In this document: positions 1-64,000 of the stretch, one piece after another
Layout of the letters: every line of letters begins with the position of its first letter
How positions within the stretch are numbered: position 1 is the stretch's first letter
From: a bacterium
GTDB lineage: Bacteria > Patescibacteriota > Microgenomatia > UBA1400 > PJMF01
Length of the DNA: 64,000 bases
Assembly: GCA_017431625.1 (NCBI GenBank)
Contig: JAFRKQ010000009.1
Coordinates: forward strand, 11,874-75,873
Direction of reading: 5' to 3'
Notes under the pieces: generated by a model
Seen by the model: only the letters and a program-made list of their open reading frames with translations
The model's database searches: none
Told to the model about the DNA's origin: nothing
Position numbers and translations under genes: made by a program

Positions 1-608
1 TGCTTCTGACGTCTCAATAGCCCGCGCGACTGGAGCAGTTGTTCATAATTCTTTGAGGACAAACCAACTATTTCGCAATAACGATTAAGTAAATCAATAT
101 CCAAATCTTCAATGGCGGCGTCAGGATGTAATTCGTCTTCAAAATGTCGCGAGCCTTTAGCATACTCAAGTTGTTTTAAGTTTTCGCCTTTAATTTCTTT
201 TGTTTCATCACCAATTCTCAGATATGCTCTCTCATCATTAGTGTAAATAACTTGATCAATACTAGCAGCAATGTGTATTAGTAAAAGTCTATCATTCTTG
301 CCACTATGATTAGTTATATCTAAGTATTCAACCTGATATTGAGGCATTGGTTTGCAATAATTATTAGGCACCTCAGTCAACTTACTGATTTTTGCTTCAC
401 CAACAGTTTTTATACCAACCAATTGTCTATCATCAGTTACGCCAATGGCAATAGTTCCGCCATCAGCATTGGCAAAACCAGAAATATGCTTAGCTAAATC
501 CTTAAAATCAATAGCGGCTGATTTGACATCAAAAAACTTGTTTTCTGGTTGCGTTTTAATGTATTCCAAAGTTATAAGCGGATTAATCTTAGATTTCATT
601 TCTGCCAT
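1..608 (-). CDS. AlbA_2/Schlafen-like putative DNA-binding domain protein (divergent-AAA type); N-terminal part only, gene runs off window start
   Basis: Manual minus-strand translation from ATG at 606-608: MAEMKSKINPLITLEYIKTQPENKFFDVKSAAIDFKDLAKHISGFANADGGTIAIGVTDDRQLVGI... matches the AlbA_2 pattern (FAN..GG.i.iGV.D.g.vvG). Absent from ORF track because there is no stop inside the window. Confidence 0.5.
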   Translation of the reverse strand, partial: MAEMKSKINPLITLEYIKTQPENKFFDVKSAAIDFKDLAKHISGFANADGGTIAIGVTDDRQLVGIKTVGEAKISKLTEVPNNYCKPMPQYQVEYLDITNHSGKNDRLLLIHIAASIDQVIYTNDERAYLRIGDETKEIKGENLKQLEYAKGSRHFEDELHPDAAIEDLDIDLLNRYCEIVGLSSKNYEQLLQSRGLLRRQK

Positions 609-782
609 ATCAGGTATTATACCATGATCTATGTCTTCATCTCATCCCTAAATGCTCACGCTCTGCTCCCAAAGTAGCAACCCCATCTCTACTTCAATTT
701 TTCGCCCAAATGGGCGTAAAATTTAAGTAGCCAGACGAACAAGTCACATCAAACACAATAATGTCGAAAAAAATCGCCATAA

Positions 783-841
783 TTTCGACTACCAGTCGAA
801 ATGTAGTCAAAAATCATGAAAGTTTCGACTGACAGTCGAAA
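783..841. promoter_or_regulatory. Two 19-bp palindromes TTTCGACTnnCAGTCGAAA (783-801, 823-841), a candidate operator pair in a divergent promoter region
   Basis: Perfect inverted repeats seen directly, 40 bp centre to centre, between the minus-strand gene starting at 608 and the plus-strand gene at 1005. Confidence 0.4.
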
Positions 842-968
842 GATAAAAAAACAAAAGCTGGTGTCACAACGCACGAAGCGATATTGCATCTTTGAGGTGG
901 CAATAAAAATAGAGGAAATTAATTTTTACAGTGTGTATTAATAGTAGACAAAAAAGTTTTCTTAGCAC

Positions 969-998
969 TTGAACTGCAAATTATTTTTATGGTAAAAT
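969..998 (+). promoter_or_regulatory. sigma70-type promoter: TTGAAC, 17 bp, TGgTAAAAT
   Basis: -35 TTGAAC at 969-974 and extended -10 at 990-998, just upstream of the ATG at 1005. Confidence 0.5.
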
Positions 999-1004
999 GT
1001 CCTT

Positions 1005-2240
1005 ATGAAAAGTAATTCGCAAACATTTTTACTCATATTGATATTAATATTTGCCATTGTTGGTGTTGGTGGCGCAGTGTATGGCTGGCATCAACACAAT
1101 CTTCAGCAGGCTTACTGGCAGGGCTATGGACAAACAGACTTTGCTGATGCTGACGTAAATTCTGTCGATGCAGCACAATTACCAGATATGTCAATGGCCC
1201 AAACAGACCCGCTCTCACATGGTGTAAAGATCACCAGCAATATTGACGAATCGAGCCATATTGCTAAGGCAGTAACACCTATACCCACTCCTTCACCCAT
1301 CTCTCAACCACTGCCTCTTGGTGTGAAAGTACCTACTGTTACTATTTCCTCCGTCAGTAAATTAGGAGAGGCAGAAAAAGTCATCAATCAAATCGCCAAC
1401 AATAATTGGCAACAAGACACATTAAGTGACGGCAATATTAGGTATCGACGCCCAGATCTGGTAGAACATGGTGTTTTCTTCTATAAACCCGTTCAGCCGG
1501 TAAATGGTATCAAAAGACTATATTTGCCAAAAAATTCTTCAAAGACATCGTACGAGACGCCTATAGAAATCACTACTGAACTAGAAAGGATTGAACCAAT
1601 CCTGGCTATGGCAGGTTTTGTTCCTGACCCCAAAAGAAGTTATCACGATAGGTTTTACTGTTTTGGGTTAGACAGGCTTTTTTACACGAACGAACAAGAA
1701 GAAATTGTCATTGAGTACACTGTTAATGCCAATAGCAGCCAAGCGTTTGACTGTGATCAAGATATTCAACAATCATTTGCAATTTACAATTTTGGTGCCA
1801 TTAATCAATTAGAAATACAAGAAAGTGAACAAATACTTAATGTAAAAGTGAATGATCTTTTTCGTTCTCAGTATTTTGAACCTCAATCTACTAATGATGG
1901 CGGCATTTTTTACTTAAGTTCCACTGTTGATGTTACCACTAAAATTGTTGCCCCCGATCATTGGAAACGTTATTTTGGTTGGTGGGGAGGGAGAAATAGC
2001 GATGCTTTCAATGTCTATGTCGTCTATGACGAACAGAACAAAGAAATTATTTACGCTAGTTATTTTTATCTTGGAAGTTATGTGCACGAAAAAGGCGATG
2101 ACCATGAAGACTGGTTTGATTACTTTACCCAGAGCCTTTGCGAGCCCGATGATTTCTATGCTCAGCAAGTCATTACTGAGTTTGGCAATCCGGACGAGGT
2201 GCAGCTCATTCGACATCAGTACTGTCCAGAAATTAGATAA
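1005..2240 (+). CDS. hypothetical N-terminally membrane-anchored protein
   Basis: 411-aa ORF; N-terminal hydrophobic helix FLLILILIFAIVGVGGAVYGW; no recognisable domain. Weak similarity of the motif AIYNFGAIN to VIYNFGAVN in ORF 38761-39990. Confidence 0.6.
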   Translation: MKSNSQTFLLILILIFAIVGVGGAVYGWHQHNLQQAYWQGYGQTDFADADVNSVDAAQLPDMSMAQTDPLSHGVKITSNIDESSHIAKAVTPIPTPSPISQPLPLGVKVPTVTISSVSKLGEAEKVINQIANNNWQQDTLSDGNIRYRRPDLVEHGVFFYKPVQPVNGIKRLYLPKNSSKTSYETPIEITTELERIEPILAMAGFVPDPKRSYHDRFYCFGLDRLFYTNEQEEIVIEYTVNANSSQAFDCDQDIQQSFAIYNFGAINQLEIQESEQILNVKVNDLFRSQYFEPQSTNDGGIFYLSSTVDVTTKIVAPDHWKRYFGWWGGRNSDAFNVYVVYDEQNKEIIYASYFYLGSYVHEKGDDHEDWFDYFTQSLCEPDDFYAQQVITEFGNPDEVQLIRHQYCPEIR

Positions 2241-2266
2241 GGGATCACTATTGAGAAAGATACATG

Positions 2267-4060
2267 TATGCCAAAATATCAAGTCAGCAATGCTCAAGTT
2301 AGTTATTATTTATCCTTGATTCAGCAGAATATTGTCGCTATTCCAGAAATTCAACGCCCCTTCGTCTGGTCAAAAACACAGGTGCGCAATTTAATGGATT
2401 CACTTTATAATGATTACCCTTAGGGTATATTATCACCTGGCAAAATCCGAGCGTCAAGCTGAAAGATGGCACTAGCTCTGCCGGCAAACAGATATTGATC
2501 GATGGTCAGCAACGATTGATGGCGATGAGGGCAGCTCTTACTGGCCAATCAGTAATTAACAAAAAGTATCAAAAGGAACACATAGCGATTTCCTTTAATC
2601 CGGTCACTCGTGAGTTTAAGGTACAAGACGGTAGCACCCGTCGTGGCAATCAGTGGATTGCTGATATTTCAATGGTGATGAGTAATGACTTCAATCTTTA
2701 CAATTTTGTTCACGACTATATAACCAAAAATCCAGAGTGCCAACCAGACATAATTAGCAATGCTATTAGTGAACTAATAATGATAAAAGGGCGTGAAATT
2801 GGCAATATTATGCTTTCATCTGAACTAAGCATTGAAGCCGTCAACGACATTTTTATTCGCATCAACGCTTCTGGTGTAAGTCTTTCTAATGCCGATTTTG
2901 CCATGAGTAAAATTGCTGTTTATGAAAAATACCCAGGCGATGAATATGGAATGCGTTTGCGCAAATTTATTGATTATTTTTGCAATCTTGTTAGTGATCC
3001 TAATATTTATCAAGACATAGTGACTAATGATGAAAATTTTGTCTCAACGCCATATTTTGATGAAATTGCCTGGCTTGAAAATGGTACTGATAATCTTTTC
3101 TGTCCAGATTACAATGATGTTTTGCGGGTTTGTTCGCTCACTGAATTTGAACGGGGAAAGTTGAGCGACCTAGTGGCGCTTTTGTCTGGACGTGATTTTG
3201 AGACTCGTGAATACAAACAAGAAATTGCAACTAAATCATTTGATACGCTTGCCAGTGGAGTGAGTAAATTTGTTTATCGGTTAAGATTTGAACACTTTAA
3301 ACAAGACATATTACGTGCTGCTGGTTTTATTGATAAAAATGATTTGACCGCTAAAAATGCTATTAATTATGCATACGCTATGTATATTCGCGCTCATGAT
3401 ATTGGTGATGTAGGAGCGAAAACTGATAGTTTGATCAGGCGTTTGTTTGTTTTAAGTCTTTTAACCAGTCGACATTCAGGTTCATTTGAGACACTCTTTG
3501 AACATGATATTAAGATGATTAAAAAGCCAGGTGATTTAGATCAATTTGTAGTCAATTTGGAATCACAAATTCTAACAGATACTTTTTGGAATTCAGTGCT
3601 GCCAGACGAATTTGATAAAACCAATATTGGCAATCAGTTTTGGCACTTGTACACTGTTGCTCAAATAAAGTTAGGACTTTCTAGTTTTTTGTTAAAAGAC
3701 AACAAGGTTCGTGATTTAACTACTGCTAACATACACCATCTTTTTTCTAAAAATTATTTGATAAAGCATGGTGTTGATAAGAAAGATTATAATAAAATTG
3801 CTAATCTTGTTTACTTGCGTGACGATGTTAATTTCGCTATTAGCGACCGTAAACCAGCTGATTATATGGCTAAAGTTACAGAGTTTAGCCATCAATTTAG
3901 AACCGATATTACAACCCCTGAACAGTTACAAATTAATTTTGACGACAACGCTATTCCCAAGATGTTCGTTAATGCTACTATCGAAAACTATCAAGAGTTT
4001 TTGCGTCAACGCCAAAAATTAATGGCCAGTCTAGTTAAGAGATACTACCAATCTTTATAA
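2267..4060 (+). pseudogene. GmrSD-like type IV restriction-family protein (DUF262 N-terminal, DUF1524/HNH-like C-terminal) disrupted by a 1-bp frameshift near 2421
   Basis: Frame a (2267-2420) gives MPKYQVSNAQ...IPEIQRPFVWSKTQVRNLMDSLYNDYP then TAG. Frame +1 continues LGYIITWQNP...ILIDGQQRLMAMR (classic DUF262 motifs) through ORF 2495-4060; C-terminus has IHHLFSKNYL...NLVYL (DUF1524-like). One missing T in cctTAggg would restore the frame. Confidence 0.6.
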
Positions 4061-4063
4061 AAG

Positions 4064-4135
4064 CTCCCCGACTAGGACTCGAACCTAGAACCTACCGGTT
4101 AACAGCCGGGCGCTCTGCCATTGAGCTATCAGGGA
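4064..4135 (-). tRNA. tRNA-Asn (GTT)
   Basis: Reverse complement tccctgatagctcaatggcagagcgcccggctGTTaaccggtaggttctaggttcgagtcctagtcggggag folds as a cloverleaf (7-bp acceptor with one G-U, TTCGAGT T-loop); anticodon loop CTGTTAA. Confidence 0.8.
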
Positions 4136-4250
4136 AGGGTTCATTTTCCAGAACAAGAGGTATTATACCACAAAGTCACAATTTTGGGAATAGCAAATTG
4201 CAGTGAACCAGCAGTTGAGTCCAAGACGCGCCAATTTGGCATCGAGAGTG

Positions 4251-4321
4251 CAGGCCCAGAGGGAATCGAACCCCCATTAAAGGTTTTGGAGACCTCTGTA
4301 CTACCATTATACTATGAGCCT
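4251..4321 (-). tRNA. tRNA-Trp (CCA)
   Basis: Reverse complement aggctcatagtataatggtagtacagaggtctCCAaaacctttaatgggggttcgattccctctgggcctg; anticodon loop CTCCAAA; T-loop TTCGATT. The plus-strand ORF 4121-4393 that overlaps both tRNAs is spurious. Confidence 0.8.
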
Positions 4322-4393
4322 CGTGTTAAAGATAGTTTATTATACCTCAAAATTGACCAAAACCGCGAGCAATTTGTGAAGCCTGATCACTGA

Positions 4394-4407
4394 GTTTGTG
4401 GTATAAT
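4394..4407 (+). promoter_or_regulatory. extended -10 TGtgGTATAAT promoter element upstream of mscL
   Basis: tttgtggtataat seen directly 9 bp before the 4416 start; the same motif family recurs at 24028 and 54052. Confidence 0.45.
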
Positions 4408-4415
4408 AGGCGTCA

Positions 4416-4925
4416 TTGACGATCAAGAAAGGCCAAATGAGCACCAACAAAAAAAATCTACCAAAATCAGTGCTACCTATCGACGCTCTAGACGACGCTA
4501 CCGCCGCCATCGCCAAGGTCAAAAAAATTCCTCTAGTGCAAGAATTTAGTGATTTTATCGCTCGTGGCAATGTCATTGATCTGGCTGTCGGTGTCATTAT
4601 CGGCGGCGCTTTTGGCAAAATTGTCAGCTCGCTGGTAGACGATATTTTGATGCCGATTCTCGGCGTCTTGCTTAATGGGATAGATTTTTCTGGCCTGAGT
4701 CTCCAGGTCAAAGACGCCCAAATTAATTACGGGCTTTTCTTGCAAAATGTAGTGGATTTTTTGATTGTCGCTATCTGCATTTTTTTCATCGTCAAAGCTG
4801 TCAATAAATTCATGCGGGCTAACCAGACTCAAAGCGAGCCTGCACCCACACCCAAGGGGCCCAGCATTGAGGAAAAGCAGCTCAAACTCCTTGAGGAAAT
4901 CCGCGATAGCCTCGCCAAAAAATAG
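4416..4925 (+). CDS. mscL: large-conductance mechanosensitive channel MscL
   Basis: EFSDFIARGNVIDLAVGVIIGGAFGKIVSSLVDDILMPILG is the canonical MscL TM1/loop signature; the start may be the internal ATG at 4437. Confidence 0.9.
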   Translation: MTIKKGQMSTNKKNLPKSVLPIDALDDATAAIAKVKKIPLVQEFSDFIARGNVIDLAVGVIIGGAFGKIVSSLVDDILMPILGVLLNGIDFSGLSLQVKDAQINYGLFLQNVVDFLIVAICIFFIVKAVNKFMRANQTQSEPAPTPKGPSIEEKQLKLLEEIRDSLAKK

Positions 4926-5008
4926 TCTACTGACCAAAAAGACTTGCAACTTGTCACCAAAGTGTGTATAATGACACGGAGTGTTGAAGTAGACACTCAA
5001 GCACTAAG

Positions 5009-6937
5009 ATGACACAGGCGCAAACTGACACGAGCAACAAATTTGATTTGGATTTGGTCATGCCGGCTTTTGATGAGACGCTGGCCGAGCTGGAAAAGTT
5101 GGTGCCACCCACCAAAAAAACCAGAGGTGAAACTATCCATCAGCCAGGACGATGGGACAACCAAATGGAACAACTCCAAGCTCAAATCGAAGAGCTGTCC
5201 AAACAATTGGAAACTCAAAGCCAAGAACTCGCGCAGACGCTCAAAAGCGAGGTTGCTGAGCCCACAAGCAAACCCCAGGCAGACACAGATGCCCATAAAA
5301 ACATTGATAAAAAGGAAAAAAATGCCTCTACCCTGTTGACTCCAGATTTGCAGCCAGATTTCACCAGCAATGTCCAAAACTGGACTGATAATCCTTTCAA
5401 TAGAGACTTTAGTGTCTATCGCGGTCACGCTCAGCCGCCTATCGCCAGTGTCACCCCAGTGTCAGAGACACCCACCAGTGAAGAAAAACCCCTGCCTCCG
5501 GCTACTGATCCCGACCAAACCACTGTCGTGCCTATTCCCGATGGCGAGCTGATGGTTGGCGAGCCGGCCAAGGCTCCAGCCTCTCAGGATCATTGGCACT
5601 TGATGCGACCACGTGTCAGTCCACCTGTACCCACCGAATCAGCACCCGCCCGGACTATGATCACCAAGCACCCCGAGCCAACGCCAGCGAATACAATCAG
5701 TCAAGATCTCCCCCACCGCTCAGACCCGGATCGGCCCACTGCCACGCCCACGCCCGCCACTGATAAGCCCGGTACAGATGAGCCAAAAACCGAAGTTTTA
5801 CAACCAGACATTGTCGAGGCAAACCGCCAAGAGACACCAGTGCCTGTAACTAATATTGCTGGCCTCCAGCATGCCCGCGCGTTGGCCGCCGATGCGCCCA
5901 CTGAGCCCGTCACCCCCACCAAGATCTTAGCCCCACGCGACAGTGAGCCAGAGCCGGCTCCCGTCATTGTTGACCCCAAGGCAGAAACTCCAGTCCCGCC
6001 AGACACCCAAGTTGACAACTCAACTCCAACACCGGCTCAAGAGGTGACGACTACCGACACCGAGTCTGACAAAGCTGACACCTCGACTTTATCCTCCAGT
6101 GATTTTGCGCTCTCGGACGATGAACAGGCAGCCCTAGGTCTCACCGCTGAAGAAAAAAAACTCCTAAAAAAAATGCGCCGCCGCCAGGAAAAAAGGCATT
6201 CGGCCAGTCATGGCGCTTTGGTCGCTCTTTTGTCTTTGCTCATCATCATTGCTTTGGCACTGACCGCTGCCTGGGTATGGTTTGGCGGCGTGGAAAGCGA
6301 GCAGTATGCTAGTGAGGGCCATCACGCGCCCACCCAAACAGTCACCCGTGAGAGCCTCCAACAAATGGTGGCTACACCCGCTTACACTCTCACTTATTAT
6401 CCGGTAGGCAATCAGTCGCTGACAATCGAAATCGTCCACTCCGGTACTAGTACCCTCGTGCGCGATGTCACGATGGGACGGACTTACTTGCAAAAAAATG
6501 GTCAGTTCTACGATCTGGGGCCAGCAGGTCAGACGGCTACTAAGTTGGATCAACCGCCTGCTGGTTTTGACAACTATCTAGTACTCACGCCAGAGATACT
6601 GGGGGCCAAACAAGCCGAGGAGTCTGTTTCTTTGCATGGCCAACTTTATGTTGCTGAAAGTTACGGCGATTACACCGCCTATTTCCAAGAAGGCGACTTG
6701 AAGATCATTGCCCGCCAGACGGCTCAAGGTGAGCCTAGCGAGTATGCCATCCAAACGTTTACCAAAACAGCCGCGCCGGATTTTGATGCCCTGCCTGGAG
6801 AGGCTAGTGAATCAACCGCTCCAGAAAGCACCCAAGCGGCCAGTAATAAAATCAAGCTCGAGACGGTAGCAATTGATATGCCTGAGAATAATGTCATGGG
6901 TGAGCTGGCCGTTGGCCAATACATTGTTTTTGACTAA
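5009..6937 (+). CDS. Pro/Thr-rich low-complexity protein with a central transmembrane helix
   Basis: 642-aa ORF; N-terminal coiled-coil-like QLQAQIEELSKQLETQSQEL; long P/T-rich tracts; TM segment HGALVALLSLLIIIALALTAAWVWFGG. Upstream promoter TTGCAA, 17 bp, TGtgTATAAT at about 4947-4975. Confidence 0.6.
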   Translation: MTQAQTDTSNKFDLDLVMPAFDETLAELEKLVPPTKKTRGETIHQPGRWDNQMEQLQAQIEELSKQLETQSQELAQTLKSEVAEPTSKPQADTDAHKNIDKKEKNASTLLTPDLQPDFTSNVQNWTDNPFNRDFSVYRGHAQPPIASVTPVSETPTSEEKPLPPATDPDQTTVVPIPDGELMVGEPAKAPASQDHWHLMRPRVSPPVPTESAPARTMITKHPEPTPANTISQDLPHRSDPDRPTATPTPATDKPGTDEPKTEVLQPDIVEANRQETPVPVTNIAGLQHARALAADAPTEPVTPTKILAPRDSEPEPAPVIVDPKAETPVPPDTQVDNSTPTPAQEVTTTDTESDKADTSTLSSSDFALSDDEQAALGLTAEEKKLLKKMRRRQEKRHSASHGALVALLSLLIIIALALTAAWVWFGGVESEQYASEGHHAPTQTVTRESLQQMVATPAYTLTYYPVGNQSLTIEIVHSGTSTLVRDVTMGRTYLQKNGQFYDLGPAGQTATKLDQPPAGFDNYLVLTPEILGAKQAEESVSLHGQLYVAESYGDYTAYFQEGDLKIIARQTAQGEPSEYAIQTFTKTAAPDFDALPGEASESTAPESTQAASNKIKLETVAIDMPENNVMGELAVGQYIVFD

Positions 6938-7120
6938 AGTTGTGAGCCTTCTGTACTCACAGTGATAATTATTATTGATAGATCAATGTTTTTTTGTGAG
7001 CCTTAAAGGCTCACATAATTCATCCGGTCACAAAGCCCACCCGTCGCAGCTCTGCTAGGTCACATATACCACGAGCAACTCGTTGCCTCATAAACTGATA
7101 AGCCAGGCGTAGCCGTGATC

Positions 7121-7519
7121 TTAGAGGGTAGGAATGGAGAGTTTGTTTGCATCGCCAAAACCAATAGTGATGACTAGGTTGAAAATAGCCCAAACGGAAG
7201 CCAAAAGCAAAATCCCAATAGCGGCCGCCAACATCCGATTACGCGCCTCTTCGGTCTTACCTTTATCCCCTTCAGAGGTGATCCAGTTGATCGCTCCCAT
7301 GATCAAATTGTACAGACACAAAAGTGCACCGGCCACAATCGCGATCGTAATGACCCGCTGGACGATAGTTTCCGCATTACTATTCGTCATGGTACTTGGC
7401 TTGACACTACCGATGGCAAACTCATCAGCTTGCACTCGCGGCATCGCTAGTCCCAGACCCAAGCTGAGTACCAGTCCACCAGTCACAATTACTCTTTGGG
7501 ATAAACTCATTTTTTTCAT
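7121..7519 (-). CDS. small two-TM secreted membrane protein, TrbC/VirB2-like pilin candidate
   Basis: Signal peptide, then two hydrophobic helices separated by the loop GDKGKTEEARN; paralog of 7736-8167. Family assignment is from topology only. Confidence 0.4.
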   Translation of the reverse strand: MKKMSLSQRVIVTGGLVLSLGLGLAMPRVQADEFAIGSVKPSTMTNSNAETIVQRVITIAIVAGALLCLYNLIMGAINWITSEGDKGKTEEARNRMLAAAIGILLLASVWAIFNLVITIGFGDANKLSIPTL

Positions 7520-7735
7520 ATCGGCCTTATTGCATCTTTATCAGATTGCTAGTTATTATAATATAAATTTTTATTGCTGTCAATATGTAATTTTTATTGA
7601 TACATAAAAATTTTTTTCATAAAATGTCAAAATAATTATTACTATAATTATGACCAGAGGCCATCAAGAATGACAATTGACAAGTGGCTCCCAGTGCCTT
7701 ATAATGATAGCAAGGCATAGATGGAAAGGTAACTG

Positions 7736-8167
7736 ATGACCAGTAAAAAAACTCAATATTGGGGAAAATTCATTCTGTTAGAATCTATTTTGGGTGGTTT
7801 TTTGATCGCGTTGGCGCGCCCCTGCGTGCCCATTGCTGGGGCGCAAAGTTCAGTCGCTTTTAGTCTCGCGCCAGCGGTTTCGCCTGCCGGTAGCATCGCT
7901 GTTGAGACCAACTCGCAAACACTTTTGAGTCGGATTATCACTTTAGTCATCGTGGTGGCGGCACTCCTTGCCCTTTATAATCTGATTATGGGCGCTATTG
8001 ACTACATTAATTCTGGTGGTGACAAGAGCAAAACTGAGGAAGCTCGCGGTCGTATCATTGCCGCTGTTATCGGGCTTTTGGTGCTCGCCTCAGTCTGGGC
8101 GATCTTTAATTTGGTCGTCACTGTGGGCTTTGGTGGTGCTAGCAACCTTAATATCCAGCAATTCTAA
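7736..8167 (+). CDS. small two-TM secreted membrane protein, TrbC/VirB2-like pilin candidate (divergent paralog of 7121-7519)
   Basis: Shared core LYNLIMGAIDYINSGGDKSKTEEARGRIIAAVIGLLVLASVWAIFNLVVTVGFG; divergent AT-rich promoter region 7520-7735. Confidence 0.4.
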   Translation: MTSKKTQYWGKFILLESILGGFLIALARPCVPIAGAQSSVAFSLAPAVSPAGSIAVETNSQTLLSRIITLVIVVAALLALYNLIMGAIDYINSGGDKSKTEEARGRIIAAVIGLLVLASVWAIFNLVVTVGFGGASNLNIQQF

Positions 8168-8186
8168 AATCCTGATCCAAAAAAAC

Positions 8187-8212
8187 AAAATCCCGGCAAG
8201 ACCGGGATTTTT
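8187..8212 (+). terminator. rho-independent terminator
   Basis: aaaatcccgg-caaga-ccgggatttt stem-loop plus T-run directly after the 8167 stop. Confidence 0.7.
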
Positions 8213-8228
8213 AGTAGCCTCCTACAAT

Positions 8229-8275
8229 TTGATAATCATTATCAAATTTGCCATTAAATTGATAGTCATTATCAA
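8229..8275. promoter_or_regulatory. two Fur-box-like 7-1-7 palindromes: TTGATAATCATTATCAA (8229-8245) and TTGATAGTCATTATCAA (8259-8275)
   Basis: Perfect match to the TGATAATnATTATCA Fur 7-1-7 consensus; unusually placed between two convergent 3' ends. Confidence 0.45.
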
Positions 8276-8376
8276 TTTCCAGACTAGACACAAAAGTGCC
8301 CTCTATACAGAGGGCCGATTCTTTGATTGTGAGCCGACCGCCAGTGGAGGCCAGCGGTAGCTTGAGTGAAAACCAA

Positions 8377-10614
8377 TTAACGCTTTTGACTCCGTCTCAA
8401 AGCGACTGCTAGAAGGAGCCAGCACCAAGCGCCCCCGAAAATACCGCAACCGCCGCTACTTGAGCCCACGCCGGTAACGGGCGGATTGGTCGGTACCGAG
8501 GGGGAGTGATCATCGAACTGATCATTGTCAGTGGGTGGTTGCTCGCTGGGCGGGTCATCAGGACTGGGCTGATCATCTGTAGGCTGTTCATCACTGGGTG
8601 GCTGATTGTTGCCAGGATTATCAACTGGCGGATTATCACTGGGTGGCTGCTGGTCGTCACTAGGCTCACCAGGATCGCTGGCACTAGCCAGTCTCAAACC
8701 CCAGCCGGTGGGCAAAAGAGTCTGATCCAGCTGGTAGAGGCCGTCAATAACATCAGGGATAGCGACAGGCAGACGACCACAAAAATCAGCTTGCTGGTCA
8801 TAGAGTTTGTAGATGATCGCTGGCACCAGCGCGCCAAATTTGGGCTGATTGTCGGCAGTCTCAATCGCCGTCGACATGCCATTGGCCAGATATCCCGCCA
8901 GTAAAGCATCCGCTTCACCATAGTAAAGCCCCAGGTCATACGGCAAGTGACAACTCGCAATGATGATTTTCGCTCCTCGTGCCCGCAAAGTCTCAAGCAG
9001 CGGCAGGACAACCTTGATCTCGTCACTGTAAGGTACGGGTGAGTCTGGACTCAATTCCGACTCGTAATACACTGAGCTTAAAATCACTACTGTCTCTACC
9101 TCCTCCAACGTCGTTAACAGATTTTCGTCGTGAACATTCATGACCTTGACCGCTGCTGCTTGCTCCTGAGTTAGCTGACCGGCAGTCACTAGCTGTGCGA
9201 GACCATAGTTCACTGATCTGGTTTGTGAGTTGTAGTAGTGTAAGACCGCGACTTTTTCGTCAGGACTCAGTGGCAAGGCGTTGTCAAGATGATCGACCAG
9301 GGTGATCGCCTCCAGTGCTACTGGCCACTGAATGTCATGATGCTCTTGAGTGCTCACCGTCTGCAAAGCCGTCTGCGCTTGTGTTTGCGCCTGAACATCC
9401 GTAAGGGTGTATGGGGTCAGCAGACCGTGTTTTTGCTTGAAAGTCAAGATTCTAGTCACCGCTGCATCGAGTTTGGTCTGCAAATTAGTATCAGCACTTA
9501 CTTGAGCACCAAAAGTCTCCAGAGCCGTTTTGAAAGCCTCCACACTCGAGGGCTGATTGAGCTCTAGTGAGTAGGGCAAAATATCGACTCCTGCCTCGAG
9601 CGCAAGCTGGAGCACCTGCACAGCCGAGAAATGATGAGTGATCAGGGTGCCCAAAATTGCGTCGGCCACCACCAGACCGTCAAAACCCAATTCTTCGCGC
9701 AAAAGTCCGGTGACAACCGCTGGCGACAGCGAGGCTGGCAAGGTGTATGTCTGATTGTCGGCCGCCTGAAAGGTGCGAGTTTCCAAGCTTGGGTAGCTGG
9801 TGTGAGTCACCATCATCATATCCACCAAGCCCGCCTCAAGACTACGCTTGAAAGGCAAGAGCTCACAGGCATCCATTTGCGCTCGTGTCTTGTCGACAAT
9901 CACGGGTTGGTTGGTGTCATCGGTGTTTTCGCTAGCGCTGCCCATGCCGGGGAAATGTTTGAGACAATTGAGCACTCCTGCCTGGCGTAGACCAGACAAA
10001 TAAGCCTGAGCGTGAGCCGCGACGACATCGGGCGAATCACCAAAAGTGCGCACCACCAGAGACTCAAGACGCGGATTGGTGAGGACATCGGCTAGAGGTG
10101 CCAAATTAACATTGATCCCCAGAGCCTGGATTTCCGTACCCATCATCTGGGCGATCTCCTGAGTATGAGTGGGATTGCCAGTCGCTGCCAGTGCCATCGG
10201 GCTGATACCAGCGGTGGAGCGAGCCAAACGCGCTACCAGACCACCTTCCTGATCTACCATTATAAACAATTGGGGTCGAGTGTCCTGACTGACATTGGCC
10301 TGCTGCAACTGGTGAATCAAAAGTGTGCCGGTATCGTTGGCTGTCAGATTTTCGCCGTAAAGAATGATACCAGCAAAAGGATAAGTGCTGATCAACTGGG
10401 CTACCTCATCATTAAGGACAGTTACGTCATCAGTGGTGCCGCCATTGATTTTGCGATGGGCCGGGACGAGCAGCTGACAGATTTTTTCCTGAGTGGTCAT
10501 TGAGGATAGAATTTCCTCCGGAGTCTGGGCCGCATCCGCCGGTAGAGACGACAACAAAACGAAAGCAAGTGTTACCAATAGAATACGCTTCATGATCGTA
10601 TTTCCTCCTTGCAA
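8377..10614 (-). CDS. secreted glycoside hydrolase family 3 (NagZ-like beta-hexosaminidase/beta-glucosidase) domain protein with Pro-rich linker and a GGC + TM + basic C-terminal tail
   Basis: Signal peptide MKRILLVTLAFVLLSSLPADA; GH3 motifs DQEGGLVARL and KHFPGMGSAS...D; C-terminus GGCGIFGGAWCWLLLAVALRRSQKR. Confidence 0.75.
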   Translation of the reverse strand: MQGGNTIMKRILLVTLAFVLLSSLPADAAQTPEEILSSMTTQEKICQLLVPAHRKINGGTTDDVTVLNDEVAQLISTYPFAGIILYGENLTANDTGTLLIHQLQQANVSQDTRPQLFIMVDQEGGLVARLARSTAGISPMALAATGNPTHTQEIAQMMGTEIQALGINVNLAPLADVLTNPRLESLVVRTFGDSPDVVAAHAQAYLSGLRQAGVLNCLKHFPGMGSASENTDDTNQPVIVDKTRAQMDACELLPFKRSLEAGLVDMMMVTHTSYPSLETRTFQAADNQTYTLPASLSPAVVTGLLREELGFDGLVVADAILGTLITHHFSAVQVLQLALEAGVDILPYSLELNQPSSVEAFKTALETFGAQVSADTNLQTKLDAAVTRILTFKQKHGLLTPYTLTDVQAQTQAQTALQTVSTQEHHDIQWPVALEAITLVDHLDNALPLSPDEKVAVLHYYNSQTRSVNYGLAQLVTAGQLTQEQAAAVKVMNVHDENLLTTLEEVETVVILSSVYYESELSPDSPVPYSDEIKVVLPLLETLRARGAKIIIASCHLPYDLGLYYGEADALLAGYLANGMSTAIETADNQPKFGALVPAIIYKLYDQQADFCGRLPVAIPDVIDGLYQLDQTLLPTGWGLRLASASDPGEPSDDQQPPSDNPPVDNPGNNQPPSDEQPTDDQPSPDDPPSEQPPTDNDQFDDHSPSVPTNPPVTGVGSSSGGCGIFGGAWCWLLLAVALRRSQKR

Positions 10615-10766
10615 AAGATTTCACTTCATTTGTCAAAGATCTTTGGGTCGCTCGCCTCCACGAGTCAGACCGCCAATGATCTTATCGCAAATGCAAGCAA
10701 TAGCGGCGATTATACCACAAAAATAGTCGTTTGACGATCAAAAGCTAGCTCGACTGATGAGCAATT

Positions 10767-10782
10767 GTGTATTATAATACAC
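10767..10782. promoter_or_regulatory. palindromic promoter-like motif GTGTATTATAATACAC (TATAAT readable on both strands) about 155 bp upstream of the GH3 gene
   Basis: Perfect 16-bp palindrome; the same motif is at 47531-47548 and 51702-51717, with a partial copy at 37869-37884. Confidence 0.4.
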
Positions 10783-10795
10783 AATCATTAGTTTT

Positions 10796-12664
10796 TTACG
10801 CTGCCAGACTGATGAAAAGCTGCTCCAAATCCTCACGTTGAAAATGTTTAAGAGCAGTCGACTCCAGGGCGTTACCAGCATAATACTGAGCGTATTGATC
10901 CACTTCCTTGATGTATTTTTGTTTGAGCTGTTCGATGGCCTCGATCACTTGCTCCAAAAGCTCTCCACGCCTGGATTCCTCAAGCGCTGACACGGTGCTG
11001 GTCAAATGATTAACTTCCTCAGGGGTCATTTGCGCGACAGTTTTGGACACTGGCGTTGGTTTTTCTGGCGTTGACATGATCTTTTTGGCCGCACCTCGCA
11101 CCTTTTTCCAACTGGAGCTGCCAGATTTTCCGACCCCGCTTGGCGCGACAGGAGCCTTGGGCGTAACCGACATTGATCTTGAAGCTCGCCTTCTGATTAT
11201 TGGATCCGGCAAGTGCACCTTTTGGCGTATCGAAGACGGGATAATAATATCGGGCTGACAATATTTATCCAAAAAGCTCAAGATATTAATAGGCTCACTA
11301 GTAGTAATGGCATTGGCGGGTGCTGTCGGGCTACCTTCATTTTTGAGTAAATATTGGTATGATAATTCACCTAGTTGCTCGCGCAGTTGCACCATAAAAG
11401 CAGCCAAAAGTGCTCGGGCCTGACTGTCCACAGCCGGAGCAAAGAGGCGATTATTCTCATCTCGCGATATCAGCTGACCATTTTTGTCGAGTGTGCATTC
11501 CACATCTTCATTTTCTGCTTTGTACATTACCAAAAAAAGTGCTTGTTTGAGTGCCTCGCTATCCGGCATCTGCTTGATTATGGCCATTTTTTCGTTGTCA
11601 CCGTTTGCCTGCTCAAGCAAATTATGTCGGCGTCTTTTAATCAGTGCTTGGCGAAAAAAGTCTAAAAGTTCACGATTTTTGTCGCTCGAGCGGTTGAGTG
11701 GCGAATTGGGGTCGCTCGCAGCCAGTGCATTATCAAGTTTGGCTTTTTGTGCCAGTTTATCAATAATATACGCCTGAGCGTAAAGTTCCATTAGTACTAA
11801 ATTGCCCAGGCGAAATGATTCTCGAATATAATCAAAATCTTCATTATTATTCTCCAAAAATTCTGCTTGCGCTAAGCTCTTGATTGTGCTCGCCTCAGCG
11901 CTCGCGATAAAACGCGGTAGGTTGGCAAGACCATATTTCACCCCAACATCGTCTTGTGGCTGATCAGTAAAGTCCGAAGGGCGGAAATATTTCACTTCAG
12001 TGATTTCTTGATTATTGAGCAATTGACTCAAGTGCCACAACTTACGATTGGCAAAATCTTGGGTGTACTTGGTATTGAGAGTGGCATCAATGCCAAAAGC
12101 TCGAAACTCACCATTGTCACGCTCTCCGGTTACCGTCAGACAATCCACACCGTGAGCAATATCATCATAGCGATCAACGCTAAACGTACGACAAAGCTCA
12201 TATCCCTGGGTACCTGGTTGTATGCCAGCCTTGTCATAGCTAGTGCCATCAGCCATCAAACCGTCGGCAAACCACTCTGCATCCCGCGCTTGGCGCAAAA
12301 CTAGGCTTTCTAGCAATTTGGCGACACCGCGATTGTATTCACGATCGCGACGATCAGGATACAAAGACTCATCACGAGAGAATATCTTTTCTTGCTGCTC
12401 GACATAAGCATTATCTTGATTGAGCACACCACCGGTATAACCTTGACTCATGCGACCATTGGGCATCATGACACTGACATAGTCATCCCGATCCAGGCGG
12501 TAGGTGACCTTGCCAACAATGTCCAGATCTTCATAGACCTCTAGCGCGGTTGCAGCCTCTATCAACCGTTGCATCCAGTCAGCTTTCGCTGCGCTCACAT
12601 CCACCTCAGCGCTATTGCCACTCCAATTATCCAAACGTTTGTTCTCATAGTATGCCATACTCAT
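10796..12664 (-). CDS. large hypothetical cytoplasmic protein (622 aa)
   Basis: Long ORF with no signal peptide and no recognised domain; coiled-coil C-terminus. Near-leaderless promoter TTGACA, 17 bp, TATACT ending 3 bp before the ATG (12665-12697, minus strand). Confidence 0.6.
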   Translation of the reverse strand: MSMAYYENKRLDNWSGNSAEVDVSAAKADWMQRLIEAATALEVYEDLDIVGKVTYRLDRDDYVSVMMPNGRMSQGYTGGVLNQDNAYVEQQEKIFSRDESLYPDRRDREYNRGVAKLLESLVLRQARDAEWFADGLMADGTSYDKAGIQPGTQGYELCRTFSVDRYDDIAHGVDCLTVTGERDNGEFRAFGIDATLNTKYTQDFANRKLWHLSQLLNNQEITEVKYFRPSDFTDQPQDDVGVKYGLANLPRFIASAEASTIKSLAQAEFLENNNEDFDYIRESFRLGNLVLMELYAQAYIIDKLAQKAKLDNALAASDPNSPLNRSSDKNRELLDFFRQALIKRRRHNLLEQANGDNEKMAIIKQMPDSEALKQALFLVMYKAENEDVECTLDKNGQLISRDENNRLFAPAVDSQARALLAAFMVQLREQLGELSYQYLLKNEGSPTAPANAITTSEPINILSFLDKYCQPDIIIPSSIRQKVHLPDPIIRRRASRSMSVTPKAPVAPSGVGKSGSSSWKKVRGAAKKIMSTPEKPTPVSKTVAQMTPEEVNHLTSTVSALEESRRGELLEQVIEAIEQLKQKYIKEVDQYAQYYAGNALESTALKHFQREDLEQLFISLAA

Positions 12665-12697
12665 GTGAGTATATCATTTGCATGCCACTGTGTCAAG

Positions 12698-12726
12698 AAA
12701 ACAAAAAAGCCCCTCAAAAGGGGCTA
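12698..12726 (-). terminator. rho-independent terminator for a short minus-strand transcript from the 130-bp repeat
   Basis: Minus strand reads agccccttttgaggggcttttttgtttt: GC stem plus U-run. Confidence 0.5.
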
Positions 12727-13025
12727 CACACGCCTAAAGGGTGCTGGCGGTGTCTGCGTCCTGTGGCCAAAGCCTGCCAAAACTCATCTTGACACTGGCG
12801 ACGGATACGCCGCTCAGTTTCGTGGCTATGCCTCATTTCCTCTTGCGACCAACGGTAAATTACCTCACCGTCAATAAAATCGTCATCGCTATAGTCTTCC
12901 AAATCAGTAATACGATCGTTAGTCAAAGCAAATTCCTCCTTGAAAATTACAGAACGATATATTATATCACATTTTATTGTATTTGTCAAGGGTTTATTGC
13001 TGAATTCTACTCCGAAACGCGACAC
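12714..13025 (-). CDS. small acidic ORF (GTG start inside the 130-bp repeat) or non-coding leader; doubtful
   Basis: 103-codon ORF whose 3' end overlaps the terminator hairpin; the second repeat copy does not carry the same ORF. Confidence 0.15.
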   Translation of the reverse strand: MSRFGVEFSNKPLTNTIKCDIIYRSVIFKEEFALTNDRITDLEDYSDDDFIDGEVIYRWSQEEMRHSHETERRIRRQCQDEFWQALATGRRHRQHPLGVCSPF

Positions 13026-13130
13026 CGAGGGGATAATTTAGGCAAATACCTGGGATAGCTCACATTATTACAATATAATGATTACTAAATTAGCAATTTG
13101 ATAATCATTATCAATTTGATACAATCTCAC
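13001..13130. repeat. 130-bp direct repeat, copy 1 (near-identical to 16747-16876), containing a Fur box
   Basis: tgaattctactccgaaacgcgacaccgaggggataatttaggcaaatacctgggatagctcacattattacaatataatgattactaaattagcaatttgataatcattatcaatttgatacaatctcac occurs twice. Confidence 0.9.
13098..13114. promoter_or_regulatory. Fur-box palindrome TTGATAATCATTATCAA inside repeat copy 1
   Basis: Perfect 7-1-7 Fur consensus. Confidence 0.5.
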
Positions 13131-13133
13131 TTT

Positions 13134-16100
13134 TTAACCATTTTGCGCCAAAAACTCCAGATAGCCTGTCAATTTTGGCTGTTGGTATAAATCTGTCCTG
13201 TAAGAATCACCCATACGCGTACAATAAGCATCAATAATCAGCTTCTGATCGTGAGTGTCATAAAATACTTTTTGTATTAGTTGTCCGTCGTGAATCAAAT
13301 CCATAATCACCCGACCAATATCACTAAACTGGCAACCCAAAAGCTTAGCTAGCGTTTTTTGTTGACGTGGCAAGCGATTAACTGCTTGTTCGATCACGCT
13401 TATCTGCTCAGGCGAATAGGCACTCGAGTAGGCACGAGCATAACGATAGACAGTGGCCGGTGGCATTTCACCTTGACTAACCAACAGATGACTGAGTTGA
13501 CGTAAAGAATTAAGATTGATAGCCAGGTGCGGTTCCAGTTGGCTCAAGCGTAAATAGCCATCAGGAATCTGAGTGCGTTCCGGGATTTTTTGGCGGAATG
13601 CCGTCATGATTGTTTCAATGTCAGCTGGTGGGAAAGCCAACACTGGTTGCCCATTGTGAAACATCACCTTTTTACCACTACCGATCACCCCATCAGTTTG
13701 CAACTTGTCGATCAACACCCGCACCGCCTGTGGATCGGCTTGCAAATAATCGCGGGCAATTTTGTGCGCACTCGCCCAACCCGCCAATTGCAAGGTGCTA
13801 CCCTCCAGACGCATTTGCACGTCATCATGGCTCAAGCTACTGATTTGCGCGATTACCTCTGGTGGATAACCAAAAGTATCACCGTGATTGAAATGATAGA
13901 CTTGATGCGGAATGTCAAAAGAATCCAGCAACTTAACCACCGTATCATAACTGATCCCAGCAGCCTTGGCAATCGCTGTGCGAGTGACATAGCCAGCTGG
14001 CGCAGGATCAAGCAATAAGCTATCAGCACTGTGAGTTTGCTCTGTTTTAGCATCAGTGTGTGGAAAGGTCAGGGCGTCAATCATATAGCCAGTGTAGTGA
14101 TCCTGACGATCAATAACTCTGCGGCCCAATCGTGGAAACTGTTCGATGCAAGTATTGAGCTCATTTTTGCTCAAGCGGGCAAAATCAGTAGCCGCCAGTT
14201 GCATCTGATCCAAAATCAAACTATTAAAAACATAAGTAGCATTGCCTTTTTGGTTACAGATCAAAACAAGCCGATCACCGCGATCGTTACTCCCTGGTAC
14301 CAACGGCAAACCGTGTACCTGGATCAAATAATAAGGCGCCTCCCGCAGTGAGTGGATCTCGAGTGGACTTTTGAGCACTTGCAAACTATCCGCGTTGGTA
14401 ATCTCCACCCCAAAGTGCTCGGCTAAAAGCAAACCCACCAACTTAGTACGTCTGGTAATTTCAGCTTTTTCAAAGGCCTTCGCGCTAGTGCCACCCGAGC
14501 GTAAATTGTTCACTCGTGGATCTTCATCGGTTTCAACCAAAACCCGATCAGCCACAGTGGCCACATCAAGGATATAATCCACTTGATGTGCTTTTTCTTG
14601 CAAGGCTTCAACTTTAGCCAAAGTGGTAGCCACATCGGGAATACCAAAATATTCACATACAGCATCCTCAAGGCTCTGGCTATCAATTTCAGCCGATTGT
14701 GGGAAAAGATCCAGGTATTCCTGTTTTTTGGCTTCAAGCAGCTCCAGGAATTGTTCCATCACCAGTTGCGGATATTCATTAACATTATCTTCAGTCAGCT
14801 GTAACTGAAGACTAGAGAGTGTTTCTGGCGTTGGTTCGCGAAATTGTCCTTCGGGATTTTCTGGTACAAGGATTTCTGGCGCGACTGGCGACATAGCCTC
14901 TTCCTGGTCACTACCAGACGCTAGCGACTCAATCTGCACCACTGGTGGCAACTCCGAATCAGCCTCAAAAACGCTCGCGGCCGCTTCTGCTTGTTTTTTC
15001 GCCAGCAACTGTTGTTGAGCGCGCTCATGACGTACCCGCAATTTACCCACAAAATTGGTAAATGATTCTGTTTTGAGACTTGCGCTGGCCAGACTGCGGA
15101 AAGTACCAGCACCAAATGCCTTTTCGGTGGTTCTCGCGATAGGCAGATAATTACCACTAATCATGGCATAATTCCACATTTGAGTAATTCTATCAGTGTT
15201 AATTTGCGGATCACCAGCTGCCTGAGACAAAAGCTCATTAAACCGAGCCAGTGTCTCACGTTCTTTTTGATGGTCACTTGCCCCAAGATAGCGAATCTTT
15301 TGGTGACCCTTTTTCTCCACCGGAATCAGAACGCTCGCCATAGCAAGTTTTTCGGCCACTTCAGGGTCGGGATTATTGGCCAACTGGTCACGCAACTGTT
15401 GATCAGTTTGTCGCACCGATGTCAAAAATGGGTTAGTCTGCAACTCAAATGCCATCACTTCTTGGGTCAGATTGGCTGTCAGAGCTTCTTGAATTTGTAT
15501 AAAATGACCTTGGCGAGATTGAACACGACCCGACAGATTACCACCTCGTCTTAATTGTGTGTTGGCTTTTGGCGGTGTAATCAAATCAACTCCTTGACGA
15601 TACACATATCCCACTGGTTGATTATATTCATTATTAGCATCAACCATATATGCCGTGTAGCCCATGGGTTTAACTAATGCACGAATAATTTGATAATAAA
15701 GCTCCGCTTTATTGTATCTGTGCGGATTGATACGGATCTCGATGTATTGACCGCTCTCACTAAAATACGTATTCTCGTTTTGCTCGGGCATACCAGCGTG
15801 CAATTTGTCCCAGCCACTAGAGGTATAAAAGTGAAACATCCGGTGATCAATAGCCCGCAAGGGTAATCCGTTATCGGCTCGGATGACATTAAGAGTCTCT
15901 ATTAATTGGTCAATTTGTGCTGGCCACTCGGGATCAAGGGTAGTAACATCCACCACCTCATCTGGATTAAGTTTAGCTTTTTCAGCAGCAATCTTCAATT
16001 CCGTCGGATTTAAATTATTCATGAATACACGCCGCATATCTTCAGGCAGCTTAGCAAAATGTTCAAACGTTTCTGGGCCATCTACCTGCGTATTAATTAG

Positions 16101-16700
16101 ATGATCAGTAGCCCTGAGGTGTTGATTGCGGTAAAAGGCACGTTGCTTTTTATCCACGTCGAGACTTATGTAGAATTCATCGATTGTACCTTGCGAGCGG
16201 TGTTGTGTTACCGCCTGATCCAAAACCGCCCGAGTTTCCGCAGCAATGCTCTCGCCTGGTCTCCAAGCCAAAAGCTCTTGCCAAACCGTTGGTTGTTGTA
16301 TAGCCTGAAATAAAGAGTCCTTATTAGTTACCGTCCACGGCCATTGATATAAGAGGTGCTCTAAATGTGAGAGTCGGCGATTGAAATATAGTTTGAGGTT
16401 GCCATGATGTTCACCGTTTGCTGTCAACCGAGGATTGATTTTGCAAAATTGCTCGTACAAATAATCATCAGCATACAAATGGTGGCGATGTGCCAAACCT
16501 GAAGCGATCAAAACGACCAAAAATTCACGCTCGCTTGTAAGCAAGTTATCTACTAACTGGTCAATGTTAGCTGCAGACGCCAGCTCTAAAGACGCGGGGT
16601 TTTCCTGAACTGATGGTAAATCTGTACTTTCCAGAGCATTATCATAAACAGTTGACATGTAGTCATCACTATTATGAATAGATGCATTTTCTTTCATCAT
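13134..16700 (-). CDS. very large hypothetical cytoplasmic protein (1188 aa)
   Basis: Uninterrupted ORF with no signal peptide or recognisable motif; own near-leaderless promoter TTGACA, 17 bp, TATGAT at 16703-16731; the 130-bp Fur-box repeat lies 45 bp further upstream. Confidence 0.7.
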   Translation of the reverse strand: MMKENASIHNSDDYMSTVYDNALESTDLPSVQENPASLELASAANIDQLVDNLLTSEREFLVVLIASGLAHRHHLYADDYLYEQFCKINPRLTANGEHHGNLKLYFNRRLSHLEHLLYQWPWTVTNKDSLFQAIQQPTVWQELLAWRPGESIAAETRAVLDQAVTQHRSQGTIDEFYISLDVDKKQRAFYRNQHLRATDHLINTQVDGPETFEHFAKLPEDMRRVFMNNLNPTELKIAAEKAKLNPDEVVDVTTLDPEWPAQIDQLIETLNVIRADNGLPLRAIDHRMFHFYTSSGWDKLHAGMPEQNENTYFSESGQYIEIRINPHRYNKAELYYQIIRALVKPMGYTAYMVDANNEYNQPVGYVYRQGVDLITPPKANTQLRRGGNLSGRVQSRQGHFIQIQEALTANLTQEVMAFELQTNPFLTSVRQTDQQLRDQLANNPDPEVAEKLAMASVLIPVEKKGHQKIRYLGASDHQKERETLARFNELLSQAAGDPQINTDRITQMWNYAMISGNYLPIARTTEKAFGAGTFRSLASASLKTESFTNFVGKLRVRHERAQQQLLAKKQAEAAASVFEADSELPPVVQIESLASGSDQEEAMSPVAPEILVPENPEGQFREPTPETLSSLQLQLTEDNVNEYPQLVMEQFLELLEAKKQEYLDLFPQSAEIDSQSLEDAVCEYFGIPDVATTLAKVEALQEKAHQVDYILDVATVADRVLVETDEDPRVNNLRSGGTSAKAFEKAEITRRTKLVGLLLAEHFGVEITNADSLQVLKSPLEIHSLREAPYYLIQVHGLPLVPGSNDRGDRLVLICNQKGNATYVFNSLILDQMQLAATDFARLSKNELNTCIEQFPRLGRRVIDRQDHYTGYMIDALTFPHTDAKTEQTHSADSLLLDPAPAGYVTRTAIAKAAGISYDTVVKLLDSFDIPHQVYHFNHGDTFGYPPEVIAQISSLSHDDVQMRLEGSTLQLAGWASAHKIARDYLQADPQAVRVLIDKLQTDGVIGSGKKVMFHNGQPVLAFPPADIETIMTAFRQKIPERTQIPDGYLRLSQLEPHLAINLNSLRQLSHLLVSQGEMPPATVYRYARAYSSAYSPEQISVIEQAVNRLPRQQKTLAKLLGCQFSDIGRVIMDLIHDGQLIQKVFYDTHDQKLIIDAYCTRMGDSYRTDLYQQPKLTGYLEFLAQNG

Positions 16701-16746
16701 GATATGATCATATCATGATAAGTTCATTTTGTCAAATAATTGTGGC

Positions 16747-16876
16747 TGAATTCTACTCCGAAACGCGACACCGAGGGGATAATTTAGGCAAATACCTGGG
16801 ATAGCTCACATTATTACAATATAATGATTACTAAATTAGCAATTTGATAATCATTATCAATTTGATACAATCTCAC
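16747..16876. repeat. 130-bp direct repeat, copy 2, containing a Fur box
   Basis: See copy 1; identical over about 130 bp. Confidence 0.9.
16844..16860. promoter_or_regulatory. Fur-box palindrome TTGATAATCATTATCAA inside repeat copy 2
   Basis: Perfect 7-1-7 Fur consensus. Confidence 0.5.
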
Positions 16877-16930
16877 CTTTTTGTTAAACGCGTGTTAAAC
16901 ACTCACATCTGGTTTTTGGTGACAAAATTA
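16874..16930 (+). repeat. cassette-boundary repeat R0 (5'-truncated variant): ttgttaaacgcgtgttaaacactcacatctggtttttggtgacaaaa
   Basis: Shares the tandem GTTAAACGC units and the ATCTGGTTTTTGGTGACAAAA block with R1-R9. Confidence 0.7.
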
Positions 16931-16951
16931 ATAACATTACCAATAAAAAAA

Positions 16952-19036
16952 CTATCGATTGGCCCAATACTCGCGCAATCCAGGAAGCATCGAGTCAAAT
17001 TCACTTCGATATTGCGCGATTAATTGCGTATCCAAATTACTAGTCGCAAAACGTTGCGGCGAAACTTGATTGGAACTCTCAGAATAAAAGTCTTCGCCCA
17101 TAAACGCACGCTGACCATAATCATCAAGCACAAATTGTTGATTATATTGCGGCAAGCCAAAACCACCATTACCATTGGTGGGATCAAAAATATAAATTTC
17201 TCCACCTTCGCCATTGTCATTGGGGATATTGACGCCCACATAGGCATGGCGACCTCGCACTTCACCTGTATCAGCGCGAGCGACCCCGCCCAAAGTGTAG
17301 CAATCATAACCAAGCCTTTCCATGACTGCGTGATAAACAGAGGAAAAGCCAGTGCAAATTGCTTGCTGTTCATCAAAAGCGCGCGACATCTCGTATGATT
17401 GTTGCTCTGAGGTGGGAATCGTAAATTTAATTGGTGTCTCGTAATAATTATGATCATAATTTATGAAGTGATGTAAATATTCATTAAGCAAGACACTAGT
17501 GCGAATTGTCTGAGCACGCCGCTGACTCGCCGGCACTTCACTGGCCGGCACCAGACCCAAAAGATCAATCGTATCTTGGATTCCCTCAGAGACGATGCGA
17601 TCACGTTCAGGTCTTTCACTGATAAATTGATCATAGACTTTGAGTCGCCAACTATATTCAGGATGCCCTGCCACCAACTGACGAAAAAAGGGGTCGCCAC
17701 CATAGTGACGCACGCTTTGCGATGCGGGCAAATTGCGGAAAAAGTGAGCTTGACCAGCTTGTGTCAAATAATAATGTTCCTGACCGTCGCTGCCAATTTG
17801 GCGGCGAGCCATAAGCCGAAAATATTCGCTCCCGCCAAAACGAGCTTCCACTTGCGCCGCCGGTGTCCGCGCCAAGTATTCTTCCATTGCCGAAAAATCA
17901 ACCTCTGGGGCATGTGGCAACTCGCCACCGGGGTACATATTCTCTGTGCGATCATCGATTGCTGAGAGCAATGTTGAGGTGTCATATTTAGTCGCATAAA
18001 AGTCTTCAATTCTTGAATGCGAACGGTGTGTCGAGTGATACTCCTGATAAGCCTTCACAACGGCCTGACTTAACTCATCGCGATAACGTTCGATAGCCGG
18101 GTTGCTAGTAACCAAAGGTGCCCGCCGCTTACCATCAGTCAGATAGGGAATCAAATCATCCTCATTGCCAGGCGCATGAGCCATGATCACCCGCATCGTA
18201 CTTGGGTCATAGCGGAAGTCCTCCGTTTGGAGCCAATTCTCGTCAACAGGCAACTGGTCATATTGTTCCTGGCGTTGATTGACTTGTTGGGCAGCTTCAA
18301 AAGCGCGCAAAAAACTGTGATCGCGGGCTCCGATTTGTCTTACTTGTTCAGGTGTCAAAGTATATTCCTGCTCGTGATCGCGCGCCACCACATCGCCATA
18401 AGCAAGAAAGTCAAATGTCAAAGTATCGTGATCAAAATTAAGCGAGTTAGTATCTATTTCTTCTTCCGGCTCTTCATCTGCGCGTTCGGCTGCCGCCTCC
18501 TCTTCTTGTAATTTTTGGTAAGCAGCTTTTAGGCGTTCATAAAATACAGGATCGCGTTCACAAATTCTCTTAATCTGATCAAAATTTAATTTCACATCGT
18601 AATTACGATCACCAACATAAATCTCACCGTGCAAACCAAAAACAAATTTCAAAGTGTCATGATCAAAAACTACTGTCTCCACATCCACTGTTGTCTGTTT
18701 GGGTTGTTCTGGCACTCCCAAAGATGACACTTCAGTAGATGGCGTTGGGGTACTAGCGCCACTTTCACGCAATGTTCGCAAAAACTCACGTCCACGCTGC
18801 GAGCCGCCATAGCGTTTGATAAAATCAGTCAAGCTCAAACTTTGCGTTTCGCCTGCGTATTTGATCACCACTGTCTGGCCACCATCAATACTGGATAAAT
18901 GGGCTTGCTCAAGAGGAATGGCAAAAGATGTGTTTTCCAATTCTGATTCGGGCTGCTCGTGATCGAGGGTCGGTAATTCTGAGTCAGTCGCCAAAAGACT
19001 CGGATCAAGGACGGCTGTTTCTGTTTGTGTTGACAT
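16952..19036 (-). CDS. large protein with internal ~50-aa repeats and a C-terminal transglutaminase-like cysteine-protease core
   Basis: C-terminus QAICTGFSSVYHAVMERLGYDCYTLGG...GRHAYVGV...IYIFDPTNG gives a Cys/His/Asp transglutaminase-like triad; repeats VVFDHDTLKFVFGLHGEIYVGDRNYDV and LNFDHDTLTFDFLAYGDVVARDHEQEY; promoter TTGGCA...TTATAAT at about 19040-19075 (minus). Confidence 0.65.
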   Translation of the reverse strand: MSTQTETAVLDPSLLATDSELPTLDHEQPESELENTSFAIPLEQAHLSSIDGGQTVVIKYAGETQSLSLTDFIKRYGGSQRGREFLRTLRESGASTPTPSTEVSSLGVPEQPKQTTVDVETVVFDHDTLKFVFGLHGEIYVGDRNYDVKLNFDQIKRICERDPVFYERLKAAYQKLQEEEAAAERADEEPEEEIDTNSLNFDHDTLTFDFLAYGDVVARDHEQEYTLTPEQVRQIGARDHSFLRAFEAAQQVNQRQEQYDQLPVDENWLQTEDFRYDPSTMRVIMAHAPGNEDDLIPYLTDGKRRAPLVTSNPAIERYRDELSQAVVKAYQEYHSTHRSHSRIEDFYATKYDTSTLLSAIDDRTENMYPGGELPHAPEVDFSAMEEYLARTPAAQVEARFGGSEYFRLMARRQIGSDGQEHYYLTQAGQAHFFRNLPASQSVRHYGGDPFFRQLVAGHPEYSWRLKVYDQFISERPERDRIVSEGIQDTIDLLGLVPASEVPASQRRAQTIRTSVLLNEYLHHFINYDHNYYETPIKFTIPTSEQQSYEMSRAFDEQQAICTGFSSVYHAVMERLGYDCYTLGGVARADTGEVRGRHAYVGVNIPNDNGEGGEIYIFDPTNGNGGFGLPQYNQQFVLDDYGQRAFMGEDFYSESSNQVSPQRFATSNLDTQLIAQYRSEFDSMLPGLREYWANR

Positions 19037-19217
19037 GACAAAACAATTATAACACGAAACAAAAGACTTGCCAAAATATATATGTGCCTCATACAGCCTC
19101 TTGACAAAACTGATGTCTTGTAATATACTACCAGTAGTTAGGGGACGAGTCGAGCCTCTAGTGGCTCATTAACATTACTTTTTCCTGACATAATTCCATA
19201 GAAAGAAGGCATTAGTT

Positions 19218-19871
19218 TTGTCATTGAAAATTCTCAATATTTCTGGACCATCCTGGATACAGGATCAGTCCGGCCAGAGGCTGTTTAATCGTGAGCTCAA
19301 CTCACAGACAGCCAGCATCTACTTGCGCACCCCGCCCGCTTGTCATCTCGAGTCAACACCATCACGACTGGTCTTAATCGACAGCCACCTGATCTTAGAG
19401 CCGACCACCTCCGAGCACAACGAGCGCCTGTTTCTGGTCAACCTGGCAGCAATCGGAGAACGCGATGACGATAATTACAACTACGACAAAGTCAATGACT
19501 TTATATTGGCCGAGGATTACTGTCGGCTTGTGGAGCACTGGTTTGTCGAGCGAATGATCGGCATCAACAAAAAAGGTAGGCAGCACTGTTTGTCCGTTCT
19601 CATTAAAGCCCTCACCAACGAAGCTCGGGTGGCGTTTTTCTTTAGCACCGAAGGCTGCAAACACATTCTGCTAGCATCCGATGTTCGCGGTATCCGCACT
19701 CATCATTTTGACACTGCGGTTTTTAGTCAGGACTTCATCTATGATCGGGTCCTCAAAGAAGTATATGACTGGACGAGTTTTCGTCTCGATGAGCTGAGCG
19801 TTTCCTCCAAAACTCCCATGACATATCTCGACAAAATAGTATCCAAACTGCGCCGGTCGCTGGGTCTTTAA
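19218..19871 (+). CDS. hypothetical protein (TTG start per ORF track; true start uncertain)
   Basis: 217-aa ORF preceded by a TTGACA, 17 bp, TAATAT promoter at 19110-19138 and an AGAAGG RBS. Confidence 0.45.
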   Translation: MSLKILNISGPSWIQDQSGQRLFNRELNSQTASIYLRTPPACHLESTPSRLVLIDSHLILEPTTSEHNERLFLVNLAAIGERDDDNYNYDKVNDFILAEDYCRLVEHWFVERMIGINKKGRQHCLSVLIKALTNEARVAFFFSTEGCKHILLASDVRGIRTHHFDTAVFSQDFIYDRVLKEVYDWTSFRLDELSVSSKTPMTYLDKIVSKLRRSLGL

Positions 19872-19909
19872 ACCCAGCCGATAGTGAGAAAAAGAGTATA
19901 TGTGAGCGT

Positions 19910-19937
19910 GCCGCCGGTGTTTGCCGGCGGTCTTTTT
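19910..19937 (+). terminator. rho-independent terminator
   Basis: gccgccgg-tgtttg-ccggcggtc followed by TTTTT. Confidence 0.7.
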
Positions 19938-20012
19938 GCCTCAGTGACCTAACTCCCAAGTTCCCACCCAAAACGCAACACTCCGCACCAGTACAAGATA
20001 ACTTAACACAAT

Positions 20013-20103
20013 GTAGACAAAATTTGTACAATTTCACTTTTTTGTTAAACGCATGTTAAACGCATACATCTGGTTTTTAGTGACAAAAATGGTGTTTTTG
20101 TGA
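20013..20103 (+). repeat. cassette-boundary repeat R1
   Basis: gtagacaaaatttgtacaatttcacttttttgttaaacgcatgttaaacgcatacatctggtttttagtgacaaaaatggtgtttttg. Confidence 0.9.
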
Positions 20104-20124
20104 TTTAATGTCTTGACAAATTAT

Positions 20125-21090
20125 CTATTCTTGTCCTAAAAGCTCCACTACCAAGGCCACCATCAAGTCTTTTTCCCGTGGGTTGGATTGAGCGATCAGG
20201 AGTGTTAGTGAGGTGAGAGCGATATTATTGATAATTGGTAGACCATCGCGATACAACATTCCATAAAAATCCAAAAAATAGATCAAAAGTGTGGCCGCAA
20301 TGCGCTTGTTGCCATCAGAAAATGGGTGGTTTTTGATGAGCAGATAAAAAAGATTGGCGGCTTTTTCTTCCAGCGTTGGATAGACATCTTGTCCACCAAA
20401 AGACTGATAAACGTTGCCCAAAATTGACTCCAGACCGCGTTCGCGCTCACTCCCAAAAAGATCGCTGATTTGTTTATATTTAAGACCAGCAATGACACTA
20501 AGACAACTCTTATAGGTAATCATTTTGTCACTCGTGCGCACCCCCTTACCAGAAAAGCGTTGCTCATCATAGCTTTCTAGGGTATCCAAAGCCCGATAAT
20601 AATGATTGATTAGCTGTAAAATTTGCTTGGCATTCTCGCCTTCAATCTCCTGGTCACGATTGGCAATTTCCAGCAATTTAACCGTTTTTTCTAGCATCTC
20701 CAGACGCTTTTGATTGATGGCGACACCTTTGAGCATATAATCTTTGAGCACTTTATTGGCCCAAATGCGAAATTGTGTGCCCTGTGGCGACTTGACGCGA
20801 TAGCCAACAGAAATAATGACATCAAGGTTATAATACTCGACACTATATGTCTTGTTATCAGCGGCAGTTGTTGCAAAAAATGCAACAACTGAGTTTTTAT
20901 TCAACTCGCCTTCGTCAAAAATATTATTAATATGTCGAGAAATAGTGGTTTTATCACGGCCAAAAAGCTGAACCATTTGCGCCTGCGACAGCCACACGGT
21001 TTCGTCCTGAAGATTAACTTCCAGCTTTACCTTTTGATTTTCAAAAATAATGATTTCGTTTTTGTCCTGCATAGGCTTATTATAACACAC
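20125..21090 (-). CDS. Fic/Doc family protein with N-terminal RhuM-like domain
   Basis: C-terminal Fic motif HPFSDGNKRIAATLL (HPFx[DE]GNxR); N-terminus IIIFENQKVKLEVNLQDETVWLSQAQMVQLFGRDKTTISRHINNIF is RhuM-like; start possibly the ATG at 21072. Confidence 0.8.
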   Translation of the reverse strand: MCYNKPMQDKNEIIIFENQKVKLEVNLQDETVWLSQAQMVQLFGRDKTTISRHINNIFDEGELNKNSVVAFFATTAADNKTYSVEYYNLDVIISVGYRVKSPQGTQFRIWANKVLKDYMLKGVAINQKRLEMLEKTVKLLEIANRDQEIEGENAKQILQLINHYYRALDTLESYDEQRFSGKGVRTSDKMITYKSCLSVIAGLKYKQISDLFGSERERGLESILGNVYQSFGGQDVYPTLEEKAANLFYLLIKNHPFSDGNKRIAATLLIYFLDFYGMLYRDGLPIINNIALTSLTLLIAQSNPREKDLMVALVVELLGQE

Positions 21091-21288
21091 ATTTTAGATA
21101 AATTACGAGCCAAAACTACAAGCTACCAAACACAATACCATTTGTCAAATTTTTATCACGTTTGTTATTGTTTTTACCCGGGGAGACCACGAAACACGAT
21201 AGCAAAAAAAACTAAAGACGACAATGTTGTGACACCAGGCTATCACCAAAAGCGAGGTCAAACTTAGCTTCAAGCGGTTCTTTTAAAA

Positions 21289-21378
21289 TGTATACAAAAT
21301 TTGTACAATTTCACTTTTTTGTTAAACGCGTGTTAAACGTGTATATCTGGTTTTTAGTGACAAAAATTTGGTTTTTGT
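21289..21378 (+). repeat. cassette-boundary repeat R2 (in a divergent promoter region)
   Basis: tatacaaaatttgtacaatttcacttttttgttaaacgcgtgttaaacgtgtatatctggtttttagtgacaaaaatttggtttttg. Confidence 0.9.
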
Positions 21379-21447
21379 AAATTGATAGTTACCAGAAATT
21401 AATTATTGCCTCTCTTTTGAAAACTTTCGGGGTCATAATCATAATTT

Positions 21448-21708
21448 TTGTGTTATAATATAGCGGCAATGATAAAATTGTCAGGAACGCAGTCTATGAG
21501 TTATGACGCTTTAGTACAAGACATTAGCACTCTTCCCAAGGAGTATTTTCCCGAAGTGGCTCATTTTCTTGAGCTGCTTAAATTTAAGGTGATGGTACAA
21601 ACACACCAACAACCATCTTCATTGCGTCAACTGGGTGGCTTTGAAGGCCAAATAAAAATAGCTGATGATTTTGATGACACCCCAACAGGTTTTGAGGACT
21701 ATTTATAA
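21448..21708 (+). CDS. VapB-like antitoxin (DUF2281-like) of a type II TA pair
   Basis: Small ORF ending ...GGFEGQIKIADDFDDTPTGFEDYL whose stop overlaps the vapC start (TAATG); true start probably an internal ATG (MSYDALVQDISTLP...). Confidence 0.55.
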   Translation: MCYNIAAMIKLSGTQSMSYDALVQDISTLPKEYFPEVAHFLELLKFKVMVQTHQQPSSLRQLGGFEGQIKIADDFDDTPTGFEDYL

Positions 21709-22082
21709 TGTATATTATTGACACACATGTGCTATTGTGGTTACTGTCAGATCCAGACAAACTCTCACGCACAGCCAAACAAGTTTTGCAACGTGAACGA
21801 CTTTTTGTTAGTATAGCTTCATTATGGGAGATTGCGATCAAACAAAGTAATGGTAAATTAGAGTTGCCACTGACGCCCCAACAGTTGTCTAACGTTTGTC
21901 TGAGTCGCGATATTCAACTCAAGCAAATCCTACCAAACCATTTATGCCAGCTGCGTGAGCTACCAAAAATTCACAGTGATCCTTTTGACCGTTTGATCAT
22001 TTGTCAAGCCATAGCAGATAAAATCTCAATTGTCACTCATGACACCAAAATTGCTCGTTATAATATTGCGACAGTTTGGTAA
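21708..22082 (+). CDS. vapC: PIN-domain toxin VapC
   Basis: MYIIDTHVLLWLL...SIASLWEIAIK...DPFDRLIICQA...VTHD carries the PIN acidic residues. Confidence 0.85.
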   Translation: MYIIDTHVLLWLLSDPDKLSRTAKQVLQRERLFVSIASLWEIAIKQSNGKLELPLTPQQLSNVCLSRDIQLKQILPNHLCQLRELPKIHSDPFDRLIICQAIADKISIVTHDTKIARYNIATVW

Positions 22083-22095
22083 ACTATTACTTAAT

Positions 22096-22186
22096 GTAGA
22101 CAAAATTTGTACAATTTCACTTTTTTGTTAAACGCGTATTAAACGTGTATATCTGGTTTTTGGTGACAAAAATGGTGTTTTTGTTT
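22096..22186 (+). repeat. cassette-boundary repeat R3
   Basis: gtagacaaaatttgtacaatttcacttttttgttaaacgcgtattaaacgtgtatatctggtttttggtgacaaaaatggtgtttttg. Confidence 0.9.
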
Positions 22187-22198
22187 TTTTGATTGCTT

Positions 22199-22678
22199 TT
22201 ATTTTTCAAATTTAACTGTGATGTTTTCATTCCCTATATGCTCTAAATTGTCAAGATGACCTATTTTGGTATAACTATATGATGTAGCAAATGATTTATA
22301 AAAGATGACTAGACAATTATCCCCATAAAGCATAACATCGCCTTTTTCAATCTGTTTGGGATTGTACGGATTTGAAGTTAACGGCTCATCCAGATAAGCA
22401 AATTTTTCATTGCCATTTAATTCATTCATTAAAAATTCTTTTGGCAACAGATTAAAAAATTCTGTTGCTGTTTGATTATTCTCAAGTTGTAGCGTGTAAG
22501 TTTCATCGCCGATGATCACCTTCACTTCTCGCATTTCTTGCTCACTTTCCTGAATACTATCCTCTATCAAGGCAACATCACTGATTGTGTCATCTGGTAA
22601 GTTTTCGTTGCTAGGTCTATTGGCAATAGCGACAATCGACACTAGACCACCAATCAAGATTAACAAGACTTTGTACAT
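22199..22678 (-). CDS. cyclophilin-like (PF04126-type) small secreted/lipo-anchored protein
   Basis: N-terminal signal/anchor MYKVLLILIGGLVSIVAIA; pattern VKVIIGDETYTLQLENNQTATEF...KGDVMLYGDNCLVIFYK resembles the cyclophilin-like fold family often paired with hydrolases; abuts the next gene with no gap. Confidence 0.45.
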   Translation of the reverse strand: MYKVLLILIGGLVSIVAIANRPSNENLPDDTISDVALIEDSIQESEQEMREVKVIIGDETYTLQLENNQTATEFFNLLPKEFLMNELNGNEKFAYLDEPLTSNPYNPKQIEKGDVMLYGDNCLVIFYKSFATSYSYTKIGHLDNLEHIGNENITVKFEK

Positions 22679-23667
22679 TAGCTCAAGTGTCTATTTAAGA
22701 ATTCTTCAATTTTAGCAAACGGAATTTTATCTTTTTGATCATACAAATCCGTGTGGGTCGCCCCTGGCACGACCACAAATTCTTTGTTGCTAGTATATTT
22801 AGAGTCTTTAATCATCTGATCGTAAGCATCCTTGCCCATATAAAATGAATGCGCTTTATCCCCATGAATAATCATCAGCGCATTTCTAATTTCATTGGCA
22901 TAATGAAATAATCTAACATTCATCATTGAAGTGTTAGTTTGGATGGCCCAACCATTATTAGAATTAAGACTTCTGTTATGATAGCCTCTGGGGGTTTTGT
23001 AGTAGGCATGATAGCCTTGCAAAAATTCTGGCGCATTTGCCGGCAAGGGATCAATCACACCACCAGCCAAAGCATAATTGCCACTGGCCAAATCTTTATT
23101 TCTTTGATTATTCAAGCTAACTCTTTGGCTATATCGAGCTTCCTCATTATCTTGTTCGTCAAAATACCCATTGCCCGCCACTCTCGACATGTCGTACATC
23201 GTGGAGACAATCGTAGCCTTGATTCTGGTATCAATGCAAGCGGTTTGTAGTGCCATACCACCCCAACCACAGATGCCAATAATGCCGATTTTTTCGCTAT
23301 CGACATTGTCAAGGCTGATTAAATAATCTACGGCCGCTTGAAAGTCCTCCACATTGATGTCGAAAGCTGTCATATAGCGAGGATGACCGCCTGACTCTCC
23401 TGTAAATGAAGGATCGAAAGCAATACTCAAAAAGCCTCTTTCAGCCATCTCTTGAGCGTACAAGCCGCTCGCTTGTTCTTTGACTGCGCCATAAGGGCCC
23501 GCCACCGCTAACGCTGGTAATTTACCGGTATAATCTTTGGGCGTGTACATGTCGGCCACCAAGGTGATGCCAAAATGATTGGTAAAAGTGACTTTTTGAT
23601 GATTAACTTTATCACTTTGCGGAAAAACTTTGTCCCATTCCTGAGTTATTTTTAATTCTTCTTGCAT
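22678..23667 (-). CDS. alpha/beta hydrolase, dienelactone-hydrolase-like (Cys nucleophile)
   Basis: IGIIGICGWGG nucleophile elbow (GxCxGG), downstream Asp/His region ...MIIHGDKAHSFYMG. Confidence 0.7.
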   Translation of the reverse strand: MQEELKITQEWDKVFPQSDKVNHQKVTFTNHFGITLVADMYTPKDYTGKLPALAVAGPYGAVKEQASGLYAQEMAERGFLSIAFDPSFTGESGGHPRYMTAFDINVEDFQAAVDYLISLDNVDSEKIGIIGICGWGGMALQTACIDTRIKATIVSTMYDMSRVAGNGYFDEQDNEEARYSQRVSLNNQRNKDLASGNYALAGGVIDPLPANAPEFLQGYHAYYKTPRGYHNRSLNSNNGWAIQTNTSMMNVRLFHYANEIRNALMIIHGDKAHSFYMGKDAYDQMIKDSKYTSNKEFVVVPGATHTDLYDQKDKIPFAKIEEFLNRHLS

Positions 23668-23873
23668 GATCTATCCTTTCCCCAACTTTGCGGCTATTAT
23701 ACCATGGAAAAAGAAGCTTTTGGCAATTTGTTGCGTTGAGATTGGCCTATCTACTATTAATTCCCACGTTTTCAAAGATTTTGTGACTGTAAACACAGAC
23801 TTCATTTGCCCAATCGAAAACAATTGATGATAGCCATGGAAGTAGTCATACTATTGACACGGTTCAATTGTGT

Positions 23874-23965
23874 GTAGACAAAATTTGATCAATTTCACTT
23901 TTTTGTTAAACGCGTGTTAAACGTACACATCTGGTTTTTAGTGACAAAAATGGTGTTTTTGTTTT
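23874..23965 (+). repeat. cassette-boundary repeat R4
   Basis: gtagacaaaatttgatcaatttcacttttttgttaaacgcgtgttaaacgtacacatctggtttttagtgacaaaaatggtgtttttg. Confidence 0.9.
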
Positions 23966-24046
23966 TTATGGTAGCAGTTAATTTTACCAAAACAATTGTC
24001 CTGATCAAATATTTTTGTCACAATGTAAATTCAAAGTTGTGGTATA

Positions 24047-24586
24047 ATGCACGTCATGAAGTTCTATCTCGTACGCCATGGCCAAACTGATTACAATGTC
24101 AAACACATCGTTCAAGGTTGGTCTGATGTACCACTCAATAGTGTCGGCAAGGAGCAAGCGGTTCAAGTAGCATTGATGATGTGTGATTATCATGTGGATG
24201 CTGTTTTTGCTTCGGATCTGTTGCGTGCCAAACAAACTGCCGAACCAATAGCTGCTAAGTTGGGATTACCAGTGACTTACAGTTGGTTGTTGCGGGAACG
24301 TTATTTTGGCGCTCTCGAGGGCACTGATAGTGACCAGATAGATTGGGATAAAGTCAATGCTAATGGACTGGAAATTCAAGCCCAAGGTGTCGAAAGCCGG
24401 GCTCACTTAGACGATCGCATTCGTCAATTTGTCAGCGACCTTCAACTTTGGCCCAATCCACCGCACTCCATTGTGGTGATCACTCATGGCGGTACTATGA
24501 ATCACTTTTGTAGCTGTTTTCTGCCAAAACATGAGTTTTGTCATTTTAACAATACTCAGATAGTGGAATTGACGCTTGAGGATTAA
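24047..24586 (+). CDS. histidine phosphatase family (phosphoglycerate-mutase-like) protein
   Basis: FYLVRHGQTDYN...G.SDVPL..VGKEQA is the RHG catalytic motif; likely start MKFYLVRHG at 24056; promoter TTGTCA...TGgTATAAT at 24015-24044. Confidence 0.8.
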   Translation: MHVMKFYLVRHGQTDYNVKHIVQGWSDVPLNSVGKEQAVQVALMMCDYHVDAVFASDLLRAKQTAEPIAAKLGLPVTYSWLLRERYFGALEGTDSDQIDWDKVNANGLEIQAQGVESRAHLDDRIRQFVSDLQLWPNPPHSIVVITHGGTMNHFCSCFLPKHEFCHFNNTQIVELTLED

Positions 24587-24595
24587 CTGTCAACC

Positions 24596-24672
24596 AAAAC
24601 ACGATATCATTTACCGATTCTTTATCGCGTTTGCTATCACTTCTGCCTGGGGAGACCACAAACGCGATACTA
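24596..24672 (+). repeat. partial copy (E-b) of the larger composite repeat element
   Basis: aaaacacgatatcatttaccgattctttatcgcgtttgctatcacttctgcctggggagaccacaaacgcgata matches the 5' half of 29237-29396. Confidence 0.75.
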
Positions 24673-24815
24673 AATAACTAAAGGCTATAGTGTTTTGGCC
24701 GACGCGAAAAAGTTTTTCAATTAGACTTGAAAAGTTGGTGATGATAACGCAATCGCGCTGACTGCTACCGACATATGTACTGTTAAAATCGTGATATTAT
24801 GATATAATCGCTCAT

Positions 24816-26534
24816 ATGACTCAGAATAAAGCGAGAGTAAAAAGACACTGGCACGTACTTGTGTTAGCTTTAATTATCGCGCTGGCAAGTTTTTTCCGAC
24901 TCTGGCATTTAAACCAGCTACCTTATGCCCTTCACGATGACGAAGTCTGGAATGCCTATCTGGGCAAATTTATTATTTTAAATCATCAAGATGTCAACGG
25001 TCAGAAGTGGCCGTGGCTTTATTCAGATAAATTTGGCGATTATCCGCCAGTACTACCCATGTATTTATCTGGTCTCACCGCGATTTTTTTTGGCGACAAT
25101 GCCCTAGCTGTGCGTTTGCCGATTGCCATTTGTGGCATTATTAATGTAATCACCGTTTATTTTTTGGCGAAGTTTTTATTTGCTGATACTCGAGCGGCAC
25201 TGGTAGCCACTTTGTTTATGGCTATTTGCCCTTGGCACGTTATTCTCTCGCGCGCTACAGCAGAAAATATCGTTGCTACCAGTGTATTTTCACTAGGTAT
25301 ATTAGTGCTCTTTACAGCTTTGGAAAAGCAAAAAGTTTCTGGCAAACTATTGGTGTCATTATTATTGCTCCTGACTACTTATTTGCTTTATCCGAGTTAT
25401 CGGGTGTTAATACCTTTATTTTTATTGCCGACATTTTTACTTACACCGCCAAAGTCATTAATTCGTCAATGTATGGTGACGGCTACTATTGTTGCTTTTG
25501 GCTTGACATTCATAATCGGCCACACTGATTGGGGCAAAGGACGCTATGATCAAATTTCTATCTGGACACATGGTGGTGAAATTGCCGGCAAGTCGCTTAA
25601 TTATTCACTTGCCCTCGGTCCAGGTCGAGTTTTGGAAGCGAGAATTTTTAATAATAAATATGTTTTAGTAGCAAGAGAATTTTTGCGACAGTATAGCACC
25701 TATTTTTCTGCGCAGTTTCTTGCTGGCGAAGGGTTTATGGAGCCGAAGCGTTATCATCTGATTGAGCATGGAGTCGCTTATTGGTCATTGATTTTGGTAA
25801 TAATTCTTTTTGTGTTGGTGCAAATTGTCAGACCCTACACACTACCACAATTGTCAGCAACTTTCAAACGTCAAAGGTGGCGGTATTTTTTGCTATTGTT
25901 GTGGTTTTTATTGATAGCGCCATTGCCAGCCGCACTGACACTCGAGGAAGTTCCCAATATTCATCGGACTCTAGGAATGGTTGTGGTTTGGTCTTTACTT
26001 TTTGGTTGGTTAACATGTCGGCTATTGGCAGCCAAGCTCACAAGACACTGGTTGATGATAGCCGCTGTTGGTCTCGGACTAGTATTTTGTAGCGAGGCGA
26101 TTTATTTTTGGCACACTTACACCACATTGGACTATGAGAGTAATTTTATTTATCGCGATGATGCCAAAAAACTTATCAGCGAGTGGTTACTGGCCCAGCA
26201 TGACGAGAAAATACCAATTCTCATTCCTCAAGCTGGCAATTTAATTCTTCATTACTTGTTTTTTGGTGGCAATTACGACCCATCGTTGGTGGGCCAATTT
26301 GAAGATGGCTTGAGCATTGAGGTCTTCCATCATTTACATCCAGTTTTTGATCCTTGCAAGCAAGCCCAAAAAATTCTCAAATTACAACCAAACGAAAAAA
26401 TATTGGTCGTGAGTGAGCAAGACAATTGTGAAGGTTTGGTTTTGCGTGACAAAATTGTCAGACACAACTTGACCGATGCTTATTATATTTGGGAAGCAAG
26501 TCGCGAGGGAATATTGCCAGTCAACGAACTTTAG
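24816..26534 (+). CDS. GT-C fold glycosyltransferase (ArnT/PMT family, GT39/GT83-like) polytopic membrane protein
   Basis: More than 10 predicted TM helices; conserved DE motif in the first extracytoplasmic loop (LHDDEVWNAYLGKF). Confidence 0.65.
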   Translation: MTQNKARVKRHWHVLVLALIIALASFFRLWHLNQLPYALHDDEVWNAYLGKFIILNHQDVNGQKWPWLYSDKFGDYPPVLPMYLSGLTAIFFGDNALAVRLPIAICGIINVITVYFLAKFLFADTRAALVATLFMAICPWHVILSRATAENIVATSVFSLGILVLFTALEKQKVSGKLLVSLLLLLTTYLLYPSYRVLIPLFLLPTFLLTPPKSLIRQCMVTATIVAFGLTFIIGHTDWGKGRYDQISIWTHGGEIAGKSLNYSLALGPGRVLEARIFNNKYVLVAREFLRQYSTYFSAQFLAGEGFMEPKRYHLIEHGVAYWSLILVIILFVLVQIVRPYTLPQLSATFKRQRWRYFLLLLWFLLIAPLPAALTLEEVPNIHRTLGMVVVWSLLFGWLTCRLLAAKLTRHWLMIAAVGLGLVFCSEAIYFWHTYTTLDYESNFIYRDDAKKLISEWLLAQHDEKIPILIPQAGNLILHYLFFGGNYDPSLVGQFEDGLSIEVFHHLHPVFDPCKQAQKILKLQPNEKILVVSEQDNCEGLVLRDKIVRHNLTDAYYIWEASREGILPVNEL

Positions 26535-26537
26535 GAC

Positions 26538-26664
26538 ATCGTGTTTACCACTCTGCCTGAAATACCTGCGAAACGCGATATGAAATGGCCAAAGACTATC
26601 ATGTTTGGGCTAGCGTGGGCCGCCAAAAGTGAGGATAAATTAATTTCAACGTGTTTTTGATAAT
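26538..26664 (+). repeat. partial copy (E-c) of the larger composite repeat element, contiguous with R5
   Basis: ctctgcctgaaatacctgcgaaacgcgatatgaaatggccaaagactatcatgtttgggctagcgtgggccgccaaaagtgaggataaat...tttgataat nearly identical to the 3' half of 29237-29396. Confidence 0.8.
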
Positions 26665-26756
26665 ATAGACAAAATTTGATCAATTTCACTTTTTTGTTAA
26701 ACGCATGTTAAACGTATACATCTGGTTTTTAGTGACAGAAATGGGGTTTTTGTTTT
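26665..26756 (+). repeat. cassette-boundary repeat R5
   Basis: atagacaaaatttgatcaatttcacttttttgttaaacgcatgttaaacgtatacatctggtttttagtgacagaaatggggtttttg. Confidence 0.9.
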
Positions 26757-26840
26757 TTATGGTAACGACTAATTTTACCACAACAATTGGCCTGATTAAA
26801 AATTTTTGTCAGTTGACACATAAAGCAGTGTCGCAATATT

Positions 26841-26871
26841 CTTTGCCCGCGCTCAATCGAGCGCGGGCAAA
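26841..26871. promoter_or_regulatory. perfect 14-bp-arm palindrome ctttgcccgcgctc-aatc-gagcgcgggcaaag in the conserved 3' module of the Fibrobacter-paralogous-domain gene family
   Basis: Recurs at 31541-31571 and 63129-63159, always about 40 bp 3' of a family member's stop; no U-tract, so not a classic terminator. Confidence 0.6.
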
Positions 26872-26909
26872 GACGAAACGAAATCAGGAAAAGTATTAAG
26901 ACTACAAAA

Positions 26910-28865
26910 CTAAAGTTTGGTAATACGAGCAAAGCCATGACCACTTTTAGCACAATCTATTTGGGGATCACTGCTAACGCAGGTATTACTAATTGTATAT
27001 GTTGATTCTTGTTCGGAACTGTCGCAAGCGTAGCAGCTCATATGTTTAGCCGACAAATTCACATTAGCAATATAGCCAGAACCGCCGCCACCGCCATAAT
27101 CAGTACTATTTGTGCTTGCACTACCACCATAATAGCCACCACCACCAGCTCCGGCATTTTTATTATTTCCGCCCTTACCGAATGAACCTGCGTAGCTGCC
27201 AGTAGCGCCACCGGCTGTTTGGCTACCTCCAAAACCAGTATTGCTCGATGATGTGCCACCAATGTAGCCACCACCACTTCCAGCGATATCAGCGCTATCA
27301 TTGGCTGCACCGCCACCCGCAACAATTAAAATGCGATTATCAGTAGCGTGGCTAGACAGTGTTGACAAAACACCCGAATCTAATGCGATGTGCGTCGCAC
27401 CTCCGCCGCCAAACTGTCCAGAACCTCCGCCATTATAGCCACCAGTGCTACCGTTTGCCTTGCCACCAACATTAATATGCAAAACAGTCCCTTGGGTTAA
27501 ATTAATTTTCCCAACTGCGTAGCCGCCATAGCCAGCTTGACCGATACCAGCGCCAACTACTCCAGAAGAAGCATCGGTGTAGCCTTCAGCACCCCAAACT
27601 TCCAGTAAATATATACCGTTGCTAGCAATAGTTAAAGTTTGTTCGCTGCCAGTATAATTATACTCATAAATATTATTGATGTTCACACAAGTGTCAGTGG
27701 AAGGGTTGTATTGATTGCTTCCGGTGCAAGTAGCGATACATTTACCATAAGTACTTGAATACTCATAATTTGTTTTACAGTCACAGGTCATCTTATTAGC
27801 ATTAAATGTGCCATTGTCACCACAAACGGCGATACAGCTGTGATATTGTTCTGACCACTCGTAGCCGTTGGCACAATATTCATGAACGCAACGTACACTC
27901 GCCCCATTGGCTTTATTGAGCTTAGTAATACCAAAACGCACATTGTTATGATAAATACTATTGCTAATAGTTTCACTAACATTAGTAGCTGTCCAATAGT
28001 AATTATATATTGGTTCTTGAGTCAAACCGCCGGTAACTCCTGCTACCCCAGCAGGAATCACTGCATGCCACGAACCACTTTTGGTCCAAAACGTCAAGTC
28101 ACTAGTGATTACACTTAAAGAAACATAATCATCTTTGCTGGGCAAATACCAACCATCAGGACAGATCCCTTTTCGTGGAATACTCGGTTGATAATTCTGT
28201 CCATAATGTGCATTATTATCCTGAACCGCTGCTTGATAACTGTAAAAATTACCTTGTAATGTCCCAGTACCTTCCAAACCATCATCATCGACTGTATCTT
28301 TAGCGGCACGACAATCGCCGTATAAACCATTGGCAATTCTATTACTTACACTGATTGCATTGGCCGCAGTTGTAATACACGTTTCATCCGCATTATATCC
28401 ATAGCCACAATAAAATATTTTATCACAACCAGAATGATATTTAAGATTTGTTGTCATCCAGCATTTGCCATCAGCAAATTTACGGACTTCGTAAGTTTTA
28501 CCATCTCTCTCATCCATAAGACATGGACCACTAGTATAAGCAGTTCCAGTTGGTGTTGTTAAACTTTCGCAATCACCAATTGACCAACGTTGCATTGTTG
28601 TTTGTGGATTTTTACAGCCATATTCTTTAATTGTCATGCAATTATTAGTACTAGAAGCAAATAGCTGTCCGCTTGGACACAGGCTGGTAGCCAAATATTT
28701 ATTGACCCCCACCCTAACAAATTGAATACCACCCACTTGTACCACTTTGCCTACAGCAACATCTTTAAGTTTCATCGTTTGATTGCCCGAAGCAGCGAGC
28801 GTCAATTGCCTTGATAACATGAGAAAAATTGCCGCCAAAAAGACTCGCCCAAGTACTCTGGACAT
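26910..28865 (-). CDS. secreted protein with Fibrobacter-succinogenes-major-paralogous-like domain and a Gly-rich C-terminal region
   Basis: Signal peptide MSRVLGRVFLAAIFLMLSRQLTLAA; DERDGKTYEVRKFADGKCWMTTNLKY, ICPDGWYLPS and NGASVRCV match the Fibrobacter paralogous-domain (TIGR02145-like) pattern; C-terminus GGGGYYGGSASTNSTDYGGGGGSGY. Confidence 0.65.
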   Translation of the reverse strand: MSRVLGRVFLAAIFLMLSRQLTLAASGNQTMKLKDVAVGKVVQVGGIQFVRVGVNKYLATSLCPSGQLFASSTNNCMTIKEYGCKNPQTTMQRWSIGDCESLTTPTGTAYTSGPCLMDERDGKTYEVRKFADGKCWMTTNLKYHSGCDKIFYCGYGYNADETCITTAANAISVSNRIANGLYGDCRAAKDTVDDDGLEGTGTLQGNFYSYQAAVQDNNAHYGQNYQPSIPRKGICPDGWYLPSKDDYVSLSVITSDLTFWTKSGSWHAVIPAGVAGVTGGLTQEPIYNYYWTATNVSETISNSIYHNNVRFGITKLNKANGASVRCVHEYCANGYEWSEQYHSCIAVCGDNGTFNANKMTCDCKTNYEYSSTYGKCIATCTGSNQYNPSTDTCVNINNIYEYNYTGSEQTLTIASNGIYLLEVWGAEGYTDASSGVVGAGIGQAGYGGYAVGKINLTQGTVLHINVGGKANGSTGGYNGGGSGQFGGGGATHIALDSGVLSTLSSHATDNRILIVAGGGAANDSADIAGSGGGYIGGTSSSNTGFGGSQTAGGATGSYAGSFGKGGNNKNAGAGGGGYYGGSASTNSTDYGGGGGSGYIANVNLSAKHMSCYACDSSEQESTYTISNTCVSSDPQIDCAKSGHGFARITKL

Positions 28866-29236
28866 AGATGCCTTTCGTTTTTAGTTGTTACACCGGGATT
28901 TTTTGTTTGCGTATCACCTACTAAAAGTGAGCGATACAAGAACTGTCGTTCTCCCGGTGACACATCTAATACATGAACGGAAAGACGAATCGTGCACTAG
29001 AACCGGGTGAAGTATCACTCACCTTATTGCGCGCGCGATCCCAGAGATTACAAACCTCTAACCCGTTGTCCTCAGATTTTACCGATCTAGCTATTGCTTT
29101 TACCGTCTCCATCTTTAGATTTTCACTCAGACTCCTTCCGTTACTTCCTTATTAGATGTGTCAGTAGTATTATACCACATTATGCGACTTTGTGCCAAGC
29201 AGTTTTGGCTAGTATTGACCAACTAATTAAAAGTTT

Positions 29237-29396
29237 CAAAACACGATATCATTTACCGATTCTTTATCGCGTTTGCTACTACTTCTGCCTGAAATACTCA
29301 CGAAACGCGATATCAAATGACCAAAGACTATCGTGTTTGGGCTAGCGTGGGCCGCCAAAAGTGAGGATAAATAAATTTCAACCTGTTTTTGATAAT
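29237..29396 (+). repeat. most complete copy (E-d) of a ~160-bp composite element with nested inverted repeats, contiguous with R6
   Basis: Outer inverted repeat aaacacgata/tatcgtgttt and inner atcgcgttt/aaacgcgat; partial copies at 21150-21205, 24596-24672 and 26538-26664. Confidence 0.8.
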
Positions 29397-29486
29397 GTAG
29401 ACAAAATTTGTACAATTTCACTTTTTTGTTAAACGCGTGTTAAACGCGTGTTAAACGCGTATATCTGGTTTTTGGTGACAAAAATG
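29397..29486 (+). repeat. cassette-boundary repeat R6 (three GTGTTAAACGC units)
   Basis: gtagacaaaatttgtacaatttcacttttttgttaaacgcgtgttaaacgcgtgttaaacgcgtatatctggtttttggtgacaaaaatg. Confidence 0.9.
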
Positions 29487-29596
29487 TATGTGCCTCGTTC
29501 AAAGTGTTGACGTTTCGCCAACAAATCTTTATAATGCGGATCATTAGCCTCATCGGGGTTGTTCGCAGCCATCACGATCATCTGTTCTCCATCGCA

Positions 29597-29638
29597 GTAG
29601 AGAACAAACTAGCATTTGTTCCCCAGTAGACTAGAGAA
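29597..29638. repeat. 40-bp direct repeat with internal palindrome gaacaaa-ctagca-tttgttc (copy at the 3' end of the ATPase gene)
   Basis: tagagaacaaactagcatttgttccccagtagactagagaag; second copy at 31122-31170. Confidence 0.8.
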
Positions 29639-31085
29639 GTAAAAACATTGACAGCGGCAAATTGACAAACTGTCCACCCGGATCCAACTGCAGTGGCGAC
29701 TGACTAACTGTTATCCCTAGGCTATACTTGAGATTGTGCCGCGCGATGCTAGCCGCTACTTGTTCACTGCCCTTAGTACCGCTACCCACCTCCAGCACCA
29801 AGGCTTGCTGCTTTTCGTGAATATCCACGATGAAGTCAGCACAGTTTTTGGCGGCATCATAGGTGAGAGCATATGAATAACCTCGCCGTGTCAGTAATTT
29901 TGTCAGATACATCGCCATCGTATCTTCACAAACTTTGGCGCGTAGATCGGCTGGTGTCAACGTCGTCCCCAATAAATTCAGATACATCGAGCGAAATGCC
30001 GGCGCAGCAAAGAGATATTTTGACGCCTTGCGTACCTGCACTCCCACATTGCCATACGGTGCCAACCGGTAGATCAAACCAGATAATTCCAGTGTATCCA
30101 GCATTTGTTGCAAGGTGGTGGGACTTAAGCGTAAATCATGGGCAACGTTATCAACGGCTGTAACATCGTTATTGGTAAGCAGATAAATCAATCGGGCAAA
30201 CATATTCAGTGTTGCCGGACTAAAAGTCTGCAGTTGGGCAATATCTTTACCGATGATCGTATCTACGGTCTTTTTTAGCTGATCATAAGCAACTCCAAGA
30301 TTGTGTAACCGCAGCAATGAAGGCAAGGTACCTATTTCCAAATATTTGTTGATCGTAATTTCTTGAGGAAAAGTGGCATAAAAACGACGTACCGGGCCTA
30401 TACAACGCTTAAAATAGTACATCGCCTCCTTCCCAGTGTTGCTACCCAGCAAACCCTCACGCAGCTGCGCTGTCACCTCCAGTGGCAGTGTTTGGCGATG
30501 GATAAGCCGGACGTACTCACGGAAAGATAAAGGATAGATCGTTTCAAAAATCGCCCGCCGACTAATATCTGCATTCGTTTGTAACTGGAGAGCTGCCGAG
30601 CCAGTGGCAGCCACAAACACCCGTCGTGACCGATCATATAAGTTTTTGATAGTTATCGCCCAGTCTGGGTCATATTGCACTTCATCCAAAAAAATGTACA
30701 CTGGCGGCCCGTTTTGGGTAAAACTTTCGCCCAACAGAGTTTCGTAAGCGGCTAACACTTGTCCTAGCGTCACTCCCAATTGGCGTGTCACCTCGTCCAC
30801 CGATAGATAGATTTTGTGCAAAGGAGCAGCTTTGATCTGGTCGAGCAATTGCATAAGCAGTGTCGTTTTGCCCAAGCCCCGCAAGCCACTGATCACCAAC
30901 CACCTCCAGGCAGCATTACCGGCTTCAAAAGCATCCAAGTGCTGTGCCAGGCGGCCATAGACATCGCGGCGTGGCAAGGGTGCGCCAGCATCGTCAGTTG
31001 TGTAATTAACACATCTAGCCGTCAGTTCCATCAGTTGACGTTGTAAATAAGCAGTGAGTTGATTTTGTGTCTCTTGTGTGATCAT
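29631..31085 (-). CDS. AAA+ ATPase (AAA_14/DUF4143-type ATP-binding protein)
   Basis: Walker A VISGLRGLGKTTLL, Walker B IFLDEVQ; visibly more GC-rich than neighbouring cassettes. Confidence 0.75.
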   Translation of the reverse strand: MITQETQNQLTAYLQRQLMELTARCVNYTTDDAGAPLPRRDVYGRLAQHLDAFEAGNAAWRWLVISGLRGLGKTTLLMQLLDQIKAAPLHKIYLSVDEVTRQLGVTLGQVLAAYETLLGESFTQNGPPVYIFLDEVQYDPDWAITIKNLYDRSRRVFVAATGSAALQLQTNADISRRAIFETIYPLSFREYVRLIHRQTLPLEVTAQLREGLLGSNTGKEAMYYFKRCIGPVRRFYATFPQEITINKYLEIGTLPSLLRLHNLGVAYDQLKKTVDTIIGKDIAQLQTFSPATLNMFARLIYLLTNNDVTAVDNVAHDLRLSPTTLQQMLDTLELSGLIYRLAPYGNVGVQVRKASKYLFAAPAFRSMYLNLLGTTLTPADLRAKVCEDTMAMYLTKLLTRRGYSYALTYDAAKNCADFIVDIHEKQQALVLEVGSGTKGSEQVAASIARHNLKYSLGITVSQSPLQLDPGGQFVNLPLSMFLLL

Positions 31086-31121
31086 ACCTTAGATTATACC
31101 ACATTTTGTTCCCTAATACAA

Positions 31122-31170
31122 TAGAGAACAAACTAGCATTTGTTCCACAGTATACTAGAGAACAAAACCA
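31122..31170. repeat. direct repeat with palindrome gaacaaactagcatttgttc (copy upstream of the ATPase gene; extra half-sites ttgttcc/agagaacaaa nearby)
   Basis: atagagaacaaactagcatttgttccacagtatactagagaacaaaacc. Confidence 0.8.
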
Positions 31171-31363
31171 TACGATGGTGCTAATTGCCCTCTGGTGTCA
31201 CCTGCTTGTACATACGATCAGCGCGCAAAATTCTCACTAAAAATGAGACTGGAAACATAACGAGTCTCCTTATACAATAGTATTGTTACAAAGTACTAGA
31301 GAAAAGCCTAAGTTCCAACCTAAAACGCGACACTCAACACTAACATAAGATTATTTAAACAGT

Positions 31364-31455
31364 GTAGACAAAATTTGTACAATTTCACTTTTTTGTTAAA
31401 CGCGTGTTAAACGTGTAACTATGGTTTTTGGTGACAAAAATGTGGTTTTTGTAAT
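31364..31455 (+). repeat. cassette-boundary repeat R7
   Basis: gtagacaaaatttgtacaatttcacttttttgttaaacgcgtgttaaacgtgtaactatggtttttggtgacaaaaatgtggtttttg. Confidence 0.9.
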
Positions 31456-31540
31456 TTATGGCAGTGGTTAATTTTACCAAAAACAATTGGCCTCATTAAA
31501 TACTTTTGTTAGTTGACACACACGACAGTGTCGCGATATT

Positions 31541-31571
31541 CTTTGCCCGCGCTCCAAGAGCGCGGGCAAAG
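31541..31571. promoter_or_regulatory. perfect palindrome ctttgcccgcgctc-caa-gagcgcgggcaaag (second copy)
   Basis: See 26841-26871. Confidence 0.6.
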
Positions 31572-31603
31572 ATGAAACGAAATAAGAAAAGTATTAAGAC
31601 TGC

Positions 31604-31700
31604 AAACTTAAATGCCTAAATAAACAGACAGCTGGGTGATGCGGGCGGCACCATGACCAGTGTGACCCAATTCTTCCTCGCCACTCGGAGCAAGAAAAAT
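31604..31700 (-). pseudogene. decayed 3'-terminal remnant of a glycine-rich paralogous-domain family gene
   Basis: taaatgcctaaataaacagacagctgggtgatgcgggcggcaccatgaccagtgtgacc aligns with the 3' end of the 63195-63992 gene (taaatgcccagataaacagacagctgagtaatccgggcggcaccatttccggtatgacc); no ORF remains. Confidence 0.5.
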
Positions 31701-31903
31701 TTGATCACCCGCAATGGTCTCGGCATTAGTCAAATAATAATCACTGCCCGCTATCCAATTGACTGTGTCGGCATCTTAGCCATTATTTTTTCCAGTAATC
31801 ATAGTTGTCTTTGGTGTAGCCGCCAATGACGCTGACTTCTCTTATTTTCCTTTCGCATTAAGATTGACTCGCATGCTATGGTGTAAACAAGATTTGCAAG
31901 GTC

Positions 31904-32746
31904 TCAGGTCTTACCGTTGATCATCATCGATGTCTCTATGCTCACGCAATGAGAATTAAACCCCAATTCCATGCGGACATATTCAAGTGAAACACAGGCA
32001 GCTAAAACAATAAAGCCTTGCGCAATAAATATTCGTGTAAATTGTTGATATTCAATTATACCTGGTTTGAGGTGTTTCTTGTTCAAGTAAGAGCTGACAA
32101 AAATAAGCGCCGGCATCGCGAGCAAAACCATAAAGTGACCCACATCATCGATTAAAATATTGCATTGTACCTGTAAATATGGCAATGCCCAAACTGGCAC
32201 TAATCCAACTAGTAGCAAATAAGTAGTTGACTGCCTAATGAAGCGAAATAATTTTTGGTTATCGATCTTTGTAATTTTTCTCTTTGAATGCCATGATAGC
32301 GAAGGTATTAATTTGGAAAATAATAGGTATAAAACCAAAGGTGCAAAGGCAAGAATCAGAAAACCCATTGGGTAGTAGACACTATATGCCATCGCACAGA
32401 TAAACATAGCTGCCAACACAAAAACTATTCGTAAAATGAATTGTAAAAACGACTGTAGCCAGTTGTTAAGCTTGGTTTTGTGCGTGAGATAGGCACAAGG
32501 CCATTCTGCTACGAGAAGTCCCAAATTAATATAAGGTGTTAAAAAGATCGCCAAATACATAAGTCTGTTTATGATCAGAACAGCATTATCTAGTGGACTG
32601 ACACCAGCTAGGCGAATGCCCGATGACGACTGACTAACTCGATTAAGAGCATCGACGTGCCACTGCCAGAGTTGCAAAATAAAGAAAGCATAGATAGCAA
32701 GACTAAAACATAAAACAAATATTTTAAATTTACCATTCTTCCTCAT
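31904..32746 (-). CDS. hypothetical polytopic membrane protein
   Basis: 280-aa ORF with 6-8 hydrophobic helices; no known motif. Confidence 0.5.
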   Translation of the reverse strand: MRKNGKFKIFVLCFSLAIYAFFILQLWQWHVDALNRVSQSSSGIRLAGVSPLDNAVLIINRLMYLAIFLTPYINLGLLVAEWPCAYLTHKTKLNNWLQSFLQFILRIVFVLAAMFICAMAYSVYYPMGFLILAFAPLVLYLLFSKLIPSLSWHSKRKITKIDNQKLFRFIRQSTTYLLLVGLVPVWALPYLQVQCNILIDDVGHFMVLLAMPALIFVSSYLNKKHLKPGIIEYQQFTRIFIAQGFIVLAACVSLEYVRMELGFNSHCVSIETSMMINGKT

Positions 32747-33104
32747 AAACCATTGCTAATTATAGCACATGTTCAAATGGTTTAAAAGTTGCCAGAATAA
32801 TTTCTAGCAAATATTCTAAGATGTGATAAATATTGCTCATTTAGGTGGTTTCATCACTTGCCAGTCAATAAACTTTTCTCCTGTATTTGTACTGCAAATT
32901 TTTTTCTACCTGAAAAATTAATTTCTTATGCAATGGTCATGCAAAATTACTCCCACGTGTGGCAAAGCGTATCGACTCATGCGAATAGTAGTCAACCAGT
33001 TTGTCTATTTACAAATCATAGTAAAGCGCAATGTCTTTTTGCCTTTTTGACCTGCCCCATTTTTACAGCTTGCTATCATGAACTGCGCCTGTTTTGCATT
33101 TTAT

Positions 33105-33172
33105 CATTTTTGTTAAACGCGTGTTAAACGTACACATCTGGTTTTTGGTGACAAAAATGGGATTTTTGTTTT
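33105..33172 (+). repeat. cassette-boundary repeat R8 (5'-truncated)
   Basis: tttttgttaaacgcgtgttaaacgtacacatctggtttttggtgacaaaaatgggatttttg. Confidence 0.85.
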
Positions 33173-33405
33173 TTAGCATCTAGTAAGTTTTTGTGATATT
33201 TGGTGAAACTAATAAAGAAATTGCGAGAATGTATCGCAAAAAAGATTAAGACAAATCATTCCTGCAAAAATTGCGACAATAAAATATAATTTGATATGTT
33301 ACAATACCGACATTTCGCAGTCGCGTTGGCCCTGGGTTAAGTCTGCCGGGGAGATCTCACATCAAGACAACAGATAGTTGTCATAAAATAAAAAGAAAGA
33401 ACAAT

Positions 33406-34434
33406 ATGCAAAATATAGCACTTGAGCACATCCATACTAAAAATATCGTTGACGACGCCCGGCAAATCATTCAAACAGCTCGGGCTAATGCCACTAGAAG
33501 CATTGACTTTAATCGCGTGCAAATGTATTGGTGTTTAGGTCGGCGAATTTTTGAGGAAGAACAACAAGGCAAAGACCGGGCAAATTACGGCACATATCTA
33601 ATAAAAAAGCTTGCTAATTCCTTAGAAAAGGAGTACGGTAGCGGTTTTTCCGAACGGCAATTAAAATTTTGTCGTCAGTTTTACCGACTTTACCCAATTG
33701 GGAACGCAGTGCGTTCCCAATTGAATTGGACTCAATATCGTTTGTTAATCCAAATTTCTGACCCCGACAAACGTGAGTATTACGAACTCGAGTCGGTCAA
33801 CAATTCCTGGACAGCTCGAGAAACAGAAAGACAAATTAACAGTCAACTTTACGAGCGACTTCTTCTGAGCAATGATAAAGAATCTGTTTTGGCGATCGCC
33901 AGAAAAGAACGCCTTCCTGATAGACCGCAAGAGGTGATTAAAGACCCAATGGTGTTAGAGTTTTTAGGACTTGATCGTCAAGCCTCTTACTACGAAAAAG
34001 ATTTAGAAAGCGCGATTATTTCGCATCTAACTGATTTTTTGTTAGAAATGGGCAAAGGTTTTTGTTTTGTAGCGCGCCAAAAAAGAATCATCATAGAGGA
34101 TGACGAGTTTTTCATCGATTTGGTTTTGTACAATCGATTACTTAGATGTTTTGTCATTGTGGAACTCAAAACTGGAAAACTTACTCACCAAGATCTCGGA
34201 CAGCTACAAATGTATGTCAACTACTATGACCGCCAAGAAAAACTACCACAAGAAAATGACACTATTGGTGTCTTACTCGGGACAAGCAAAAATGACACCG
34301 CAGTCAAAATGACTTTACCAAAAGACAATCAAACAATTATGACTGGTGAATACCAGCTTTATTTGCCAAGTACTGAGCAATTGGCGAAAGCAGTCGAAGA
34401 AGTCAAGCAATTAGCGCAGTTCAGTTTTATGTAG
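33406..34434 (+). CDS. YhcG-like protein (DUF1016 N-terminal domain plus PD-(D/E)XK nuclease-like C-terminal domain), copy 1
   Basis: GKGFCFVARQKRIIIEDDEFFIDLVLYNRLLRCFVIVELKTGKLTHQDLGQLQMYVNYYD is the D...E.K core typical of the YhcG family; stop codon supplied by R9 (atgTAGacaaaa). Confidence 0.75.
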   Translation: MQNIALEHIHTKNIVDDARQIIQTARANATRSIDFNRVQMYWCLGRRIFEEEQQGKDRANYGTYLIKKLANSLEKEYGSGFSERQLKFCRQFYRLYPIGNAVRSQLNWTQYRLLIQISDPDKREYYELESVNNSWTARETERQINSQLYERLLLSNDKESVLAIARKERLPDRPQEVIKDPMVLEFLGLDRQASYYEKDLESAIISHLTDFLLEMGKGFCFVARQKRIIIEDDEFFIDLVLYNRLLRCFVIVELKTGKLTHQDLGQLQMYVNYYDRQEKLPQENDTIGVLLGTSKNDTAVKMTLPKDNQTIMTGEYQLYLPSTEQLAKAVEEVKQLAQFSFM

Positions 34435-34520
34435 ACAAAATTTGATCAATTTCACTTTTTTGTTAAACGCGTGTTAAACGTACACATCTGGTTTTTGGTG
34501 ACAAAAATTGGATTTTTGTA
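34431..34520 (+). repeat. cassette-boundary repeat R9
   Basis: gtagacaaaatttgatcaatttcacttttttgttaaacgcgtgttaaacgtacacatctggtttttggtgacaaaaattggatttttg. Confidence 0.9.
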
Positions 34521-34554
34521 ATTTTACAAGTAGATAATTTTGTAATATTAAGCT

Positions 34555-35307
34555 CTACCCTATCGCCCGCCTTATCTTCAATGTCTTCAAATACTCTTTT
34601 TGTTCGACTGTGAGGCGGCGACTTTCGAGGGCTTTTTGGATAGCTTTGTTGTGGGTCCAATCGTCCAAGCGTTTTTCCTTGAAAAAAGGCAGAGCGCTAT
34701 CATACTGCTCTGCCAAAGCCGTGGCAAAATACCAAGCAATCATCATCTCGATATAGTATTCTTGCGACTTGACCGTTGCCACTAACTCAACTAGAGGCAG
34801 ACTAAACATTTCATCCAAAAAATGTTGCATTAACAGCCTGATGGCAAAACGAACAGTATATGTCGCTTCAGACTGAATCCACTGGTGAATAAACGGAAGG
34901 AGGCGTTCGGATTGTTTTTTGAAAACCTTTGGCGAGAGTTGATCGCAGGTAGCCCAGTTATCAATGTGTGGCAAAAACACTTCTACTTTAGATACGCATT
35001 TGTCAAAGTCTTTTTCTAAAGAAATAATAAAAGCGTGAAGTTGATCTTCGTCAAAATACTGATGTGGCAGATTTGACAAGAAATCTCTAGCATCGTTACC
35101 TTGATACATTTTTTTAGCCAAAGTTCGCAAAGCCGGAGTCCTAACACCAATAATCCGTTCTGGCACAAGCGTGGGGATGATCTTAGCTTGCAAAGCAGCA
35201 TATTTTTCGTCGCGCAAGCGGAATAATTCGGCTCTGATTTCAGATGTAGTCATGATACTTAAACCATAATCAACTTTTATCACTTTGGGCGATACTTTTT
35301 TGCTCAA
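34555..35307 (-). CDS. DNA alkylation repair protein (AlkD/AlkC-like HEAT-repeat glycosylase family)
   Basis: GVRTPALRTLAKKMY...NWATCDQL and the overall helical-repeat pattern resemble PF08713; start possibly internal (MTTSEIRAELFRL). Confidence 0.55.
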   Translation of the reverse strand: MSKKVSPKVIKVDYGLSIMTTSEIRAELFRLRDEKYAALQAKIIPTLVPERIIGVRTPALRTLAKKMYQGNDARDFLSNLPHQYFDEDQLHAFIISLEKDFDKCVSKVEVFLPHIDNWATCDQLSPKVFKKQSERLLPFIHQWIQSEATYTVRFAIRLLMQHFLDEMFSLPLVELVATVKSQEYYIEMMIAWYFATALAEQYDSALPFFKEKRLDDWTHNKAIQKALESRRLTVEQKEYLKTLKIRRAIG

Positions 35308-35404
35308 GCAAGTGTATTATATCACCAATTTGATTAATACCCGTGCGCACGCTGCACACGTTATGAGAAAGTTTTTGGTTGAGAGTATATATGTATGTTA
35401 AGCA

Positions 35405-35761
35405 CTAAAAAGTTATCGTATTCGGAATAGAAATAATAAAATGAATAACAAAAAATAGTGCTAGAGTCAGTACTGCGAACCAAACTGTATCTTTAATTTT
35501 TTCCTTGTCAATAGTAATAGCACTAAAACTCTTTATGTTTTGATATTGTTTGTACATACAAACATATAATGGAATCATAATTATTGCCAAGACACATAAA
35601 GCAAATACAGAATTAGTAAAACTCTGCTGCACAACAGAATAATTCGGAAAACTACTTCCCAACAATCTAAACGACACTGGGATTAAGAAAACTAAAGTAA
35701 TATTAATCATGCATGCTAAAAAATAGCAATCCATTAGCAAGGCCATAAAATATAGTCGCAC
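35405..35761 (-). CDS. hypothetical small membrane protein (may be the frameshifted continuation of 35703-36086)
   Basis: Three hydrophobic helices; overlaps the upstream ORF by 59 bp in another frame. Confidence 0.3.
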   Translation of the reverse strand: MRLYFMALLMDCYFLACMINITLVFLIPVSFRLLGSSFPNYSVVQQSFTNSVFALCVLAIIMIPLYVCMYKQYQNIKSFSAITIDKEKIKDTVWFAVLTLALFFVIHFIISIPNTITF

Positions 35762-36086
35762 CAGACTTTGTTTTGGTAGTTGTTCTTCGCGTCATTAAAC
35801 TAGCGATTGATATTAACAAAATGCCTAGAACATTACATCCCATACCGAGTAAAGGCATATAATGTCTTATTATATTATTTTCCAATACAGTACTAACTAT
35901 ACTTGCGCATGAAGGCACTAAAGACTCTTCAAGGAATTGATCTATTTGAGGACAGTTTCTATATGTCTGCAAAAGCACATATGGTATAACATAACCATCA
36001 ACCAAATGAAATACTAGCAACAATAAACCGATTATTAGTGCTAGTCTTATTGCCAGCATAACTCCTAATTTATTGTCATTGCGCAT
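35703..36086 (-). CDS. hypothetical membrane protein (start MRNDNKLG at 36086 preferred over the track's 36230)
   Basis: RBS AAGGGAAC and TATAAT promoter just upstream of 36086. Confidence 0.35.
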   Translation of the reverse strand: MRNDNKLGVMLAIRLALIIGLLLLVFHLVDGYVIPYVLLQTYRNCPQIDQFLEESLVPSCASIVSTVLENNIIRHYMPLLGMGCNVLGILLISIASLMTRRTTTKTKSGATIFYGLANGLLFFSMHD

Positions 36087-36501
36087 TGTTGCGTTCCCTT
36101 TATTTTCAATTCTCAGTCTACAGCTGTTGGGGTAAACTCTGACAGGAAGTCCACAACCCAACTGCTTGAGGTTAATTATAGCATGATTGGGGAGTTTTTG
36201 AGGAAGAGTATTTAAAGCTACTATGGGCAAATATTTGAGTTAAGTAAAAAAACGTGGGGTTTTACATTATTTTTGGCGGTATATACGTAAAATTGGCATT
36301 ATTTTGCACTTTTTGAGTGCTAAATCTCGATATTTACCAGTGTTTAAACAAAAAAGTGCAGTTTTATCTGTGTGAGATTTTATTTAACTCACCTTTATTG
36401 AACAATTTTTGTGTTCAAGTGTGAGACATGTTAGTTTACCCTACGAAAGAAATATCGTGAATCTGCATGCAAATTTGACACAATTATAGTCATGATATAT
36501 A

Positions 36502-37764
36502 ATGAAAAAAATGAAGAACAGTCAATTATTAAGTAAAAATTTTCGATTTCTTGTGTTTTTGTTTATTCTCGCTACTTTAATTTCCATGATGTATTTATAC
36601 TATCACCATAATTTCTACGTTAATAACAAAGAAGCTGAGATAACGATGACAGAAGTTGCCGAAGCGTCACTACCACATTACATGTCAGATCAACCTAATG
36701 CAGCTGATGAAGATCAGGGAAACAGATTTGGTTTGGGCGTAGTTGGCTTCATTTTTGATAATTATCTGTTTACAACTTTTGATAATGATATCGTAAGAAT
36801 CAATCTCAGTGCTCAAGAGTTGGAAAGTCAGGAACATCTTACTCTTGATTTTTGGAATAACTTGTTACAAGACGAAAGATTTACTGCACGTATACCTTAT
36901 CATATTAATTCGGATACAAATGATGAGATTGTTTTGAGCAATGGGCACGGCAGCATCATCGCGCAAAGAATAATTAATCTTGGCAATAATGGTGAAGAAG
37001 GATTTACTGGCCATGGAATAATGCTGCAAAAAGATTCTGGATTATATATTGACATTATAAACGATCAAGGTCTGCACTCACTCTATCACTTAGCTTACGG
37101 TGGTGCTAATCCTCTTCTTTTGAGCGATCAAATTTCAGGACAGCACCCTTTAATCACTGAAAAAAGAATCGGTGATGAAATCGCAATTTTGTTCACTTAT
37201 CGAGACCGTCGCTTGGAAGACAAGTTTCCTGAAGAAACACACAATGCTTATCTGTATTTACCCACTGAAAAGAAATTTGTCGTGCTATTTGAATTTTATG
37301 ATTTTATTGGGCAAGATGCGCAAGGAAATATATATGCCCGCGAACCAAACTCAGGTAAAATTTACCAATGGCAATTAGACATGTCAGATCATGATGTGCG
37401 TATAAACTATTGGTCGACTGCGCTTCCAAAAAGCATGAATGCACATAGTTGGGATTCTGATTATAGATTGGTCAATAATACTATGTACTTCCTTTCTGAT
37501 GATAAAAAAATGTACATCATCTCGTTGGAAAATCGAGAAATGAAACTCCTTTACAATTTTAATGATTTTTTTACCAACCATAAATACAATATTGATAATT
37601 GGTATGTTGAGCGAATTAAAGATGGTCGGTTTGGGATTTGTTTGTGTAGCTTTGAGCATATGAATGAAAACAATCAAAACAGCTTTTATGATCTCAATAC
37701 TCGCGAATTTATCGAAGACATTGACGACTGTTTTGGCCACGCGCACGCTTGGTTTTGTGGTTAA
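36502..37764 (+). CDS. hypothetical signal-anchored protein
   Basis: 420-aa ORF; N-terminal TM FRFLVFLFILATLISMMYLYY; no known domain. Confidence 0.5.
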   Translation: MKKMKNSQLLSKNFRFLVFLFILATLISMMYLYYHHNFYVNNKEAEITMTEVAEASLPHYMSDQPNAADEDQGNRFGLGVVGFIFDNYLFTTFDNDIVRINLSAQELESQEHLTLDFWNNLLQDERFTARIPYHINSDTNDEIVLSNGHGSIIAQRIINLGNNGEEGFTGHGIMLQKDSGLYIDIINDQGLHSLYHLAYGGANPLLLSDQISGQHPLITEKRIGDEIAILFTYRDRRLEDKFPEETHNAYLYLPTEKKFVVLFEFYDFIGQDAQGNIYAREPNSGKIYQWQLDMSDHDVRINYWSTALPKSMNAHSWDSDYRLVNNTMYFLSDDKKMYIISLENREMKLLYNFNDFFTNHKYNIDNWYVERIKDGRFGICLCSFEHMNENNQNSFYDLNTREFIEDIDDCFGHAHAWFCG

Positions 37765-37970
37765 AAAGCCGTTGCAATTAGAATTGATTGACTGGACAAA
37801 TAACATTGGCTATCCAAATAATCTGTTTAGGTCTCAGGTCTGGCGATAAGTGAGAGGCACGAAACAGGTGTGGATTATAATACACAAAAACCCTCCCCCA
37901 CTTTGTCAGTGAGAGAGGGCGAAACGAAATAAGAAAAGTAGTAAGACTGCAAAGCTAATGATTGTCAGTG

Positions 37971-38400
37971 TCAGGGTGTATTTCCTAGGAGGCACCGAAC
38001 TGAGAAGCCACCCCACTTCGCACATGCACCCGTGTAGCTGAAATGATCACCACGAGCGTCCATGATGTAAGCGCCTGAATTGGAAGTTCTTTCATTAGTA
38101 GAAGACCACCATTGTGAATGTTTGTCCTGATAATACACCATGCTGGAATTTGCACCACCGCCGGTACCAGCGAGAGTACTCTTACCAGTGGCATTCCAAG
38201 GACTGGGTGCCTCACTAACGTTATCATCACCAGTGCCACCAGTTTTAGTCACACGGAAAAATTTTTTTTGAGAGTTAACTGCGTCAGCAAGTCGATACCA
38301 TTCACTAGCATTAGAGTCCGTGGGCACATGCCAGCCCAGTGGACAGATATCGTGAGTGGCCAGTCTTTCTTGTAAGCTAGCACTATCACCAGCATTGGTA
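37971..38400 (-). pseudogene. 5'-truncated fragment of a Fibrobacter-paralogous-domain protein gene
   Basis: Encodes ...CPLGWHVPTDSNASEWYRL...WGGFSVRCLLGN, the C-terminal half of the domain, but has an upstream in-frame stop and no signal peptide; followed 3' by the conserved cgaaacgaaataagaaaagtagtaagactgcaaa module. Confidence 0.5.
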
Positions 38401-38760
38401 ATCTCTGGAAGAAGCGAAAACCGCTACCTCACTAAAAGATTATGCTCGGACCGACTTGCGTCATCCGCTTCTTTTCACCTTTTAGTGATCTTCACATTAA
38501 TTCTATTTTGAAACAAAAAAATACGAAAGCATATAATAAACAGCGTGAAGTTTACCAGGCTTGTAGCAAAACGTCAGTAATACCGTATCCGACTCTCATT
38601 GGATTGTGTGATGATAATGAGTGCTAAGTGTTAGTCTCAAATGTAATGGCATCACATCTTACCTTGACAGCTGAGCGGGTGTATGATTAAATATAGGAGT
38701 ATGCTAAATAAGTATTCCAAATTCTTAGTTGTTGTAGTTGTTTCTTGATTTTGTACAATT

Positions 38761-39990
38761 ATGATTGCTATGCTTCTACAGTTGATGTCTTTCAAAGAAA
38801 ATGAACACAATCAAATTGCTAGTCTTAGTGAAACAGCTATTGATGGTAGTGGTATTGTGGAAAATACTAGTGATAATCAGCATCCCGCTAATCAAGTAGA
38901 AGAACAAGAAAACGATGCGCAAAAAGAATCACTGCCATCCACATTAACCGTTAGCGATATTGAATGGCAAGGTTATCAACTTGCTGTTTATGATCGTTCT
39001 TACTACAGCGATGAATACGTTCCTTTTGTTCAAAATGATGGTACTACCATTCAACAACAAATAGTTGAATCAGAGCAAATATTAGTTGGGTTTCCAAAAG
39101 GAATAGTACCGATAGCTTCCAATATTAGTCAAGCGAAAGTCATTTATAACTTCGGTGCTGTCAACGGTACATCATTTAATGATATATCATTTTATCAAAT
39201 TGATGATGACATTTACTTGAAACGAAGTTGTGTTGATTGTATGGGAAGTGAAGCAATTTATCGATTGACTGAAGATGGCCAAATGATGGAGGTTTTGGCG
39301 CCAATCGGTGTCATAATTAGTGGCGATCCTGAGTCCTTATTTTACGACTCGCACACTGATGCCAAAAATGCCAAATTTATTGTATCTGGAGCCGGTGAGG
39401 CATGCGCCGGTATAAACCAAGTTTATTATTATTCGCCAAACTCTAATCAAATCCTCATGGTTGGAGAATTTGACATTAGAGATGGTGACAGAGATCGTTA
39501 TTTGACGATCGACTCAAATGACCGAATTATTACTGCAAGCGCACGGCCAGTAGTAAAAGGCGACGGCAGTAATTGTAGTATATATGAATTGACAGCGATC
39601 AAGGCAATTACTGTTGATCCATATACCAATCAACAAAAAGAGGAAATTCTACTTCCAGATTTACCAGCCGTTCATGAAAATTTCGTTAAAGTATTAGACC
39701 GACAAACGATCGCTTTTCTTAAAGATAGCGTAGTTTGGCATTATGATTTAGTATCTGGACAATTATCAGAGTTGATTGATATTAGCGATTTAGATCGCCA
39801 ATATGCACCCAATAGTCAATGTCGGAATTATTATCTTTTTCAAGAAGAGAATAGCAATTACAAATGGAAAAGATTTTGTCAAAATGATGAAGGTGAGATT
39901 GGTTATCTTGTCTTTCTTGATATGAAAACTGGTCTAATAAGTCAATCGCGTTTGGAAAACAGTTCCGATGCAAAACATGTTGAATATTAG
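38761..39990 (+). CDS. hypothetical protein
   Basis: 409-aa ORF, acidic N-terminus, no recognisable domain. Confidence 0.5.
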   Translation: MIAMLLQLMSFKENEHNQIASLSETAIDGSGIVENTSDNQHPANQVEEQENDAQKESLPSTLTVSDIEWQGYQLAVYDRSYYSDEYVPFVQNDGTTIQQQIVESEQILVGFPKGIVPIASNISQAKVIYNFGAVNGTSFNDISFYQIDDDIYLKRSCVDCMGSEAIYRLTEDGQMMEVLAPIGVIISGDPESLFYDSHTDAKNAKFIVSGAGEACAGINQVYYYSPNSNQILMVGEFDIRDGDRDRYLTIDSNDRIITASARPVVKGDGSNCSIYELTAIKAITVDPYTNQQKEEILLPDLPAVHENFVKVLDRQTIAFLKDSVVWHYDLVSGQLSELIDISDLDRQYAPNSQCRNYYLFQEENSNYKWKRFCQNDEGEIGYLVFLDMKTGLISQSRLENSSDAKHVEY

Positions 39991-40177
39991 TGAATGACAA
40001 CTTTTTCAAGATCTTTCAAGATTAAGTTCATAGTCAAGCTTGGCGCCAAGTTCTCAATTTAATCAACAGCCAATTGTGTTTTTAATTACTGAGTATACAC
40101 ACGTTATAGCCACGTCGTAGCCACTCATCGCGATTTACAATTATTTTTGGTAATTTCTCCACAAGTTGTGGAGAAAA

Positions 40178-40320
40178 CTGGCGGGAGATCCGAGCCCAGT
40201 TACTAGAGGTTGATTATAACATGATTAAGAAGTTTTTACAGCGGGAAAGTGTGTGGAAGTAATTATCAAATGATTAATTACTATAGGTATTGACAAAAAA
40301 TTTAATTTGTGATAAAGTGG
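40178..40320 (+). repeat. upstream module copy 1 (3' 80 bp of the conserved small ORF plus TTGACA promoter), identical over 70 bp to copy 2
   Basis: tggcgggagatccgagcccagttactagaggttgattataacatgattaagaagtttttacagcgggaaa shared with 42116-42186. Confidence 0.8.
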
Positions 40321-40324
40321 ATAT

Positions 40325-41413
40325 ATGTTAAACAAGAGGAATCAAATTATAACAAACACTGAGGCTGTAAACTTCACTATTGATGAGTCTGGATTATATG
40401 CAATTACTATTATCGCTCGATGTGAAAAAACACAGGAGCTGAGAATTGAAGTTGATAGCCAATATTTTAGAGAAATCAACCCAAGTAAATATGTCCAAAA
40501 ATACAAAATTCCACCTTCTTGGAATGGAAATTCGCTTTTGGGTGCCGCACAAATAAACATTTTTATTGTTAATTTAAACAAGGGTAAACATTCTCTGTCT
40601 TTCATTCCTAAAGGCCAAGCAGAAATAATTAATTGGAATTATTCGTCAATAAATAAAGATAAATCCGAGTTTGCATTTAATTTACAATCTGAGTATCGTA
40701 ATATCCAGCCATGGATAAATTTTATTCTTGTTGACATGCCCCTGGACTCAATAGTAGCAACAGCTACCACTTCATGGTATTGGCATGACGGAGACGATTT
40801 ACAGCTGAAAATTGATGGAAGAATAAGGCAAGGTAAGCACAGTGAAAAGAATAAAAACTGGCTCTGGCACGCTTTATGCGGAATGAGTGATAGATCGCAA
40901 ACTTTTGATTTAATGACTCATCTACACAAAGGGCGACATACGATAGAATTCATTGCCGATGGCAAACCAACATTACACAATGTGACATTACGTTTTTTTG
41001 GTGATAAACATAAAGAACTTAGTTTTAGAGAAAAAATGATTGACGAGTCCGTTAGACGTGAATTCCCAAATGCTCAGAAGCTTGATTGCTATACAGAATA
41101 CTATGGAGTTAAAAACAAACCAGCTCTAATAATTTATAACGGTGGCGAAGAGCCAAAAGCAACAGACTATCGTGTCTATTATTGGATTAATCCCGGGTGG
41201 ATACCAATTTATTTGTATGATAAAAACCATAAAAGTGAAACCAAATTTGATCTAGGCATTAATATTGAACGCCCACAGCCAGATGGCGCCCAACCTCTAC
41301 CTGAGGGTTGGCTAGCTTTTAATATAGGCACCACACTGCGAGTGCTCTATACTCCTTTTGATATTTGGGATTGGAATGACGATACTCGCTGGGCAGTATA
41401 TAAAGTAAAATAA
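40325..41413 (+). CDS. hypothetical protein with two internal repeated beta-rich domains
   Basis: ELRIEVDSQYF...KGKHSLSFIPKGQAEI and LQLKIDGRI...KGRHTIEFIADGKPTL repeat; no signal peptide. Confidence 0.5.
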   Translation: MLNKRNQIITNTEAVNFTIDESGLYAITIIARCEKTQELRIEVDSQYFREINPSKYVQKYKIPPSWNGNSLLGAAQINIFIVNLNKGKHSLSFIPKGQAEIINWNYSSINKDKSEFAFNLQSEYRNIQPWINFILVDMPLDSIVATATTSWYWHDGDDLQLKIDGRIRQGKHSEKNKNWLWHALCGMSDRSQTFDLMTHLHKGRHTIEFIADGKPTLHNVTLRFFGDKHKELSFREKMIDESVRREFPNAQKLDCYTEYYGVKNKPALIIYNGGEEPKATDYRVYYWINPGWIPIYLYDKNHKSETKFDLGINIERPQPDGAQPLPEGWLAFNIGTTLRVLYTPFDIWDWNDDTRWAVYKVK

Positions 41414-41417
41414 ATTT

Positions 41418-41855
41418 ATGCAAGTCGATTGGTATTGGGTGAGTGCATTGCCCACAGCAATGTGGAGTGCGGTGGCATATTTGCCATTTGTTATGATCTG
41501 TTTTGCCAATTCATTGATATTGCCTTTGCCGTGGCAAATTAAAACATCTGGTAAGAAAATTTGCTACTTGGGTTGGTTATTATTTGCAATGATGACAACT
41601 GCATTTCAAACGGGAATGTGTTTATTAACTTTTAGAGAAAGTGATTGGACGCTTGATGAGAAATTATGCATTTATTTTAATCTAGTAGTCTTTGACATTG
41701 TAATATCCTACATGATATTAATGTTTGTATGTTTGATTTTCAAACAGTTTAGAAAAACAAGATTATTAAAAATAATCATTAGATTCTTAACTTATTTAAT
41801 TTGTTGGTGGGGCGTACTTGAATTGTTTATATTACCAAGCCTAATAAATCATTGA
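41418..41855 (+). CDS. hypothetical 4-TM membrane protein
   Basis: 145-aa hydrophobic ORF 4 bp after the preceding gene; palindromic stem ccagaca-c-tgtctgg at 41873-41888 downstream. Confidence 0.45.
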   Translation: MQVDWYWVSALPTAMWSAVAYLPFVMICFANSLILPLPWQIKTSGKKICYLGWLLFAMMTTAFQTGMCLLTFRESDWTLDEKLCIYFNLVVFDIVISYMILMFVCLIFKQFRKTRLLKIIIRFLTYLICWWGVLELFILPSLINH

Positions 41856-42027
41856 ATGCTTTAACTTAATTTTCCAGACACTGTCTGGCGAATTATTTGT
41901 GGTCCCAGTGTTAAATTTACTTGACACACCATTTCGTTAGTATACGCCGGTATTTGTGAAACACAATGCCGCAAGCAATTAATATACCCTCTATATATTA
42001 ATGCAAACTAAAAAAATGACCAACTCT

Positions 42028-42259
42028 CAAAAACCTTTGCTCGAACCCGACAAAAACCTTGATCAATCAGATAATAATTCGTCAAATTCTGGAGAAAATC
42101 CTCTCAGGGGTGATCTCTGGCGGGAGATCCGAGCCCAGTTACTAGAGGTTGATTATAACATGATTAAGAAGTTTTTACAGCGGGAAAATATGTGACAATA
42201 ATTGTCAAATAATTTATTATTATAGGTATTGACAAGAAAGTCATAGTGTGGTATAAATA
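42028..42259 (+). repeat. upstream module copy 2: conserved small ORF (42001-42195) plus TTGACA...TGgTATAAAT promoter
   Basis: Aligns with 43608-43848; encoded peptide ...NPLRGDLWREIRAQLLEVDYNMIKKFLQRENM versus ...NPLRGDFWLKVRTQLLEVDYSMIREFLKREML. Confidence 0.75.
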
Positions 42260-43430
42260 ATGTCTATTAAATATAAGAAAGACAAAATGACCAAACAATT
42301 AAAATCGCTGACGATTTTGGACAAAGATTACATTAGTTGGATCGATGAATTATCTTCTCGTTATCGCCAAAGTCAAGTAAAAGCAGCAGTTAAGGTCAAC
42401 ACTGAAATGCTGCGGTTTTACTATGATTTGGGGAAAGACATTGTTACTCTCAAAGCTGAAAGCAAATGGGGCAGCGGTTTCATGAAAAATTTGAGCCACG
42501 ACCTGAAACTTAAAAATCCAAGTGCTGCATGTTTTTCTTTGGTTAATTTACACTATATGAAGAATTTTTACTTGCTATATCACTCATTAATAGATTTTTC
42601 TTCCAAAAATGATGAAGAGCTTGTGAATACTCTAATTGTTCAGCAACTTGCTGAACAATTAGATCAGGCAGACTTTTTCCAGCAAGTTGCTGAAAAAATT
42701 AAAAGTGACATCTTTTCGACCCCTTGGGGTCATCATATGATTTTGATTGATAAATTTAAATCAGAACCAAATAAAGCTCTGTTTTTTGTCCATCAGACGG
42801 TAGACAATGGTTGGAGCCGTGACATGCTACTTAATTTTATTGATACCGATCTATACGAAAGGCAAGGGAAAGCGCTGACGAATTTCAAGAGAACCCTGCC
42901 AGACGTCAATAGTGATTTGGCACAAGAAATCACCAAAGATCCATATAATTTTGCTTTTACTGGTATTACCAATAAATACAATGAGCGTAAACTGAAAGAT
43001 ACTTTATTAACCAATATCGCTCAGTTTTTGATTGAACTTGGCACTGGTTTTGCCTATGTGGGCAAAGAGTATCGGCTGCAAATTGGTGACACTGAAAAGT
43101 TTGTTGATTTGCTTTTTTACAATCTGAGTCTATCTTGTTATGTTGTGATTGAAGTTAAGATTGGCAAATTTGATTTTGCCGATTTAGGACAACTTGGTGG
43201 TTACGTAGTTTCATGTAATAGGTCGTGATAACCCTACCATTGGCCTTTTGATTTGTAAACAAAAAGATAATATAGTGGCTCAATATGCACTCGAGTCTAG
43301 TAGCCAGCCTTTAGGGATTTCTGAATACGAATTACAGAAATTGTATCCAGAAAAAGTTGAAGGAACGGTACCGACAATTGAGGAGATAGAAAAGAAATTA
43401 AAAGAAAATAACAATGATTACGATAAATGA
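42260..43430 (+). pseudogene. YhcG-like (DUF1016/PD-(D/E)XK) gene, copy 2, frameshifted near 43215
   Basis: Frame 1 ends ...FADLGQLGGYVVSCNRS*; the +1 frame continues GRDNPTIGLLICKQKDNIVAQYAL..., matching the intact copy 43849-44952. Confidence 0.6.
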
Positions 43431-43607
43431 ATGATTCTATGTCTCAAAAATATGATTTCAGTCAAACACATGGAGAGTTGAATCCAACTTTGCCGACAAA
43501 AGGTTTTACTAATGAACAAATAGAATCCGGCAACATGATAATCAAATCGACTTCCAGAGACAATGAAAAGTAATGTAATTCTATGTCAAATAAGCCACCA
43601 TCTATCG

Positions 43608-43848
43608 CCCAAACCCTTGCTCAAACCCACTCAAAACCTTGATCAATCAGATAATAATTCGTCAAATTCTGAAGAAAATCCTCTAAGGGGTGACTTCTGG
43701 TTGAAAGTCCGCACCCAGTTACTTGAGGTTGATTATAGCATGATTAGGGAGTTTTTGAAACGGGAAATGTTGTAACAACATATATCAAATAATAATTCGT
43801 TATAAGTATTGACAATAAAGTCATAGTGTGGTATAAATAATTCTAATT
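43608..43848 (+). repeat. upstream module copy 3: small ORF 43563-43775 plus promoter
   Basis: See 42028-42259. Confidence 0.75.
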
Positions 43849-44952
43849 ATGTCGACAGAGCAACGAAAGAAAGTGGGCAAATCAATACAGGCAAATGGCA
43901 GTGGAGCGATTTTCCCTATTGCTGAAAATCGTAAAGATATGCCGTCTGGTTATGAACATTTTATCCAAGAAATCATTTCTGATATTAAGCAACAGAAAGT
44001 AAAAACATTCTTAAATGCCAATACCGACATGATTTGTTTATATTGGAGAATTGGTAAACGAGTTTTAGAAAAACAGAATAAAGAGGGTTGGGGCGCTAAA
44101 GTGATAGACCGCATGGCTGTTGATTTAAAAGAGCAATTTCCAAATTCCCATGGATTTTCTCCGCGTAATATCAAATACATGCGTAAATTTGCTCAAACTT
44201 ATCCAGACATTAAATTTGTGCAACGGGTCGTTGCACAAATTCCTTGGCGAACGAATATAAGCCTAATGGAAAAATTGCATGATCAAGATAGTCGTCAGTG
44301 GTATGCTCAAAAGACTTTGGAAAATGGTTGGAGTCAAACAATTCTTGAACTACAAATTGACAGTAGGTTAATTGATAGAGAAGGTAAAACTGTTAATAAT
44401 TTCGCCAAAGCATTGCCAACGCCTGATTCTGATTTAGTTAATTATGTCTTCAAAGACCCATATATTTTTGACTTTTTAGGTACTGATGCTCCACGCCGAG
44501 AACTTGAAGTTGAGCAAGAATTAACAGAGCATATCCAAAAGTTTTTGTTAGAGCTGGGGCAAGGATTTGCTTTTGTGGGTCGTCAAGTCCACTTAGAAAT
44601 TGGCGACCATGACTTTTATCTTGATTTGTTATTCTATCACCTTAAGTTACGTTGCTATGTTGTTATCGAGTTGAAAGCCTGTGAATTTCAACCAGAATTT
44701 ATCAGTCAACTGAGTTTTTATCAAAACGTCGTTAATGACCTTTTGCGATCCCCAGAAGACAAACCAACAATTGGTTTACTGTTAGTTAAAGGCAAAAACA
44801 AAACCGTAGTTGAATACTCTCTAGAAGGATACACCAATCCCATTGGAATAGCTGATTGGAATGAAAAAATACCTGCTGCTATTCCTAATGATATTACTAG
44901 TAGTTTGCCAACCATTGAACAGATAGAGAGAGAATTGAATAGCGAGAAATAA
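43849..44952 (+). CDS. YhcG-like protein (DUF1016 plus PD-(D/E)XK nuclease-like), copy 3, intact
   Basis: GQGFAFVGRQVHLEIGDHDFYLDLLFYHLKLRCYVVIELKACEFQPEFISQLSFY. Confidence 0.75.
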   Translation: MSTEQRKKVGKSIQANGSGAIFPIAENRKDMPSGYEHFIQEIISDIKQQKVKTFLNANTDMICLYWRIGKRVLEKQNKEGWGAKVIDRMAVDLKEQFPNSHGFSPRNIKYMRKFAQTYPDIKFVQRVVAQIPWRTNISLMEKLHDQDSRQWYAQKTLENGWSQTILELQIDSRLIDREGKTVNNFAKALPTPDSDLVNYVFKDPYIFDFLGTDAPRRELEVEQELTEHIQKFLLELGQGFAFVGRQVHLEIGDHDFYLDLLFYHLKLRCYVVIELKACEFQPEFISQLSFYQNVVNDLLRSPEDKPTIGLLLVKGKNKTVVEYSLEGYTNPIGIADWNEKIPAAIPNDITSSLPTIEQIERELNSEK

Positions 44953-45165
44953 ATGATATAATCTAAGCATGTCAAAATTAATCTGTGGTTTTCTCATAGG
45001 AATAGTTGTCTTATAGCTGGTGTATTTTGCAAAACCTTTATCTTTTTTCAAACCAAATCCAACTCCCATGTCATCGACATTTTATTCTAGTCCAGAAAGA
45101 AGTATTAAAACAAAGAGTGTTAGCTCTGATCAGCCAACGATTGATTCGGAGATTATATTTTGGGC

Positions 45166-45420
45166 ATGACTGCTGACGATGTGCTTTTGGTAGGTACGGT
45201 TGAAGAGGTAGACGAGAATTATAATGGTGACTTTACACGAATTGATGCAATTAGCCTAGATATAGAAACTCAAGAAGTAACCAGAACTACTATTGTATCT
45301 GGCGAGGAATTATTAGGTGTTAGCACTAATGACGTTGAGGTAAATCGTGCAAACAGTTACTTTTTAATACATAAAAATGGAGAAGTAAAACAATACGATG
45401 TGACTATAGACTCGTTATAG
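45166..45420 (+). CDS. small hypothetical protein
   Basis: About 85-aa ORF; ATG at 45166 preferred to the TTG at 45160. Confidence 0.3.
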   Translation: MTADDVLLVGTVEEVDENYNGDFTRIDAISLDIETQEVTRTTIVSGEELLGVSTNDVEVNRANSYFLIHKNGEVKQYDVTIDSL

Positions 45421-45490
45421 AGTTCTGGCACTCGTTGCACTAATTCGAAAAATGGGGTTGAGTGTTCTTTTTGTTGATGACATGTTTTCC

Positions 45491-46141
45491 TCAAGCAAAT
45501 TCATCAATTTGTTCTTGTAAGTGTTTGAACACCAAAGCCACTAAATAACCATCAGCAATCGCGTGATTAAGTCGGACTGTCACCGGCATCAGCAACTGGC
45601 CGCTTTCTTCTCGATACTTACCCCAATTCACGATAGGCGGGAAAAATAAGTGTCCGTCTGGCAATTCCAAGTGAAGCGCATCATAAGACAACCATGGAAT
45701 AAACGAGGCGTCAAACCAATTGGGATGATTGGTCATATCTAATCCGTATTCTCTGGTGTGTTTGGCTCGTTCCACATCGCGCAAAGCAGCTGAGTAAAAT
45801 TTTTCATAATTCTCATAGTATCTTGTATACACGGGCGTGCAAGTTTCCGTGTCCTCATGAAACACATATTGAGTCGGATTAATGACGTCATAGCAGATTA
45901 GTTCATTAGTTTCGTACAGAAAACTCATTTTATAATCGTCACGAGAATTGAGGACTTTACAAAGCAGATAGAGGAAGTTGATGTAAAACTTTGTATGAGT
46001 TTTTTGAGAGTATTGTACTAGCGGTGTGACATTTATCTTTGCGGTTATGCTGATAGAGCACTTGCAATCTTGAGTAAAATGGCGATAAACGCCAGCGCGG
46101 TAGTATTTTTGCGGGTCAATAGTTTTGTAGTTTTTTGACAT
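45491..46141 (-). CDS. chloramphenicol-acetyltransferase-family (type A CAT-like) acetyltransferase
   Basis: 216 aa; [26 protein letters not shown]...[21 protein letters not shown] parallels CAT [26 protein letters not shown]...[37 protein letters not shown] parallels the catalytic LMPLAIQVHHAVCDGF. Confidence 0.75.
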   Translation of the reverse strand: [216 protein letters not shown]

Positions 46142-46179
46142 ACATCAACATTCCTGTCAACTGACGAGTATTCTCTGGT

Positions 46180-46255
<76 letters not shown>

Positions 46256-46344
46256 ATCTCAAAAAGCAGACAAGTGTATTATACCACAAAAACCATCATT
46301 TTAGCTGACATTTTTTACTGTTCACAAAATTTACTCAATAACAT

Positions 46345-46395
46345 CATTTTGTTAAACGTTTGTTAAACGCTCACCTCTGGATTTTCGTAACACCC
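46345..46395 (+). repeat. degenerate relic of the cassette-boundary repeat (R10)
   Basis: ttgttaaacgtttgttaaacgctcacctctggattttcgtaacacc retains the two GTTAAACG units and the cacatctgg block. Confidence 0.55.
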
Positions 46396-46431
46396 AAAAA
46401 CAGAAAATATTATAGGATATTTACAATTTTT

Positions 46432-47454
46432 CTACAATTGTGGCCACCAAGCACCGATTTCCTCCACTCCAGTCAGCAGCATCACCACCCGGTCCACCCC
46501 CAGTCCTATCCCAGCATAAGTGTGGCCAGATTTTTGCATCCGAGCAATATCCGCCAACATCCCCTCATCAAGAGGCGGCGCAAACTCACCACGCCGCTGG
46601 CGCGCGACAATCTCCGCGTCAAAAAGAGCGCGAATAGCGGCTGCATCTAGCTGTTCGCTATTGCCATTGCCCAACTCCATGCCACCTACATAGACCTCAA
46701 ACCGCTCCGCCAACCACGGCCGATCACGCCGCGGCCGACACAAAGGCGACAGGCAGGCAGGAAAATCAAGCAAAAAAAACGGTTCACTTGGCAAAGTCGG
46801 TTCAATTTCATTGAGAAAGAGTTGGTTGAAAAGTTGCTCCCAGTCACTCCCCTCAGTCTGATAACCGCGATCGCGGGCCAATTGTGTTATTGCTGACAAG
46901 TCCAAAATTTCCTTAATTGATACGCCAAATTTCTCTTGCCAGAGCGCTTCCACGCTCAACGTGCGCCAGCGCGACCAATCGTATTTTTGACCTTGGTACT
47001 CAATCGCAGTCTTTCCTGTCAGTCGTCGCGTCAGAAAGCACAAAAGCTCACGTGTATCGTCCATAATTTGCTGATAGTCACAATCCACCCGGTACCACTC
47101 CAACATCAAAAACTCCGGGTGATGTGTTGGCCCCACCCCTTCGAGATTGCGGGCGCAATGCCCGATGCTATAGCAATCCCCTGCCCCTAAACTTAAATAA
47201 TGTTTCATCGCCCGCTCAGGCGACAGTGGCAAAAAAAGCTCGCTACTGACACGCTCCTGACCCAGATAACGATCCCAACGTGTCACAAAAGGATAAATCG
47301 TCGGCTCGGCGGGCACGCCGGGTTGCAACACCGGACAAATCAGCTCTTGAAAACCACGCTCATCCAGCCAGGCACGAATCAGTTTGATGACCTGCATGCG
47401 GGCTACCTGTTGCTTATAATACACATTTTCTGATTGGTTTTTTCGCATTAACAT
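46432..47454 (-). CDS. epmA: EF-P lysine ligase EpmA (PoxA/GenX; truncated class II lysyl-tRNA synthetase paralog)
   Basis: HHPEFLMLEWYRVDCDYQQIMDDTRELL, AERFEVYVGGMELGNGNSEQLD and GIGLGVDRVVMLLTG parallel E. coli EpmA motifs 1-3. Confidence 0.8.
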   Translation of the reverse strand: MLMRKNQSENVYYKQQVARMQVIKLIRAWLDERGFQELICPVLQPGVPAEPTIYPFVTRWDRYLGQERVSSELFLPLSPERAMKHYLSLGAGDCYSIGHCARNLEGVGPTHHPEFLMLEWYRVDCDYQQIMDDTRELLCFLTRRLTGKTAIEYQGQKYDWSRWRTLSVEALWQEKFGVSIKEILDLSAITQLARDRGYQTEGSDWEQLFNQLFLNEIEPTLPSEPFFLLDFPACLSPLCRPRRDRPWLAERFEVYVGGMELGNGNSEQLDAAAIRALFDAEIVARQRRGEFAPPLDEGMLADIARMQKSGHTYAGIGLGVDRVVMLLTGVEEIGAWWPQL

Positions 47455-47530
47455 CGTTGACTTAATTTATACAAAATAATTACTTTTTACCTACACATCA
47501 CTATATTTACAATTGACGCAAAAACACAAC

Positions 47531-47548
47531 TGTATATTATAATACACA
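47531..47548. promoter_or_regulatory. palindromic TGTATATTATAATACACA promoter/operator motif upstream of epmA
   Basis: Same palindrome family as 10767-10782 and 51702-51717. Confidence 0.4.
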
Positions 47549-47569
47549 CTTGAGTCATCACCAAAGCAT

Positions 47570-49438
47570 CTAGCCGCTGTAATTAGCGCCAACGTTAAGG
47601 TCACGCTTGCGCAAACGCAAGGACTTGGGTGTCACTTCCATGAGTTCATCCTTGGCAATATAAGCTAGTGCCTGCTCGAGAGAAAACTCACGAATGGGTG
47701 AAAGACGAATCAGAATATCAGCATTGGAGCGCACATTGGTCAGTTTTTTGCCTTTGCATAAATTGATCACGATGTCTTCTTTTTTGGAGTTTTCACCCAC
47801 GATCATGCCAGCATAAATCGGCGTACCCGGAGTCACAAAGGCCACGCCGCGCTCTTCAAGCCGTTTGAGATCATAAGACAAAGCCTGGCCAGACTGCGCG
47901 GCAATAAACACCCCATTGCGCTGCCAAGTCATCTCTTCACCCAAAGGCCGATACTCCAAAAAAACTGAGTTGACTACTGCCAGACCAGAGGTTGCTGCCT
48001 GAAATTCCGAGCGGAAACCAATTAAATTGCGTGAGGAAATTTCGTACTCAAAACGCACCCCAAGTTTGAGGTTTTTCATCGTCCGGAAAATGGCCTTACG
48101 ATCGCCCATGGCTGCCGTCACCGTCCCCACGTGCTCTTCTGGGACTTCGATGGTCAAAAGTTCCCACGGCTCGAGTGTGGTGTCACCGTCTTTTTTGTAA
48201 ATCACCTCCGGCCGACCGACACTAAATTCATAGCCTTCGCGGCGCATGTTTTCGATTAAAATAGCCAGATGAAGCTCGCCACGACCAGAGACCAAAAATG
48301 ATTCACTATTGGGTCCAGGACTCAGGCGCAAGCCGACATTACGTTCTAGTTCCTTATCAAGTCTGGCTTTCAATTGACGGGAAGTATTAAATTCACCCTC
48401 TTGGCCAACAAAAGGGGAGGTGGAGACCAAGAATTGCACTTGGATTGTTGGCTCCGAGATATTAATATGAGGCAAAGGCTCTAAGTGCTCCGGATCGCAC
48501 AAAGTGTCAGAAATTTTGACCTCGCCAAAGCCTGTTAAAGCCACAATGTCGCCGGTTTGTGCCTCCTCAATCTCTACCTTGCCCAAGCCAAAAAACTCAA
48601 AAAGATATTCTACCTTAGCGGTCGTGACTTTTTGCGCGTCTTCACCGCGGACAATGGTGAGTTGTTGGCCTTTTTTGATGTGACCACGATTGACTTTACC
48701 AATGGCAATTGAGCCTTTGTAATCATCAAAATCAATATTACTCACTTGAATTCTTGAAGGGCCAGCCAAAGCCTTTGGTGCCGGGATTTTTTCGATAATA
48801 CCAGCAAAAAGTGGTGTCAAATCACTGCTATCGGTGATTTTCATCGAGCCATCAGCTTGAGTCTCCACTTGCCGGCCCGCAATCCCATCACGCCCCACGG
48901 CATAATACACCGGAAAGTCTAGTTGTGACTCATCCACCGCCAGATCAAGGAAAAGATCACTAATTTCATTGATAACTTCGCCCGCCCGCTGATCCTTGCG
49001 GTCAACTTTATTAACCACTACCAAGGGTTTGAGGCCGAGCTTAAGCGCCAGCGCCAGTACGAAGCGGGTTTGCGACAGCACCCCTTCAGAGGCGTCTACC
49101 AACAAAATACAGCCCTCAGCCATATTAAGGACCCGCTCCACCTCACCCGAAAAGTCAGCGTGACCGGGTGTATCAATGATATTAATCTTATAGTCCTGCC
49201 AGTGAACGGCCGTGTTTTTGGCCAGGATGGTCACACCCCGCTCACGCTCGATAGCGTTGTTGTCCATGATCGTGGTCTGAGCATTTTCTGCCTGGTGAGC
49301 CGCAAAAGTATGAGCTTGTTTGAGCAGACCATCAACAAGTGTCGTCTTGCCATGATCGACGTGAGCGATAATAGCGACATTACGGATTTTTTCGGTTGCA
49401 ATCATAGCAGTTTCCTTTTTATTTTTTGACTCAAACAC
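47570..49438 (-). CDS. typA: GTP-binding protein TypA/BipA
   Basis: NVAIIAHVDHGKTTLVD...DTPGHADF...NKVDR and the EF-G-like domain order; real start probably MIATEKIRN at 49405. Confidence 0.9.
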   Translation of the reverse strand: MFESKNKKETAMIATEKIRNVAIIAHVDHGKTTLVDGLLKQAHTFAAHQAENAQTTIMDNNAIERERGVTILAKNTAVHWQDYKINIIDTPGHADFSGEVERVLNMAEGCILLVDASEGVLSQTRFVLALALKLGLKPLVVVNKVDRKDQRAGEVINEISDLFLDLAVDESQLDFPVYYAVGRDGIAGRQVETQADGSMKITDSSDLTPLFAGIIEKIPAPKALAGPSRIQVSNIDFDDYKGSIAIGKVNRGHIKKGQQLTIVRGEDAQKVTTAKVEYLFEFFGLGKVEIEEAQTGDIVALTGFGEVKISDTLCDPEHLEPLPHINISEPTIQVQFLVSTSPFVGQEGEFNTSRQLKARLDKELERNVGLRLSPGPNSESFLVSGRGELHLAILIENMRREGYEFSVGRPEVIYKKDGDTTLEPWELLTIEVPEEHVGTVTAAMGDRKAIFRTMKNLKLGVRFEYEISSRNLIGFRSEFQAATSGLAVVNSVFLEYRPLGEEMTWQRNGVFIAAQSGQALSYDLKRLEERGVAFVTPGTPIYAGMIVGENSKKEDIVINLCKGKKLTNVRSNADILIRLSPIREFSLEQALAYIAKDELMEVTPKSLRLRKRDLNVGANYSG

Positions 49439-49479
49439 ACCGGCGCCAGTTACCCAGCGCCGGCTTAACGATTTTCCTT

Positions 49480-49734
49480 CTAAGACGAACTTAATTTCTC
49501 GTGCATGCGCGCAATAATCTCTGGCGAGATATTCTTCATCTTCTTGAGACCGCGCAGACGTCGGCGCAAGCGACGATTGTCATTTTTGTTGTTTTTACGG
49601 ACTTGAGAGGGGCGCAAGTGATATTGACGATCCTTGACGAGTGTTTGGATATCCATCGCCACCGTAATTTTCTTAAAACGTTTGACCATATCACCCACGG
49701 TTTCACTGCCGCGATTTTTGACTACAATTGTCAT
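49480..49734 (-). CDS. rpsU: 30S ribosomal protein S21
   Basis: MTIVVKNRGSETVGDMVKRFKKITV...RKNNKNDNRRLRRRLRGL has the typical S21 basic C-terminus; TGtgATATAAT promoter on the minus strand at about 49775-49795; stable hairpin 49443-49468 between rpsU and typA. Confidence 0.8.
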   Translation of the reverse strand: MTIVVKNRGSETVGDMVKRFKKITVAMDIQTLVKDRQYHLRPSQVRKNNKNDNRRLRRRLRGLKKMKNISPEIIARMHEKLSSS

Positions 49735-50009
49735 AAGTTATCACCTCCCTCTCGAGTACGCCAACTTTTTTACTAACAGTAGGGTATTATATCACAAAAA
49801 TCTTAATTTTAGCGGGCAGTTTACAGATGTTAATAGTGGAAACATAATCTCTTGCTTTCAGCTTTCACGCAAAAAAGGGCCCAACTGTCGTTGTAGCCCC
49901 CTGTCTTCAAGCTGTCAGTAAATCAATCAGCCCGAAGGCTTACCAATATTATGGTAAGCACCGCGACTCTTAACCGGAAATCACGGATTTGGGACTACGT
50001 TTGGGTATC

Positions 50010-51401
50010 TCACGAGACACTTGGTGCCGGAATGCGAATATTTTGGATATCCTCCAGCTCACAACCAAGCTCACTCAAGACACTTTTGAGCTCAAAAAGG
50101 TCAGAATAATAGTGTGGCGCGGGTTGATTACGTACCTTAACGCTAATCACTTGGCCCTGTGGCAAATTGATGCAGGCCCGGAGTAGTTTTTGCTTAATTT
50201 CCGGGTTTTTGCTATTGGCAATATAAAAACCTTTGCCATTGGGTGCCGCCACTTCAAAAAGACCATTGAGATCATCTGCCCTGCTAGCGTCAATGCCCAG
50301 CTCGCCACCATCATCAATAAATGTTGGTGCAGTCGTGTTTTCTTGAGCAACGACCGATACTGACAGCGTATCTGGCGTAACCACTGACACCGACGTGCTA
50401 GCGCTCGACTCAAGCCCAGGCGTCAAGTCATCCGCCAGCAAAGACTCGGCTTGGGGGAAATAAATCTCCAGCGAGCGCAAATTCTGACTTTTGACAATTT
50501 GCCCCGGCTGCGCCTGCCAAGTGCGGACACAGCCTCGATGGGCATCACGAGCATTAGTTACATCGTTGACCACGATCGTCACACCAGCGGGCACACACAA
50601 GTCACGTTCCGGACAAGGAATATAATAGCAGCCCGGAGTTTTGATCAGCGCCAGAGTGGTAATCAGACATAAGTCCTCTTGAGTGACCAGATCTTGACTA
50701 GCCACTACCCGTGCTTGATAATCACCCAGACGCGAAAAGCGGATCATCGAGCCAGTTTTGGTCATGACTGGTAGTACTGGTGTCGGAGTCACTTTTGGCG
50801 TTGGAGCCACTTTGACTGGCGGCTTTTTGACAAAAATTTTATACTCATGTCCCGCTCGTAGCTGATCATTAGCCTGAAGGGTGCGATTTTTGTCAGTGCG
50901 ATCAATAATTGTCAATTGTTTGATATCAAAGCTACCGTCCTGAGTGATCACGCCGATCCAGCAGCCGTGGTCGGGCAAAAAGCGCCAGCCAGGCCTAAAA
51001 ATCTTCTCTGGATCAAAACCAGCACCCAAAGTCTGCGCTGGCGGTTGCGGCTTAGCGATTGTGGGCGTGGCGCCTCGTTTTCTAAGCGTCACCTCACTAC
51101 CTATTTTGACCGCCCAACCATTGGGAACGACTTTGGAGATGCCATCCTTGTGCGTCGTCACTTCTATCGCCTCGGTGGTAATGATCCGTTTGGTAAGCCA
51201 ACCACGCACCGAGCCATCAGGATCGGGCTTAGCGTCGCGCAAAACTCGAGCAAAATCTACCTTACCTGTCAAAGTAATTGTCGCTACAGGAGCTTTGGCC
51301 TTCTTGCTTTTGTTAGCTTTCGCCTCGGCCACCTGTGTCCAACCCAAGATCGCTACCATTATGAAAACAACCAGTATTTTTGTATCATTAATCCTTTTCA
51401 T
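50010..51401 (-). CDS. secreted hypothetical protein (paralog of 58114-59442)
   Basis: Start MKRINDTKILVVFIMVAILGW after RBS GGAGAG; shares GWRFLPDHGCWIGVITQDGSFDIKQLTIIDRT with the GWRYVAEHQCWIGQVNKAYSFDNTQLTVIDRT of the paralog. Confidence 0.6.
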   Translation of the reverse strand: MKRINDTKILVVFIMVAILGWTQVAEAKANKSKKAKAPVATITLTGKVDFARVLRDAKPDPDGSVRGWLTKRIITTEAIEVTTHKDGISKVVPNGWAVKIGSEVTLRKRGATPTIAKPQPPAQTLGAGFDPEKIFRPGWRFLPDHGCWIGVITQDGSFDIKQLTIIDRTDKNRTLQANDQLRAGHEYKIFVKKPPVKVAPTPKVTPTPVLPVMTKTGSMIRFSRLGDYQARVVASQDLVTQEDLCLITTLALIKTPGCYYIPCPERDLCVPAGVTIVVNDVTNARDAHRGCVRTWQAQPGQIVKSQNLRSLEIYFPQAESLLADDLTPGLESSASTSVSVVTPDTLSVSVVAQENTTAPTFIDDGGELGIDASRADDLNGLFEVAAPNGKGFYIANSKNPEIKQKLLRACINLPQGQVISVKVRNQPAPHYYSDLFELKSVLSELGCELEDIQNIRIPAPSVS

Positions 51402-51608
51402 TTTACTTCTCTCCTTACGTATTAAAGTTGATCTATCACTGCTACTTACCACTAAAATGGCAAGGGGTTATCGTTCAGGCTCAGACGTAGGCCTTTTGGT
51501 GGGTTATGATTTGTTTGACTGACATCTTAAAGAGCTTACCAACCACCAGCCAGCGGTTTGCTCGTATTAATGCCGGCAAATCGCCTTCTGATCGTCTTAG
51601 CTACGCAT

Positions 51609-51637
51609 ATTATATCACATTATAGGCTTTTTGTCAA
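51609..51637 (-). promoter_or_regulatory. consensus sigma70 promoter TTGACA, 17 bp, TATAAT (one of three identical copies)
   Basis: Minus strand reads ccTCTTGACAaaaagcctataatgtgaTATAAT; copies at 59660-59688 and 62320-62348. Confidence 0.7.
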
Positions 51638-51729
51638 GAGGTAATTTCTGCCAGGCGCGAAGTCTTGCCAAAGGCAGTACTGACTACGTAAGGCAGACAC
51701 TGTGTATTATAATACACACTCAAGCACAC

Positions 51730-52101
51730 CTAAAGTAGCCGTGCACTCCACAAGCAAGCCAAGAAACTGGCCAAAAAATCTATCCCCACGTCTATAGGGC
51801 TCATCAGCCGACCCGGAACCCAGCCCTGATGCCATTCATCAAAAACAGCATATGCCAGACAAAGAATTAACATCAAGGGCCAACTCCAACGGCCGCGAAG
51901 CCAGCCTACAGCCTGAAAAAAGCGAAACCAGCACCAAAAAAGCCCGGCATAAACAGCCACGTGAGCGCATTTTTTGAGCAAAACGTCCCAACCAAAGACA
52001 TTCGGCCCTGGCAAGACCGACTGGTGAGAAAAATAGAAGATCAAACCCATCCAGCTCAGAGGTAAAAAAATCCAGCTAAAACGTAATTGTTTGTTCATCA
52101 T
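51730..52101 (-). CDS. VanZ-like family membrane protein
   Basis: 4 TM helices; KKCAHVAVYAGLF...DEWHQGWVPGR resembles VanZ-family conserved residues; overlaps the upstream gene by 26 bp. Confidence 0.55.
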   Translation of the reverse strand: MMNKQLRFSWIFLPLSWMGLIFYFSHQSVLPGPNVFGWDVLLKKCAHVAVYAGLFWCWFRFFQAVGWLRGRWSWPLMLILCLAYAVFDEWHQGWVPGRLMSPIDVGIDFLASFLACLWSARLL

Positions 52102-53083
52102 TTACTCCCGTCTGGGCGTACCGATACTCAAGCCAAAGGTACAAGACCAGACTGCCCAGTCCGAGTATTATACCAAATAGTGCGAGTATTAGCAGCAGCA
52201 ATTGGTGCTGCGAGGTTGACTGGGCAGTCTGAGCGCTCAGCGTGGCCGCCGGCACGAGCGTGTGCGCGCCCAGCACTTGGGCGGGCACGGGCGTGGACAC
52301 GGCGGGCCACCAATAGTGAATCCTGGGGACGGCAAAACTGATACCTTCAGCCCAAGATTGATCGCTTCCACTGACAATTACCTGCGGGCTTGGAGTGGGC
52401 GTGGGGCTAGCCGTGTTAGTAGTAGTCGAGGTCGATTGATTGGTACTACCACCAGTGGTGGTGGTATTGGTGGCATTAGTAGCCGCAGCGTCAGCGCCCA
52501 AACTGGTAACACTCACCGAATTCACACTCAGACCAGCGATAGCTGTCTGGGCGCTGACTGTGGCTGTTTGCCAGCTGAGGCCGGCGCCAGCGCTCGCCTC
52601 CGCGTCAAGCGCGAGGCTGGAGCCAGCGCCGGCCTCGCCCACATTACTCAGGCCCGGCGTGGGCGCTTGCTTATCCCAGACGGGTCCGCCGTCTGGAATC
52701 CGGGCATAAGCCTGAGTAGTTGTCAGCTTGGGATAGGTCAGCCCTTCGATCAAGCGCCCCTGTGGATCAAAAAGATAAATTGTGTCGCCACCATTATTGA
52801 GTGTCAATTTACTAGGAATTATCTGCAAAAAACCATGTGCCGGTATCACTAACTCCTCACTGGTGACCGTCTCGTAGTTACCCACTTCTCCCTTGTAAGC
52901 TTCAGCAATTTGCCAGCCCGCAAAAGATTCTGGTGTATCAAGCTCATTATAGACCTCTAGCCATTCAGGATCGCCGCCGGCGGGGCTGGCATAAATTTCG
53001 TTCAAACAAAAAGCCATAGTCGAGCGCGTACTCAACCACAACCAAAAAACAATTAATAATTTTTTCATGGTCATGATTATCAT
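52076..53083 (-). CDS. lamin-tail-domain (LTD) surface protein with Thr/Pro-rich stalk and C-terminal TM anchor
   Basis: LNEIYASPAGGDPEWLEVYN...LTLNNGGDTIYLFDPQG is the LTD signature; C-terminus LLLLILALFGIILGLGSLVLYLWL. Confidence 0.65.
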   Translation of the reverse strand: MIIMTMKKLLIVFWLWLSTRSTMAFCLNEIYASPAGGDPEWLEVYNELDTPESFAGWQIAEAYKGEVGNYETVTSEELVIPAHGFLQIIPSKLTLNNGGDTIYLFDPQGRLIEGLTYPKLTTTQAYARIPDGGPVWDKQAPTPGLSNVGEAGAGSSLALDAEASAGAGLSWQTATVSAQTAIAGLSVNSVSVTSLGADAAATNATNTTTTGGSTNQSTSTTTNTASPTPTPSPQVIVSGSDQSWAEGISFAVPRIHYWWPAVSTPVPAQVLGAHTLVPAATLSAQTAQSTSQHQLLLLILALFGIILGLGSLVLYLWLEYRYAQTGVNDEQTITF

Positions 53084-53264
53084 GCCAATTATTTCAAATC
53101 TTTTCGCCAGTATAGAGAAGACAAAAAAGGGATGACGATATTTTTTTCAATCATCAATTTTTTTACCCGCGACACATTCGCCAAACTCTCAGGCAGCCCA
53201 ACGGGGAGTCACTCCCCTAATTTTTCCCAACATTGGTGGCCAAAAGTAGGGTATAATTAAGGGT

Positions 53265-53771
53265 ATGGTTTTATATCACGCCGCCACTGTCCAAGTTCGC
53301 CAGCCACGCATCATCCAAGCCGAGCGAGGACGCGACTTTGGTTTTGGCTTTTATGTCACCCCTGACAAAGACCAGGCAGAACGCTGGGCACGTCAAAGTG
53401 CAGCCATTCTCGCCCGTCAAGCACCTCAAGCCGTGAAGGCAATTGTCAATATTTATCGCTACAATCCCGAGGAAGACCATCTTAAACATCAAGATTTTGC
53501 GCGTATTAACGCCGACTGGTTGGCCTTGGTCACCACTTGCCGGACTCAAGACAATTATGCCCACGCTTGCGATATTATTAGCGGACCAATTGCTGATGAA
53601 GCCGTGGGTGCTGTCGTCACCAAGGCTGCCTATCACCGTCTCACTCCAGAGGCAGCCCTCGAACAGCTGGCCGAGCAAAATCCTCCGTCGCAATGGGCTT
53701 TTTGCACCCCAGAGGCTATTGCCCAGCTCAAATTCCAAAGTCACTACGAATTGGAGACAGATCATGATTGA
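53265..53771 (+). CDS. DUF3990-like protein
   Basis: MVLYHAATVQV...DFGFGFYVTPDKDQAERWA matches the DUF3990 N-terminal pattern (M.LYHGS...FG.GFY.T...QA..WA). Confidence 0.5.
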   Translation: MVLYHAATVQVRQPRIIQAERGRDFGFGFYVTPDKDQAERWARQSAAILARQAPQAVKAIVNIYRYNPEEDHLKHQDFARINADWLALVTTCRTQDNYAHACDIISGPIADEAVGAVVTKAAYHRLTPEAALEQLAEQNPPSQWAFCTPEAIAQLKFQSHYELETDHD

Positions 53772-53985
53772 AGAGGTAATTAGCATTATTGAGACGGAAA
53801 TAGCAGGATTTTTGGCTCATGACTATGATTGTGATCCCCAGTGGGCGCGCGAGGCTTTTCGCGAAAGCTATACTTACGAAAACCTTTGTGACGAGCAAAC
53901 TGGACTCTATGGTCGCTCAGCCCTTTACTGCTACAGTCTTTTGCTGGAAGAATTGGCCAACCGCCAGCGTTTTGCGACCAAGTGA
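53764..53985 (+). CDS. DUF3791-like small protein (partner of DUF3990), start overlapping the upstream stop (ATGATTGA)
   Basis: 73-aa ORF MIEEVISIIETEIAGFLAHDYDCDPQWAREAF...; the ORF track merged it into a longer out-of-context frame. Confidence 0.4.
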   Translation: MIEEVISIIETEIAGFLAHDYDCDPQWAREAFRESYTYENLCDEQTGLYGRSALYCYSLLLEELANRQRFATK

Positions 53986-54260
53986 GTTTTTTTGTAACAA
54001 TCAAGTCAATAGTATCACAAAATAAATATTATTGGCCCTTGACAAAATGGCAAAGTTGTGGTATAATGCGCATACTTAGAGAAGTTGACTAATTATTAAT
54101 TATGACGATAATGATGGAAACAACCAGCAAAATTAAGCCTCAGTTACCTTGGGAAATGGTGCTAGTTGGTCTTCAGTTCTCGCCGCTAGGGCATCCAAGC
54201 GGGCCGCGTAATTTTTAGACTTAGCAAACTTCTCTTTCGGTTAAACATAGAAAGAGAAAA

Positions 54261-55919
54261 ATGACATTTGTAAATAATTTATCAACACTTTTTGCCAATC
54301 AAGGCAAGCGGTTGCGTGCGCCGCGACCGACCAATCGCCCCAAAAAGAGCGCTGACACGGGGCGCAATAACCAAAAAAAGCCTACCAACCAAGCTAAACC
54401 TGTACCAGCGGCACCAAAAATTGAAATTAACTACGAGCAACTCAAGAAAGATGCCGAAACGCGCGCTCAAGCACAAGCGCAACGGGTGATTGACCAAGCT
54501 AATAATCAAGCCAGAAGTATCGTGCGCGAAGCTCAGGCTCAAGCCAAAGAGACCATTGTTGAAGCTAAGGCCGAGGCCTTGAGTATTCGCTCCAAGGCTG
54601 ATAGTGAATCACAAAAGATCTTGCGGCAAGCGGAAGAGCAGCAGCGGACTCTCACTCAAAAAATTGAGCGGATAGATCAGCGTCTTTCACAAATGGACCA
54701 AAAAGAGGCTATCTTGGAGGCCGAAAAAAACAAGCTCATTGACTTGCAGACCCAAGTGGAACAAACCAAGAAAAATGTTCTTGGCCGCCTGGAAGAACTC
54801 GCCGGCATGACCAAAGATGAGGCGCGTGAATACTTACTCGATCAAACTAGACATCGAGCCACTCAAGATATGGCGCAAATCATTCGCCAAAAAGAAGAGG
54901 AAATGCAGGCTGAGGCCGATACTAAAGCCAAAGAAATTTTGATAGACGCAATGAAATACGGGGCAACTGATTATGTCGCTGAGTACACTATGTCTACCGT
55001 CAATCTCCCCTCTGAAGACGCCAAAGGTAAGATTATTGGAAAAAATGGCCGCAACATCCACACTTTTGAGCGTGTCACTGGTGTTGACGTTGATCTGGAC
55101 TCCTCACCCACCGAGGTCAAACTTTCCTGCTTTGACCCTATCCGCCGCGAGGTGGCCAAGCTGTCACTAGAAAAACTGATTAAAGACGGTCGGGTGCAAC
55201 CTTCACGCATTGAAGAAATTGTCGCCAAAACGCGCAAGGAGCTGGACAAAGTCATGTTTGAAGAGGGTAAAAATCTCTGTCACGCCGTGGGGGTTTACAA
55301 TCTGCCCAATGAGTTGATGCAACTTCTGGGACGCTTCAAATATCGCTTCTCTTACGGGCAAAATCTGATCTCTCATACCCTTGAAGAGACCAAAATCGGC
55401 ATCAAGATTGCTCACGAGCTGGGGCTTAATGTCAATATTGTCAAACTGGGCTGTTTGCTTCATGACATCGGCAAAGTCAGCGATGAGGTGGACGGTTCAC
55501 ACGTAGAATTGGGTGTGCGGATCGCCAAAAAATATAATTTACCTCAAGGAGTGATTGACTGTATCGCCCAACATCACGAGGATGAGCCTTTCACGGGACC
55601 TGAGCAAATCGCTGTCTATATCGCTGACGCTATCTCTGGCGCCAGGCCTGGGGCGCGCTACGAAAACTATGATGAGTATGTTCAGCGGCTACAAAAACTG
55701 GAGAAAATCGCCAATGAACACAAAGAGGTCTCCAAGTCCTACGCTATCCAGGCTGGTCGTGAAATCCGGGTCATTCTTGAGCCCAAGCAGTCCAAAGACG
55801 ACGACGTGGTGGTGCTGGCCGATCGCATTCGCGACGAGATCAAGGCGCAGCTGACTTTCCCCGGGACAGTCACAGTGACGGTCATTCGCGAAACTCGCGG
55901 GCAGGCGGTAGCCAAATAA
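54261..55919 (+). CDS. rny: ribonuclease Y
   Basis: Coiled-coil N-terminal region, KH domain GKIIGKNGRNIHTFERVTGVDVDLD, HD domain LLHDIGKV...HHED; no N-terminal TM helix in this ORF; about 190-nt leader with a 38-codon uORF (54102-54218). Confidence 0.9.
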   Translation: MTFVNNLSTLFANQGKRLRAPRPTNRPKKSADTGRNNQKKPTNQAKPVPAAPKIEINYEQLKKDAETRAQAQAQRVIDQANNQARSIVREAQAQAKETIVEAKAEALSIRSKADSESQKILRQAEEQQRTLTQKIERIDQRLSQMDQKEAILEAEKNKLIDLQTQVEQTKKNVLGRLEELAGMTKDEAREYLLDQTRHRATQDMAQIIRQKEEEMQAEADTKAKEILIDAMKYGATDYVAEYTMSTVNLPSEDAKGKIIGKNGRNIHTFERVTGVDVDLDSSPTEVKLSCFDPIRREVAKLSLEKLIKDGRVQPSRIEEIVAKTRKELDKVMFEEGKNLCHAVGVYNLPNELMQLLGRFKYRFSYGQNLISHTLEETKIGIKIAHELGLNVNIVKLGCLLHDIGKVSDEVDGSHVELGVRIAKKYNLPQGVIDCIAQHHEDEPFTGPEQIAVYIADAISGARPGARYENYDEYVQRLQKLEKIANEHKEVSKSYAIQAGREIRVILEPKQSKDDDVVVLADRIRDEIKAQLTFPGTVTVTVIRETRGQAVAK

Positions 55920-55964
55920 ATCAGACATGCTAGATGAAGAAAAATAAGGTATAATAAGGACAGT

Positions 55965-56174
55965 ATGATTCTAACAGGACAGATCATCTTAGGAATTATC
56001 ATCATCGCCTGCGTACTCTTGCAGTCTCAAGATGCCGGCTTGGGCTTTTGGGGTGGTGGCGGTGAGACTTATGCGACCAAGCGAGGTCTGGAGAAAGTGA
56101 TTTTTTACATCACCATTGTGAGTATCATTCTTTTTGTCTTTCTCTCCTTGCTGTCGCTCACACTACAGGCATGA
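55965..56174 (+). CDS. secG: preprotein translocase subunit SecG
   Basis: MILTGQIILGIIIIACVLLQSQDAGLGFWGGGGETYATKRGLEKVIFYITIVSIILFVFLSL has the two-TM SecG pattern with the G-rich loop. Confidence 0.75.
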   Translation: MILTGQIILGIIIIACVLLQSQDAGLGFWGGGGETYATKRGLEKVIFYITIVSIILFVFLSLLSLTLQA

Positions 56175-57787
56175 TCAAGCTTTATTGGTATATCACTGGC
56201 TATATTCGCAAGCATGGACTTAAGTTTTTGCTGGTGATAGCGGTAGCAGCTGTAGTTTTTTCGGTGGTGGTGCCTTATTTGTTTCGTCATTTTTCTCATC
56301 GCCAGACTGTTTATATTGGGCTGGTGGGTGAGTATGACCTTTATCACCTCCCAGACGACATCACCAAACAATTGTCGCGCGCACTCGTGCGCTTGGATAA
56401 TACTGGGATTTTTGATCAAAAAAGTCTTGATTTAGCAGACAAAATTGACATTGAAAATAATGGTCGTCGCTATCGGTTTCATTTGGAGGAGGGCTTAAGT
56501 TGGCCCGATGGCACGCCCTTTGTGGCCACTGATGTCAATTATCGCTTGCGTGAAGCTCAAGTCACTTACGAAGGCAGTGAAGTGATCTACGATTTACCAG
56601 CGGTTTTGGCCAGTTTCCCTCAGCTTCTGACCACGCCGATTCTCCACTATCATGAGACCAAAAAATATGGATTTATCAATAAAACTGAGGTTTATGGTCT
56701 CAAGAACACTCGCCTGGTTGACTACAAATGGCTCGACCGAAGCCACTCAGCTCTCTCACAAGTGACCATTGATGATCTGGAGACGCGCATTCGCTACATT
56801 TATCGGTTTTATTACACTCAAGACCAGGCGCTCGAGGCCTTCAAACTCGGCAAAATTGACTTTTTGTACGATGTTACCAATACCGAGCAGCTCAAAAGCT
56901 GGCGGACTATCACCGTGAGCGACCGACCGCTGACAGATCAATACTTAGCGGTGTTCTTCAATACCGCCGATCCACTCCTGACGCGCAATGTCCGTCAGGC
57001 CTTAAGCTACGCGGTCGAAAAAGAAAGAGCTGGCTATGACCGAGCGATTAGTCCGATCAATCCAGCTAGTTTTGCCTATTTTCCCGGGGCCAAACGCTAT
57101 GACAAAAACATTGACTCGGGTGTGGAACGTCTCCTTGACGAGCTACCAGGGGCACCAATTGAAATTAATCTAGTAACCACCGCTAGCTTTTATGATATCG
57201 CCTCTGACATTCAAAAAGACTGGCAACAGTTGGGCGAGGCGGCCGTGACCGCGTGCCAAAATAGTGATAAAATCGAGGACAAAGCGGCCTGCGAATACTT
57301 GCACATTCAAACCAACATCCAAATTCAGACCATCCCTGACACCAATAATTTCCAGGCTTTACTCATTGGCCAACAAATTCCTTTTGACCCTGATCAATAT
57401 AATCTCTGGCACTCAGGTCTGGCCTCCAATTTCACCCATTACAAAAATACCCGGGTAGATAATCTGCTGGAAAAAGGTCGCCAAACTCTCAAGACCACCG
57501 AACGCGCCACCCTTTATCAAGAGTTTCAGCAAAATCTCCTCGAGGATCCACCAGCAATTTTCTTGTGGTATCTCAAAAGTTCCGATCTTTACCGCGATGA
57601 TGAGGTGGCGGTCATTGACGTGCGGCGCTCACCGGCCAGTGAGCAGTCAACTGAAGACCACGAGTCAAACGCTACCGACTCGCAGACACAAGCACCCAAG
57701 ACCGACACAGATGTTGACGATAGCCATCGTGACAGTGACATTAATCCCGATACGCCCGAAAAAACGTCAAAGGCCCCACACGAGTGA
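56171..57787 (+). CDS. ABC transporter substrate-binding protein, family 5 (peptide/nickel/oligopeptide type), membrane-anchored
   Basis: RYRFHLEEGLSWPDGTPFVATDVNYRL matches the SBP_bac_5 signature; N-terminal TM anchor; 4-bp overlap with secG. Confidence 0.65.
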   Translation: MIKLYWYITGYIRKHGLKFLLVIAVAAVVFSVVVPYLFRHFSHRQTVYIGLVGEYDLYHLPDDITKQLSRALVRLDNTGIFDQKSLDLADKIDIENNGRRYRFHLEEGLSWPDGTPFVATDVNYRLREAQVTYEGSEVIYDLPAVLASFPQLLTTPILHYHETKKYGFINKTEVYGLKNTRLVDYKWLDRSHSALSQVTIDDLETRIRYIYRFYYTQDQALEAFKLGKIDFLYDVTNTEQLKSWRTITVSDRPLTDQYLAVFFNTADPLLTRNVRQALSYAVEKERAGYDRAISPINPASFAYFPGAKRYDKNIDSGVERLLDELPGAPIEINLVTTASFYDIASDIQKDWQQLGEAAVTACQNSDKIEDKAACEYLHIQTNIQIQTIPDTNNFQALLIGQQIPFDPDQYNLWHSGLASNFTHYKNTRVDNLLEKGRQTLKTTERATLYQEFQQNLLEDPPAIFLWYLKSSDLYRDDEVAVIDVRRSPASEQSTEDHESNATDSQTQAPKTDTDVDDSHRDSDINPDTPEKTSKAPHE

Positions 57788-57819
57788 GGCCTTAACTTTA
57801 AAATAAAGTGAGTGTTGAT

Positions 57820-58110
57820 CAAACGCGGGGTACGTGCGGTTTCATCCCCGGGTCTTTAACACACGCAGCGTGCGTTTGCTCAAGGGTTGAATCGCCTCAC
57901 TCACACGGATTGACAATCTAAGCGCTTTGGGCTTGTGACTTTATAGTTTCGCCGCCACTCAAGCCTTCTATATTAATACCGATTTTTAACGTGGGGTCTG
58001 TATCCACGGTGTCTGGCCGCTCAAGCGCGGTGTCGCAGACACAGACTGATCACTCGCGAATGCGTCCGGCAGTTAGCACGAGTTCAGCCTCCAATCAGGA
58101 AATTGCTGAC
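57820..58110. ncRNA. candidate structured non-coding RNA (identity unresolved: tmRNA, RNase P RNA or SRP RNA are candidates) in a GC-rich convergent intergenic gap
   Basis: About 300 bp with no credible ORF, markedly GC-rich, many local stems (acgca-gcg-tgcgt; gtgtctg...cagacac; ccgc-tcaag-cgcgg); the 5' segment GGGGTACGTGCGGTTTCATC loosely resembles the tmRNA 5' consensus GGGGnnnnnnGGnTTCGAC, but the 3' tRNA-like end was not found. Confidence 0.25.
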
Positions 58111-58113
58111 AGT

Positions 58114-59442
58114 TTACGGGAAAAAGTAGACATTGCGAGTGCCAGCTGCGACCAGCGTATTCCCCATCGCGTCTTGTTGCAAAGCGATCCATCGGCCATC
58201 TTTGTTTTTAGCCTTGACGGTAATTCCTTTGCCCACCACCATATCTTGTTCTAGCTGAGCATAGACAGTGCAATGCTCATTTTGCTTGACGATTTTACCC
58301 AGATCGTTATTCAAATGATATTGCGAGTTGACGAAAGTGGGTTTGGTGGTGACTGGAACTGGGGTGGCCACTGGTTCAGGAATGGCGGCTACAGCGGGAG
58401 TGGGAGTGGAAGTGGGCGCTGCCGCATAATATATTCCCTGATGGGTGTTGCTAAAATCGGTGATGACGAAATCGTCAGCCAAGAAAGCAATTTTGGCCAT
58501 TGATCCCTTTTTGACCGTCTCACCAGGGCGGCACAGCCTTTCGCGCAATTTGCTATCGTAGACCGTGACTGACATATCGCCGGAAACAACAAAATCCCGT
58601 TCGACGTTGTAAGTCATAAACTCGATCAGACTGATGCTGTTGCGGATAAATTCTGTACCAATCAGACACAGGTCCAGCTCGTCTTTGATCCAACCGCTAT
58701 CAACTACTTTGACACGGCAGTCAGCCAAACGCTCGAACTGAATCATAAACTGAGAGTTGCACAACACCACCGAGCGATCCGCTGAGGTAAATACCGGTGC
58801 GGGAGCGACTGGAGCCATTTTTTTCTTGAGGAAAAACTTGTACTCTCTACCTTTTTGCAGGCGGGTACCGGCCTCAAGAGTCTGGCCAGTCGTCCGATCA
58901 ATGACCGTCAGCTGTGTGTTGTCAAAACTGTATGCCTTATTGACCTGACCGATCCAGCACTGATGCTCGGCTACATAGCGCCAACCACGCCCAAAAACTT
59001 TCTCTGGCTGGAAACTGGCTGTAAGCAGATTTTTCTCGGTCTGCTGGGTTGCAGATGTGGCCTTTGGACTGGTAGCTGGTGTCGTCACTTCAGGGCGGGC
59101 GCGACCATTAAAATTGATCACGACTTTGGTTCCCTTCTTGACAACATCACCGGTCTCCAAGCGTATGCCTTCTGTTTGACCCCTTTTGAAAGCCAGCAGC
59201 GTAATGCCATCAGCTATCTGAACTTTCAGCTTGAGATAACCTGATAAACTCCCGTCAGGCAGGGACTCCAAGCTATTGAGAATTTTGGAGTAGTCTGTCT
59301 GAGCATTGATAACCACTATCTGTTCTTTTTTGGTGGCTTTGGGAGTCTTTTTGGCGCGTTTAGCGGCCCAAGCTTCCTGATTCCCCATACCAACGAGCGC
59401 AATGATGATAATTATAATGATTGTATTAATAGTTTTCTTCAT
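58114..59442 (-). CDS. secreted hypothetical protein (paralog of 50010-51401)
   Basis: Start MKKTINTIIIIIIIALVGMG after RBS GGAG; about 210-nt 5' leader downstream of consensus promoter 59660-59688. Confidence 0.6.
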   Translation of the reverse strand: MKKTINTIIIIIIIALVGMGNQEAWAAKRAKKTPKATKKEQIVVINAQTDYSKILNSLESLPDGSLSGYLKLKVQIADGITLLAFKRGQTEGIRLETGDVVKKGTKVVINFNGRARPEVTTPATSPKATSATQQTEKNLLTASFQPEKVFGRGWRYVAEHQCWIGQVNKAYSFDNTQLTVIDRTTGQTLEAGTRLQKGREYKFFLKKKMAPVAPAPVFTSADRSVVLCNSQFMIQFERLADCRVKVVDSGWIKDELDLCLIGTEFIRNSISLIEFMTYNVERDFVVSGDMSVTVYDSKLRERLCRPGETVKKGSMAKIAFLADDFVITDFSNTHQGIYYAAAPTSTPTPAVAAIPEPVATPVPVTTKPTFVNSQYHLNNDLGKIVKQNEHCTVYAQLEQDMVVGKGITVKAKNKDGRWIALQQDAMGNTLVAAGTRNVYFFP

Positions 59443-59659
59443 GATAATCTTCTCCTTTTTGGGTTGTGAGTTTATAGTGGACACGCTAGCGTAATTGCCG
59501 GCGCGATTGAACCATAATCATTACCGTCGCGCGCACGCTTCGGTGGGGTAAATCGGTGCTCTTAGATGATTTCACTTTATCTTAAAGAGCTGCCTTCAAG
59601 CACACCGCCGATCACAACCCGATGGTTGTTGGCAGGTTATGCTTGTGTTAGCTACGGTT

Positions 59660-59688
59660 ATTATATCATATTATAGGCTTTTTGTCAA
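59660..59688 (-). promoter_or_regulatory. consensus sigma70 promoter TTGACA, 17 bp, TATAAT (copy 2)
   Basis: Identical to 51609-51637. Confidence 0.7.
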
Positions 59689-60049
59689 GAGGCAGTTTTC
59701 TCTGGACAGACGATCAATAAAGTTGTCAAATATTTGGACTTTTTATAAATATAGGATAATAATAAGTGGTCGGACTCAAGTGACCACCCTAGCATAAGAT
59801 AAAATTTACTCAAAAACAGGTTTTTTACTGATTTTTATCATTCTTTTTCTTTATTCAAAATCTTTTTTCAGGCTAAATTACCCCCTTGACAAAATGGCCC
59901 ATATGTGTTATAATAAGTTATCTTTAATACCTTAAGTCACCACTCAGGATCACTTGCGATCTCTAGTGGGGGCTAGGGATACAAGACGATCTTTGACAAG
60001 TTGAAGTAAGGGAAAAAGAAATTTTGCCCACCGAAAGGGGATCAAATCC

Positions 60050-61504
60050 ATGAAAAACATGGTCAAAATCGCACTCGTACTCACAGCAATCGTCGCACTC
60101 GCAACAGTCGCCCAGGCAGGAGAAGTCAAGCTCGACAAATACACGACGAGCAAGCTCATTAATGAGGTCTTGTCATCGACAGCCTACATTGATCTTCTCC
60201 CAGGTTTTGGCAATTCCTTCGTTTCCGGAGATCGACTTTTCCAGAGAGTCTCAGCGCCAGCTCAAACATACAATGTGGGCAACAGGCACGAGCTCTACCT
60301 CTCAGACAAACAGGGATATACCTTCGACTGTCGTCCTGGCGAAAGAATTACCAAAGGCATCCGCGATTTGAGTGACAACGCCTACGGTGAGTCCTGGTAC
60401 GTTGCTATTCCGCTCAAGGCAAACGCCAAGGATATGCGCAGCGTCATCAGCGAGACGAGCCTGAAAAACATCGGCGTGCGTTTGGACCTTAACGTCTATG
60501 CGTACACGTCTGTTACAGCAAACCCGATCGTCATGATTCTCACGCGCCCGGTAATCGTCAGAGACAATTGGCTGGCCTGCAAGCTTTGCTACAATGGCTG
60601 GCAGTATTATTGCAACGACGGATATGCTTACGAATACGGCGAAGTCATACCCGCGGGAACAGTAGTAGTCTTCGTGGCTACCGGCCAGCCCGCTATGCGC
60701 AAAAGCGTCTCCTACAAGCAACTATCACGCTACGGCACATTTCCATACTACCAGGAAGTAGATGCATGGAATGTGTTTGTCGCTGATGCTAACATTGTCG
60801 TCAAACCGGATGTCCTCGCTGCCGTCAAGCCTGATTATAGCAATGATGACGGTTGGTATCCGGTCGAGACGATAATGAAAGGAGACCACGTTTATGTGGC
60901 CAAAAAGGCAATCGTGGAAAACAGGAATGGGAAAATTAAAACCGCCGAGCAACTGCGACATTTAGGTCTAAAATCTAGCCTCATTTCGACTAGCCCGGAC
61001 GGCACCCAGACAGTCAACATTGACCTGTGGACGCCTCGTTTCAGGCTCTCAAAAGGCATGACTTACTCTGCCGCTGATTCAGCCTTCCGTTATCCTCAGT
61101 ACGCTGAACATCTCGACAAGGTAATTCAATCGGGCAATTGGCTCAAAACCACCGACGGCAGTCCCCTGGGCCATATTTCCATTATCGTCAACGCCAGCAA
61201 AAAGACCAGCGAAGCTGCAATCGCGGCCGCGGGTTTGGACACTGACGAAGGTGATTGGCGCGATGGTCTGACTGATGCCGAGATTGCCGAAATCGAGGCA
61301 GAACAGATTATAAGCGCTATGGACACGGTGGACACGACAGATGAAGATGTAGACGACAAGGAAGAGGCAGACACCGACATGAGCGATGCGGACGACGACG
61401 AAGAAACCGGCGCTCTCGGTGACAATGCTGGTGGCTGCAATGCTGCCAATCACGGTCTGATGTTGCTCGTCACGTTACTCGGATTTGTCGTAGTAAAACG
61501 TTAA
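60050..61504 (+). CDS. secreted hypothetical protein with acidic C-terminal region and a GGC + TM + basic tail
   Basis: Signal peptide MKNMVKIALVLTAIVALATVAQA; C-terminus ...DDDEETGALGDNAGGCNAANHGLMLLVTLLGFVVVKR; promoter TTGACA...TGTTATAAT at 59887-59916; hairpin ggtcacttg-ccccca-caagtgac at about 61520-61545. Confidence 0.6.
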   Translation: MKNMVKIALVLTAIVALATVAQAGEVKLDKYTTSKLINEVLSSTAYIDLLPGFGNSFVSGDRLFQRVSAPAQTYNVGNRHELYLSDKQGYTFDCRPGERITKGIRDLSDNAYGESWYVAIPLKANAKDMRSVISETSLKNIGVRLDLNVYAYTSVTANPIVMILTRPVIVRDNWLACKLCYNGWQYYCNDGYAYEYGEVIPAGTVVVFVATGQPAMRKSVSYKQLSRYGTFPYYQEVDAWNVFVADANIVVKPDVLAAVKPDYSNDDGWYPVETIMKGDHVYVAKKAIVENRNGKIKTAEQLRHLGLKSSLISTSPDGTQTVNIDLWTPRFRLSKGMTYSAADSAFRYPQYAEHLDKVIQSGNWLKTTDGSPLGHISIIVNASKKTSEAAIAAAGLDTDEGDWRDGLTDAEIAEIEAEQIISAMDTVDTTDEDVDDKEEADTDMSDADDDEETGALGDNAGGCNAANHGLMLLVTLLGFVVVKR

Positions 61505-61699
61505 CCCAAAACCTTCTGGTCACTTGCCCCCACAAGTGACTCCACTTCAACTATCATCAAGATCAAAATTGCCTCCGGCCAAAAACCGGGGGCTAATTAA
61601 ATGGTCAAACATCAAAAGACATCAAAATCATCACTAGCAATATGACTCTCATTCTCAAAGTGAGAATTTGGTATACAAGGATCTCTAGTAAATTTGCTA

Positions 61700-61792
61700 A
61701 AATTTACACAGTTTTGCAAGGTTTTTGGTAAAGATTTTACACACTTTTGCAGAGTTTTTGGGGTTAATTTTACACAGTTTTGCAAACTGCGG
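61700..61792. repeat. three tandem ~34-bp direct repeats (ATTTTACACAsTTTTGCArrGTTTTTGG)
   Basis: Seen directly; the overlapping ORFs on both strands (61612-61812, 61694-61876) only reflect the repeat periodicity. Confidence 0.7.
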
Positions 61793-61878
61793 ATAGCCAG
61801 CTTAATCCACAAAGTTAATGCTCCTCACACTTGCGTGCAAGGAGCAAAAAATGAGACTGACAGGCGTTTTGAATGATT

Positions 61879-62262
61879 TTATCTGAAAAAACTCAGCAGA
61901 ATGTTGTCGACGTCATCGAGATCAGGCGGTAGCTCCAGACCATCGGGAGTTGTGAAAGACCCCTTGAGTCTTTTGATTTCGTCTTTGAGCGACTCCACCA
62001 TTTCCTCAAGCAGGTCGTTGATTTGTTTGTAGCTTTCGATCTGGTCTTGATAAAGTTCATTAAGCGTTTCGGTCACTTTCAGGTTGACTTTGTAAATCTC
62101 AAGCGTGTCCTCAAGTCGTTTGATTTCGCGGCGTGCCTGCTCAAGCTCCTGGCGCAACTGATCAATTGTCTGTTGATCGCCCGCGGTGGCCTCCGCCTGA
62201 CCCTGACCAACAAAGCCCATAAGTACAACTACAAGTGCTGCTATCAATGCGATTCTTTTCAT
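61879..62262 (-). CDS. secreted coiled-coil protein
   Basis: Signal peptide MKRIALIAALVVVLMGFVGQGQA then heptad-rich QLRQELEQARREIKRLEDTLEIYKVNLKV...; driven by promoter copy 3. Confidence 0.55.
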   Translation of the reverse strand: MKRIALIAALVVVLMGFVGQGQAEATAGDQQTIDQLRQELEQARREIKRLEDTLEIYKVNLKVTETLNELYQDQIESYKQINDLLEEMVESLKDEIKRLKGSFTTPDGLELPPDLDDVDNILLSFFR

Positions 62263-62319
62263 GATTTTACCTCCATGTGATGTATTTTTCGCCTGTCAAA
62301 GATCTCATTTGATGAGTTT

Positions 62320-62348
62320 ATTATATCATATTATAGGGTTTTTGTCAA
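62320..62348 (-). promoter_or_regulatory. consensus sigma70 promoter TTGACA, 17 bp, TATAAT (copy 3)
   Basis: Identical core to 51609-51637. Confidence 0.7.
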
Positions 62349-62411
62349 GAGGCAATTTTTGGGTTTTTAATCCTTGGCAAAATCTGGTATAATAATGACG
62401 TTTGGAGAGGA

Positions 62412-63110
62412 ATGATGAAATTAACCAATAAATCTCGCCCTGTCACCACTCTTTTTATGTTAATGTCTGTTGACGGGAAAATCAGCACGGGCAGCAATGA
62501 TACGCTTGATTTTGACGCCGATTTGCCCAAAATTCCTGGAGTCAGAGAAGGTTTGCCTCAATATTACGAAATTGAACAAACCACGGATTTATGGTCGTGT
62601 TGTTCTGGCCGCGTTCAGGCGAAAATGGGCGTGAATCATAAGCCATTTCCCAACAAAAGTGAGGTGAGTTTTGTTTTAATTGACGATGATCAGCTAACTG
62701 CGCACGGCGTTGAATATTTTTGTCATTTAAGTGCGACGCTCGTGATCGTCACCAATAATTTGCAGCATCCAGCTTATTCAATTAAGGCTGATAATTTGCA
62801 TATTCTTTATCACCAACCGCTGGATTTGGCTGCGACATTGGACGAACTTAAAAGCAAATTTCACTGTCAGCGACTCACGATCCAAACCGGTGGTACACTC
62901 AATAGTATTTTTTTGCGTGAAAAGTTGATTGATTATTTGGACATCGTGGTGGCGCCAATTTTGGTTGGCGGGCAAAACGTCAGCACCTTAATTGATGGTC
63001 AAGGCATTACTAATCCGGATCAATTAAATCAATTGGGGGTGGTGCGATTAATTAGTGCCGAAACGCTCGCCAACTCATACTTGCGCTTGCGCTATCAAAC
63101 TGTGAGTTGA
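62412..63110 (+). CDS. RibD C-terminal domain reductase (dihydrofolate-reductase-like fold)
   Basis: LFMLMSVDGKISTGS...IQTGGTLNSIFLREKLIDYLDIVVAPILVGG matches the RibD_C/DHFR-like pattern (SlDGkIa ... GGg.L..sfl...LvDEl.l...P...G). Confidence 0.7.
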   Translation: MMKLTNKSRPVTTLFMLMSVDGKISTGSNDTLDFDADLPKIPGVREGLPQYYEIEQTTDLWSCCSGRVQAKMGVNHKPFPNKSEVSFVLIDDDQLTAHGVEYFCHLSATLVIVTNNLQHPAYSIKADNLHILYHQPLDLAATLDELKSKFHCQRLTIQTGGTLNSIFLREKLIDYLDIVVAPILVGGQNVSTLIDGQGITNPDQLNQLGVVRLISAETLANSYLRLRYQTVS

Positions 63111-63128
63111 TAAAGACAAAGGAAAATT

Positions 63129-63159
63129 CTTTGCCCGCGCTCCAAGAGCGCGGGCAAAG
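63129..63159. promoter_or_regulatory. perfect palindrome ctttgcccgcgctc-caa-gagcgcgggcaaag (third copy)
   Basis: See 26841-26871; again about 35 bp 3' of a Gly-rich family gene. Confidence 0.6.
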
Positions 63160-63194
63160 ACGAAACGAAATAAGAAACTTACCAGACTGCAAAC

Positions 63195-64000
63195 TTAAAT
63201 GCCCAGATAAACAGACAGCTGAGTAATCCGGGCGGCACCATTTCCGGTATGACCAACACCAGCATCATAATAGCTACCGACACTGGTGGGATCGGGCATG
63301 GGGGTCAAGTCGCCTTTGGTATTGGTCCAGGAGTAGCCAGCACCATCAATCATGACAGTATGGGTAAATGAGTAACCTGTGGGTGAGAGTGAACAATTTC
63401 TATCACTAGTACCGGTAGTACAACCGTCTTTGGGAGTCGTATCCGTGAGGCTGGTGACCGCCACGCAACCGGTATGGCCAGAGATGTAAGAAGAGCCGCC
63501 GGCAGCACGACCAGAATGGTCATTTTTATACTCATTTGTCCCGCCGTACCAACCACCGCCGCCGCCAGCCATCGCGTGCGCTCCATATCTATAAAATACA
63601 CCGTCTTTACCCAGCCCAAAATCATTCCCTGTGGTTTGATTAACAACAGGTGTATATAAATAATTCCAATGTCCAATATCGCCACTGATGGATAAACCAC
63701 CAGCATGCAATGCTTGTGTATTATTTGGATATGAGTTGCTCACATGTCCTCCACCTCCCCCAGCGGCAACCATCAATCGGCCCCTCAAGCTATTAGTCTC
63801 GGAAAAGTCACCATTTATTGTTCTTATATCAGTAGCGCCACCACCTGCACCGCCAGCATCATCATTGTCGTGATCATTTTGACCCAATCCGCCACCATTC
63901 CAACCGCCATCAACATTAACATTAAATGTAATTTGATCTGTTCCCTGCTCTCCCACATAGACATAATACTTTTGATTGGCTACTAGATGCACATTTCCAG
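63195..64000 (-). CDS. Gly-rich repeat secreted protein, C-terminal part (paralog of the C-terminus of 26910-28865); N-terminal part beyond window end
   Basis: ...GGGGGWYGGTNEYKND...GNGAARITQLSVYLGI parallels ...GGGGYYGGSASTNS...GHGFARITKL; shares the conserved 3' module. Confidence 0.6.
   Translation of the reverse strand, partial: GNVHLVANQKYYVYVGEQGTDQITFNVNVDGGWNGGGLGQNDHDNDDAGGAGGGATDIRTINGDFSETNSLRGRLMVAAGGGGGHVSNSYPNNTQALHAGGLSISGDIGHWNYLYTPVVNQTTGNDFGLGKDGVFYRYGAHAMAGGGGGWYGGTNEYKNDHSGRAAGGSSYISGHTGCVAVTSLTDTTPKDGCTTGTSDRNCSLSPTGYSFTHTVMIDGAGYSWTNTKGDLTPMPDPTSVGSYYDAGVGHTGNGAARITQLSVYLGI

Follow-up and report, generated by a model that had tools for sequence, protein, structure and literature searches.

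An orphan, a divergent member of a predicted DNA-binding family, and a putative transglutaminase-like protein encoded side by side in a patescibacterial genome

Gene layout and transcription signals

Three neighboring genes, referred to here as A, B, and C, lie on the minus strand of the analyzed stretch of DNA (64 kb in full length, hereafter the window). The initial annotation described them as contiguous, co-oriented open reading frames (ORFs) of 622, 1188, and 694 codons without signal peptides, and this description is correct: none of the three products contains a hydrophobic stretch of 19 residues like those of signal peptides or membrane helices. The genes and the elements between them are as follows.

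10796-12664, minus strand: gene A (622 aa), an orphan with a likely leaderless start at Met1 or Met3
12668-12696, minus strand: promoter-like site of A, TTGACA-17-TATACT with TG; its -10 box ends 3 nt before the ATG
12708-12725, minus strand: hairpin resembling an intrinsic terminator, located between the small ORF and A (AGCCCCTTTTGAGGGGCT with a T run after it)
12714-12926, minus strand: previously overlooked ORF of 70 codons between B and A, starting with TTG behind an AGGAGG ribosome-binding site
12961-13135, no strand: direct repeat DR_A (175 nt), directly downstream of the B stop codon and upstream of the 70-aa ORF, with a Fur box at 13098-13114
13134-16700, minus strand: gene B (1188 aa), an N-terminally extended member of a family combining an N-domain with tandem winged helices
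16707-16735, minus strand: promoter-like site of B, TTGACA-17-TATGAT with TG; its -10 box ends 6 nt before the ATG
16707-16881, no strand: direct repeat DR_B (175 nt), upstream of B, with a Fur box at 16844-16860, abutting the first island repeat
16882-16930, plus strand: first copy of the island repeat, TGTTAAACGCG twice and then ...GGTGACAAAA, between DR_B and the stop codon of C
16952-19036, minus strand: gene C (694 aa)
19046-19074, minus strand: promoter-like site of C, TTGGCA-17-TATAAT with TG; its -10 box ends 9 nt before the ATG

Each of the three promoter-like sites scores 11/12, and the short distances from their -10 boxes to the start codons suggest leaderless translation of A, B, and C. 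The 70-aa ORF has a 12/12 consensus promoter at 12961-12989; its product has an acidic N terminus and a basic C terminus and shows no significant family match, and its counterpart is called as a gene on an independent contig. Because of the three separate promoters, the terminator, and the extra small gene in between, the A/B/C arrangement does not look operon-like. Judging from these signals, A, B, and C appear to be separate transcription units, and read-through co-transcription in the order C-B-A may occur.

Gene B and its family

An exhaustive HMMER search with B returned 369 matches, all of them confined to residues ~616 to 1188, and the family profile aligns end to end with residues 617 to 1171 of B (389 bits, E = 6e-118). 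By sequence comparison, the C-terminal 570 residues of B represent a divergent version of a chromosomal, stand-alone protein family that occurs mostly in Patescibacteria. The previous statement that no domains are recognizable apart from the C terminus of C does not hold for B, whose C-terminal half belongs to this large family with tandem winged-helix repeats. In alignments, family members consist of a ~270-aa alpha/beta N-domain followed by 3 to 6 winged-helix repeats, and B can be divided into the following regions.

16233-16595, minus strand: residues 36-156 of B, common only to its closest relative, P0004 (34% identity, tblastn E = 4e-10)
14856-16232, minus strand: residues 157-615, without a detectable relative anywhere
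14031-14828, minus strand: residues 625-890, the conserved N-domain, defined from alignments; AlphaFold blocks mostly with pLDDT >90
13377-14015, minus strand: residues 896-1108, three winged helix-turn-helix (HTH) repeats (896-954, 975-1037, and 1044-1108)

The N-domain, for which no relative was found in Pfam, NCBIfam, or PDB, is rich in invariant Arg, Tyr, Cys, Asn, and Lys residues. B keeps all eight invariant positions (E678, R786, Y790, R810, C815, G819, N820, and K845 in B numbering), and the N-domain motif reads LICNQKGNATYVF in B versus LVCDEEGNATYVF in the family. The repeats of the family have the signature APEG-LS...LG...Y-F...YSPEQQ; the three of B score 30, 15, and 20 bits with a single-repeat HMM that was built without B, and a doubtful fourth repeat occupies residues 1116-1138. 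The AlphaFold model of B (pLDDT 85) has a winged-helix topology. B and P0004 differ from the rest of the family in being extended at the N terminus (by ~600 aa and about 216 aa, respectively) and in carrying an 11-residue insertion and the sequence CNQKGN in place of CDEEGN, which is an acidic hairpin of the family; in addition, B is flanked by the 175-nt direct repeats. The ~600 N-terminal residues of B were probably acquired in addition to the family part.

The family was found at 29 genome loci, mostly in Patescibacteria, with genome labels that include Saccharibacteria, Shapiro-, Nomura-, Paceibacteria, Kerfeld-, Magasanik-, Kaiser-, and Moranbacteria. Five of the 29 loci, including that of the closest relative of B, are labeled Gammaproteobacteria, Pseudomonadales, or Coriobacteriia, and three more are unclassified. 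Its surroundings differ from locus to locus and consist largely of housekeeping genes, among them those for TsaD, S1, trigger factor, and HisRS; viral contigs yielded no members of the family. We know of no published function for it. The closest resemblance is to multi-winged-helix regulators (Mga/AtxA-type, MerR/excisionase-type HTH, GntR/HTH_11): repeat units of relatives of B match the HTH_11, GntR, and HTH_36 models, and fold comparisons with the structural model of B point weakly to AtxA, MerR-family, and phage excisionase-type HTH proteins. However, all these matches are sub-threshold or local, effector-binding and PRD domains are absent, and the family architecture, with 3 to 6 near-identical units behind an N-domain, is a different one.

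Genes C and A

Two parts of the C product can be delineated.

18260-18691, minus strand: residues ~116-259 of C, two tandem units of ~65 aa each (FDHDTL...), detected by Smith-Waterman alignment
17177-17452, minus strand: residues 529-620 of C, a transglutaminase-like core with Cys561, His597, and Asp618

The two internal repeats, noted previously, are borne out by the alignment of residues ~116-185 with residues ~193-259 (score 105, z = 17.6 versus shuffled sequences). The assignment of the C terminus to a transglutaminase/cysteine-protease fold is backed by a near-threshold match of residues 529-606 to Transglut_core (PF01841; E = 1.4e-4), whose 22.5 bits are 0.5 bit below the Pfam cut-off of 23 bits, and by a match of the same region (E = 0.011) to the NCBIfam model NF045980 (MAG6410 transglutaminase-related), which is independent of the Pfam model. 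It also agrees with the invariance of Cys561, His597, and Asp618 between C and its single homologue, P0002 (40% identity over 70% of the length). On the other side, P0002 itself does not match the PF01841 model, no sequence relative of C was found in PDB, and the AlphaFold model of C (pLDDT 48.8) is too poor to confirm the fold; in this low-confidence model, a predicted helix begins at the Cys, and strands carry the His and Asp. The residue order and spacing (G/I-C-x2-F...LG-x...G ... H-A-Y-V ... F-D-P-T) are those of the papain-like Cys-His-Asp enzymes of the Transglut_core family, which include bacterial transglutaminase-like cysteine proteinases. Going by these sequence features, the C-terminal domain most likely adopts a papain-like transglutaminase fold with a Cys-His-Asp triad. 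Unlike many bacterial members, C has no signal peptide or lipobox, and the ~530 residues ahead of the core match no known family. Residues 400-530 (130 residues) are better conserved than the core itself. Compared with a second metagenome, C shows 8 single-nucleotide polymorphisms (SNPs), 7 synonymous and 1 nonsynonymous.

A is a genuine orphan with no assignable mechanism: its sole database match is itself, searches of Pfam, NCBIfam, PHROG, PADLOC, and PDB gave no domain or structure match, and no relatives were found in plasmids, phages, or viral contigs.

Repeats, Fur boxes, and the relationship of the three genes

The two 175-nt repeats flanking B are 90% identical (repeat family D5). Across the window, the Fur-box palindrome TTGATAATCATTATCAA was counted 4 times, versus 0.05 expected; the exact 15-bp sequence TGATAATnATTATCA, the 7-1-7 consensus of the Bacillus subtilis-type Fur box, is found at 8230-8244, 13099-13113, and 16845-16859, in addition to one near match. 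The boxes are thus real, but their attribution to two of the genes has to be amended, as the two boxes concerned are intergenic and lie inside the repeats that flank B. In contrast to the B. subtilis-type arrangement, they are located off the sense promoters, two of them are part of a duplicated element, and they should be viewed as candidate sites only. Since B and the small-ORF/A unit share this duplicated upstream element with its Fur box, a common metal-responsive input to them is plausible from the sequence. The island repeat, which punctuates the neighboring low-GC island, has a left arm of which the 175-nt element is a variant; B and C are therefore each bracketed by such repeats. C does lie behind the first island-repeat copy, in line with its previous placement inside the repeat-bounded island.

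In the initial annotation, the three genes were grouped as a block of large orphan proteins and taken as candidate effector or toxin modules. As cargo of contact-dependent or type IV secretion in an epibiotic bacterium, with the core of C acting on host proteins, they would fit the large size of all three signal peptide-free proteins, the near-uniqueness of A and C to the lineage, the enzyme-like Cys-His-Asp core of C, and the presence within 3 to 9 kb of two T4SS-type pilin genes (PF18895; 7121-7519 and 7736-8167). With these pilin genes so close, A or C might be secreted. The Saccharibacteria T4SS, which has multiple pilin subunits, has been proposed as a protein exporter (PMC10633639). However, no T4SS ATPase, coupling protein, or other further T4SS component was recognized in the window, and A, B, and C are linked to the pilin genes by proximity alone. 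Searches with Pfam, NCBIfam, PHROG, and PADLOC detected no toxin, trafficking or secretion-signal, immunity, or defense domain. B belongs, as a divergent member, to a widespread chromosomal family whose products are predicted to bind DNA, and its relatives sit amid housekeeping genes; the effector/toxin reading of B is unsupported. The P0002 gene follows an aldose epimerase gene on the same strand after 33 nt and has ParB, S1, and HD genes nearby. Relatives of A, B, and C did not occur together in any fetched locus, and relatives of different genes were never adjacent. The reading as a single effector/toxin block is not supported, and we consider the effector/toxin explanation unlikely. Also unlikely is an array in which B and C (with the 217-aa ORF) are singly acquired units, each bounded by one island-repeat copy, that begins at 12961 and is served, e.g., in recombination or regulation, by A and/or the 70-aa ORF at its edge. 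Consistent with such an array, B is enclosed exactly by the 175-nt repeats, whose right ends can be aligned with the left arm of the island repeat, and DR_B passes directly into copy 1; the tandem 11-mer has 12 matches (0.03 expected), every one of them on the plus strand; B looks like a divergent, extended, paralogue-like form; and units of one to three genes, with toxin-antitoxin-like, Fic/RhuM, and PDDEXK genes among them, are set apart by the repeats in DNA of 35 to 42% GC that ends beside tRNA-His. Nevertheless, A, B, and C have a core-genome-like GC content of 44 to 47%, searches of A, the small ORF, and the rest of the window revealed no recombinase domain, DR_A has no 11-mers, and no related form of the repeat was found in JGI metagenomes. 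An integron attC identity of the repeat was rejected, as its core sites are direct rather than inverted.

The genes might also be linked by regulation rather than function, with Fur acting at the four boxes to control B, the small ORF/A, and the pilin/GH3 junction, possibly through plus-strand promoters that overlap the boxes and give RNAs antisense to the 3' ends of B and C. This is quite improbable in our estimate. All four perfect or near-perfect boxes lie at 8.2 to 16.9 kb, and those at 13098 and 16844 form the -35 element of a plus-strand promoter-like site (TTGATA-16-TACAAT with TG); yet the boxes precede the sense -35 elements by ~110 nt, a spacing that does not fit a classical repressor position, the promoter region of C has no box, no Fur gene is visible in the window, and the motif could belong to another regulator. 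That A and the private N-terminal half of B are decaying or chance ORFs rather than functional coding sequence is very improbable, even though A has no homologue, residues 157-615 of B have no relative, and all 3 SNPs in A versus the second metagenome are nonsynonymous. These three substitutions are conservative (E>D, I>L, and F>L), uninterrupted ORFs of 622 and 1188 codons in DNA of 46% GC are far beyond chance, their composition is globular-like, a consensus promoter stands at the start codon of each gene, and residues 36-156 of B are conserved in P0004.

In our assessment, A, B, and C are probably not one unit, and the "block" probably represents three adjacent, functionally unrelated genes, each with its own promoter. 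C is a rare, predicted cytoplasmic protein with a duplicated ~65-aa module close to its N terminus, and its protein substrates would be modified or cleaved by a cysteine protease, transglutaminase, or deamidase activity. B is predicted to be a cytoplasmic DNA-binding protein that would bind through its winged-helix array, and its N-domain, together with the private extension, may confer a lineage-specific regulatory or DNA-processing function.

Gene order, promoters, and the repeat flanking gene B

The initial annotation, most of which holds for the sequence itself, had treated three large adjacent genes of the minus strand, here named A, B, and C, as a single block of orphan effectors or toxins; it is the block of this kind that finds no support. 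The three co-oriented ORFs lie exactly where they had been placed, and two smaller ORFs accompany them.

10796-12664, minus strand: gene A, 622-aa ORF
12708-12725: intrinsic-terminator-like hairpin of the 70-aa ORF
12714-12926, minus strand: overlooked 70-aa ORF between B and A, with a 12/12 promoter and an AGGAGG ribosome-binding site
13134-16700, minus strand: gene B, 1188-aa ORF
16952-19036, minus strand: gene C, 694-aa ORF
19218-19871, plus strand: 217-aa orphan ORF, divergent from C, with the promoter TTGACA-17-TATACT at 19101-19129

As had been claimed, no signal peptides are evident in the products of A, B, and C: hydropathy scanning with a 19-residue window reveals no stretch resembling a signal or membrane segment in the three proteins, and the same scan does pick out the neighboring pilin, GH3, and MscL proteins. 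A separate promoter-like sequence precedes each of the three genes on the minus strand, matching TTGACA-17-TATAAT at 11/12 positions and including an upstream TG, and the -10 boxes are so close to the start codons (9 nt in C, 6 nt in B, and 3 nt in A) that leaderless or near-leaderless mRNAs are predicted. The 70-aa ORF, which is also called as a gene on L002, an independent metagenome contig from the same strain, has an acidic N terminus and an Arg/His-rich C terminus, shares a Fur-box upstream element with B, and showed no family match. Given the separate promoters of A, B, and C and a 70-aa ORF with its own promoter, ribosome-binding site, and terminator, the region would comprise at least four apparent transcription units. 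What ties the trio together is adjacency, a shared promoter style, and a duplicated Fur-box element that belongs only to B and the small-ORF/A unit. The GC content of A, B, and C (44 to 47%) is core-genome-like, against 35 to 42% in the neighboring low-GC island. A leaderless-type arrangement is seen in the island as well, where the start codons at 21448, 31904, 36502, and 40325 have a consensus -10 box no more than 12 nt away; unlike several island genes, the core genes of the window have leaders of 30 to 190 nt. Highly similar promoter regions of the TTGACAAAAAGCC-TATAATATGATATAAT type, common to several genes, are located at 12938, 19093, 51586, 59637, and 62297.

Two of the three genes had been said to carry a Fur-box repeat. 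The palindrome in question, TTGATAATCATTATCAA, is indeed present, in four copies in the window versus 0.05 expected, and is an exact match to the Bacillus-type 7-1-7 Fur box TGATAATnATTATCA, but it is intergenic, two of its copies lying within a 175-nt direct repeat (12961-13135 and 16707-16881; 90% identity) that flanks B exactly. One copy of this repeat is upstream of the B promoter and the other is upstream of the promoter of the 70-aa ORF. Since the Fur boxes are positioned approximately 110 nt upstream of the -35 elements of these promoters and do not overlap them, classical promoter occlusion by Fur is unlikely. The same boxes coincide with the -35 element of a plus-strand promoter-like site, TTGATA-16-TACAAT, from which transcription would run into B and C from their 3' ends, in antisense orientation. 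No gene for a Fur-family repressor was seen in the 64-kb window. The two remaining palindromes form a tandem pair at 8229-8275, where a pilin gene (ending at 8167) and a GH3 gene (ending at 8377) converge; a terminator-like hairpin lies on either side of the pair, with no obvious promoter or ORF accompanying it.

Gene B and a family of predicted DNA-binding proteins

The word-index homologue search with B returned zero matches and missed even the identical protein on L002, whereas an exhaustive HMMER/phmmer search of 1.84 billion representatives recovered 369 relatives at E values of ≤1e-3, 195 of them at ≤1e-10. Calling a protein an orphan from the fast word-index search alone is therefore unsafe. 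All 369 relatives align only to residues ~616 to 1188 of B, with most alignments beginning near the relative's own N terminus. An 85-sequence family profile matched B (residues 617 to 1171 to profile positions 8 to 555; 389.5 bits, E = 6e-118, hmmsearch) and nothing else in the window.

According to the 85-sequence alignment, the family consists of an N-domain of ~270 aa, centered on the hairpin motif (I/L)(L/V)VCDEEGNATYVF, and, following it, 3 to 6 tandem units of ~70 aa with the pattern APEG-LS...A..LG......I..L...LG....Y-F......YSPEQQ..I...L...G. In the relatives this repeat region, and only this region, matches Pfam and NCBIfam models such as HTH_11, GntR, HTH_36, and MarR. When an HMM of one repeat was made from the family with B left out, it identified three winged-helix units in B, at residues 896 to 954, 975 to 1037, and 1044 to 1108 (30, 15, and 20 bits, respectively); a fourth is doubtful, its score not being significant. 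The AlphaFold model of B derived from the family alignment is confident (pLDDT 85, pTM 0.69); in it, a bundle of helices and a domain with an alpha/beta sheet are joined by units made of a helix-turn-helix and a beta-hairpin. Foldseek comparison of the whole model with the PDB produced no match at E ≤ 1e-3, and comparison with BFVD gave only weak matches to small HTH proteins of the MerR/excisionase type. As for the N-domain, there was no consistent Pfam match among 26 family members, no NCBIfam model matched it, and its profile found no relative among PDB sequences. Assignments to the PD-(D/E)xK, Toprim, or GIY-YIG nucleases, considered by motif inspection, seem unlikely, since neither the motif spacing nor the predicted order of strands agrees with them.

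B is a divergent, extended member of this uncharacterized, mostly patescibacterial family of predicted DNA-binding proteins. It retains all eight invariant N-domain columns of a 26-sequence alignment (E678, R786, Y790, R810, C815, G819, N820, and K845). The acidic hairpin of the family reads C-D-E-E-G-N, with the second Glu conserved in at least 90% of members; B and its closest relative, P0004, read CNQKGN. If the acidic residues of the hairpin are catalytic or metal binding, B may be an inactive or repurposed form. B and P0004 are 43% identical and have an 11-residue insertion in common; residues 36 to 156 of B are shared with P0004 only (E = 4e-10), and residues 157 to 615 match nothing. 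By homology of the repeats to HTH domains, members of the family may be expected to bind DNA, in either a sequence-specific or a structural manner.

When one genome per species was scanned, members of the family turned up at 29 loci. Of these, 21 are labeled Patescibacteria (Saccharibacteria, Shapiro-, Nomura-, Paceibacteria/Paceibacterota, Kerfeld-, Magasanik-, Kaiser-, and Moranbacteria, and Minisyncoccia), 5 come from metagenome-assembled genomes labeled Gammaproteobacteria, Pseudomonadales, or Coriobacteriia, including the one with P0004, and 3 are unclassified. The contigs with non-Patescibacteria labels are L006/L004, L009, L011, L013, and L033, and we suspect that the labels of these five genomes are wrong. 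Flanking genes include those for TsaD, ribosomal protein S1, trigger factor, HisRS, a SpoU methylase, a disulfide reductase, and a Na/H exchanger. The relatives of B do have housekeeping neighbors, but not in fixed synteny: no neighbor was conserved across the 29 loci. Such surroundings go partway toward what the initial annotation had itself named as refuting it. A viral scan with the family found no relatives. This distribution, the neighbors, and the lack of viral relatives are those of a chromosomal gene that stands alone and not of a mobile toxin.

Genes A and C

Gene A is an orphan. Its product had no match in the domain libraries (Pfam, NCBIfam, PHROGs, and PADLOC), in PDB sequences, in plasmids or phages (tblastn), or in viral contigs, and the word-index search retrieved only the protein itself. 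That the gene is real is suggested by the length of the ORF and by its consensus promoter. All three of its single-nucleotide differences from the second metagenome contig are nonsynonymous and conservative. Homology of the last ~50 residues of A to the first helices of the B N-domain was considered and could not be established: BLAST within the trio gave an E value of 0.004, and the family profile scored 5.4 bits versus 4.4 bits for the best of 500 shuffles. The P-loop-like APSGVGKS at residue 507 is attributed to chance, as it falls in a Pro/Ser/Lys-rich stretch and has no supporting profile match.

For C, a word-index search of 5.8 billion clustered proteins retrieved only C itself and a single homologue, P0002, which is 40% identical over 70% of the length. 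No further homologues were detected when the C alignment was run against genomes, metagenomes, and viral contigs, nor was the core of C found by tblastn in plasmids or phages. Conservation between the two proteins is highest at residues ~400 to 690, where the motifs ICTGFSS (Cys561), RHAY (His597), and IFDPT (Asp618) are invariant, giving a triad in the order Cys-His-Asp. Residues 529 to 606 match Transglut_core (PF01841) with an E value of 1.4e-4 and 22.5 bits, 0.5 bit under the gathering cutoff of 23, and an independent NCBIfam model, the MAG6410 transglutaminase-related one, matches residues 553 to 606 (E = 0.011). P0002 alone had no Pfam match at E ≤ 1, and no relative was found among PDB sequences with C or with its C-terminal profile; across all such PDB searches, including those with A and with the B N-domain profile, the only matches were coiled-coil artifacts. 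The AlphaFold model, built from the two-sequence alignment, is too low in confidence (pLDDT 48.8) to be usable and had no meaningful Foldseek match in the PDB; it places a helix at 563 to 574, beginning at the Cys, and strands at 599 to 605 and 611 to 616, carrying the His and Asp, an order compatible with a papain-like plan. The transglutaminase-like C terminus originally proposed for C is thus favored by the invariant triad and the near-threshold matches, but it stays below the Pfam cutoff and the poor model does not confirm it. On balance, we consider a transglutaminase/papain-like fold of this domain quite likely, and C is a rare protein whose catalytic core is probably transglutaminase-like.

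The two internal repeats attributed to C are clear, each spanning ~65 residues (~116 to 185 versus ~193 to 259; Smith-Waterman score 105, z = 17.6). In the last 220 codons of C, comparison with the second metagenome contig, from the same strain (17 single-nucleotide differences in 16.4 kb), shows seven synonymous changes and one nonsynonymous change, a pattern consistent with purifying selection. The gene for P0002 follows a co-oriented aldose-epimerase gene at a distance of 33 nt, with HD, S1, and ParB genes nearby. The divergent 217-aa ORF, for which the fetched loci contained no homologue, might encode a partner or inhibitor of C.

The repeat array, the effector reading, and significance

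The island is punctuated by a repeat of ~100 nt, present in 11 copies within 16882-46398, all on the plus strand.

Island repeat, plus strand, copies at: 16882, 20043, 21320, 22126, 23904, 26695, 29427/29438, 31394, 33111, 34461, 46350

Each copy contains a promoter-like TTGATA/TAGACA...TACAAT sequence and 11-mers, TGTTAAACGCG, arranged in tandem as a pair or, in one copy, as a triplet; the 11-mer pair had only two unrelated matches in JGI metagenomes. The units between repeats hold one to three genes with 35 to 42% GC, among them Fic/RhuM, VapC-like, and three paralogous YhcG PDDEXK genes, and the end of the array adjoins tRNA-His (46180-46254). In both 175-nt repeats the right end can be aligned to the left arm of the island repeat, and the 175-nt copy upstream of B is directly followed by the first island-repeat copy, at 16882, so that B and C are each bracketed by members of one repeat family. 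The placement of C inside the island was accordingly correct, and by the same measure B is inside too. An integron origin was considered, but attC sites have inverted R''/R' core sites, whereas the island repeat has two direct GTTAAAC units, and no tyrosine recombinase domain or integrase was found in the window. With direct core sites and no integrase, identity with attC is rejected; the array is still cassette-like. A far-reaching combination of these observations, which we regard as very improbable, would make the N-domain of the B family a new nucleic-acid-processing fold tethered to DNA by the winged-helix array, and a repurposed B together with C mobile units of an undescribed, non-integron cassette array, the repeats of which would supply a promoter and, in their tandem 11-mers, sites for protein binding, with A and/or the 70-aa ORF as array-specific factors at its edge.

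The proposal that the three genes form an effector or toxin module fared poorly. No toxin, trafficking (LXG, WXG, Rhs, or PT-type), or immunity domains were detected by Pfam, NCBIfam, PHROGs, or PADLOC in A, B, C, or the 217-aa and 70-aa ORFs; B belongs to a chromosomal family; and there is no conserved linkage to a secretion machine, two pilin genes being all that lies near the trio. The relatives of B and C sit among housekeeping genes, and relatives of the three genes were not seen together in any of the fetched loci. Large hypothetical proteins are abundant in CPR genomes, and we know of no universal sequence signal in T4SS substrates. Most CPR-enriched families are unannotated (PMC6744442). 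Protein export has been proposed for the T4SS of Saccharibacteria (PMC10633639), by which A or C might be secreted.

Several features of the surrounding sequence were recorded in passing. A second T4SS-type pilin (PF18895), called on L002 at 7121-7519 on the minus strand, is probably the real gene there, and the listed plus-strand ORF that overlaps it (7134-7607, 157 aa) is likely spurious; perfect 12/12 divergent promoters are found next to this pilin at 7583-7555 (minus) and 7677-7705 (plus). In the secreted GH3 glycosidase (8377-10614), codon 371 is changed from CAA to TAA on L002 (99.9% identical, same strain), splitting the gene in two, which looks like polymorphic pseudogenization. Two secreted orphan proteins encoded at 50010-51452 and 58114-59484 are paralogous (31% identity).

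As a finding, the trio is mostly ordinary, and A and C would matter only if they proved to be host-directed factors. The B family is of wider interest. To our knowledge, the chromosome biology of Patescibacteria is almost unexplored, and the family combines a 270-aa N-domain that has invariant residues (Arg, Tyr, Cys, Asn, and Lys) but no curated model or detectable solved relative with an array of winged-helix units to which it is always fused. Its members are therefore candidates for a DNA-handling role specific to the lineage.

Follow-up and report, generated by a model that had tools for sequence, protein, structure and literature searches.

An exact 132-bp direct repeat carrying Fur-type palindromes brackets a strain-variable gene in an uncultured gut Patescibacteria bacterium

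The window, i.e., the whole 64-kb stretch of DNA analysed here, comes from an uncultured gut Patescibacteria (CPR) bacterium and contains two copies of an intergenic sequence, referred to below as the module, at 12999–13130 (copy 1) and 16745–16876 (copy 2). A preliminary description of this DNA had reported a near-identical direct repeat of 130 bp, and an ungapped comparison at an offset of 3746 showed that the repeat is real and in fact exact over 132 bp, with approximately 38 further bases on its left matching at about 65%. The same two-copy arrangement is present on L001, a contig from an independent assembly that is 99.89% identical and shows no SNPs in the module copies, so that an assembly artefact is not the explanation. 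The module was not found in any relative examined, i.e., it shows no conservation outside the source species. A MITE or insertion sequence is not supported, since the ends of the module and their flanks, on inspection, revealed neither terminal inverted repeats (GCTGAATTC... vs. ...CAATCTCAC) nor a target-site duplication.

Copy 1 lies upstream of a 70-codon gene on the minus strand (12714–12926), which begins with a TTG codon preceded at 7 nt by AAGGAGG. Its promoter, TTGACA-17-TATAAT (12961–12989, minus strand), matches the consensus at 12 of 12 positions and is located outside the exact repeat, while its intrinsic terminator, whose loop contains the stop codon, spans 12725–12708, in agreement with the terminator previously placed at 12698–12726. 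The codon score of this ORF is 0.165 (in-frame genes, 0.21 ± 0.08; off-frame, −0.40 ± 0.16), and gene calls for it exist on the three metagenome contigs L001, L071 and L072. The 622-aa gene (10796–12664) follows with its own promoter, TTGACA-17-TATACT (12668–12696, minus strand), situated beyond the terminator of the 70-codon gene and 3 nt before the ATG. Copy 2 precedes the 1188-aa gene (13134–16700, minus strand), whose leaderless promoter, TTGACA-17-TATGAT (16707–16735, minus strand), ends 6 nt before the ATG. The near-leaderless promoters described earlier for the two large genes are therefore present, but the statement that each module copy lies upstream of a large minus-strand gene holds directly for copy 2 only, the 70-codon gene coming first at copy 1.

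Residues ~615–1110 of the 1188-aa protein fall in an uncharacterised family, in which a ~270-aa domain of unknown type is followed by four to six tandem winged-HTH repeats. No orthologues of the 622-aa and 1188-aa proteins were found, and the nearest homologue of the latter, P0002 (43% identity), has neither the box nor the module nearby, which makes phylogenetic footprinting impossible. The neighbouring genes are ORFans, their proteins giving no metal- or iron-related domain in Pfam, NCBIfam or PHROGs, and small regulators of the HTH or RHH kind were likewise not seen in the ORFs tested. The window also carries, from 16.9 to 46.4 kb and in a region of 38.6% GC, an 11-copy repeat array with all copies on the plus strand. 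The repeats contain an 11-bp-phased pair of TGTTAAACG together with TTTTTGT/ACAAAAA, and GTTAAAC occurs in them as a direct rather than an inverted repeat. In the first, terminal array unit (16863–16930, plus strand), the left arm is formed by the right, promoter-bearing end of module copy 2, and this arm of the module aligns with the left arms of array elements, two of which (e26695 and e29438) share TTGATAAT.

Each module copy contains the perfect 7-1-7 palindrome TTGATAATCATTATCAA (13098–13114 and 16844–16860). A third perfect occurrence is located at 8229–8245, and a one-mismatch variant, TTGATAGTCATTATCAA, at 8259–8275. The 7-1-7 form of the Fur box, TGATAATnATTATCA, reportedly defined for Bacillus subtilis Fur, is matched at 14 of 14 positions at three sites and at 13 of 14 at the fourth, all with AT-rich flanks. 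A weaker second site, ATATAATGATTACTA, which agrees with the consensus at 10 of 14 positions and forms part of the inverted repeat I1, lies 26 bp from the main box at 13073–13087 (also 16819–16833). Within 8.7 kb there are thus three perfect occurrences and one single-mismatch occurrence of the 15-mer TGATAATCATTATCA, where chance would give 0.25; a search of both strands of the window with up to two mismatches returned nine strand-hits, eight of them at the four palindrome sites, compared with a mean of 0.25 and a maximum of 2 in 100 shuffled sequences. The perfect Fur box claimed in the preliminary description is consequently upheld as an exact consensus match far commoner than chance. No further palindrome lies elsewhere in the 64-kb window, and no site with zero or one mismatch was found in ~1.08 Mb of related CPR loci. 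The four sites are kin by descent rather than independent, the module copies being duplicates and the first of the two sites near 8.2 kb aligning with the module over ~33 nt in inverted orientation. Because the sites are copies of each other, the upkeep of the palindrome could reflect recency rather than selection.

The two sites near 8.2 kb form a doublet (8229–8275) with centres 30 bp apart, between a pilin terminator (8187–8211) and a GH3 terminator (8298–8315). At site 1 the palindrome is perfect over 23 bp; site 2, a separate copy in different flanking sequence, carries one mismatch. The Fur-type character of this doublet was recognised correctly from the start, but the unannotated transcript suggested there is not supported: no promoter is predicted at the doublet, hence none to repress, and Rfam returned only matches far below threshold (PrrF, 25.8 bits vs. 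90).

The repeat pair brackets a 3,746-bp segment that is present in some strains and missing in others, a conclusion held with high confidence. This unit (12999–16744, or equivalently 13131–16876) comprises one module copy together with the 1188-aa gene and the promoter of that gene. The unit is missing from L071 and L072, two same-species metagenome contigs (99.9% identical) from two other samples and two assemblies, both of which carry a single module copy and lack the 1188-aa gene, strongly bearing out the recent duplication proposed previously. Positions 1–3750 of L071 match 20494–16745 of the window and positions 3613–9186 match 13135–7563, with one module as the overlap; L071 is composed of the flank of copy 2 on the side of the 694-aa gene, one module, and the flank of copy 1 on the side of the 70-codon gene. 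Collapse of the repeat is unlikely in L072, because the k of 141 given in the contig name exceeds the 132-bp repeat length. The filled form is represented by the window and by L001, and the filled and empty allelic forms differ by exactly one unit, i.e., one repeat plus the DNA between the copies.

The empty form, with a single module between the terminal array unit and the promoter of the 70-codon gene, may be the ancestral layout. In the strain of the window the module is duplicated, because the 3.7-kb segment sits between two copies. Homologous recombination within the module, either by integration of a circle with one module copy or by deletion between the direct repeats, would be expected to yield these two forms and would explain the 100% identity of the copies, making the module a substrate for gene gain or loss. 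Identical copies and alleles differing by one repeat plus the intervening DNA are what Campbell-type exchange between short direct repeats produces. A circular intermediate of the 3.7-kb unit was not observed.

On its plus strand, the AT-rich right third of the module holds a good σ70-type promoter sequence that is directed away from the large genes. This promoter-like site, TTGATA-16-TGaTACAAT (13098–13125), matches 10 of 12 positions and has the extended −10 TG (promoters directly before genes in the window score 11–12 of 12); transcription from it would enter the 1188-aa gene at its 3′ end, and that from the identical plus-strand site in copy 2 (16844–16871) would enter array element 1 and the 694-aa gene, the latter at its 3′ end. 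The palindrome spans the −35 hexamer and 11 nt of the spacer, the classic position for a repressor, and it is only here that a palindrome overlies a promoter, those of the 70-codon, 622-aa and 1188-aa genes being uncovered. The best reading of the module as a whole, about which we are evenly divided, is that a dimeric repressor has its operator on an outward promoter, within a module used for gene gain or loss. That the palindrome acts as an operator on the plus-strand promoter is, taken by itself, a slightly more tentative proposal drawn from the sequence. A repressor bound there would silence the outward promoter, the transcript of which would be antisense to the 3′ end of the convergent 1188-aa or 694-aa gene, and the bound protein could also stop read-through from the convergent upstream gene. 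The consensus promoters of the large genes themselves, ~110 bp away, would not be under direct control.

A Fur-family protein would be the simplest dimeric repressor, because the palindrome matches the 7-1-7 Fur box exactly; as the actual regulator it is a possible but doubtful candidate. Five more distant CPR relatives carry Fur-family genes with a Fur/Zur-type VYR recognition helix and an HHHDH motif, and no 7-1-7 box with up to three mismatches occurs next to these genes. In contrast to known Fur systems, the covered promoter points away from genes and has no coding target downstream, the sites are clustered in one accessory block rather than scattered across a regulon, no metal-related domain was found in the neighbouring ORFan proteins, and no Fur-family ORF is present in the 64-kb window or in the short same-species contigs.

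The match to Fur might instead be coincidental, with the palindrome serving as an operator or roadblock site for a local, lineage-specific DNA-binding protein encoded in or near the accessory region. This alternative, which we regard as unlikely, is favoured by the confinement of four sites to 8.7 kb of a lineage-specific block, by ORFan neighbours without a link to metals, and by the position of the doublet between two terminators, which would suit a roadblock or boundary site. The tandem winged-HTH repeats in the family of the 1188-aa protein also offer a conceivable binding protein. However, an exact 14-of-14 match at three sites would be a strong coincidence, the ORFs tested include no small regulator of the HTH or RHH type, and strains without the 1188-aa gene still carry the palindromes, showing that the 1188-aa protein is not required for them.

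The repressor-operator reading also competes with a site-specific one, in which the module or palindrome is a recombination site of a cassette system belonging to the array and the 1188-aa unit is a mobile cassette moved by a dedicated recombinase rather than by homologous recombination. The occurrence of the unit in only some strains, flanked by the module at each junction, the identity of the copies ending at ...TACAATCTCAC close to the start of the conserved TGTTAAACG core of the array element, the module serving as the left arm of the terminal element, and palindrome-bearing sequence at each unit boundary (8.2, 13.1 and 16.85 kb) are all consistent with this idea. It is nevertheless quite improbable, since no recombinase domain was found in the scanned ORFs of the window (most ORFs of at least 120 aa plus several smaller ones), and a 17-bp palindrome with a 1-bp centre misfits the cores of tyrosine recombinases (6–8 bp spacer) and serine recombinases (2-bp centre). 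In addition, copy 1 is bordered on the right by the end of the 1188-aa gene, a sequence unlike the array core, no cassette variation was seen at array elements in other samples, and 132 bp of perfect homology suffices for RecA-type recombination.

It is very unlikely that the module is now functionless, the palindrome and the plus-strand "promoter" being relics of array-element arms that are notable only through recent copying. The common descent of the sites, a promoter with no gene to express, a doublet without a promoter and the lack of conservation beyond the source species would all fit such relics. However, the corresponding stretch of the array elements is TTGATAATGTAGACAAAA; turning it into the palindrome takes at least six substitutions, every one of which moves it towards perfect dyad symmetry. 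Both the 23-bp perfection of doublet site 1 and the single mismatch of site 2 in its different flanks also speak against this reading.

The preliminary description had placed the 622-aa and 1188-aa genes under Fur control and had proposed a Fur-controlled sRNA of ~300 nt driven from copy 1; neither claim is supported. Between the edge of the box and the −35 hexamers of the minus-strand promoters lie 109 bp, the centre of the box is at about −152 from the start sites, and the site is not conserved upstream of orthologues (none exist, P0002 lacks the box, and ~1.08 Mb of related loci contain none). The predicted transcript of ~250 nt resembles RyhB, PrrF and FsrA in its strong promoter, intrinsic terminator and adjoining Fur-type box. 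Unlike these sRNAs, however, it encodes a 70-aa protein with gene-like codon usage behind a strong Shine–Dalgarno sequence, the box is far upstream of the −35 hexamer, and Rfam gives no match at 12700–12960, the sole PrrF match being the sub-threshold one at the doublet; the proposed sRNA is thus rejected in favour of an mRNA. Iron control of both large genes and a RyhB-like sRNA is accordingly highly improbable, even with four 7-1-7 sites, minus-strand genes downstream of both module copies, Fur-family genes known within the phylum and the ability of Fur in some bacteria to activate from far-upstream sites, because the 622-aa gene has its own promoter past a terminator, no iron-related domain was found in the neighbouring proteins, and the second copy is confined to strains with the variable unit, which argues against a designed two-gene regulon.

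The array resembles chromosomal integrons, e.g., the homogeneous attC arrays of Vibrio cholerae, in having co-oriented ~100-nt repeats between accessory cassettes (toxin–antitoxin, CAT, nucleases), most of whose genes stop just before a repeat. Furthermore, the array end bears a promoter covered by a putative operator, much as a LexA operator overlaps the promoter of the integrase at the array end of chromosomal integrons. However, it is not accepted as an integron: IntI or any other recombinase was not found in the scanned ORFs of the window, the repeats form no attC-like hairpins (consensus fold, −2.5 kcal/mol; single-stranded DNA z-scores, −0.3 to −1.25) and lack an inverted R″/R′ core pair, the cassette genes lie on both strands, and the 132-bp module, rather than array repeats, delimits the only unit for which variation between strains was shown. 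There is a slim chance that the module and the array constitute a new cassette-accretion platform in CPR, with an integron-like layout, double-stranded repeat sites and a putative recombinase. If so, the outward promoter that the palindrome covers at the end of the array could be an environmental switch comparable to the LexA-controlled integron promoter, and the 1188-aa tandem-HTH gene could be a freshly captured cassette or a site-binding factor. As an observation in its own right, the array, which was found in passing, may be a more unusual feature than the module.

The near-identical direct repeat of the preliminary description is real. Its two copies (copy 1, 12999-13130; copy 2, 16745-16876), referred to here as the module, match base for base through 132 bp, offset by 3746, and about 38 more bases to the left agree at roughly 65%. 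The two-copy structure is kept in an independent metagenome contig of the same species, L001, which is 99.89% identical to the window and shows zero SNPs in either copy. The palindrome inside the module, TTGATAATCATTATCAA (13098-13114 and 16844-16860), recurs at 8229-8245, where it forms a doublet with TTGATAGTCATTATCAA at 8259-8275. The match to the 7-1-7 Fur consensus is exact, as had been stated, and the 15-mer, with at most two mismatches, gives nine strand-hits in the window against 0.25 expected from shuffles; no site with zero or one mismatch was found in ~1.08 Mb of related DNA. To the left of the main palindrome, at 26 bp, is a weaker second site that agrees with the consensus in 10 of 14 positions. 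The palindrome sites are copies of one another, and all lie within one accessory block of ORFans. A structured RNA in the module was rejected, as both strands fold no better than shuffles (z = 0.44 and −1.56). Searches of IMG/VR with the module, the box-promoter or the core of the adjoining array gave 0 matches, and the 12600-17000 stretch has no near-identity (megablast) match among plasmids.

A look-up of the 70-aa protein encoded beside copy 1 led to L071 and L072, two more contigs with 99.9% identity to the window that come from other samples. Their gene order is the 694-aa gene, one module, the 70-codon gene, the 622-aa gene, GH3 and pilin. L071 1-3750 corresponds to window 20494-16745 and L071 3613-9186 to window 13135-7563, and the 138-nt overlap of these matches is the single module. 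The empty site in the alignment consists of the flank of copy 2 on the 694-aa side, the module, and the flank of copy 1 on the 70-aa side. The single-module order therefore indicates that the direct repeat brackets a strain-variable 3,746-bp unit, which contains one copy of the module together with the 1188-aa gene and the promoter of that gene. The unit could have been gained by integration of a circle carrying one module, or lost by deletion between the direct repeats; both routes fit the data, and either would account for the perfect identity of the copies. Assembly collapse is unlikely, since L072 is a k = 141 contig, a length exceeding the 132-bp repeat, and the empty form occurs in two samples. 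A designed two-gene regulon is ruled out because the second box occurs only where the extra gene does.

The module repeat is the footprint of gene gain or loss between strains, and the recent duplication proposed earlier is borne out by the contigs that carry one module and lack the 1188-aa gene. Even if the palindrome is neither a Fur site nor part of the adjoining array, the locus illustrates how a "perfect Fur box" ahead of two genes may be left behind by recombination without implying a regulon. Intergenic repeats that carry an operator, like indels mediated by direct repeats, are of known kinds; what the 132-bp repeat records is the presence or absence, caught in the act within one species, of a protein of putative DNA-binding type.

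On the minus strand, both large genes have their own promoters abutting the start codons, as claimed in the preliminary description: TTGACA-17-TATGAT at 16735-16707, 6 nt before the ATG of the 1188-aa gene, and TTGACA-17-TATACT at 12696-12668, adjoining the start codon of the 622-aa gene. Between the near edge of the palindrome and the −35 hexamers of the minus-strand promoters there are 109 bp, and the palindrome centre falls at about −152, a placement that speaks against the direct Fur control suggested for the two genes. A further minus-strand promoter beside copy 1 (12989-12961) matches 12 of 12 positions and is predicted to drive a transcript of roughly 250 nt ending at the 12725-12708 terminator, for which a Fur-controlled sRNA had been proposed. 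This transcript holds AAGGAGG, 7 nt, TTG and then a 70-codon ORF, whose codon score of 0.165 compares with 0.21 ± 0.08 for in-frame 70-codon windows of real genes and −0.40 ± 0.16 for off-frame ones, and which gene calling picks up on three contigs. The Shine-Dalgarno-like AAGGAGG and the gene-like codon score of an ORF called as a gene argue for an mRNA rather than an sRNA, and Rfam has no match at the transcript. The only Rfam signals in the region, three in number and sub-threshold, were rejected; all lie at the doublet and are driven by the palindromes and the terminator. The unannotated transcript suggested at the doublet is not supported; the site sits between two terminators with no promoter there.

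The palindrome instead overlies the −35 hexamer and spacer of a promoter-like site on the plus strand, TTGATA-16-TGaTACAAT (13098-13125 and 16844-16871), which is directed at the 3′ end of the upstream gene convergent with it. One palindrome site is thus in the classic repressor position on this site, and the locus may be read as an operator–promoter pair with a textbook Fur-type sequence. We infer, at slightly less than even weight, that the palindrome serves as an operator for the outward plus-strand promoter, as a roadblock, or as both. That the regulator belongs to the Fur family is possible from the form of the site, and rather doubtful. In favour of Fur are the exact consensus match, the repressor position, and the Fur-family proteins of five more distant CPR relatives, which carry the Fur/Zur-type VYR recognition helix and HHHDH motif. 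No Fur gene was matched in the six-frame window or the same-species contigs, CPR Fur queries included, and no 7-1-7 box at three or fewer mismatches was found beside the CPR fur genes recovered. The clustering of all sites in one accessory block, their being mutual copies and the promoterless doublet also count against Fur. The 622-aa, 1188-aa, 694-aa and 70-aa proteins gave no iron-related or other informative domain. No relevant paper came from literature searches on Fur or on integrons in Saccharibacteria or Patescibacteria. CPR/Patescibacteria are not cultivable alone; to our knowledge, almost nothing is known about their transcriptional regulation and genome plasticity, and we know of no sites for CPR Fur-family proteins. 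Were the palindrome a true Fur site, it would open a first way into metal-responsive control in these symbionts; were it part of the adjoining array, it might be the regulated terminus of a novel type of cassette array.

For the 1188-aa protein (gene 13134-16700), exhaustive searching turned up a family of 369 representatives that match residues about 615-1110, so the C-terminal half only. In its members, an uncharacterised ~270-aa domain bearing the motif RTILVCDEEGNATYVF precedes four to six tandem ~70-aa winged-HTH repeats ending ...YSPEQQ..I. This family is uncharacterised, with generic HTH matches only against PDB, NCBIfam and Pfam profiles. A tblastn search with the 1188-aa protein against plasmids and phages gave no match, and a word-indexed search with the full-length 1188-aa and 622-aa proteins gave no homologues beyond this species. 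The nearest family member, P0002 (43% identity), belongs to the closest MAG, where its context differs and has neither box nor module; P0002 being the sole close member, homologues of the 1188-aa and 622-aa proteins gave no footprint of the module. An AlphaFold model of the C-terminus, made with no alignment, had a mean pLDDT of 39, and only residues 21-80 of the modelled fragment resemble a winged HTH. A DNA-binding role is plausible, but strains without the 1188-aa gene still have the palindromes.

Copy 2 adjoins the first of 11 co-oriented ~100-nt elements at 16.9-46.4 kb, which are located at 16866, 20010, 21287, 22094, 23872, 26663, 29385, 31362, 33079, 34429 and 46318 (span 16866-46438). 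Their core is TGTTAAACGCGTGTTAAACG...ATCTGGTTTTTrGTGACAAAAA, with an 11-bp-phased TGTTAAACG pair and TTTTTGT/ACAAAAA. The promoter arm of the module (TTTGATACAATCTCAC) is the left arm of the first element, and two further elements start with TTGATAAT. Between the elements lie accessory genes (DUF2281-PIN, RhuM/Fic, CAT, three DUF1016 nucleases, hydrolases and a glycosyltransferase), and the GC content is 38.6% versus 47-48% in the flanks. The layout, co-oriented repeats between accessory cassettes, is like that of an integron; however, the elements do not fold into attC-like hairpins and no IntI or other recombinase domain was found in the ORFs scanned in the window, which argues against a classical integron. 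A further argument is that searches with the array core came back empty in IMG/VR, GTDB representatives and JGI metagenomes. Cassette shuffling was not seen in other samples, where the contigs found keep the window order or break at repeats. The array is an unexplained feature and a separate lead.

Within the array, the flanks of a PMT_2 glycosyltransferase gene (24650-26551; region 24595-26714) recur contiguously at 29237-29446 without the gene, a second, nested presence/absence pattern. A 231-nt upstream repeat is common to the three DUF1016 nuclease genes (40092-43841). ALK_LTK_GRD-domain genes show a duplication, at 87-98% identity, of the terminator together with the 3′ gene end, one copy being in an array cassette (31538-31667) and the other in a core-side gene (63126-63254). 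An 811-bp segment with tRNA-His and the chloramphenicol-acetyltransferase gene (45483-46292; counterparts in L080 9853-10659, L081 and L084) is 96.7-96.9% identical in a MAG of another species, GCA_045541795.1, and two JGI metagenomes, and is followed in L080 by a transposase fragment (rve_3). The bipA of that MAG has only about 73% nucleotide identity to the window, and the segment's similarity suggests recent horizontal exchange.

Pfam matches in the window include type IV secretion system (T4SS) pilins, RNase Y, BipA and GH3 hydrolase, and BipA-anchored GTDB loci place it in Patescibacteria (CPR). The nearest relatives are gut MAGs (BipA 90-92% amino-acid identity), followed by Pace-, Beckwith- and Woesebacteria (55-64%), which rules out a Saccharibacteria assignment. 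The T4SS-pilin paralogues (7121-8167, 46432-49438) lie 1-4 kb from bipA in three related loci (L004, L005, L053) versus 38 kb here, so that 8.2-46.4 kb is taken as lineage-specific accessory DNA, edged by the palindrome doublet on the left and by the most diverged array element and tRNA-His on the right.

A 41-nt promoter block, CCTCTTGACAAAAAGCCTATAATATGATATAATA, is repeated on the minus strand at 51608-51647, 59659-59699 and 62319-62359, and also at L002 9499-9539 and L047 19535-19575; it is 88-95% conserved although the relatives' coding DNA is about 73% identical. Several genes appear leaderless, as they start 3-9 nt past the −10 hexamer. The surface-anchored GH3 hydrolase gene (8377-10614) is intact in the window and in L071 and L072; in the L001 strain (L001/L070 7024-9240) gene calling splits it in two (363 and 368 aa), and it is therefore probably disrupted by one of the few SNPs.

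Follow-up and report, generated by a model that had tools for sequence, protein, structure and literature searches.

A repeated element of approximately 97 bp was found between the accessory genes of a bacterial DNA stretch of 64,000 nucleotides (the window), and it is tentatively interpreted as an att-like, double-stranded recombination or boundary site of a non-integron chromosomal gene-cassette array on which homologous recombination has been overlaid. Eleven co-oriented copies were present, ten good and one relic, together with an orphan half-copy. All were on the plus strand and intergenic between 13 and 46.4 kb, in an accessory-gene island of approximately 33 kb. The eleven same-orientation copies reported in a preliminary description were all recovered. 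That description placed the array start at 16874, while the orphan half-copy at 13115-13135, which lies in a 137-bp duplication, moves it to near 13.0 kb. The copies and associated features were as follows.

12999..13135, plus strand: orphan half-copy; 137-bp segment ~99% identical to 16745-16881, ending in an R0-type left block
13115-13135, plus strand: left block of the orphan half-copy, TTTGATACAATCTCACTTTTT, without iterons; directly adjoins the 1188-aa gene stop codon
16856..16928, plus strand: R0; variant left block, two iterons, hexamer CTCACA, first palindrome
20012..20108, plus strand: R1; full, hexamer CATACA, between the 217-aa gene (rightward) and RhuM/Fic (leftward)
21114-21288: extended left flank of R2, ~170 bp, containing a ~100-nt palindrome
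21289..21385, plus strand: R2; full, hexamer TGTATA
22095..22191, plus strand: R3; full, hexamer TGTATA, between PIN (rightward) and cyclophilin-like (leftward) genes
23772-23872: left flank of R4, a YhcG 3' end remnant
23873..23969, plus strand: R4; full, hexamer TACACA
to ~24020: right flank of R4, common to R5 and R7
26664..26760, plus strand: R5; full, hexamer TATACA, chimeric
29396..29487, plus strand: R6; left block, three iterons, hexamer CGTATA, first palindrome
31363..31459, plus strand: R7; full, hexamer TGTAAC
31538-31667: ALK_LTK_GRD gene 3' remnant in the right flank of R7, which also has a terminator hairpin
33092..33176, plus strand: R8; diverged left block, core and right end complete, hexamer TACACA
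34430..34526, plus strand: R9; full, hexamer TACACA
34432-34434: YhcG stop codon TAG, within the R9 left block
46180..46254, minus strand: tRNA-His
46320..46396, plus strand: R10 relic; 57 bits against the profile, iterons retained, right palindromes gone, diverged left block

The element spanned -31 to approximately +65 relative to the first iteron unit. A sharp left edge (TGTAGAC…) was followed by 11-bp iterons (TGTTAAACGYR), a hypervariable hexamer in which changes were transitions only, preserving the pyrimidine-purine alternation, and a double palindrome formed by a T-tract, an A-tract and a T-tract. The three sequence blocks described previously were real among the window copies, with amendments. 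The iteron unit, TGTTAAACG(C/T)(G/A), was tandem as noted; the number of units was two throughout, apart from three in R6. The repeat, first given as ~90 bp ending with the third block, continued beyond it into a second palindrome (ACAAAAA-N5-TTTTTGT) with a variable spacer. The full set of blocks was not shared by all copies, as the right end was missing from R0 and R6 and the left block had diverged in R8 and in the relic. The second palindrome was the sole strong dyad of the element (8/11), compared with 2/11 dyad matches for the sequences either side of the hexamer, and T/A tracts near +33, +44 and +55 kept the 11-bp phasing of the iterons.

Copies were 85-93% identical, and nine of them were nearly invariant over -31 to +58 with the exception of the hexamer, +10, +36 and the palindrome spacer. 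Wholesale gene conversion would have made these exempt positions uniform as well, so the pattern points to a sequence-specific constraint on the element. The left edge was sharp, with five unrelated left-flank classes and a sister strain all joined at the same base just before TGTAGAC.

A degenerate pattern, GTTAAACGNNTRTTAAACNNNNNNNTNTGGNTTTTNGTRACA, had 11 matches in the window relative to 0 in shuffles, the right block had 10 relative to 0 expected, and TGTTAAACG had 21, all on the plus strand, relative to 0.66 expected. A profile-HMM search of the window with every filter off recovered the 11 copies alone (23874, 34431, 20013, 22096, 26666, 31364, 21290, 33086, 16856, 46320 and 29397), the last being split by its extra iteron unit. 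Ten of the eleven transcription-unit boundaries from 16.9 to 34.5 kb were occupied by a copy. Co-orientation (11/11, P ~0.001 if orientation were random) was independent of gene orientation as originally proposed, with copies at convergent (R1, R3, R5, R9), divergent (R2, R4, R8) and tandem (R0, R6, R7) junctions. Scattering through core operons, one of the signs by which the preliminary description would have recognised an ordinary REP-like element, was not observed; no copies occurred in the ~30 kb of flanking core DNA of the window or in the syntenic loci of relatives, and the repeat was associated with variable gene content. No copy occurred among 185,579 species-representative genomes or in JGI metagenomes, IMG/VR, plasmids or phages. 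The element is known from one sparsely sampled lineage of ultra-small CPR/Patescibacteria only and a related element was present in no other species searched, so nothing indicates a conserved system. The closest named homologs were Patescibacteria of the Cerribacteria, Pacebacteria and Woesebacteria type (42-48% identity); the Saccharibacteria affiliation that had been suggested was not supported.

The gene content between copies was confirmed by Pfam, which bore out the view that the repeat bounds units of accessory and defence-type genes; these were one-operon units in a low-GC island running leftwards from the 3' side of tRNA-His. CAT lies directly 3' of this tRNA, likewise in a related lineage. 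GC3 was 0.31-0.58 in the units and 0.50-0.58 in core genes, and the units had their own TGTGGTATAAT-type promoters located outside the repeat, on the basis of which they probably had independent origins. Two large unassigned island proteins look secreted or membrane-type. At the far end, the R10 relic had the core gene EpmA (stop at 46432) on one side and the tRNA-His promoter on the other, and was identical across three other assemblies.

A sister strain, represented by four independent assemblies (L055-L058) and approximately 3% diverged outside one patch, had the RhuM/Fic unit flanked by the repeat at either end (profile hits of 83.5 and 57.7 bits). Homology to the window did not continue past the outermost base of the left block, and beyond this edge was an AAA_14 ATPase gene (Pfam E = 1.5e-18) with only ~27% identity to the window AAA_14 over a short stretch. 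The strain comparison that had been proposed as a check revealed a different neighbouring unit with its breakpoint at the repeat edge. The adjacency appears to be supported by L056, a k=141 contig whose k-mers are longer than the repeat. The sister-strain copy had 8 differences from R1, its positional counterpart, and 7-9 from R7, R9, R2 and R3. Six of the eight differences from R1 were at the variable sites (hexamer, +10, +36 and palindrome spacer), and the flank to its right was nearly identical to that of R1; the repeat had been reassorted relative to its flank. In a third lineage (L139) RhuM/Fic homology was limited to the coding sequence with no flanking repeat, and on this basis the repeat is not a property of the RhuM/Fic gene. 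Six assemblies of the window's own strain were collinear with the window (99.9% over R1-R4) and so showed no trace of shuffling still in progress. A single junction proved polymorphic, and homologous recombination could have produced it.

Breakpoints were spread over several positions, namely -31, -1/0, between -15 and +36 (R9) and +46 to +49. Homology of R0 ended at +46 and that of R6 at +49, both inside the spacer of the second palindrome, and the sequences downstream of these two copies were mutually unrelated. The R10 relic beside the core gene was also without its right half, while the orphan half-copy ended exactly at the junction of left block and first iteron. R5 was a chimera in which an R6-type left flank was joined at the element left edge to an R4-type element and right flank, and four-gamete incompatibilities were present among copies across the whole core. 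Gene remnants and shared flanks, which mark imprecise or homologous events, lay beside several copies: a YhcG 3' end to the left of R4, an ALK_LTK_GRD 3' end to the right of R7 and, to the left of R1, 58 bp from upstream of AAA_14.

Under the site interpretation, each unit would be one operon with a native-type promoter between two direct copies of the site. Recombination of the two copies would loop out the unit as a circle with one copy, and recombination of that copy with any copy in the array would re-insert it. Such Campbell-type logic leads to one copy per junction and a single orientation irrespective of gene orientation. The iterons, one helical turn apart, and the ACAAAA/TTTTGT palindromes may be sequence-specific protein binding sites, with the iterons in the role of arm-type sites. 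The strongest candidate crossover core is the second palindrome, with its variable spacer, and the gene for the enzyme would lie in another part of the genome. RecA-dependent recombination among the copies, superimposed on this process, may have generated the mosaics, duplications and gene remnants.

Several known systems share parts of this architecture. Lambda-type attP sites combine tandem arm-type sites with an inverted-repeat core. The element likewise has helically phased tandem direct repeats beside an inverted-repeat core with a variable spacer, and hybrid truncated sites would be expected at array ends. It differs in that no integrase or excisionase accompanies it, the crossover core is only a candidate, the stems are A/T-only and breakpoints extend beyond the putative core. 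Acinetobacter dif modules with pdif (XerC/XerD) sites also comprise just one or two genes each, toxin-antitoxin and Fic/DOC genes among them, with short conserved sites in which a variable 6-bp centre is flanked by conserved 11-bp stretches; the modules occur in different contexts and the recombinase is encoded elsewhere (PMC6449649), as is proposed for the present array. However, pdif sites are 28 bp with palindromic inner arm parts and alternate in orientation around modules (PMC6449649), whereas the present copies are ~97 bp, all direct, and lack dyad symmetry around the hexamer. The tycheposons of Prochlorococcus are tandem integrative elements in a streamlined genome, in an island beside a tRNA gene, with cargo modules parted by direct attachment-site repeats and older events pushed inwards and decaying into remnants, although the site they repeat is part of a tRNA and integrase genes are found in elements or remnants (bioRxiv 10.1101/2020.12.28.424599). 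Here there was no duplicated tRNA fragment, the relic was on the 5' side of tRNA-His and neither an integrase nor a fragment of one was detectable. Nor does the element belong among dif sites, known RNAs or tRNA-derived att sites.

It is possible, if rather unlikely, that no dedicated enzyme is involved and the element is a passive linker of portable homology that was propagated through unequal crossing-over and Campbell-type homologous integration and is now a RecA substrate for the gain, loss or exchange of units. In Neisseria, intergenic mosaic elements (dRS3) and 'minimal mobile elements' are exchanged by transformation. There too short conserved intergenic repeats flank interchangeable genes and act as recombination substrates in a transformable, small-genome organism; the Neisseria repeats are genome-wide and in both orientations, dRS3 being a 20-bp site with terminal inverted repeats, unlike the single co-oriented array described here. 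Such exchange could follow natural transformation, which has been proposed for Patescibacteria, and the reported prevalence of competence genes in these organisms (PMC12455944) favours a passive linker. The mosaic copies with their incompatibilities, the extended flanks common to subsets of copies with adjoining gene remnants, and the unrelated direct repeats around other island genes agree with this, as does the extra iteron of R6, which is expected of slipped or unequal exchange. The sister-strain copy was equidistant from all paralogs, as gene conversion would give. In addition, searches of the 64 kb against Pfam, NCBIfam and PHROGs detected no recombinase (tyrosine or serine), no DDE transposase and no HUH enzyme, in line with the earlier remark that the window holds no integrase; this absence also weighs against the att-like site interpretation. 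A passive linker does not, however, explain the sharp left edge common to five unrelated flank classes, near-invariant blocks around hypervariable patches that conversion alone would not preserve, or two independent truncations in the same palindrome spacer. Nor does it account for the origin of a ~97-bp unit of iterons and palindrome or for its near-universal occupancy of junctions.

The preliminary description had offered a recombination-site family, an iteron-like protein-bound element and a MITE, and of these the first fits best. The second is improbable although not negligible: a protein coat on the iterons and A/T tracts would insulate, silence or organise the island, and co-orientation would be a mere by-product of array growth. 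The 11-bp iteron spacing with T/A tracts in phase, a spacer varying by transitions only with pyrimidine-purine alternation kept, the placement between transcription units of any relative orientation and the confinement to the low-GC island are in keeping with such a coat. The position of the element relative to promoters and gene ends was nevertheless inconsistent, with unit promoters outside it, and a candidate binding protein was not encoded nearby. A symmetric insulator would also leave the strict co-orientation, recurrent truncation points and edge-exact strain difference unexplained.

Decayed ends of non-autonomous mobile elements, either a MITE or one-ended or tandem remnants of Tn7-like or other transposons inserted repeatedly at one hotspot, are a more doubtful source. 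The sharp left terminus (5'-TGT, then GACAAAA), the several internal repeated motifs, a short inverted motif (ACAAAA...TTTTGT) near both element ends and the nearby tRNA gene would suit this origin. Against it, searches with the left and right blocks gave plus-strand copies only, no second, inverted terminus occurred in the array before the next copy, the bases preceding the TGT were not conserved, no transposase gene was found and no record in the plasmid or phage collections was similar. The clustering, co-orientation and absence from core DNA are unlike a MITE, which is unlikely also for want of a convincing terminal inverted repeat. A transcribed unit, as a small RNA gene or a terminator or attenuator, is very improbable. 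A T-run followed the second palindrome in four copies, the A-tract could pair with either T-tract and the left block contains a -10-like hexamer (TACAAT), but this hexamer was destroyed by the GAT variant of R4, R5 and R9, RNA folds were not better than shuffles (z = -1.5 and +0.6, with stems almost all A-U), no Rfam family matched at E up to 1, and orientation was fixed whether adjoining genes start or end.

An integron cassette array lacking its integrase (CALIN) with unusual attC sites is effectively refuted on structure. Sedentary chromosomal arrays (e.g. VCR-type in Vibrio; CALIN as defined by Cury et al. 2016, PMC4889954) resemble the present one in their short accessory units of one or two genes, in cassette sizes and toxin-antitoxin and Fic-type cargo, in a highly similar ~60-130-bp site on one strand between units, in their possible occurrence without an adjacent integrase and in one-site circle excision, the natural logic of both. 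GTTAAAC also fits GTTRRRY. The attC architecture (R''/L''-L'/R' imperfect palindrome) was absent, however, and the attC-like folding that had been proposed as a test was found on neither strand (z -0.2 to -1.2 against shuffles). The GTTAAAC boxes were direct iterons with no R'' partner (RYYYAAC) in the element, genes ran in both directions from their own promoters, gene remnants lay at junctions and no IntI, attI or Pc was present. The host is a tiny-genome CPR organism, and very small genomes are reported to lack complete integrons (PMC4889954).

Other single genes of the island (the 1188-aa gene, PMT_2 and AAA_14) were flanked by direct repeats unrelated to the element (137 bp, ~100 bp and 61-66 bp), which suggests that insertion in this organism is generally driven by homology and weighs against the site interpretation. 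The element itself behaves as a novel type of recombination or boundary site would, at the edges of gene cassettes that can be swapped.

The eleven-copy repeat family of the preliminary description was recovered, positions included, by an unbiased repeat search, in which it appeared as two repeat families. A degenerate pattern made up of the iterons and the first palindrome matched 11 times, always on the plus strand, compared with no matches in 100 shuffles, and the right block alone gave 10 matches in the window where 0 were expected. The 9-mer TGTTAAACG occurred 21 times, all on the plus strand, against an expectation of 0.66. With every filter disabled, a profile HMM trained on the copies returned the same 11 copies across the 64 kb, the ten good copies R0-R9 and the relic R10 (46320-46396), and no further relics. 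All copies were intergenic and 11 of 11 were co-oriented (P about 0.001). R0-R9 were spaced 806-3161 bp apart on the plus strand, and between 16.9 and 34.5 kb a copy was present at 10 of the 11 transcription-unit boundaries. The junctions carrying a copy were convergent (R1, R3, R5, R9), divergent (R2, R4, R8) or tandem (R0, R6, R7). The copies were clustered in 33 kb, the low-GC accessory island, and about 30 kb of core sequence was free of them.

The preliminary description was confirmed for every copy that it listed, and it had missed an orphan half-copy and the full length of the conserved unit. This unit extended beyond the three blocks first described: its left edge was sharp and fell at -31 (TGTAGAC…), and its right end was at about +65, in coordinates where 0 is the first T of the penultimate iteron.

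Features of the repeat element (plus strand, element coordinates) and the orphan half-copy (window coordinates)
-31 to -1: left block, TGTAGACAAAATTTG(TA/AT)CAATTTCACTTTTT, containing an ACAAA-A-TTTGT palindrome
0 to +21: iterons, two TGTTAAACGYR units at 11-bp spacing, three in R6
+20 to +24: hypervariable patch, transitions only, in 2-4 of 9 copies
+25 to +58: right part, ATCTGG-TTTTT(G/A)-GTGA-CAAAAA-(variable 5 nt)-TTTTTGT
to about +65: A/T-rich tail
13115-13135 of the window: orphan half-copy, left block only, within a 137-bp segment almost identical to 16745-16881

As the changes in the hypervariable patch were limited to transitions, its alternation of pyrimidine and purine was kept. 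The right part placed a T-tract, an A-tract and a second T-tract in 11-bp phasing and held two overlapping palindromes, the second of which (ACAAAAA-N5-TTTTTGT) was not in the first description. The nine good copies were almost invariant except in the hexamer, at +10, at +36 and in the palindrome spacer. Blanket gene conversion would level both the hexamer and the spacer and neither was homogenised, which argues that the constraint is sequence-specific; its location on the iterons and the palindrome arms points to predicted protein binding.

The orphan half-copy ended exactly at …CACTTTTT^TGTTAAACG. The 137-bp segments 12999-13135 and 16745-16881 (about 99% identical) bracketed a 1188-aa gene whose stop codon overlapped the final bases of the orphan left block, and the right boundary of this duplication, which looks recent, was the junction of the left block and first iteron of R0.

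The host is a member of the CPR/Patescibacteria. The core gene adjacent to the island was EpmA-like, its best homolog outside the same strain was 66% identical, and its named matches came from Cerribacteria, Pacebacteria, Woesebacteria and Microgenomates, which does not bear out the link to Saccharibacteria first proposed. Core genes had 46-53% GC and a GC3 of 0.50-0.58; the region of about 20-46 kb had 35-42% GC and the GC3 of its units ranged from 0.31 to 0.58, as would fit independent acquisitions. The gene content stood as originally listed and included transglutaminase-like, RhuM/Fic, DUF2281 plus PIN, cyclophilin-like plus hydrolase, histidine phosphatase plus PMT_2, Fib_succ/ALK_LTK_GRD, AAA_14/DUF4143, YhcG and AlkD-like units, and the units had promoters of their own, of the extended -10 type typical of the host (TGTGGTATAAT), positioned beyond the repeat. 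Two relatives kept the S21-BipA-EpmA synteny with core genes following EpmA, and neither the island nor the repeat was present in them. Exact matches to the proteins EpmA, BipA, AAA_14, RhuM/Fic (with a GTG start) and the hydrolase were not obtained; other assemblies call different start codons for EpmA and BipA, and the hydrolase probably deviates by one residue.

The relic R10, which lacked its right half, was located between the stop codon of the core gene EpmA and the tRNA-His promoter and was identical in three other assemblies. It was rejected as the edge of a recently moved tRNA-His and CAT module, since only CAT was >99% identical and tRNA-His was at the level of an ortholog (about 90%); the homology break at 46292 is explained by the conserved tRNA promoter. 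The CAT gene itself (45491-46141) was >99% identical between lineages in which EpmA was only about 64% identical and was located directly 3' of tRNA-His (46180-46254; about 90% identical) in both, at about 9850-10660 of the relative's contigs L002/L003. Both observations point to recent horizontal transfer into a shared hotspot. A rve_3 transposase fragment followed CAT in L002.

Several other features of the window were recorded. YhcG/DUF1016 PDDEXK-nuclease paralogs were clustered (33406-34434, 40325-41413, 42260-43228 and 43849-44952), and upstream of each was a conserved module of 230-260 bp containing a divergent TGCTATAAT promoter (40092-40322, 42010-42266, 43588-43845 and 36129-36201), and a related module was located by the YhcG genes of L002 (15276-15350 and 17811-17885). 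A conserved strong promoter family, TTGACA-N17-TGTGATATAAT with its flanks, was present at 12938-12999, 51586-51647, 59637-59698 and 62297-62358 (minus strand) and was shared with a relative (L047, 17510-17559 and 18599-18648) whose EpmA was only about 64% identical. Window 1-5000 formed a second low-GC patch (35-40% GC) with a GmrSD-type restriction gene by tRNA-Asn and tRNA-Trp, which may be another tRNA-linked accessory region, and a T4SS-pilin gene was located at 7736-8167.

A PF00589-type integrase (IntI) or other recombinase was not found in the 64 kb. Pfam, NCBIfam and PHROGs searches gave no detectable recombinase, transposase or HUH enzyme in the window and no integrase gene or fragment inside the island, in agreement with the initial observation that the window has no integrase. 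Searches for a recombinase hidden among the unassigned proteins were likewise negative with NCBIfam, PHROGs and PDB sequences, and the two large unassigned island proteins, of 420 and 409 aa, look membrane-anchored and acidic secreted, respectively.

The left edge at -31 was common to five unrelated flank classes and to a sister strain, and R5 was a chimera joined at this position from an R6-type flank and an R4-type element. R0 and R6, which were unrelated downstream, lost homology in the spacer of the second palindrome (+46 and +49), the only strong dyad of the element (8/11). Four-gamete incompatibilities were found throughout the core of the element, R9 consisted of an R4-type left part and an R8-type right part, and a left extension of ~200 bp was common to R0, R2, R5 and R6. 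Remnants at the junctions included a YhcG 3' end left of R4 (23772-23872), 58 bp from upstream of AAA_14 on the left side of R1, and the 3' end of ALK_LTK_GRD with its terminator right of R7. Other single island genes were bracketed by unrelated direct repeats. Homologous recombination clearly acts in the array, and the junction remnants, shared flanks and mosaicism point to events that were probably imprecise or homologous.

A separate palindrome of ~100 nt with a strong fold (RNA z = -2.3 to -4.3) occurred at 21126-21230, 24595-24700, 26552-26660 (partial) and 29237-29340; it contributed to the extended left flanks of R2, R5 and R6, and two of its copies formed direct repeats around PMT_2. 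The AAA_14/DUF4143 gene within the R6-R7 unit was bracketed by a 61-66-bp direct repeat (83-84% identity; 29583-29648 and 31107-31171), a further instance of one gene between direct repeats. Three ALK_LTK_GRD glycine-rich-domain genes or remnants shared a GC-rich terminator hairpin (26839-26890, 31538-31589 and 63126-63177), and 31597-31667 matched 63184-63254. The copy right of R7 was only a ~130-bp 3' remnant, which is evidence of a unit that was apparently duplicated and then deleted.

Six assemblies of the same strain (L049-L054) were collinear with window 18341-25785 at 99.9% identity, and the window's own strain showed no ongoing shuffling. A search for RhuM/Fic homologs gave a protein 100% identical to that of the window (P0121) and a protein of the sister strain (P0122, 89% amino-acid identity), and contigs of this strain from four independent studies (L055-L058) aligned to window 20011-21355. 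The two strains diverged by about 3% outside one hypervariable patch of ~200 bp in the RhuM/Fic gene. This patch (20790-20989) was about 30% divergent from L055, compared with about 3% in the rest of the gene, which points to a segment that is either recombinant or diversifying.

The RhuM/Fic unit of the sister strain had a repeat on each side (profile matches of 83.5 and 57.7 bits). Homology with the window spanned the 3' end of RhuM/Fic and the whole of an R1-like copy and did not continue past the outer terminal base of the left block. Past this edge the sequence of L055 and L056 was unrelated and included a gene for an AAA_14 ATPase (Pfam E = 1.5e-18), which was non-orthologous to the window's AAA_14 (about 27% identity over a short stretch), and the window contained the transglutaminase-like/217-aa unit at the matching position. 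The strain comparison called for in the preliminary description has revealed a different neighbouring unit, with the break at the edge of the repeat. As L056 was a k=141 contig, with k-mers longer than the ~97-bp repeat, the adjacency appears supported. The sister copy differed from R1 at 8 positions, 6 of them at sites variable among paralogs, and was equally far from R7, R9, R2 and R3 (7-9 differences), yet its right flank was virtually identical to that of R1. The repeat has thus undergone reassortment or conversion with respect to its flank after the two strains diverged. The R2-like copy of the sister strain (L055 1-65) carried the variant CACACC-TCTGGATTTT, which in the window occurred only in the relic R10 (CTCACC-TCTGGATTTT, 46350-46392).

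In a third lineage (L139, 80% amino-acid identity) homology was confined to the RhuM/Fic coding sequence and the repeat was absent; the repeat is thus a feature of the array and not of the gene. The L139 coding sequence was bracketed by another short hairpin repeat, GTACTCCAAATGGAGTAC (about 780-830 and 1850-1885).

The defined end, the constraint pattern, the iteron and palindrome architecture and the recurrent internal breakpoints together favor a sequence-specific, protein-recognised att-like site upon which homologous recombination is superimposed, an interpretation that we put forward tentatively, at a little short of an even chance. Campbell-type insertion and excision at such a directional site would leave one copy per junction in strict co-orientation, would render gene orientation irrelevant and would change the neighbor at the edge of the repeat. 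The weak points of the att-like interpretation are that polymorphism was seen at a single junction, the window's own strain is stable, the window is without a recombinase and other species gave no homologous system. The main rivals are a passive linker and a protein-bound insulator, the other three explanations being less likely. A purely passive homology linker, which would share the homologous recombination and do without the sequence-specific recognition, is possible and on balance doubtful. The predicted protein binding would also apply to a protein-bound insulator or organiser, which is unlikely; the spread of copies over convergent, divergent and tandem junctions fits no consistent role in gene expression.

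Decayed transposon ends are quite improbable. The element has a TGT terminus and GACAAAA and TTAAAC motifs in common with Tn7 ends, and Tn7-like ends were rejected as no inverted partner end exists. The suggestion of a MITE was not upheld, as there was just a 6-nt ACAAAA/TTTTGT inverted motif with no convincing terminal inverted repeat and the copies were co-oriented and clustered; the right edge of the element was fuzzy. REP/BIME elements were rejected on the weak folds and the restriction to the island, and a Y1 or HUH gene (RAYT-type) was absent from the window. A transcribed element is very improbable, the folds of a small RNA or bidirectional terminator being non-significant and without an Rfam match; Rfam 15 gave only tRNAs and a chance rne5 match of 20.9 bits against a gathering threshold of 180 bits. 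A promoter in the left block (TACAAT) was rejected as its hexamer was not conserved in the GAT variant, and one spanning the iterons and the hexamer as the essential final T was missing.

A true integron is extremely improbable. The attC likeness raised in the preliminary description failed on structure, since three copies, folded as ssDNA on either strand, did not outperform shuffles (z = -0.2 to -1.2), with only local A/T stems of 6-7 bp formed, and the R'' box (RYYYAAC) was absent everywhere in the consensus. R' (GTTRRRY) matched at two tandem positions and the GTTAAAC boxes were direct iterons. Sites of the attC/CALIN type are marked by a folded R''-L''/L'-R' hairpin with extrahelical bases, by an R'' box at one end that is inverted with respect to the R' box at the other, and by at least two same-strand sites <4 kb apart (PMC4889954). 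R0-R9 had this strand and spacing, a generic property that is insufficient for membership, and an integron attC/CALIN was ruled out on structure.

The pdif site is 28 bp long with two 11-bp arms, palindromic in their inner parts, around a variable 6-bp center, and at the two ends of a dif module the sites face opposite ways, XerC/D then XerD/C (PMC6449649). An 11-6-11 geometry centered on the hexamer gave complementarity at 2 of 11 positions, where the random mean was 3.1, and the ATAA-N6-TTAT motif was absent from the element. A dif/pdif (Xer) site on the hexamer was rejected for this lack of dyad symmetry and because all 11 copies were direct. In tycheposon-like arrays the att repeat is derived from part of the target tRNA gene. 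No tRNA-His stretch of at least 14 nt was duplicated, the only shared k-mers being the promoter -10 motif, and a tRNA-derived, tycheposon-like att site was rejected accordingly. A Ter-like polar fork barrier was unsupported, with no GC-skew switch in the window and one orientation only. The plasmid and phage collections gave no match to a known origin, oriT or att site.

Outside the window, the element was confined to contigs of the same species in ENA and Logan. To judge by their names, the source metagenomes (XIEF21-1, GLEN20-2, ERZ1667814/847 and SRR12529036) are probably from rumen or gut. Across 185,579 species-representative genomes the strict pattern gave 0 matches, and relaxing it yielded 2 isolated matches attributable to chance. 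The element was not found in JGI metagenomes, the 33 hits in IMG/VR were all seed-only matches, the plasmid and phage collections did not contain it, and it was absent from 80 loci with distant RhuM/Fic homologs (JGI scan, <=60% identity).

The genomes of CPR/Patescibacteria are tiny and streamlined, and very few mobile elements have been recognised in them. Competence, conjugation and phages have been invoked in general terms for the gain and reshuffling of their defence and accessory genes (PMC12455944), and integrons are reported absent from very small genomes (PMC4889954). The array is classed with cassette arrays punctuated by recombination sites. Sedentary integron or CALIN arrays (PMC4889954) are closest to it in working, Acinetobacter dif modules (PMC6449649) resemble it in the use of small modules and in a cargo of toxin-antitoxin and Fic genes, and tycheposon arrays (10.1101/2020.12.28.424599) share a tRNA-side island, att repeats and decaying older events; structurally, the element does not pass the tests that define any of the three families. 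It may represent a new CPR/Patescibacteria cassette system, integron-like in function and unrelated in mechanism, in which a putative recombinase encoded elsewhere would act on a double-stranded att-like site of ~97 bp, built from helically phased 11-bp iterons and a palindromic A/T core, to assemble and reshuffle defence and accessory cassettes that bring their own promoters and whose genes may point either way. We regard this as a minority possibility, and a genuinely new recombination system as a prospect of the same modest order.

An island in which nearly every unit is bracketed by a co-oriented, structured site would be a testable substrate for cassette exchange, be it with a new recombinase or with RecA after transformation, and one strain-level difference in units is already visible at the edge of the element. 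If a dedicated enzyme exists, it and the ~97-bp site would constitute a new site-specific recombination system in a lineage with scarce genetic tools. Without one, the array would still show cleanly, in nature, how repeats can mediate the modular evolution of a defence island.
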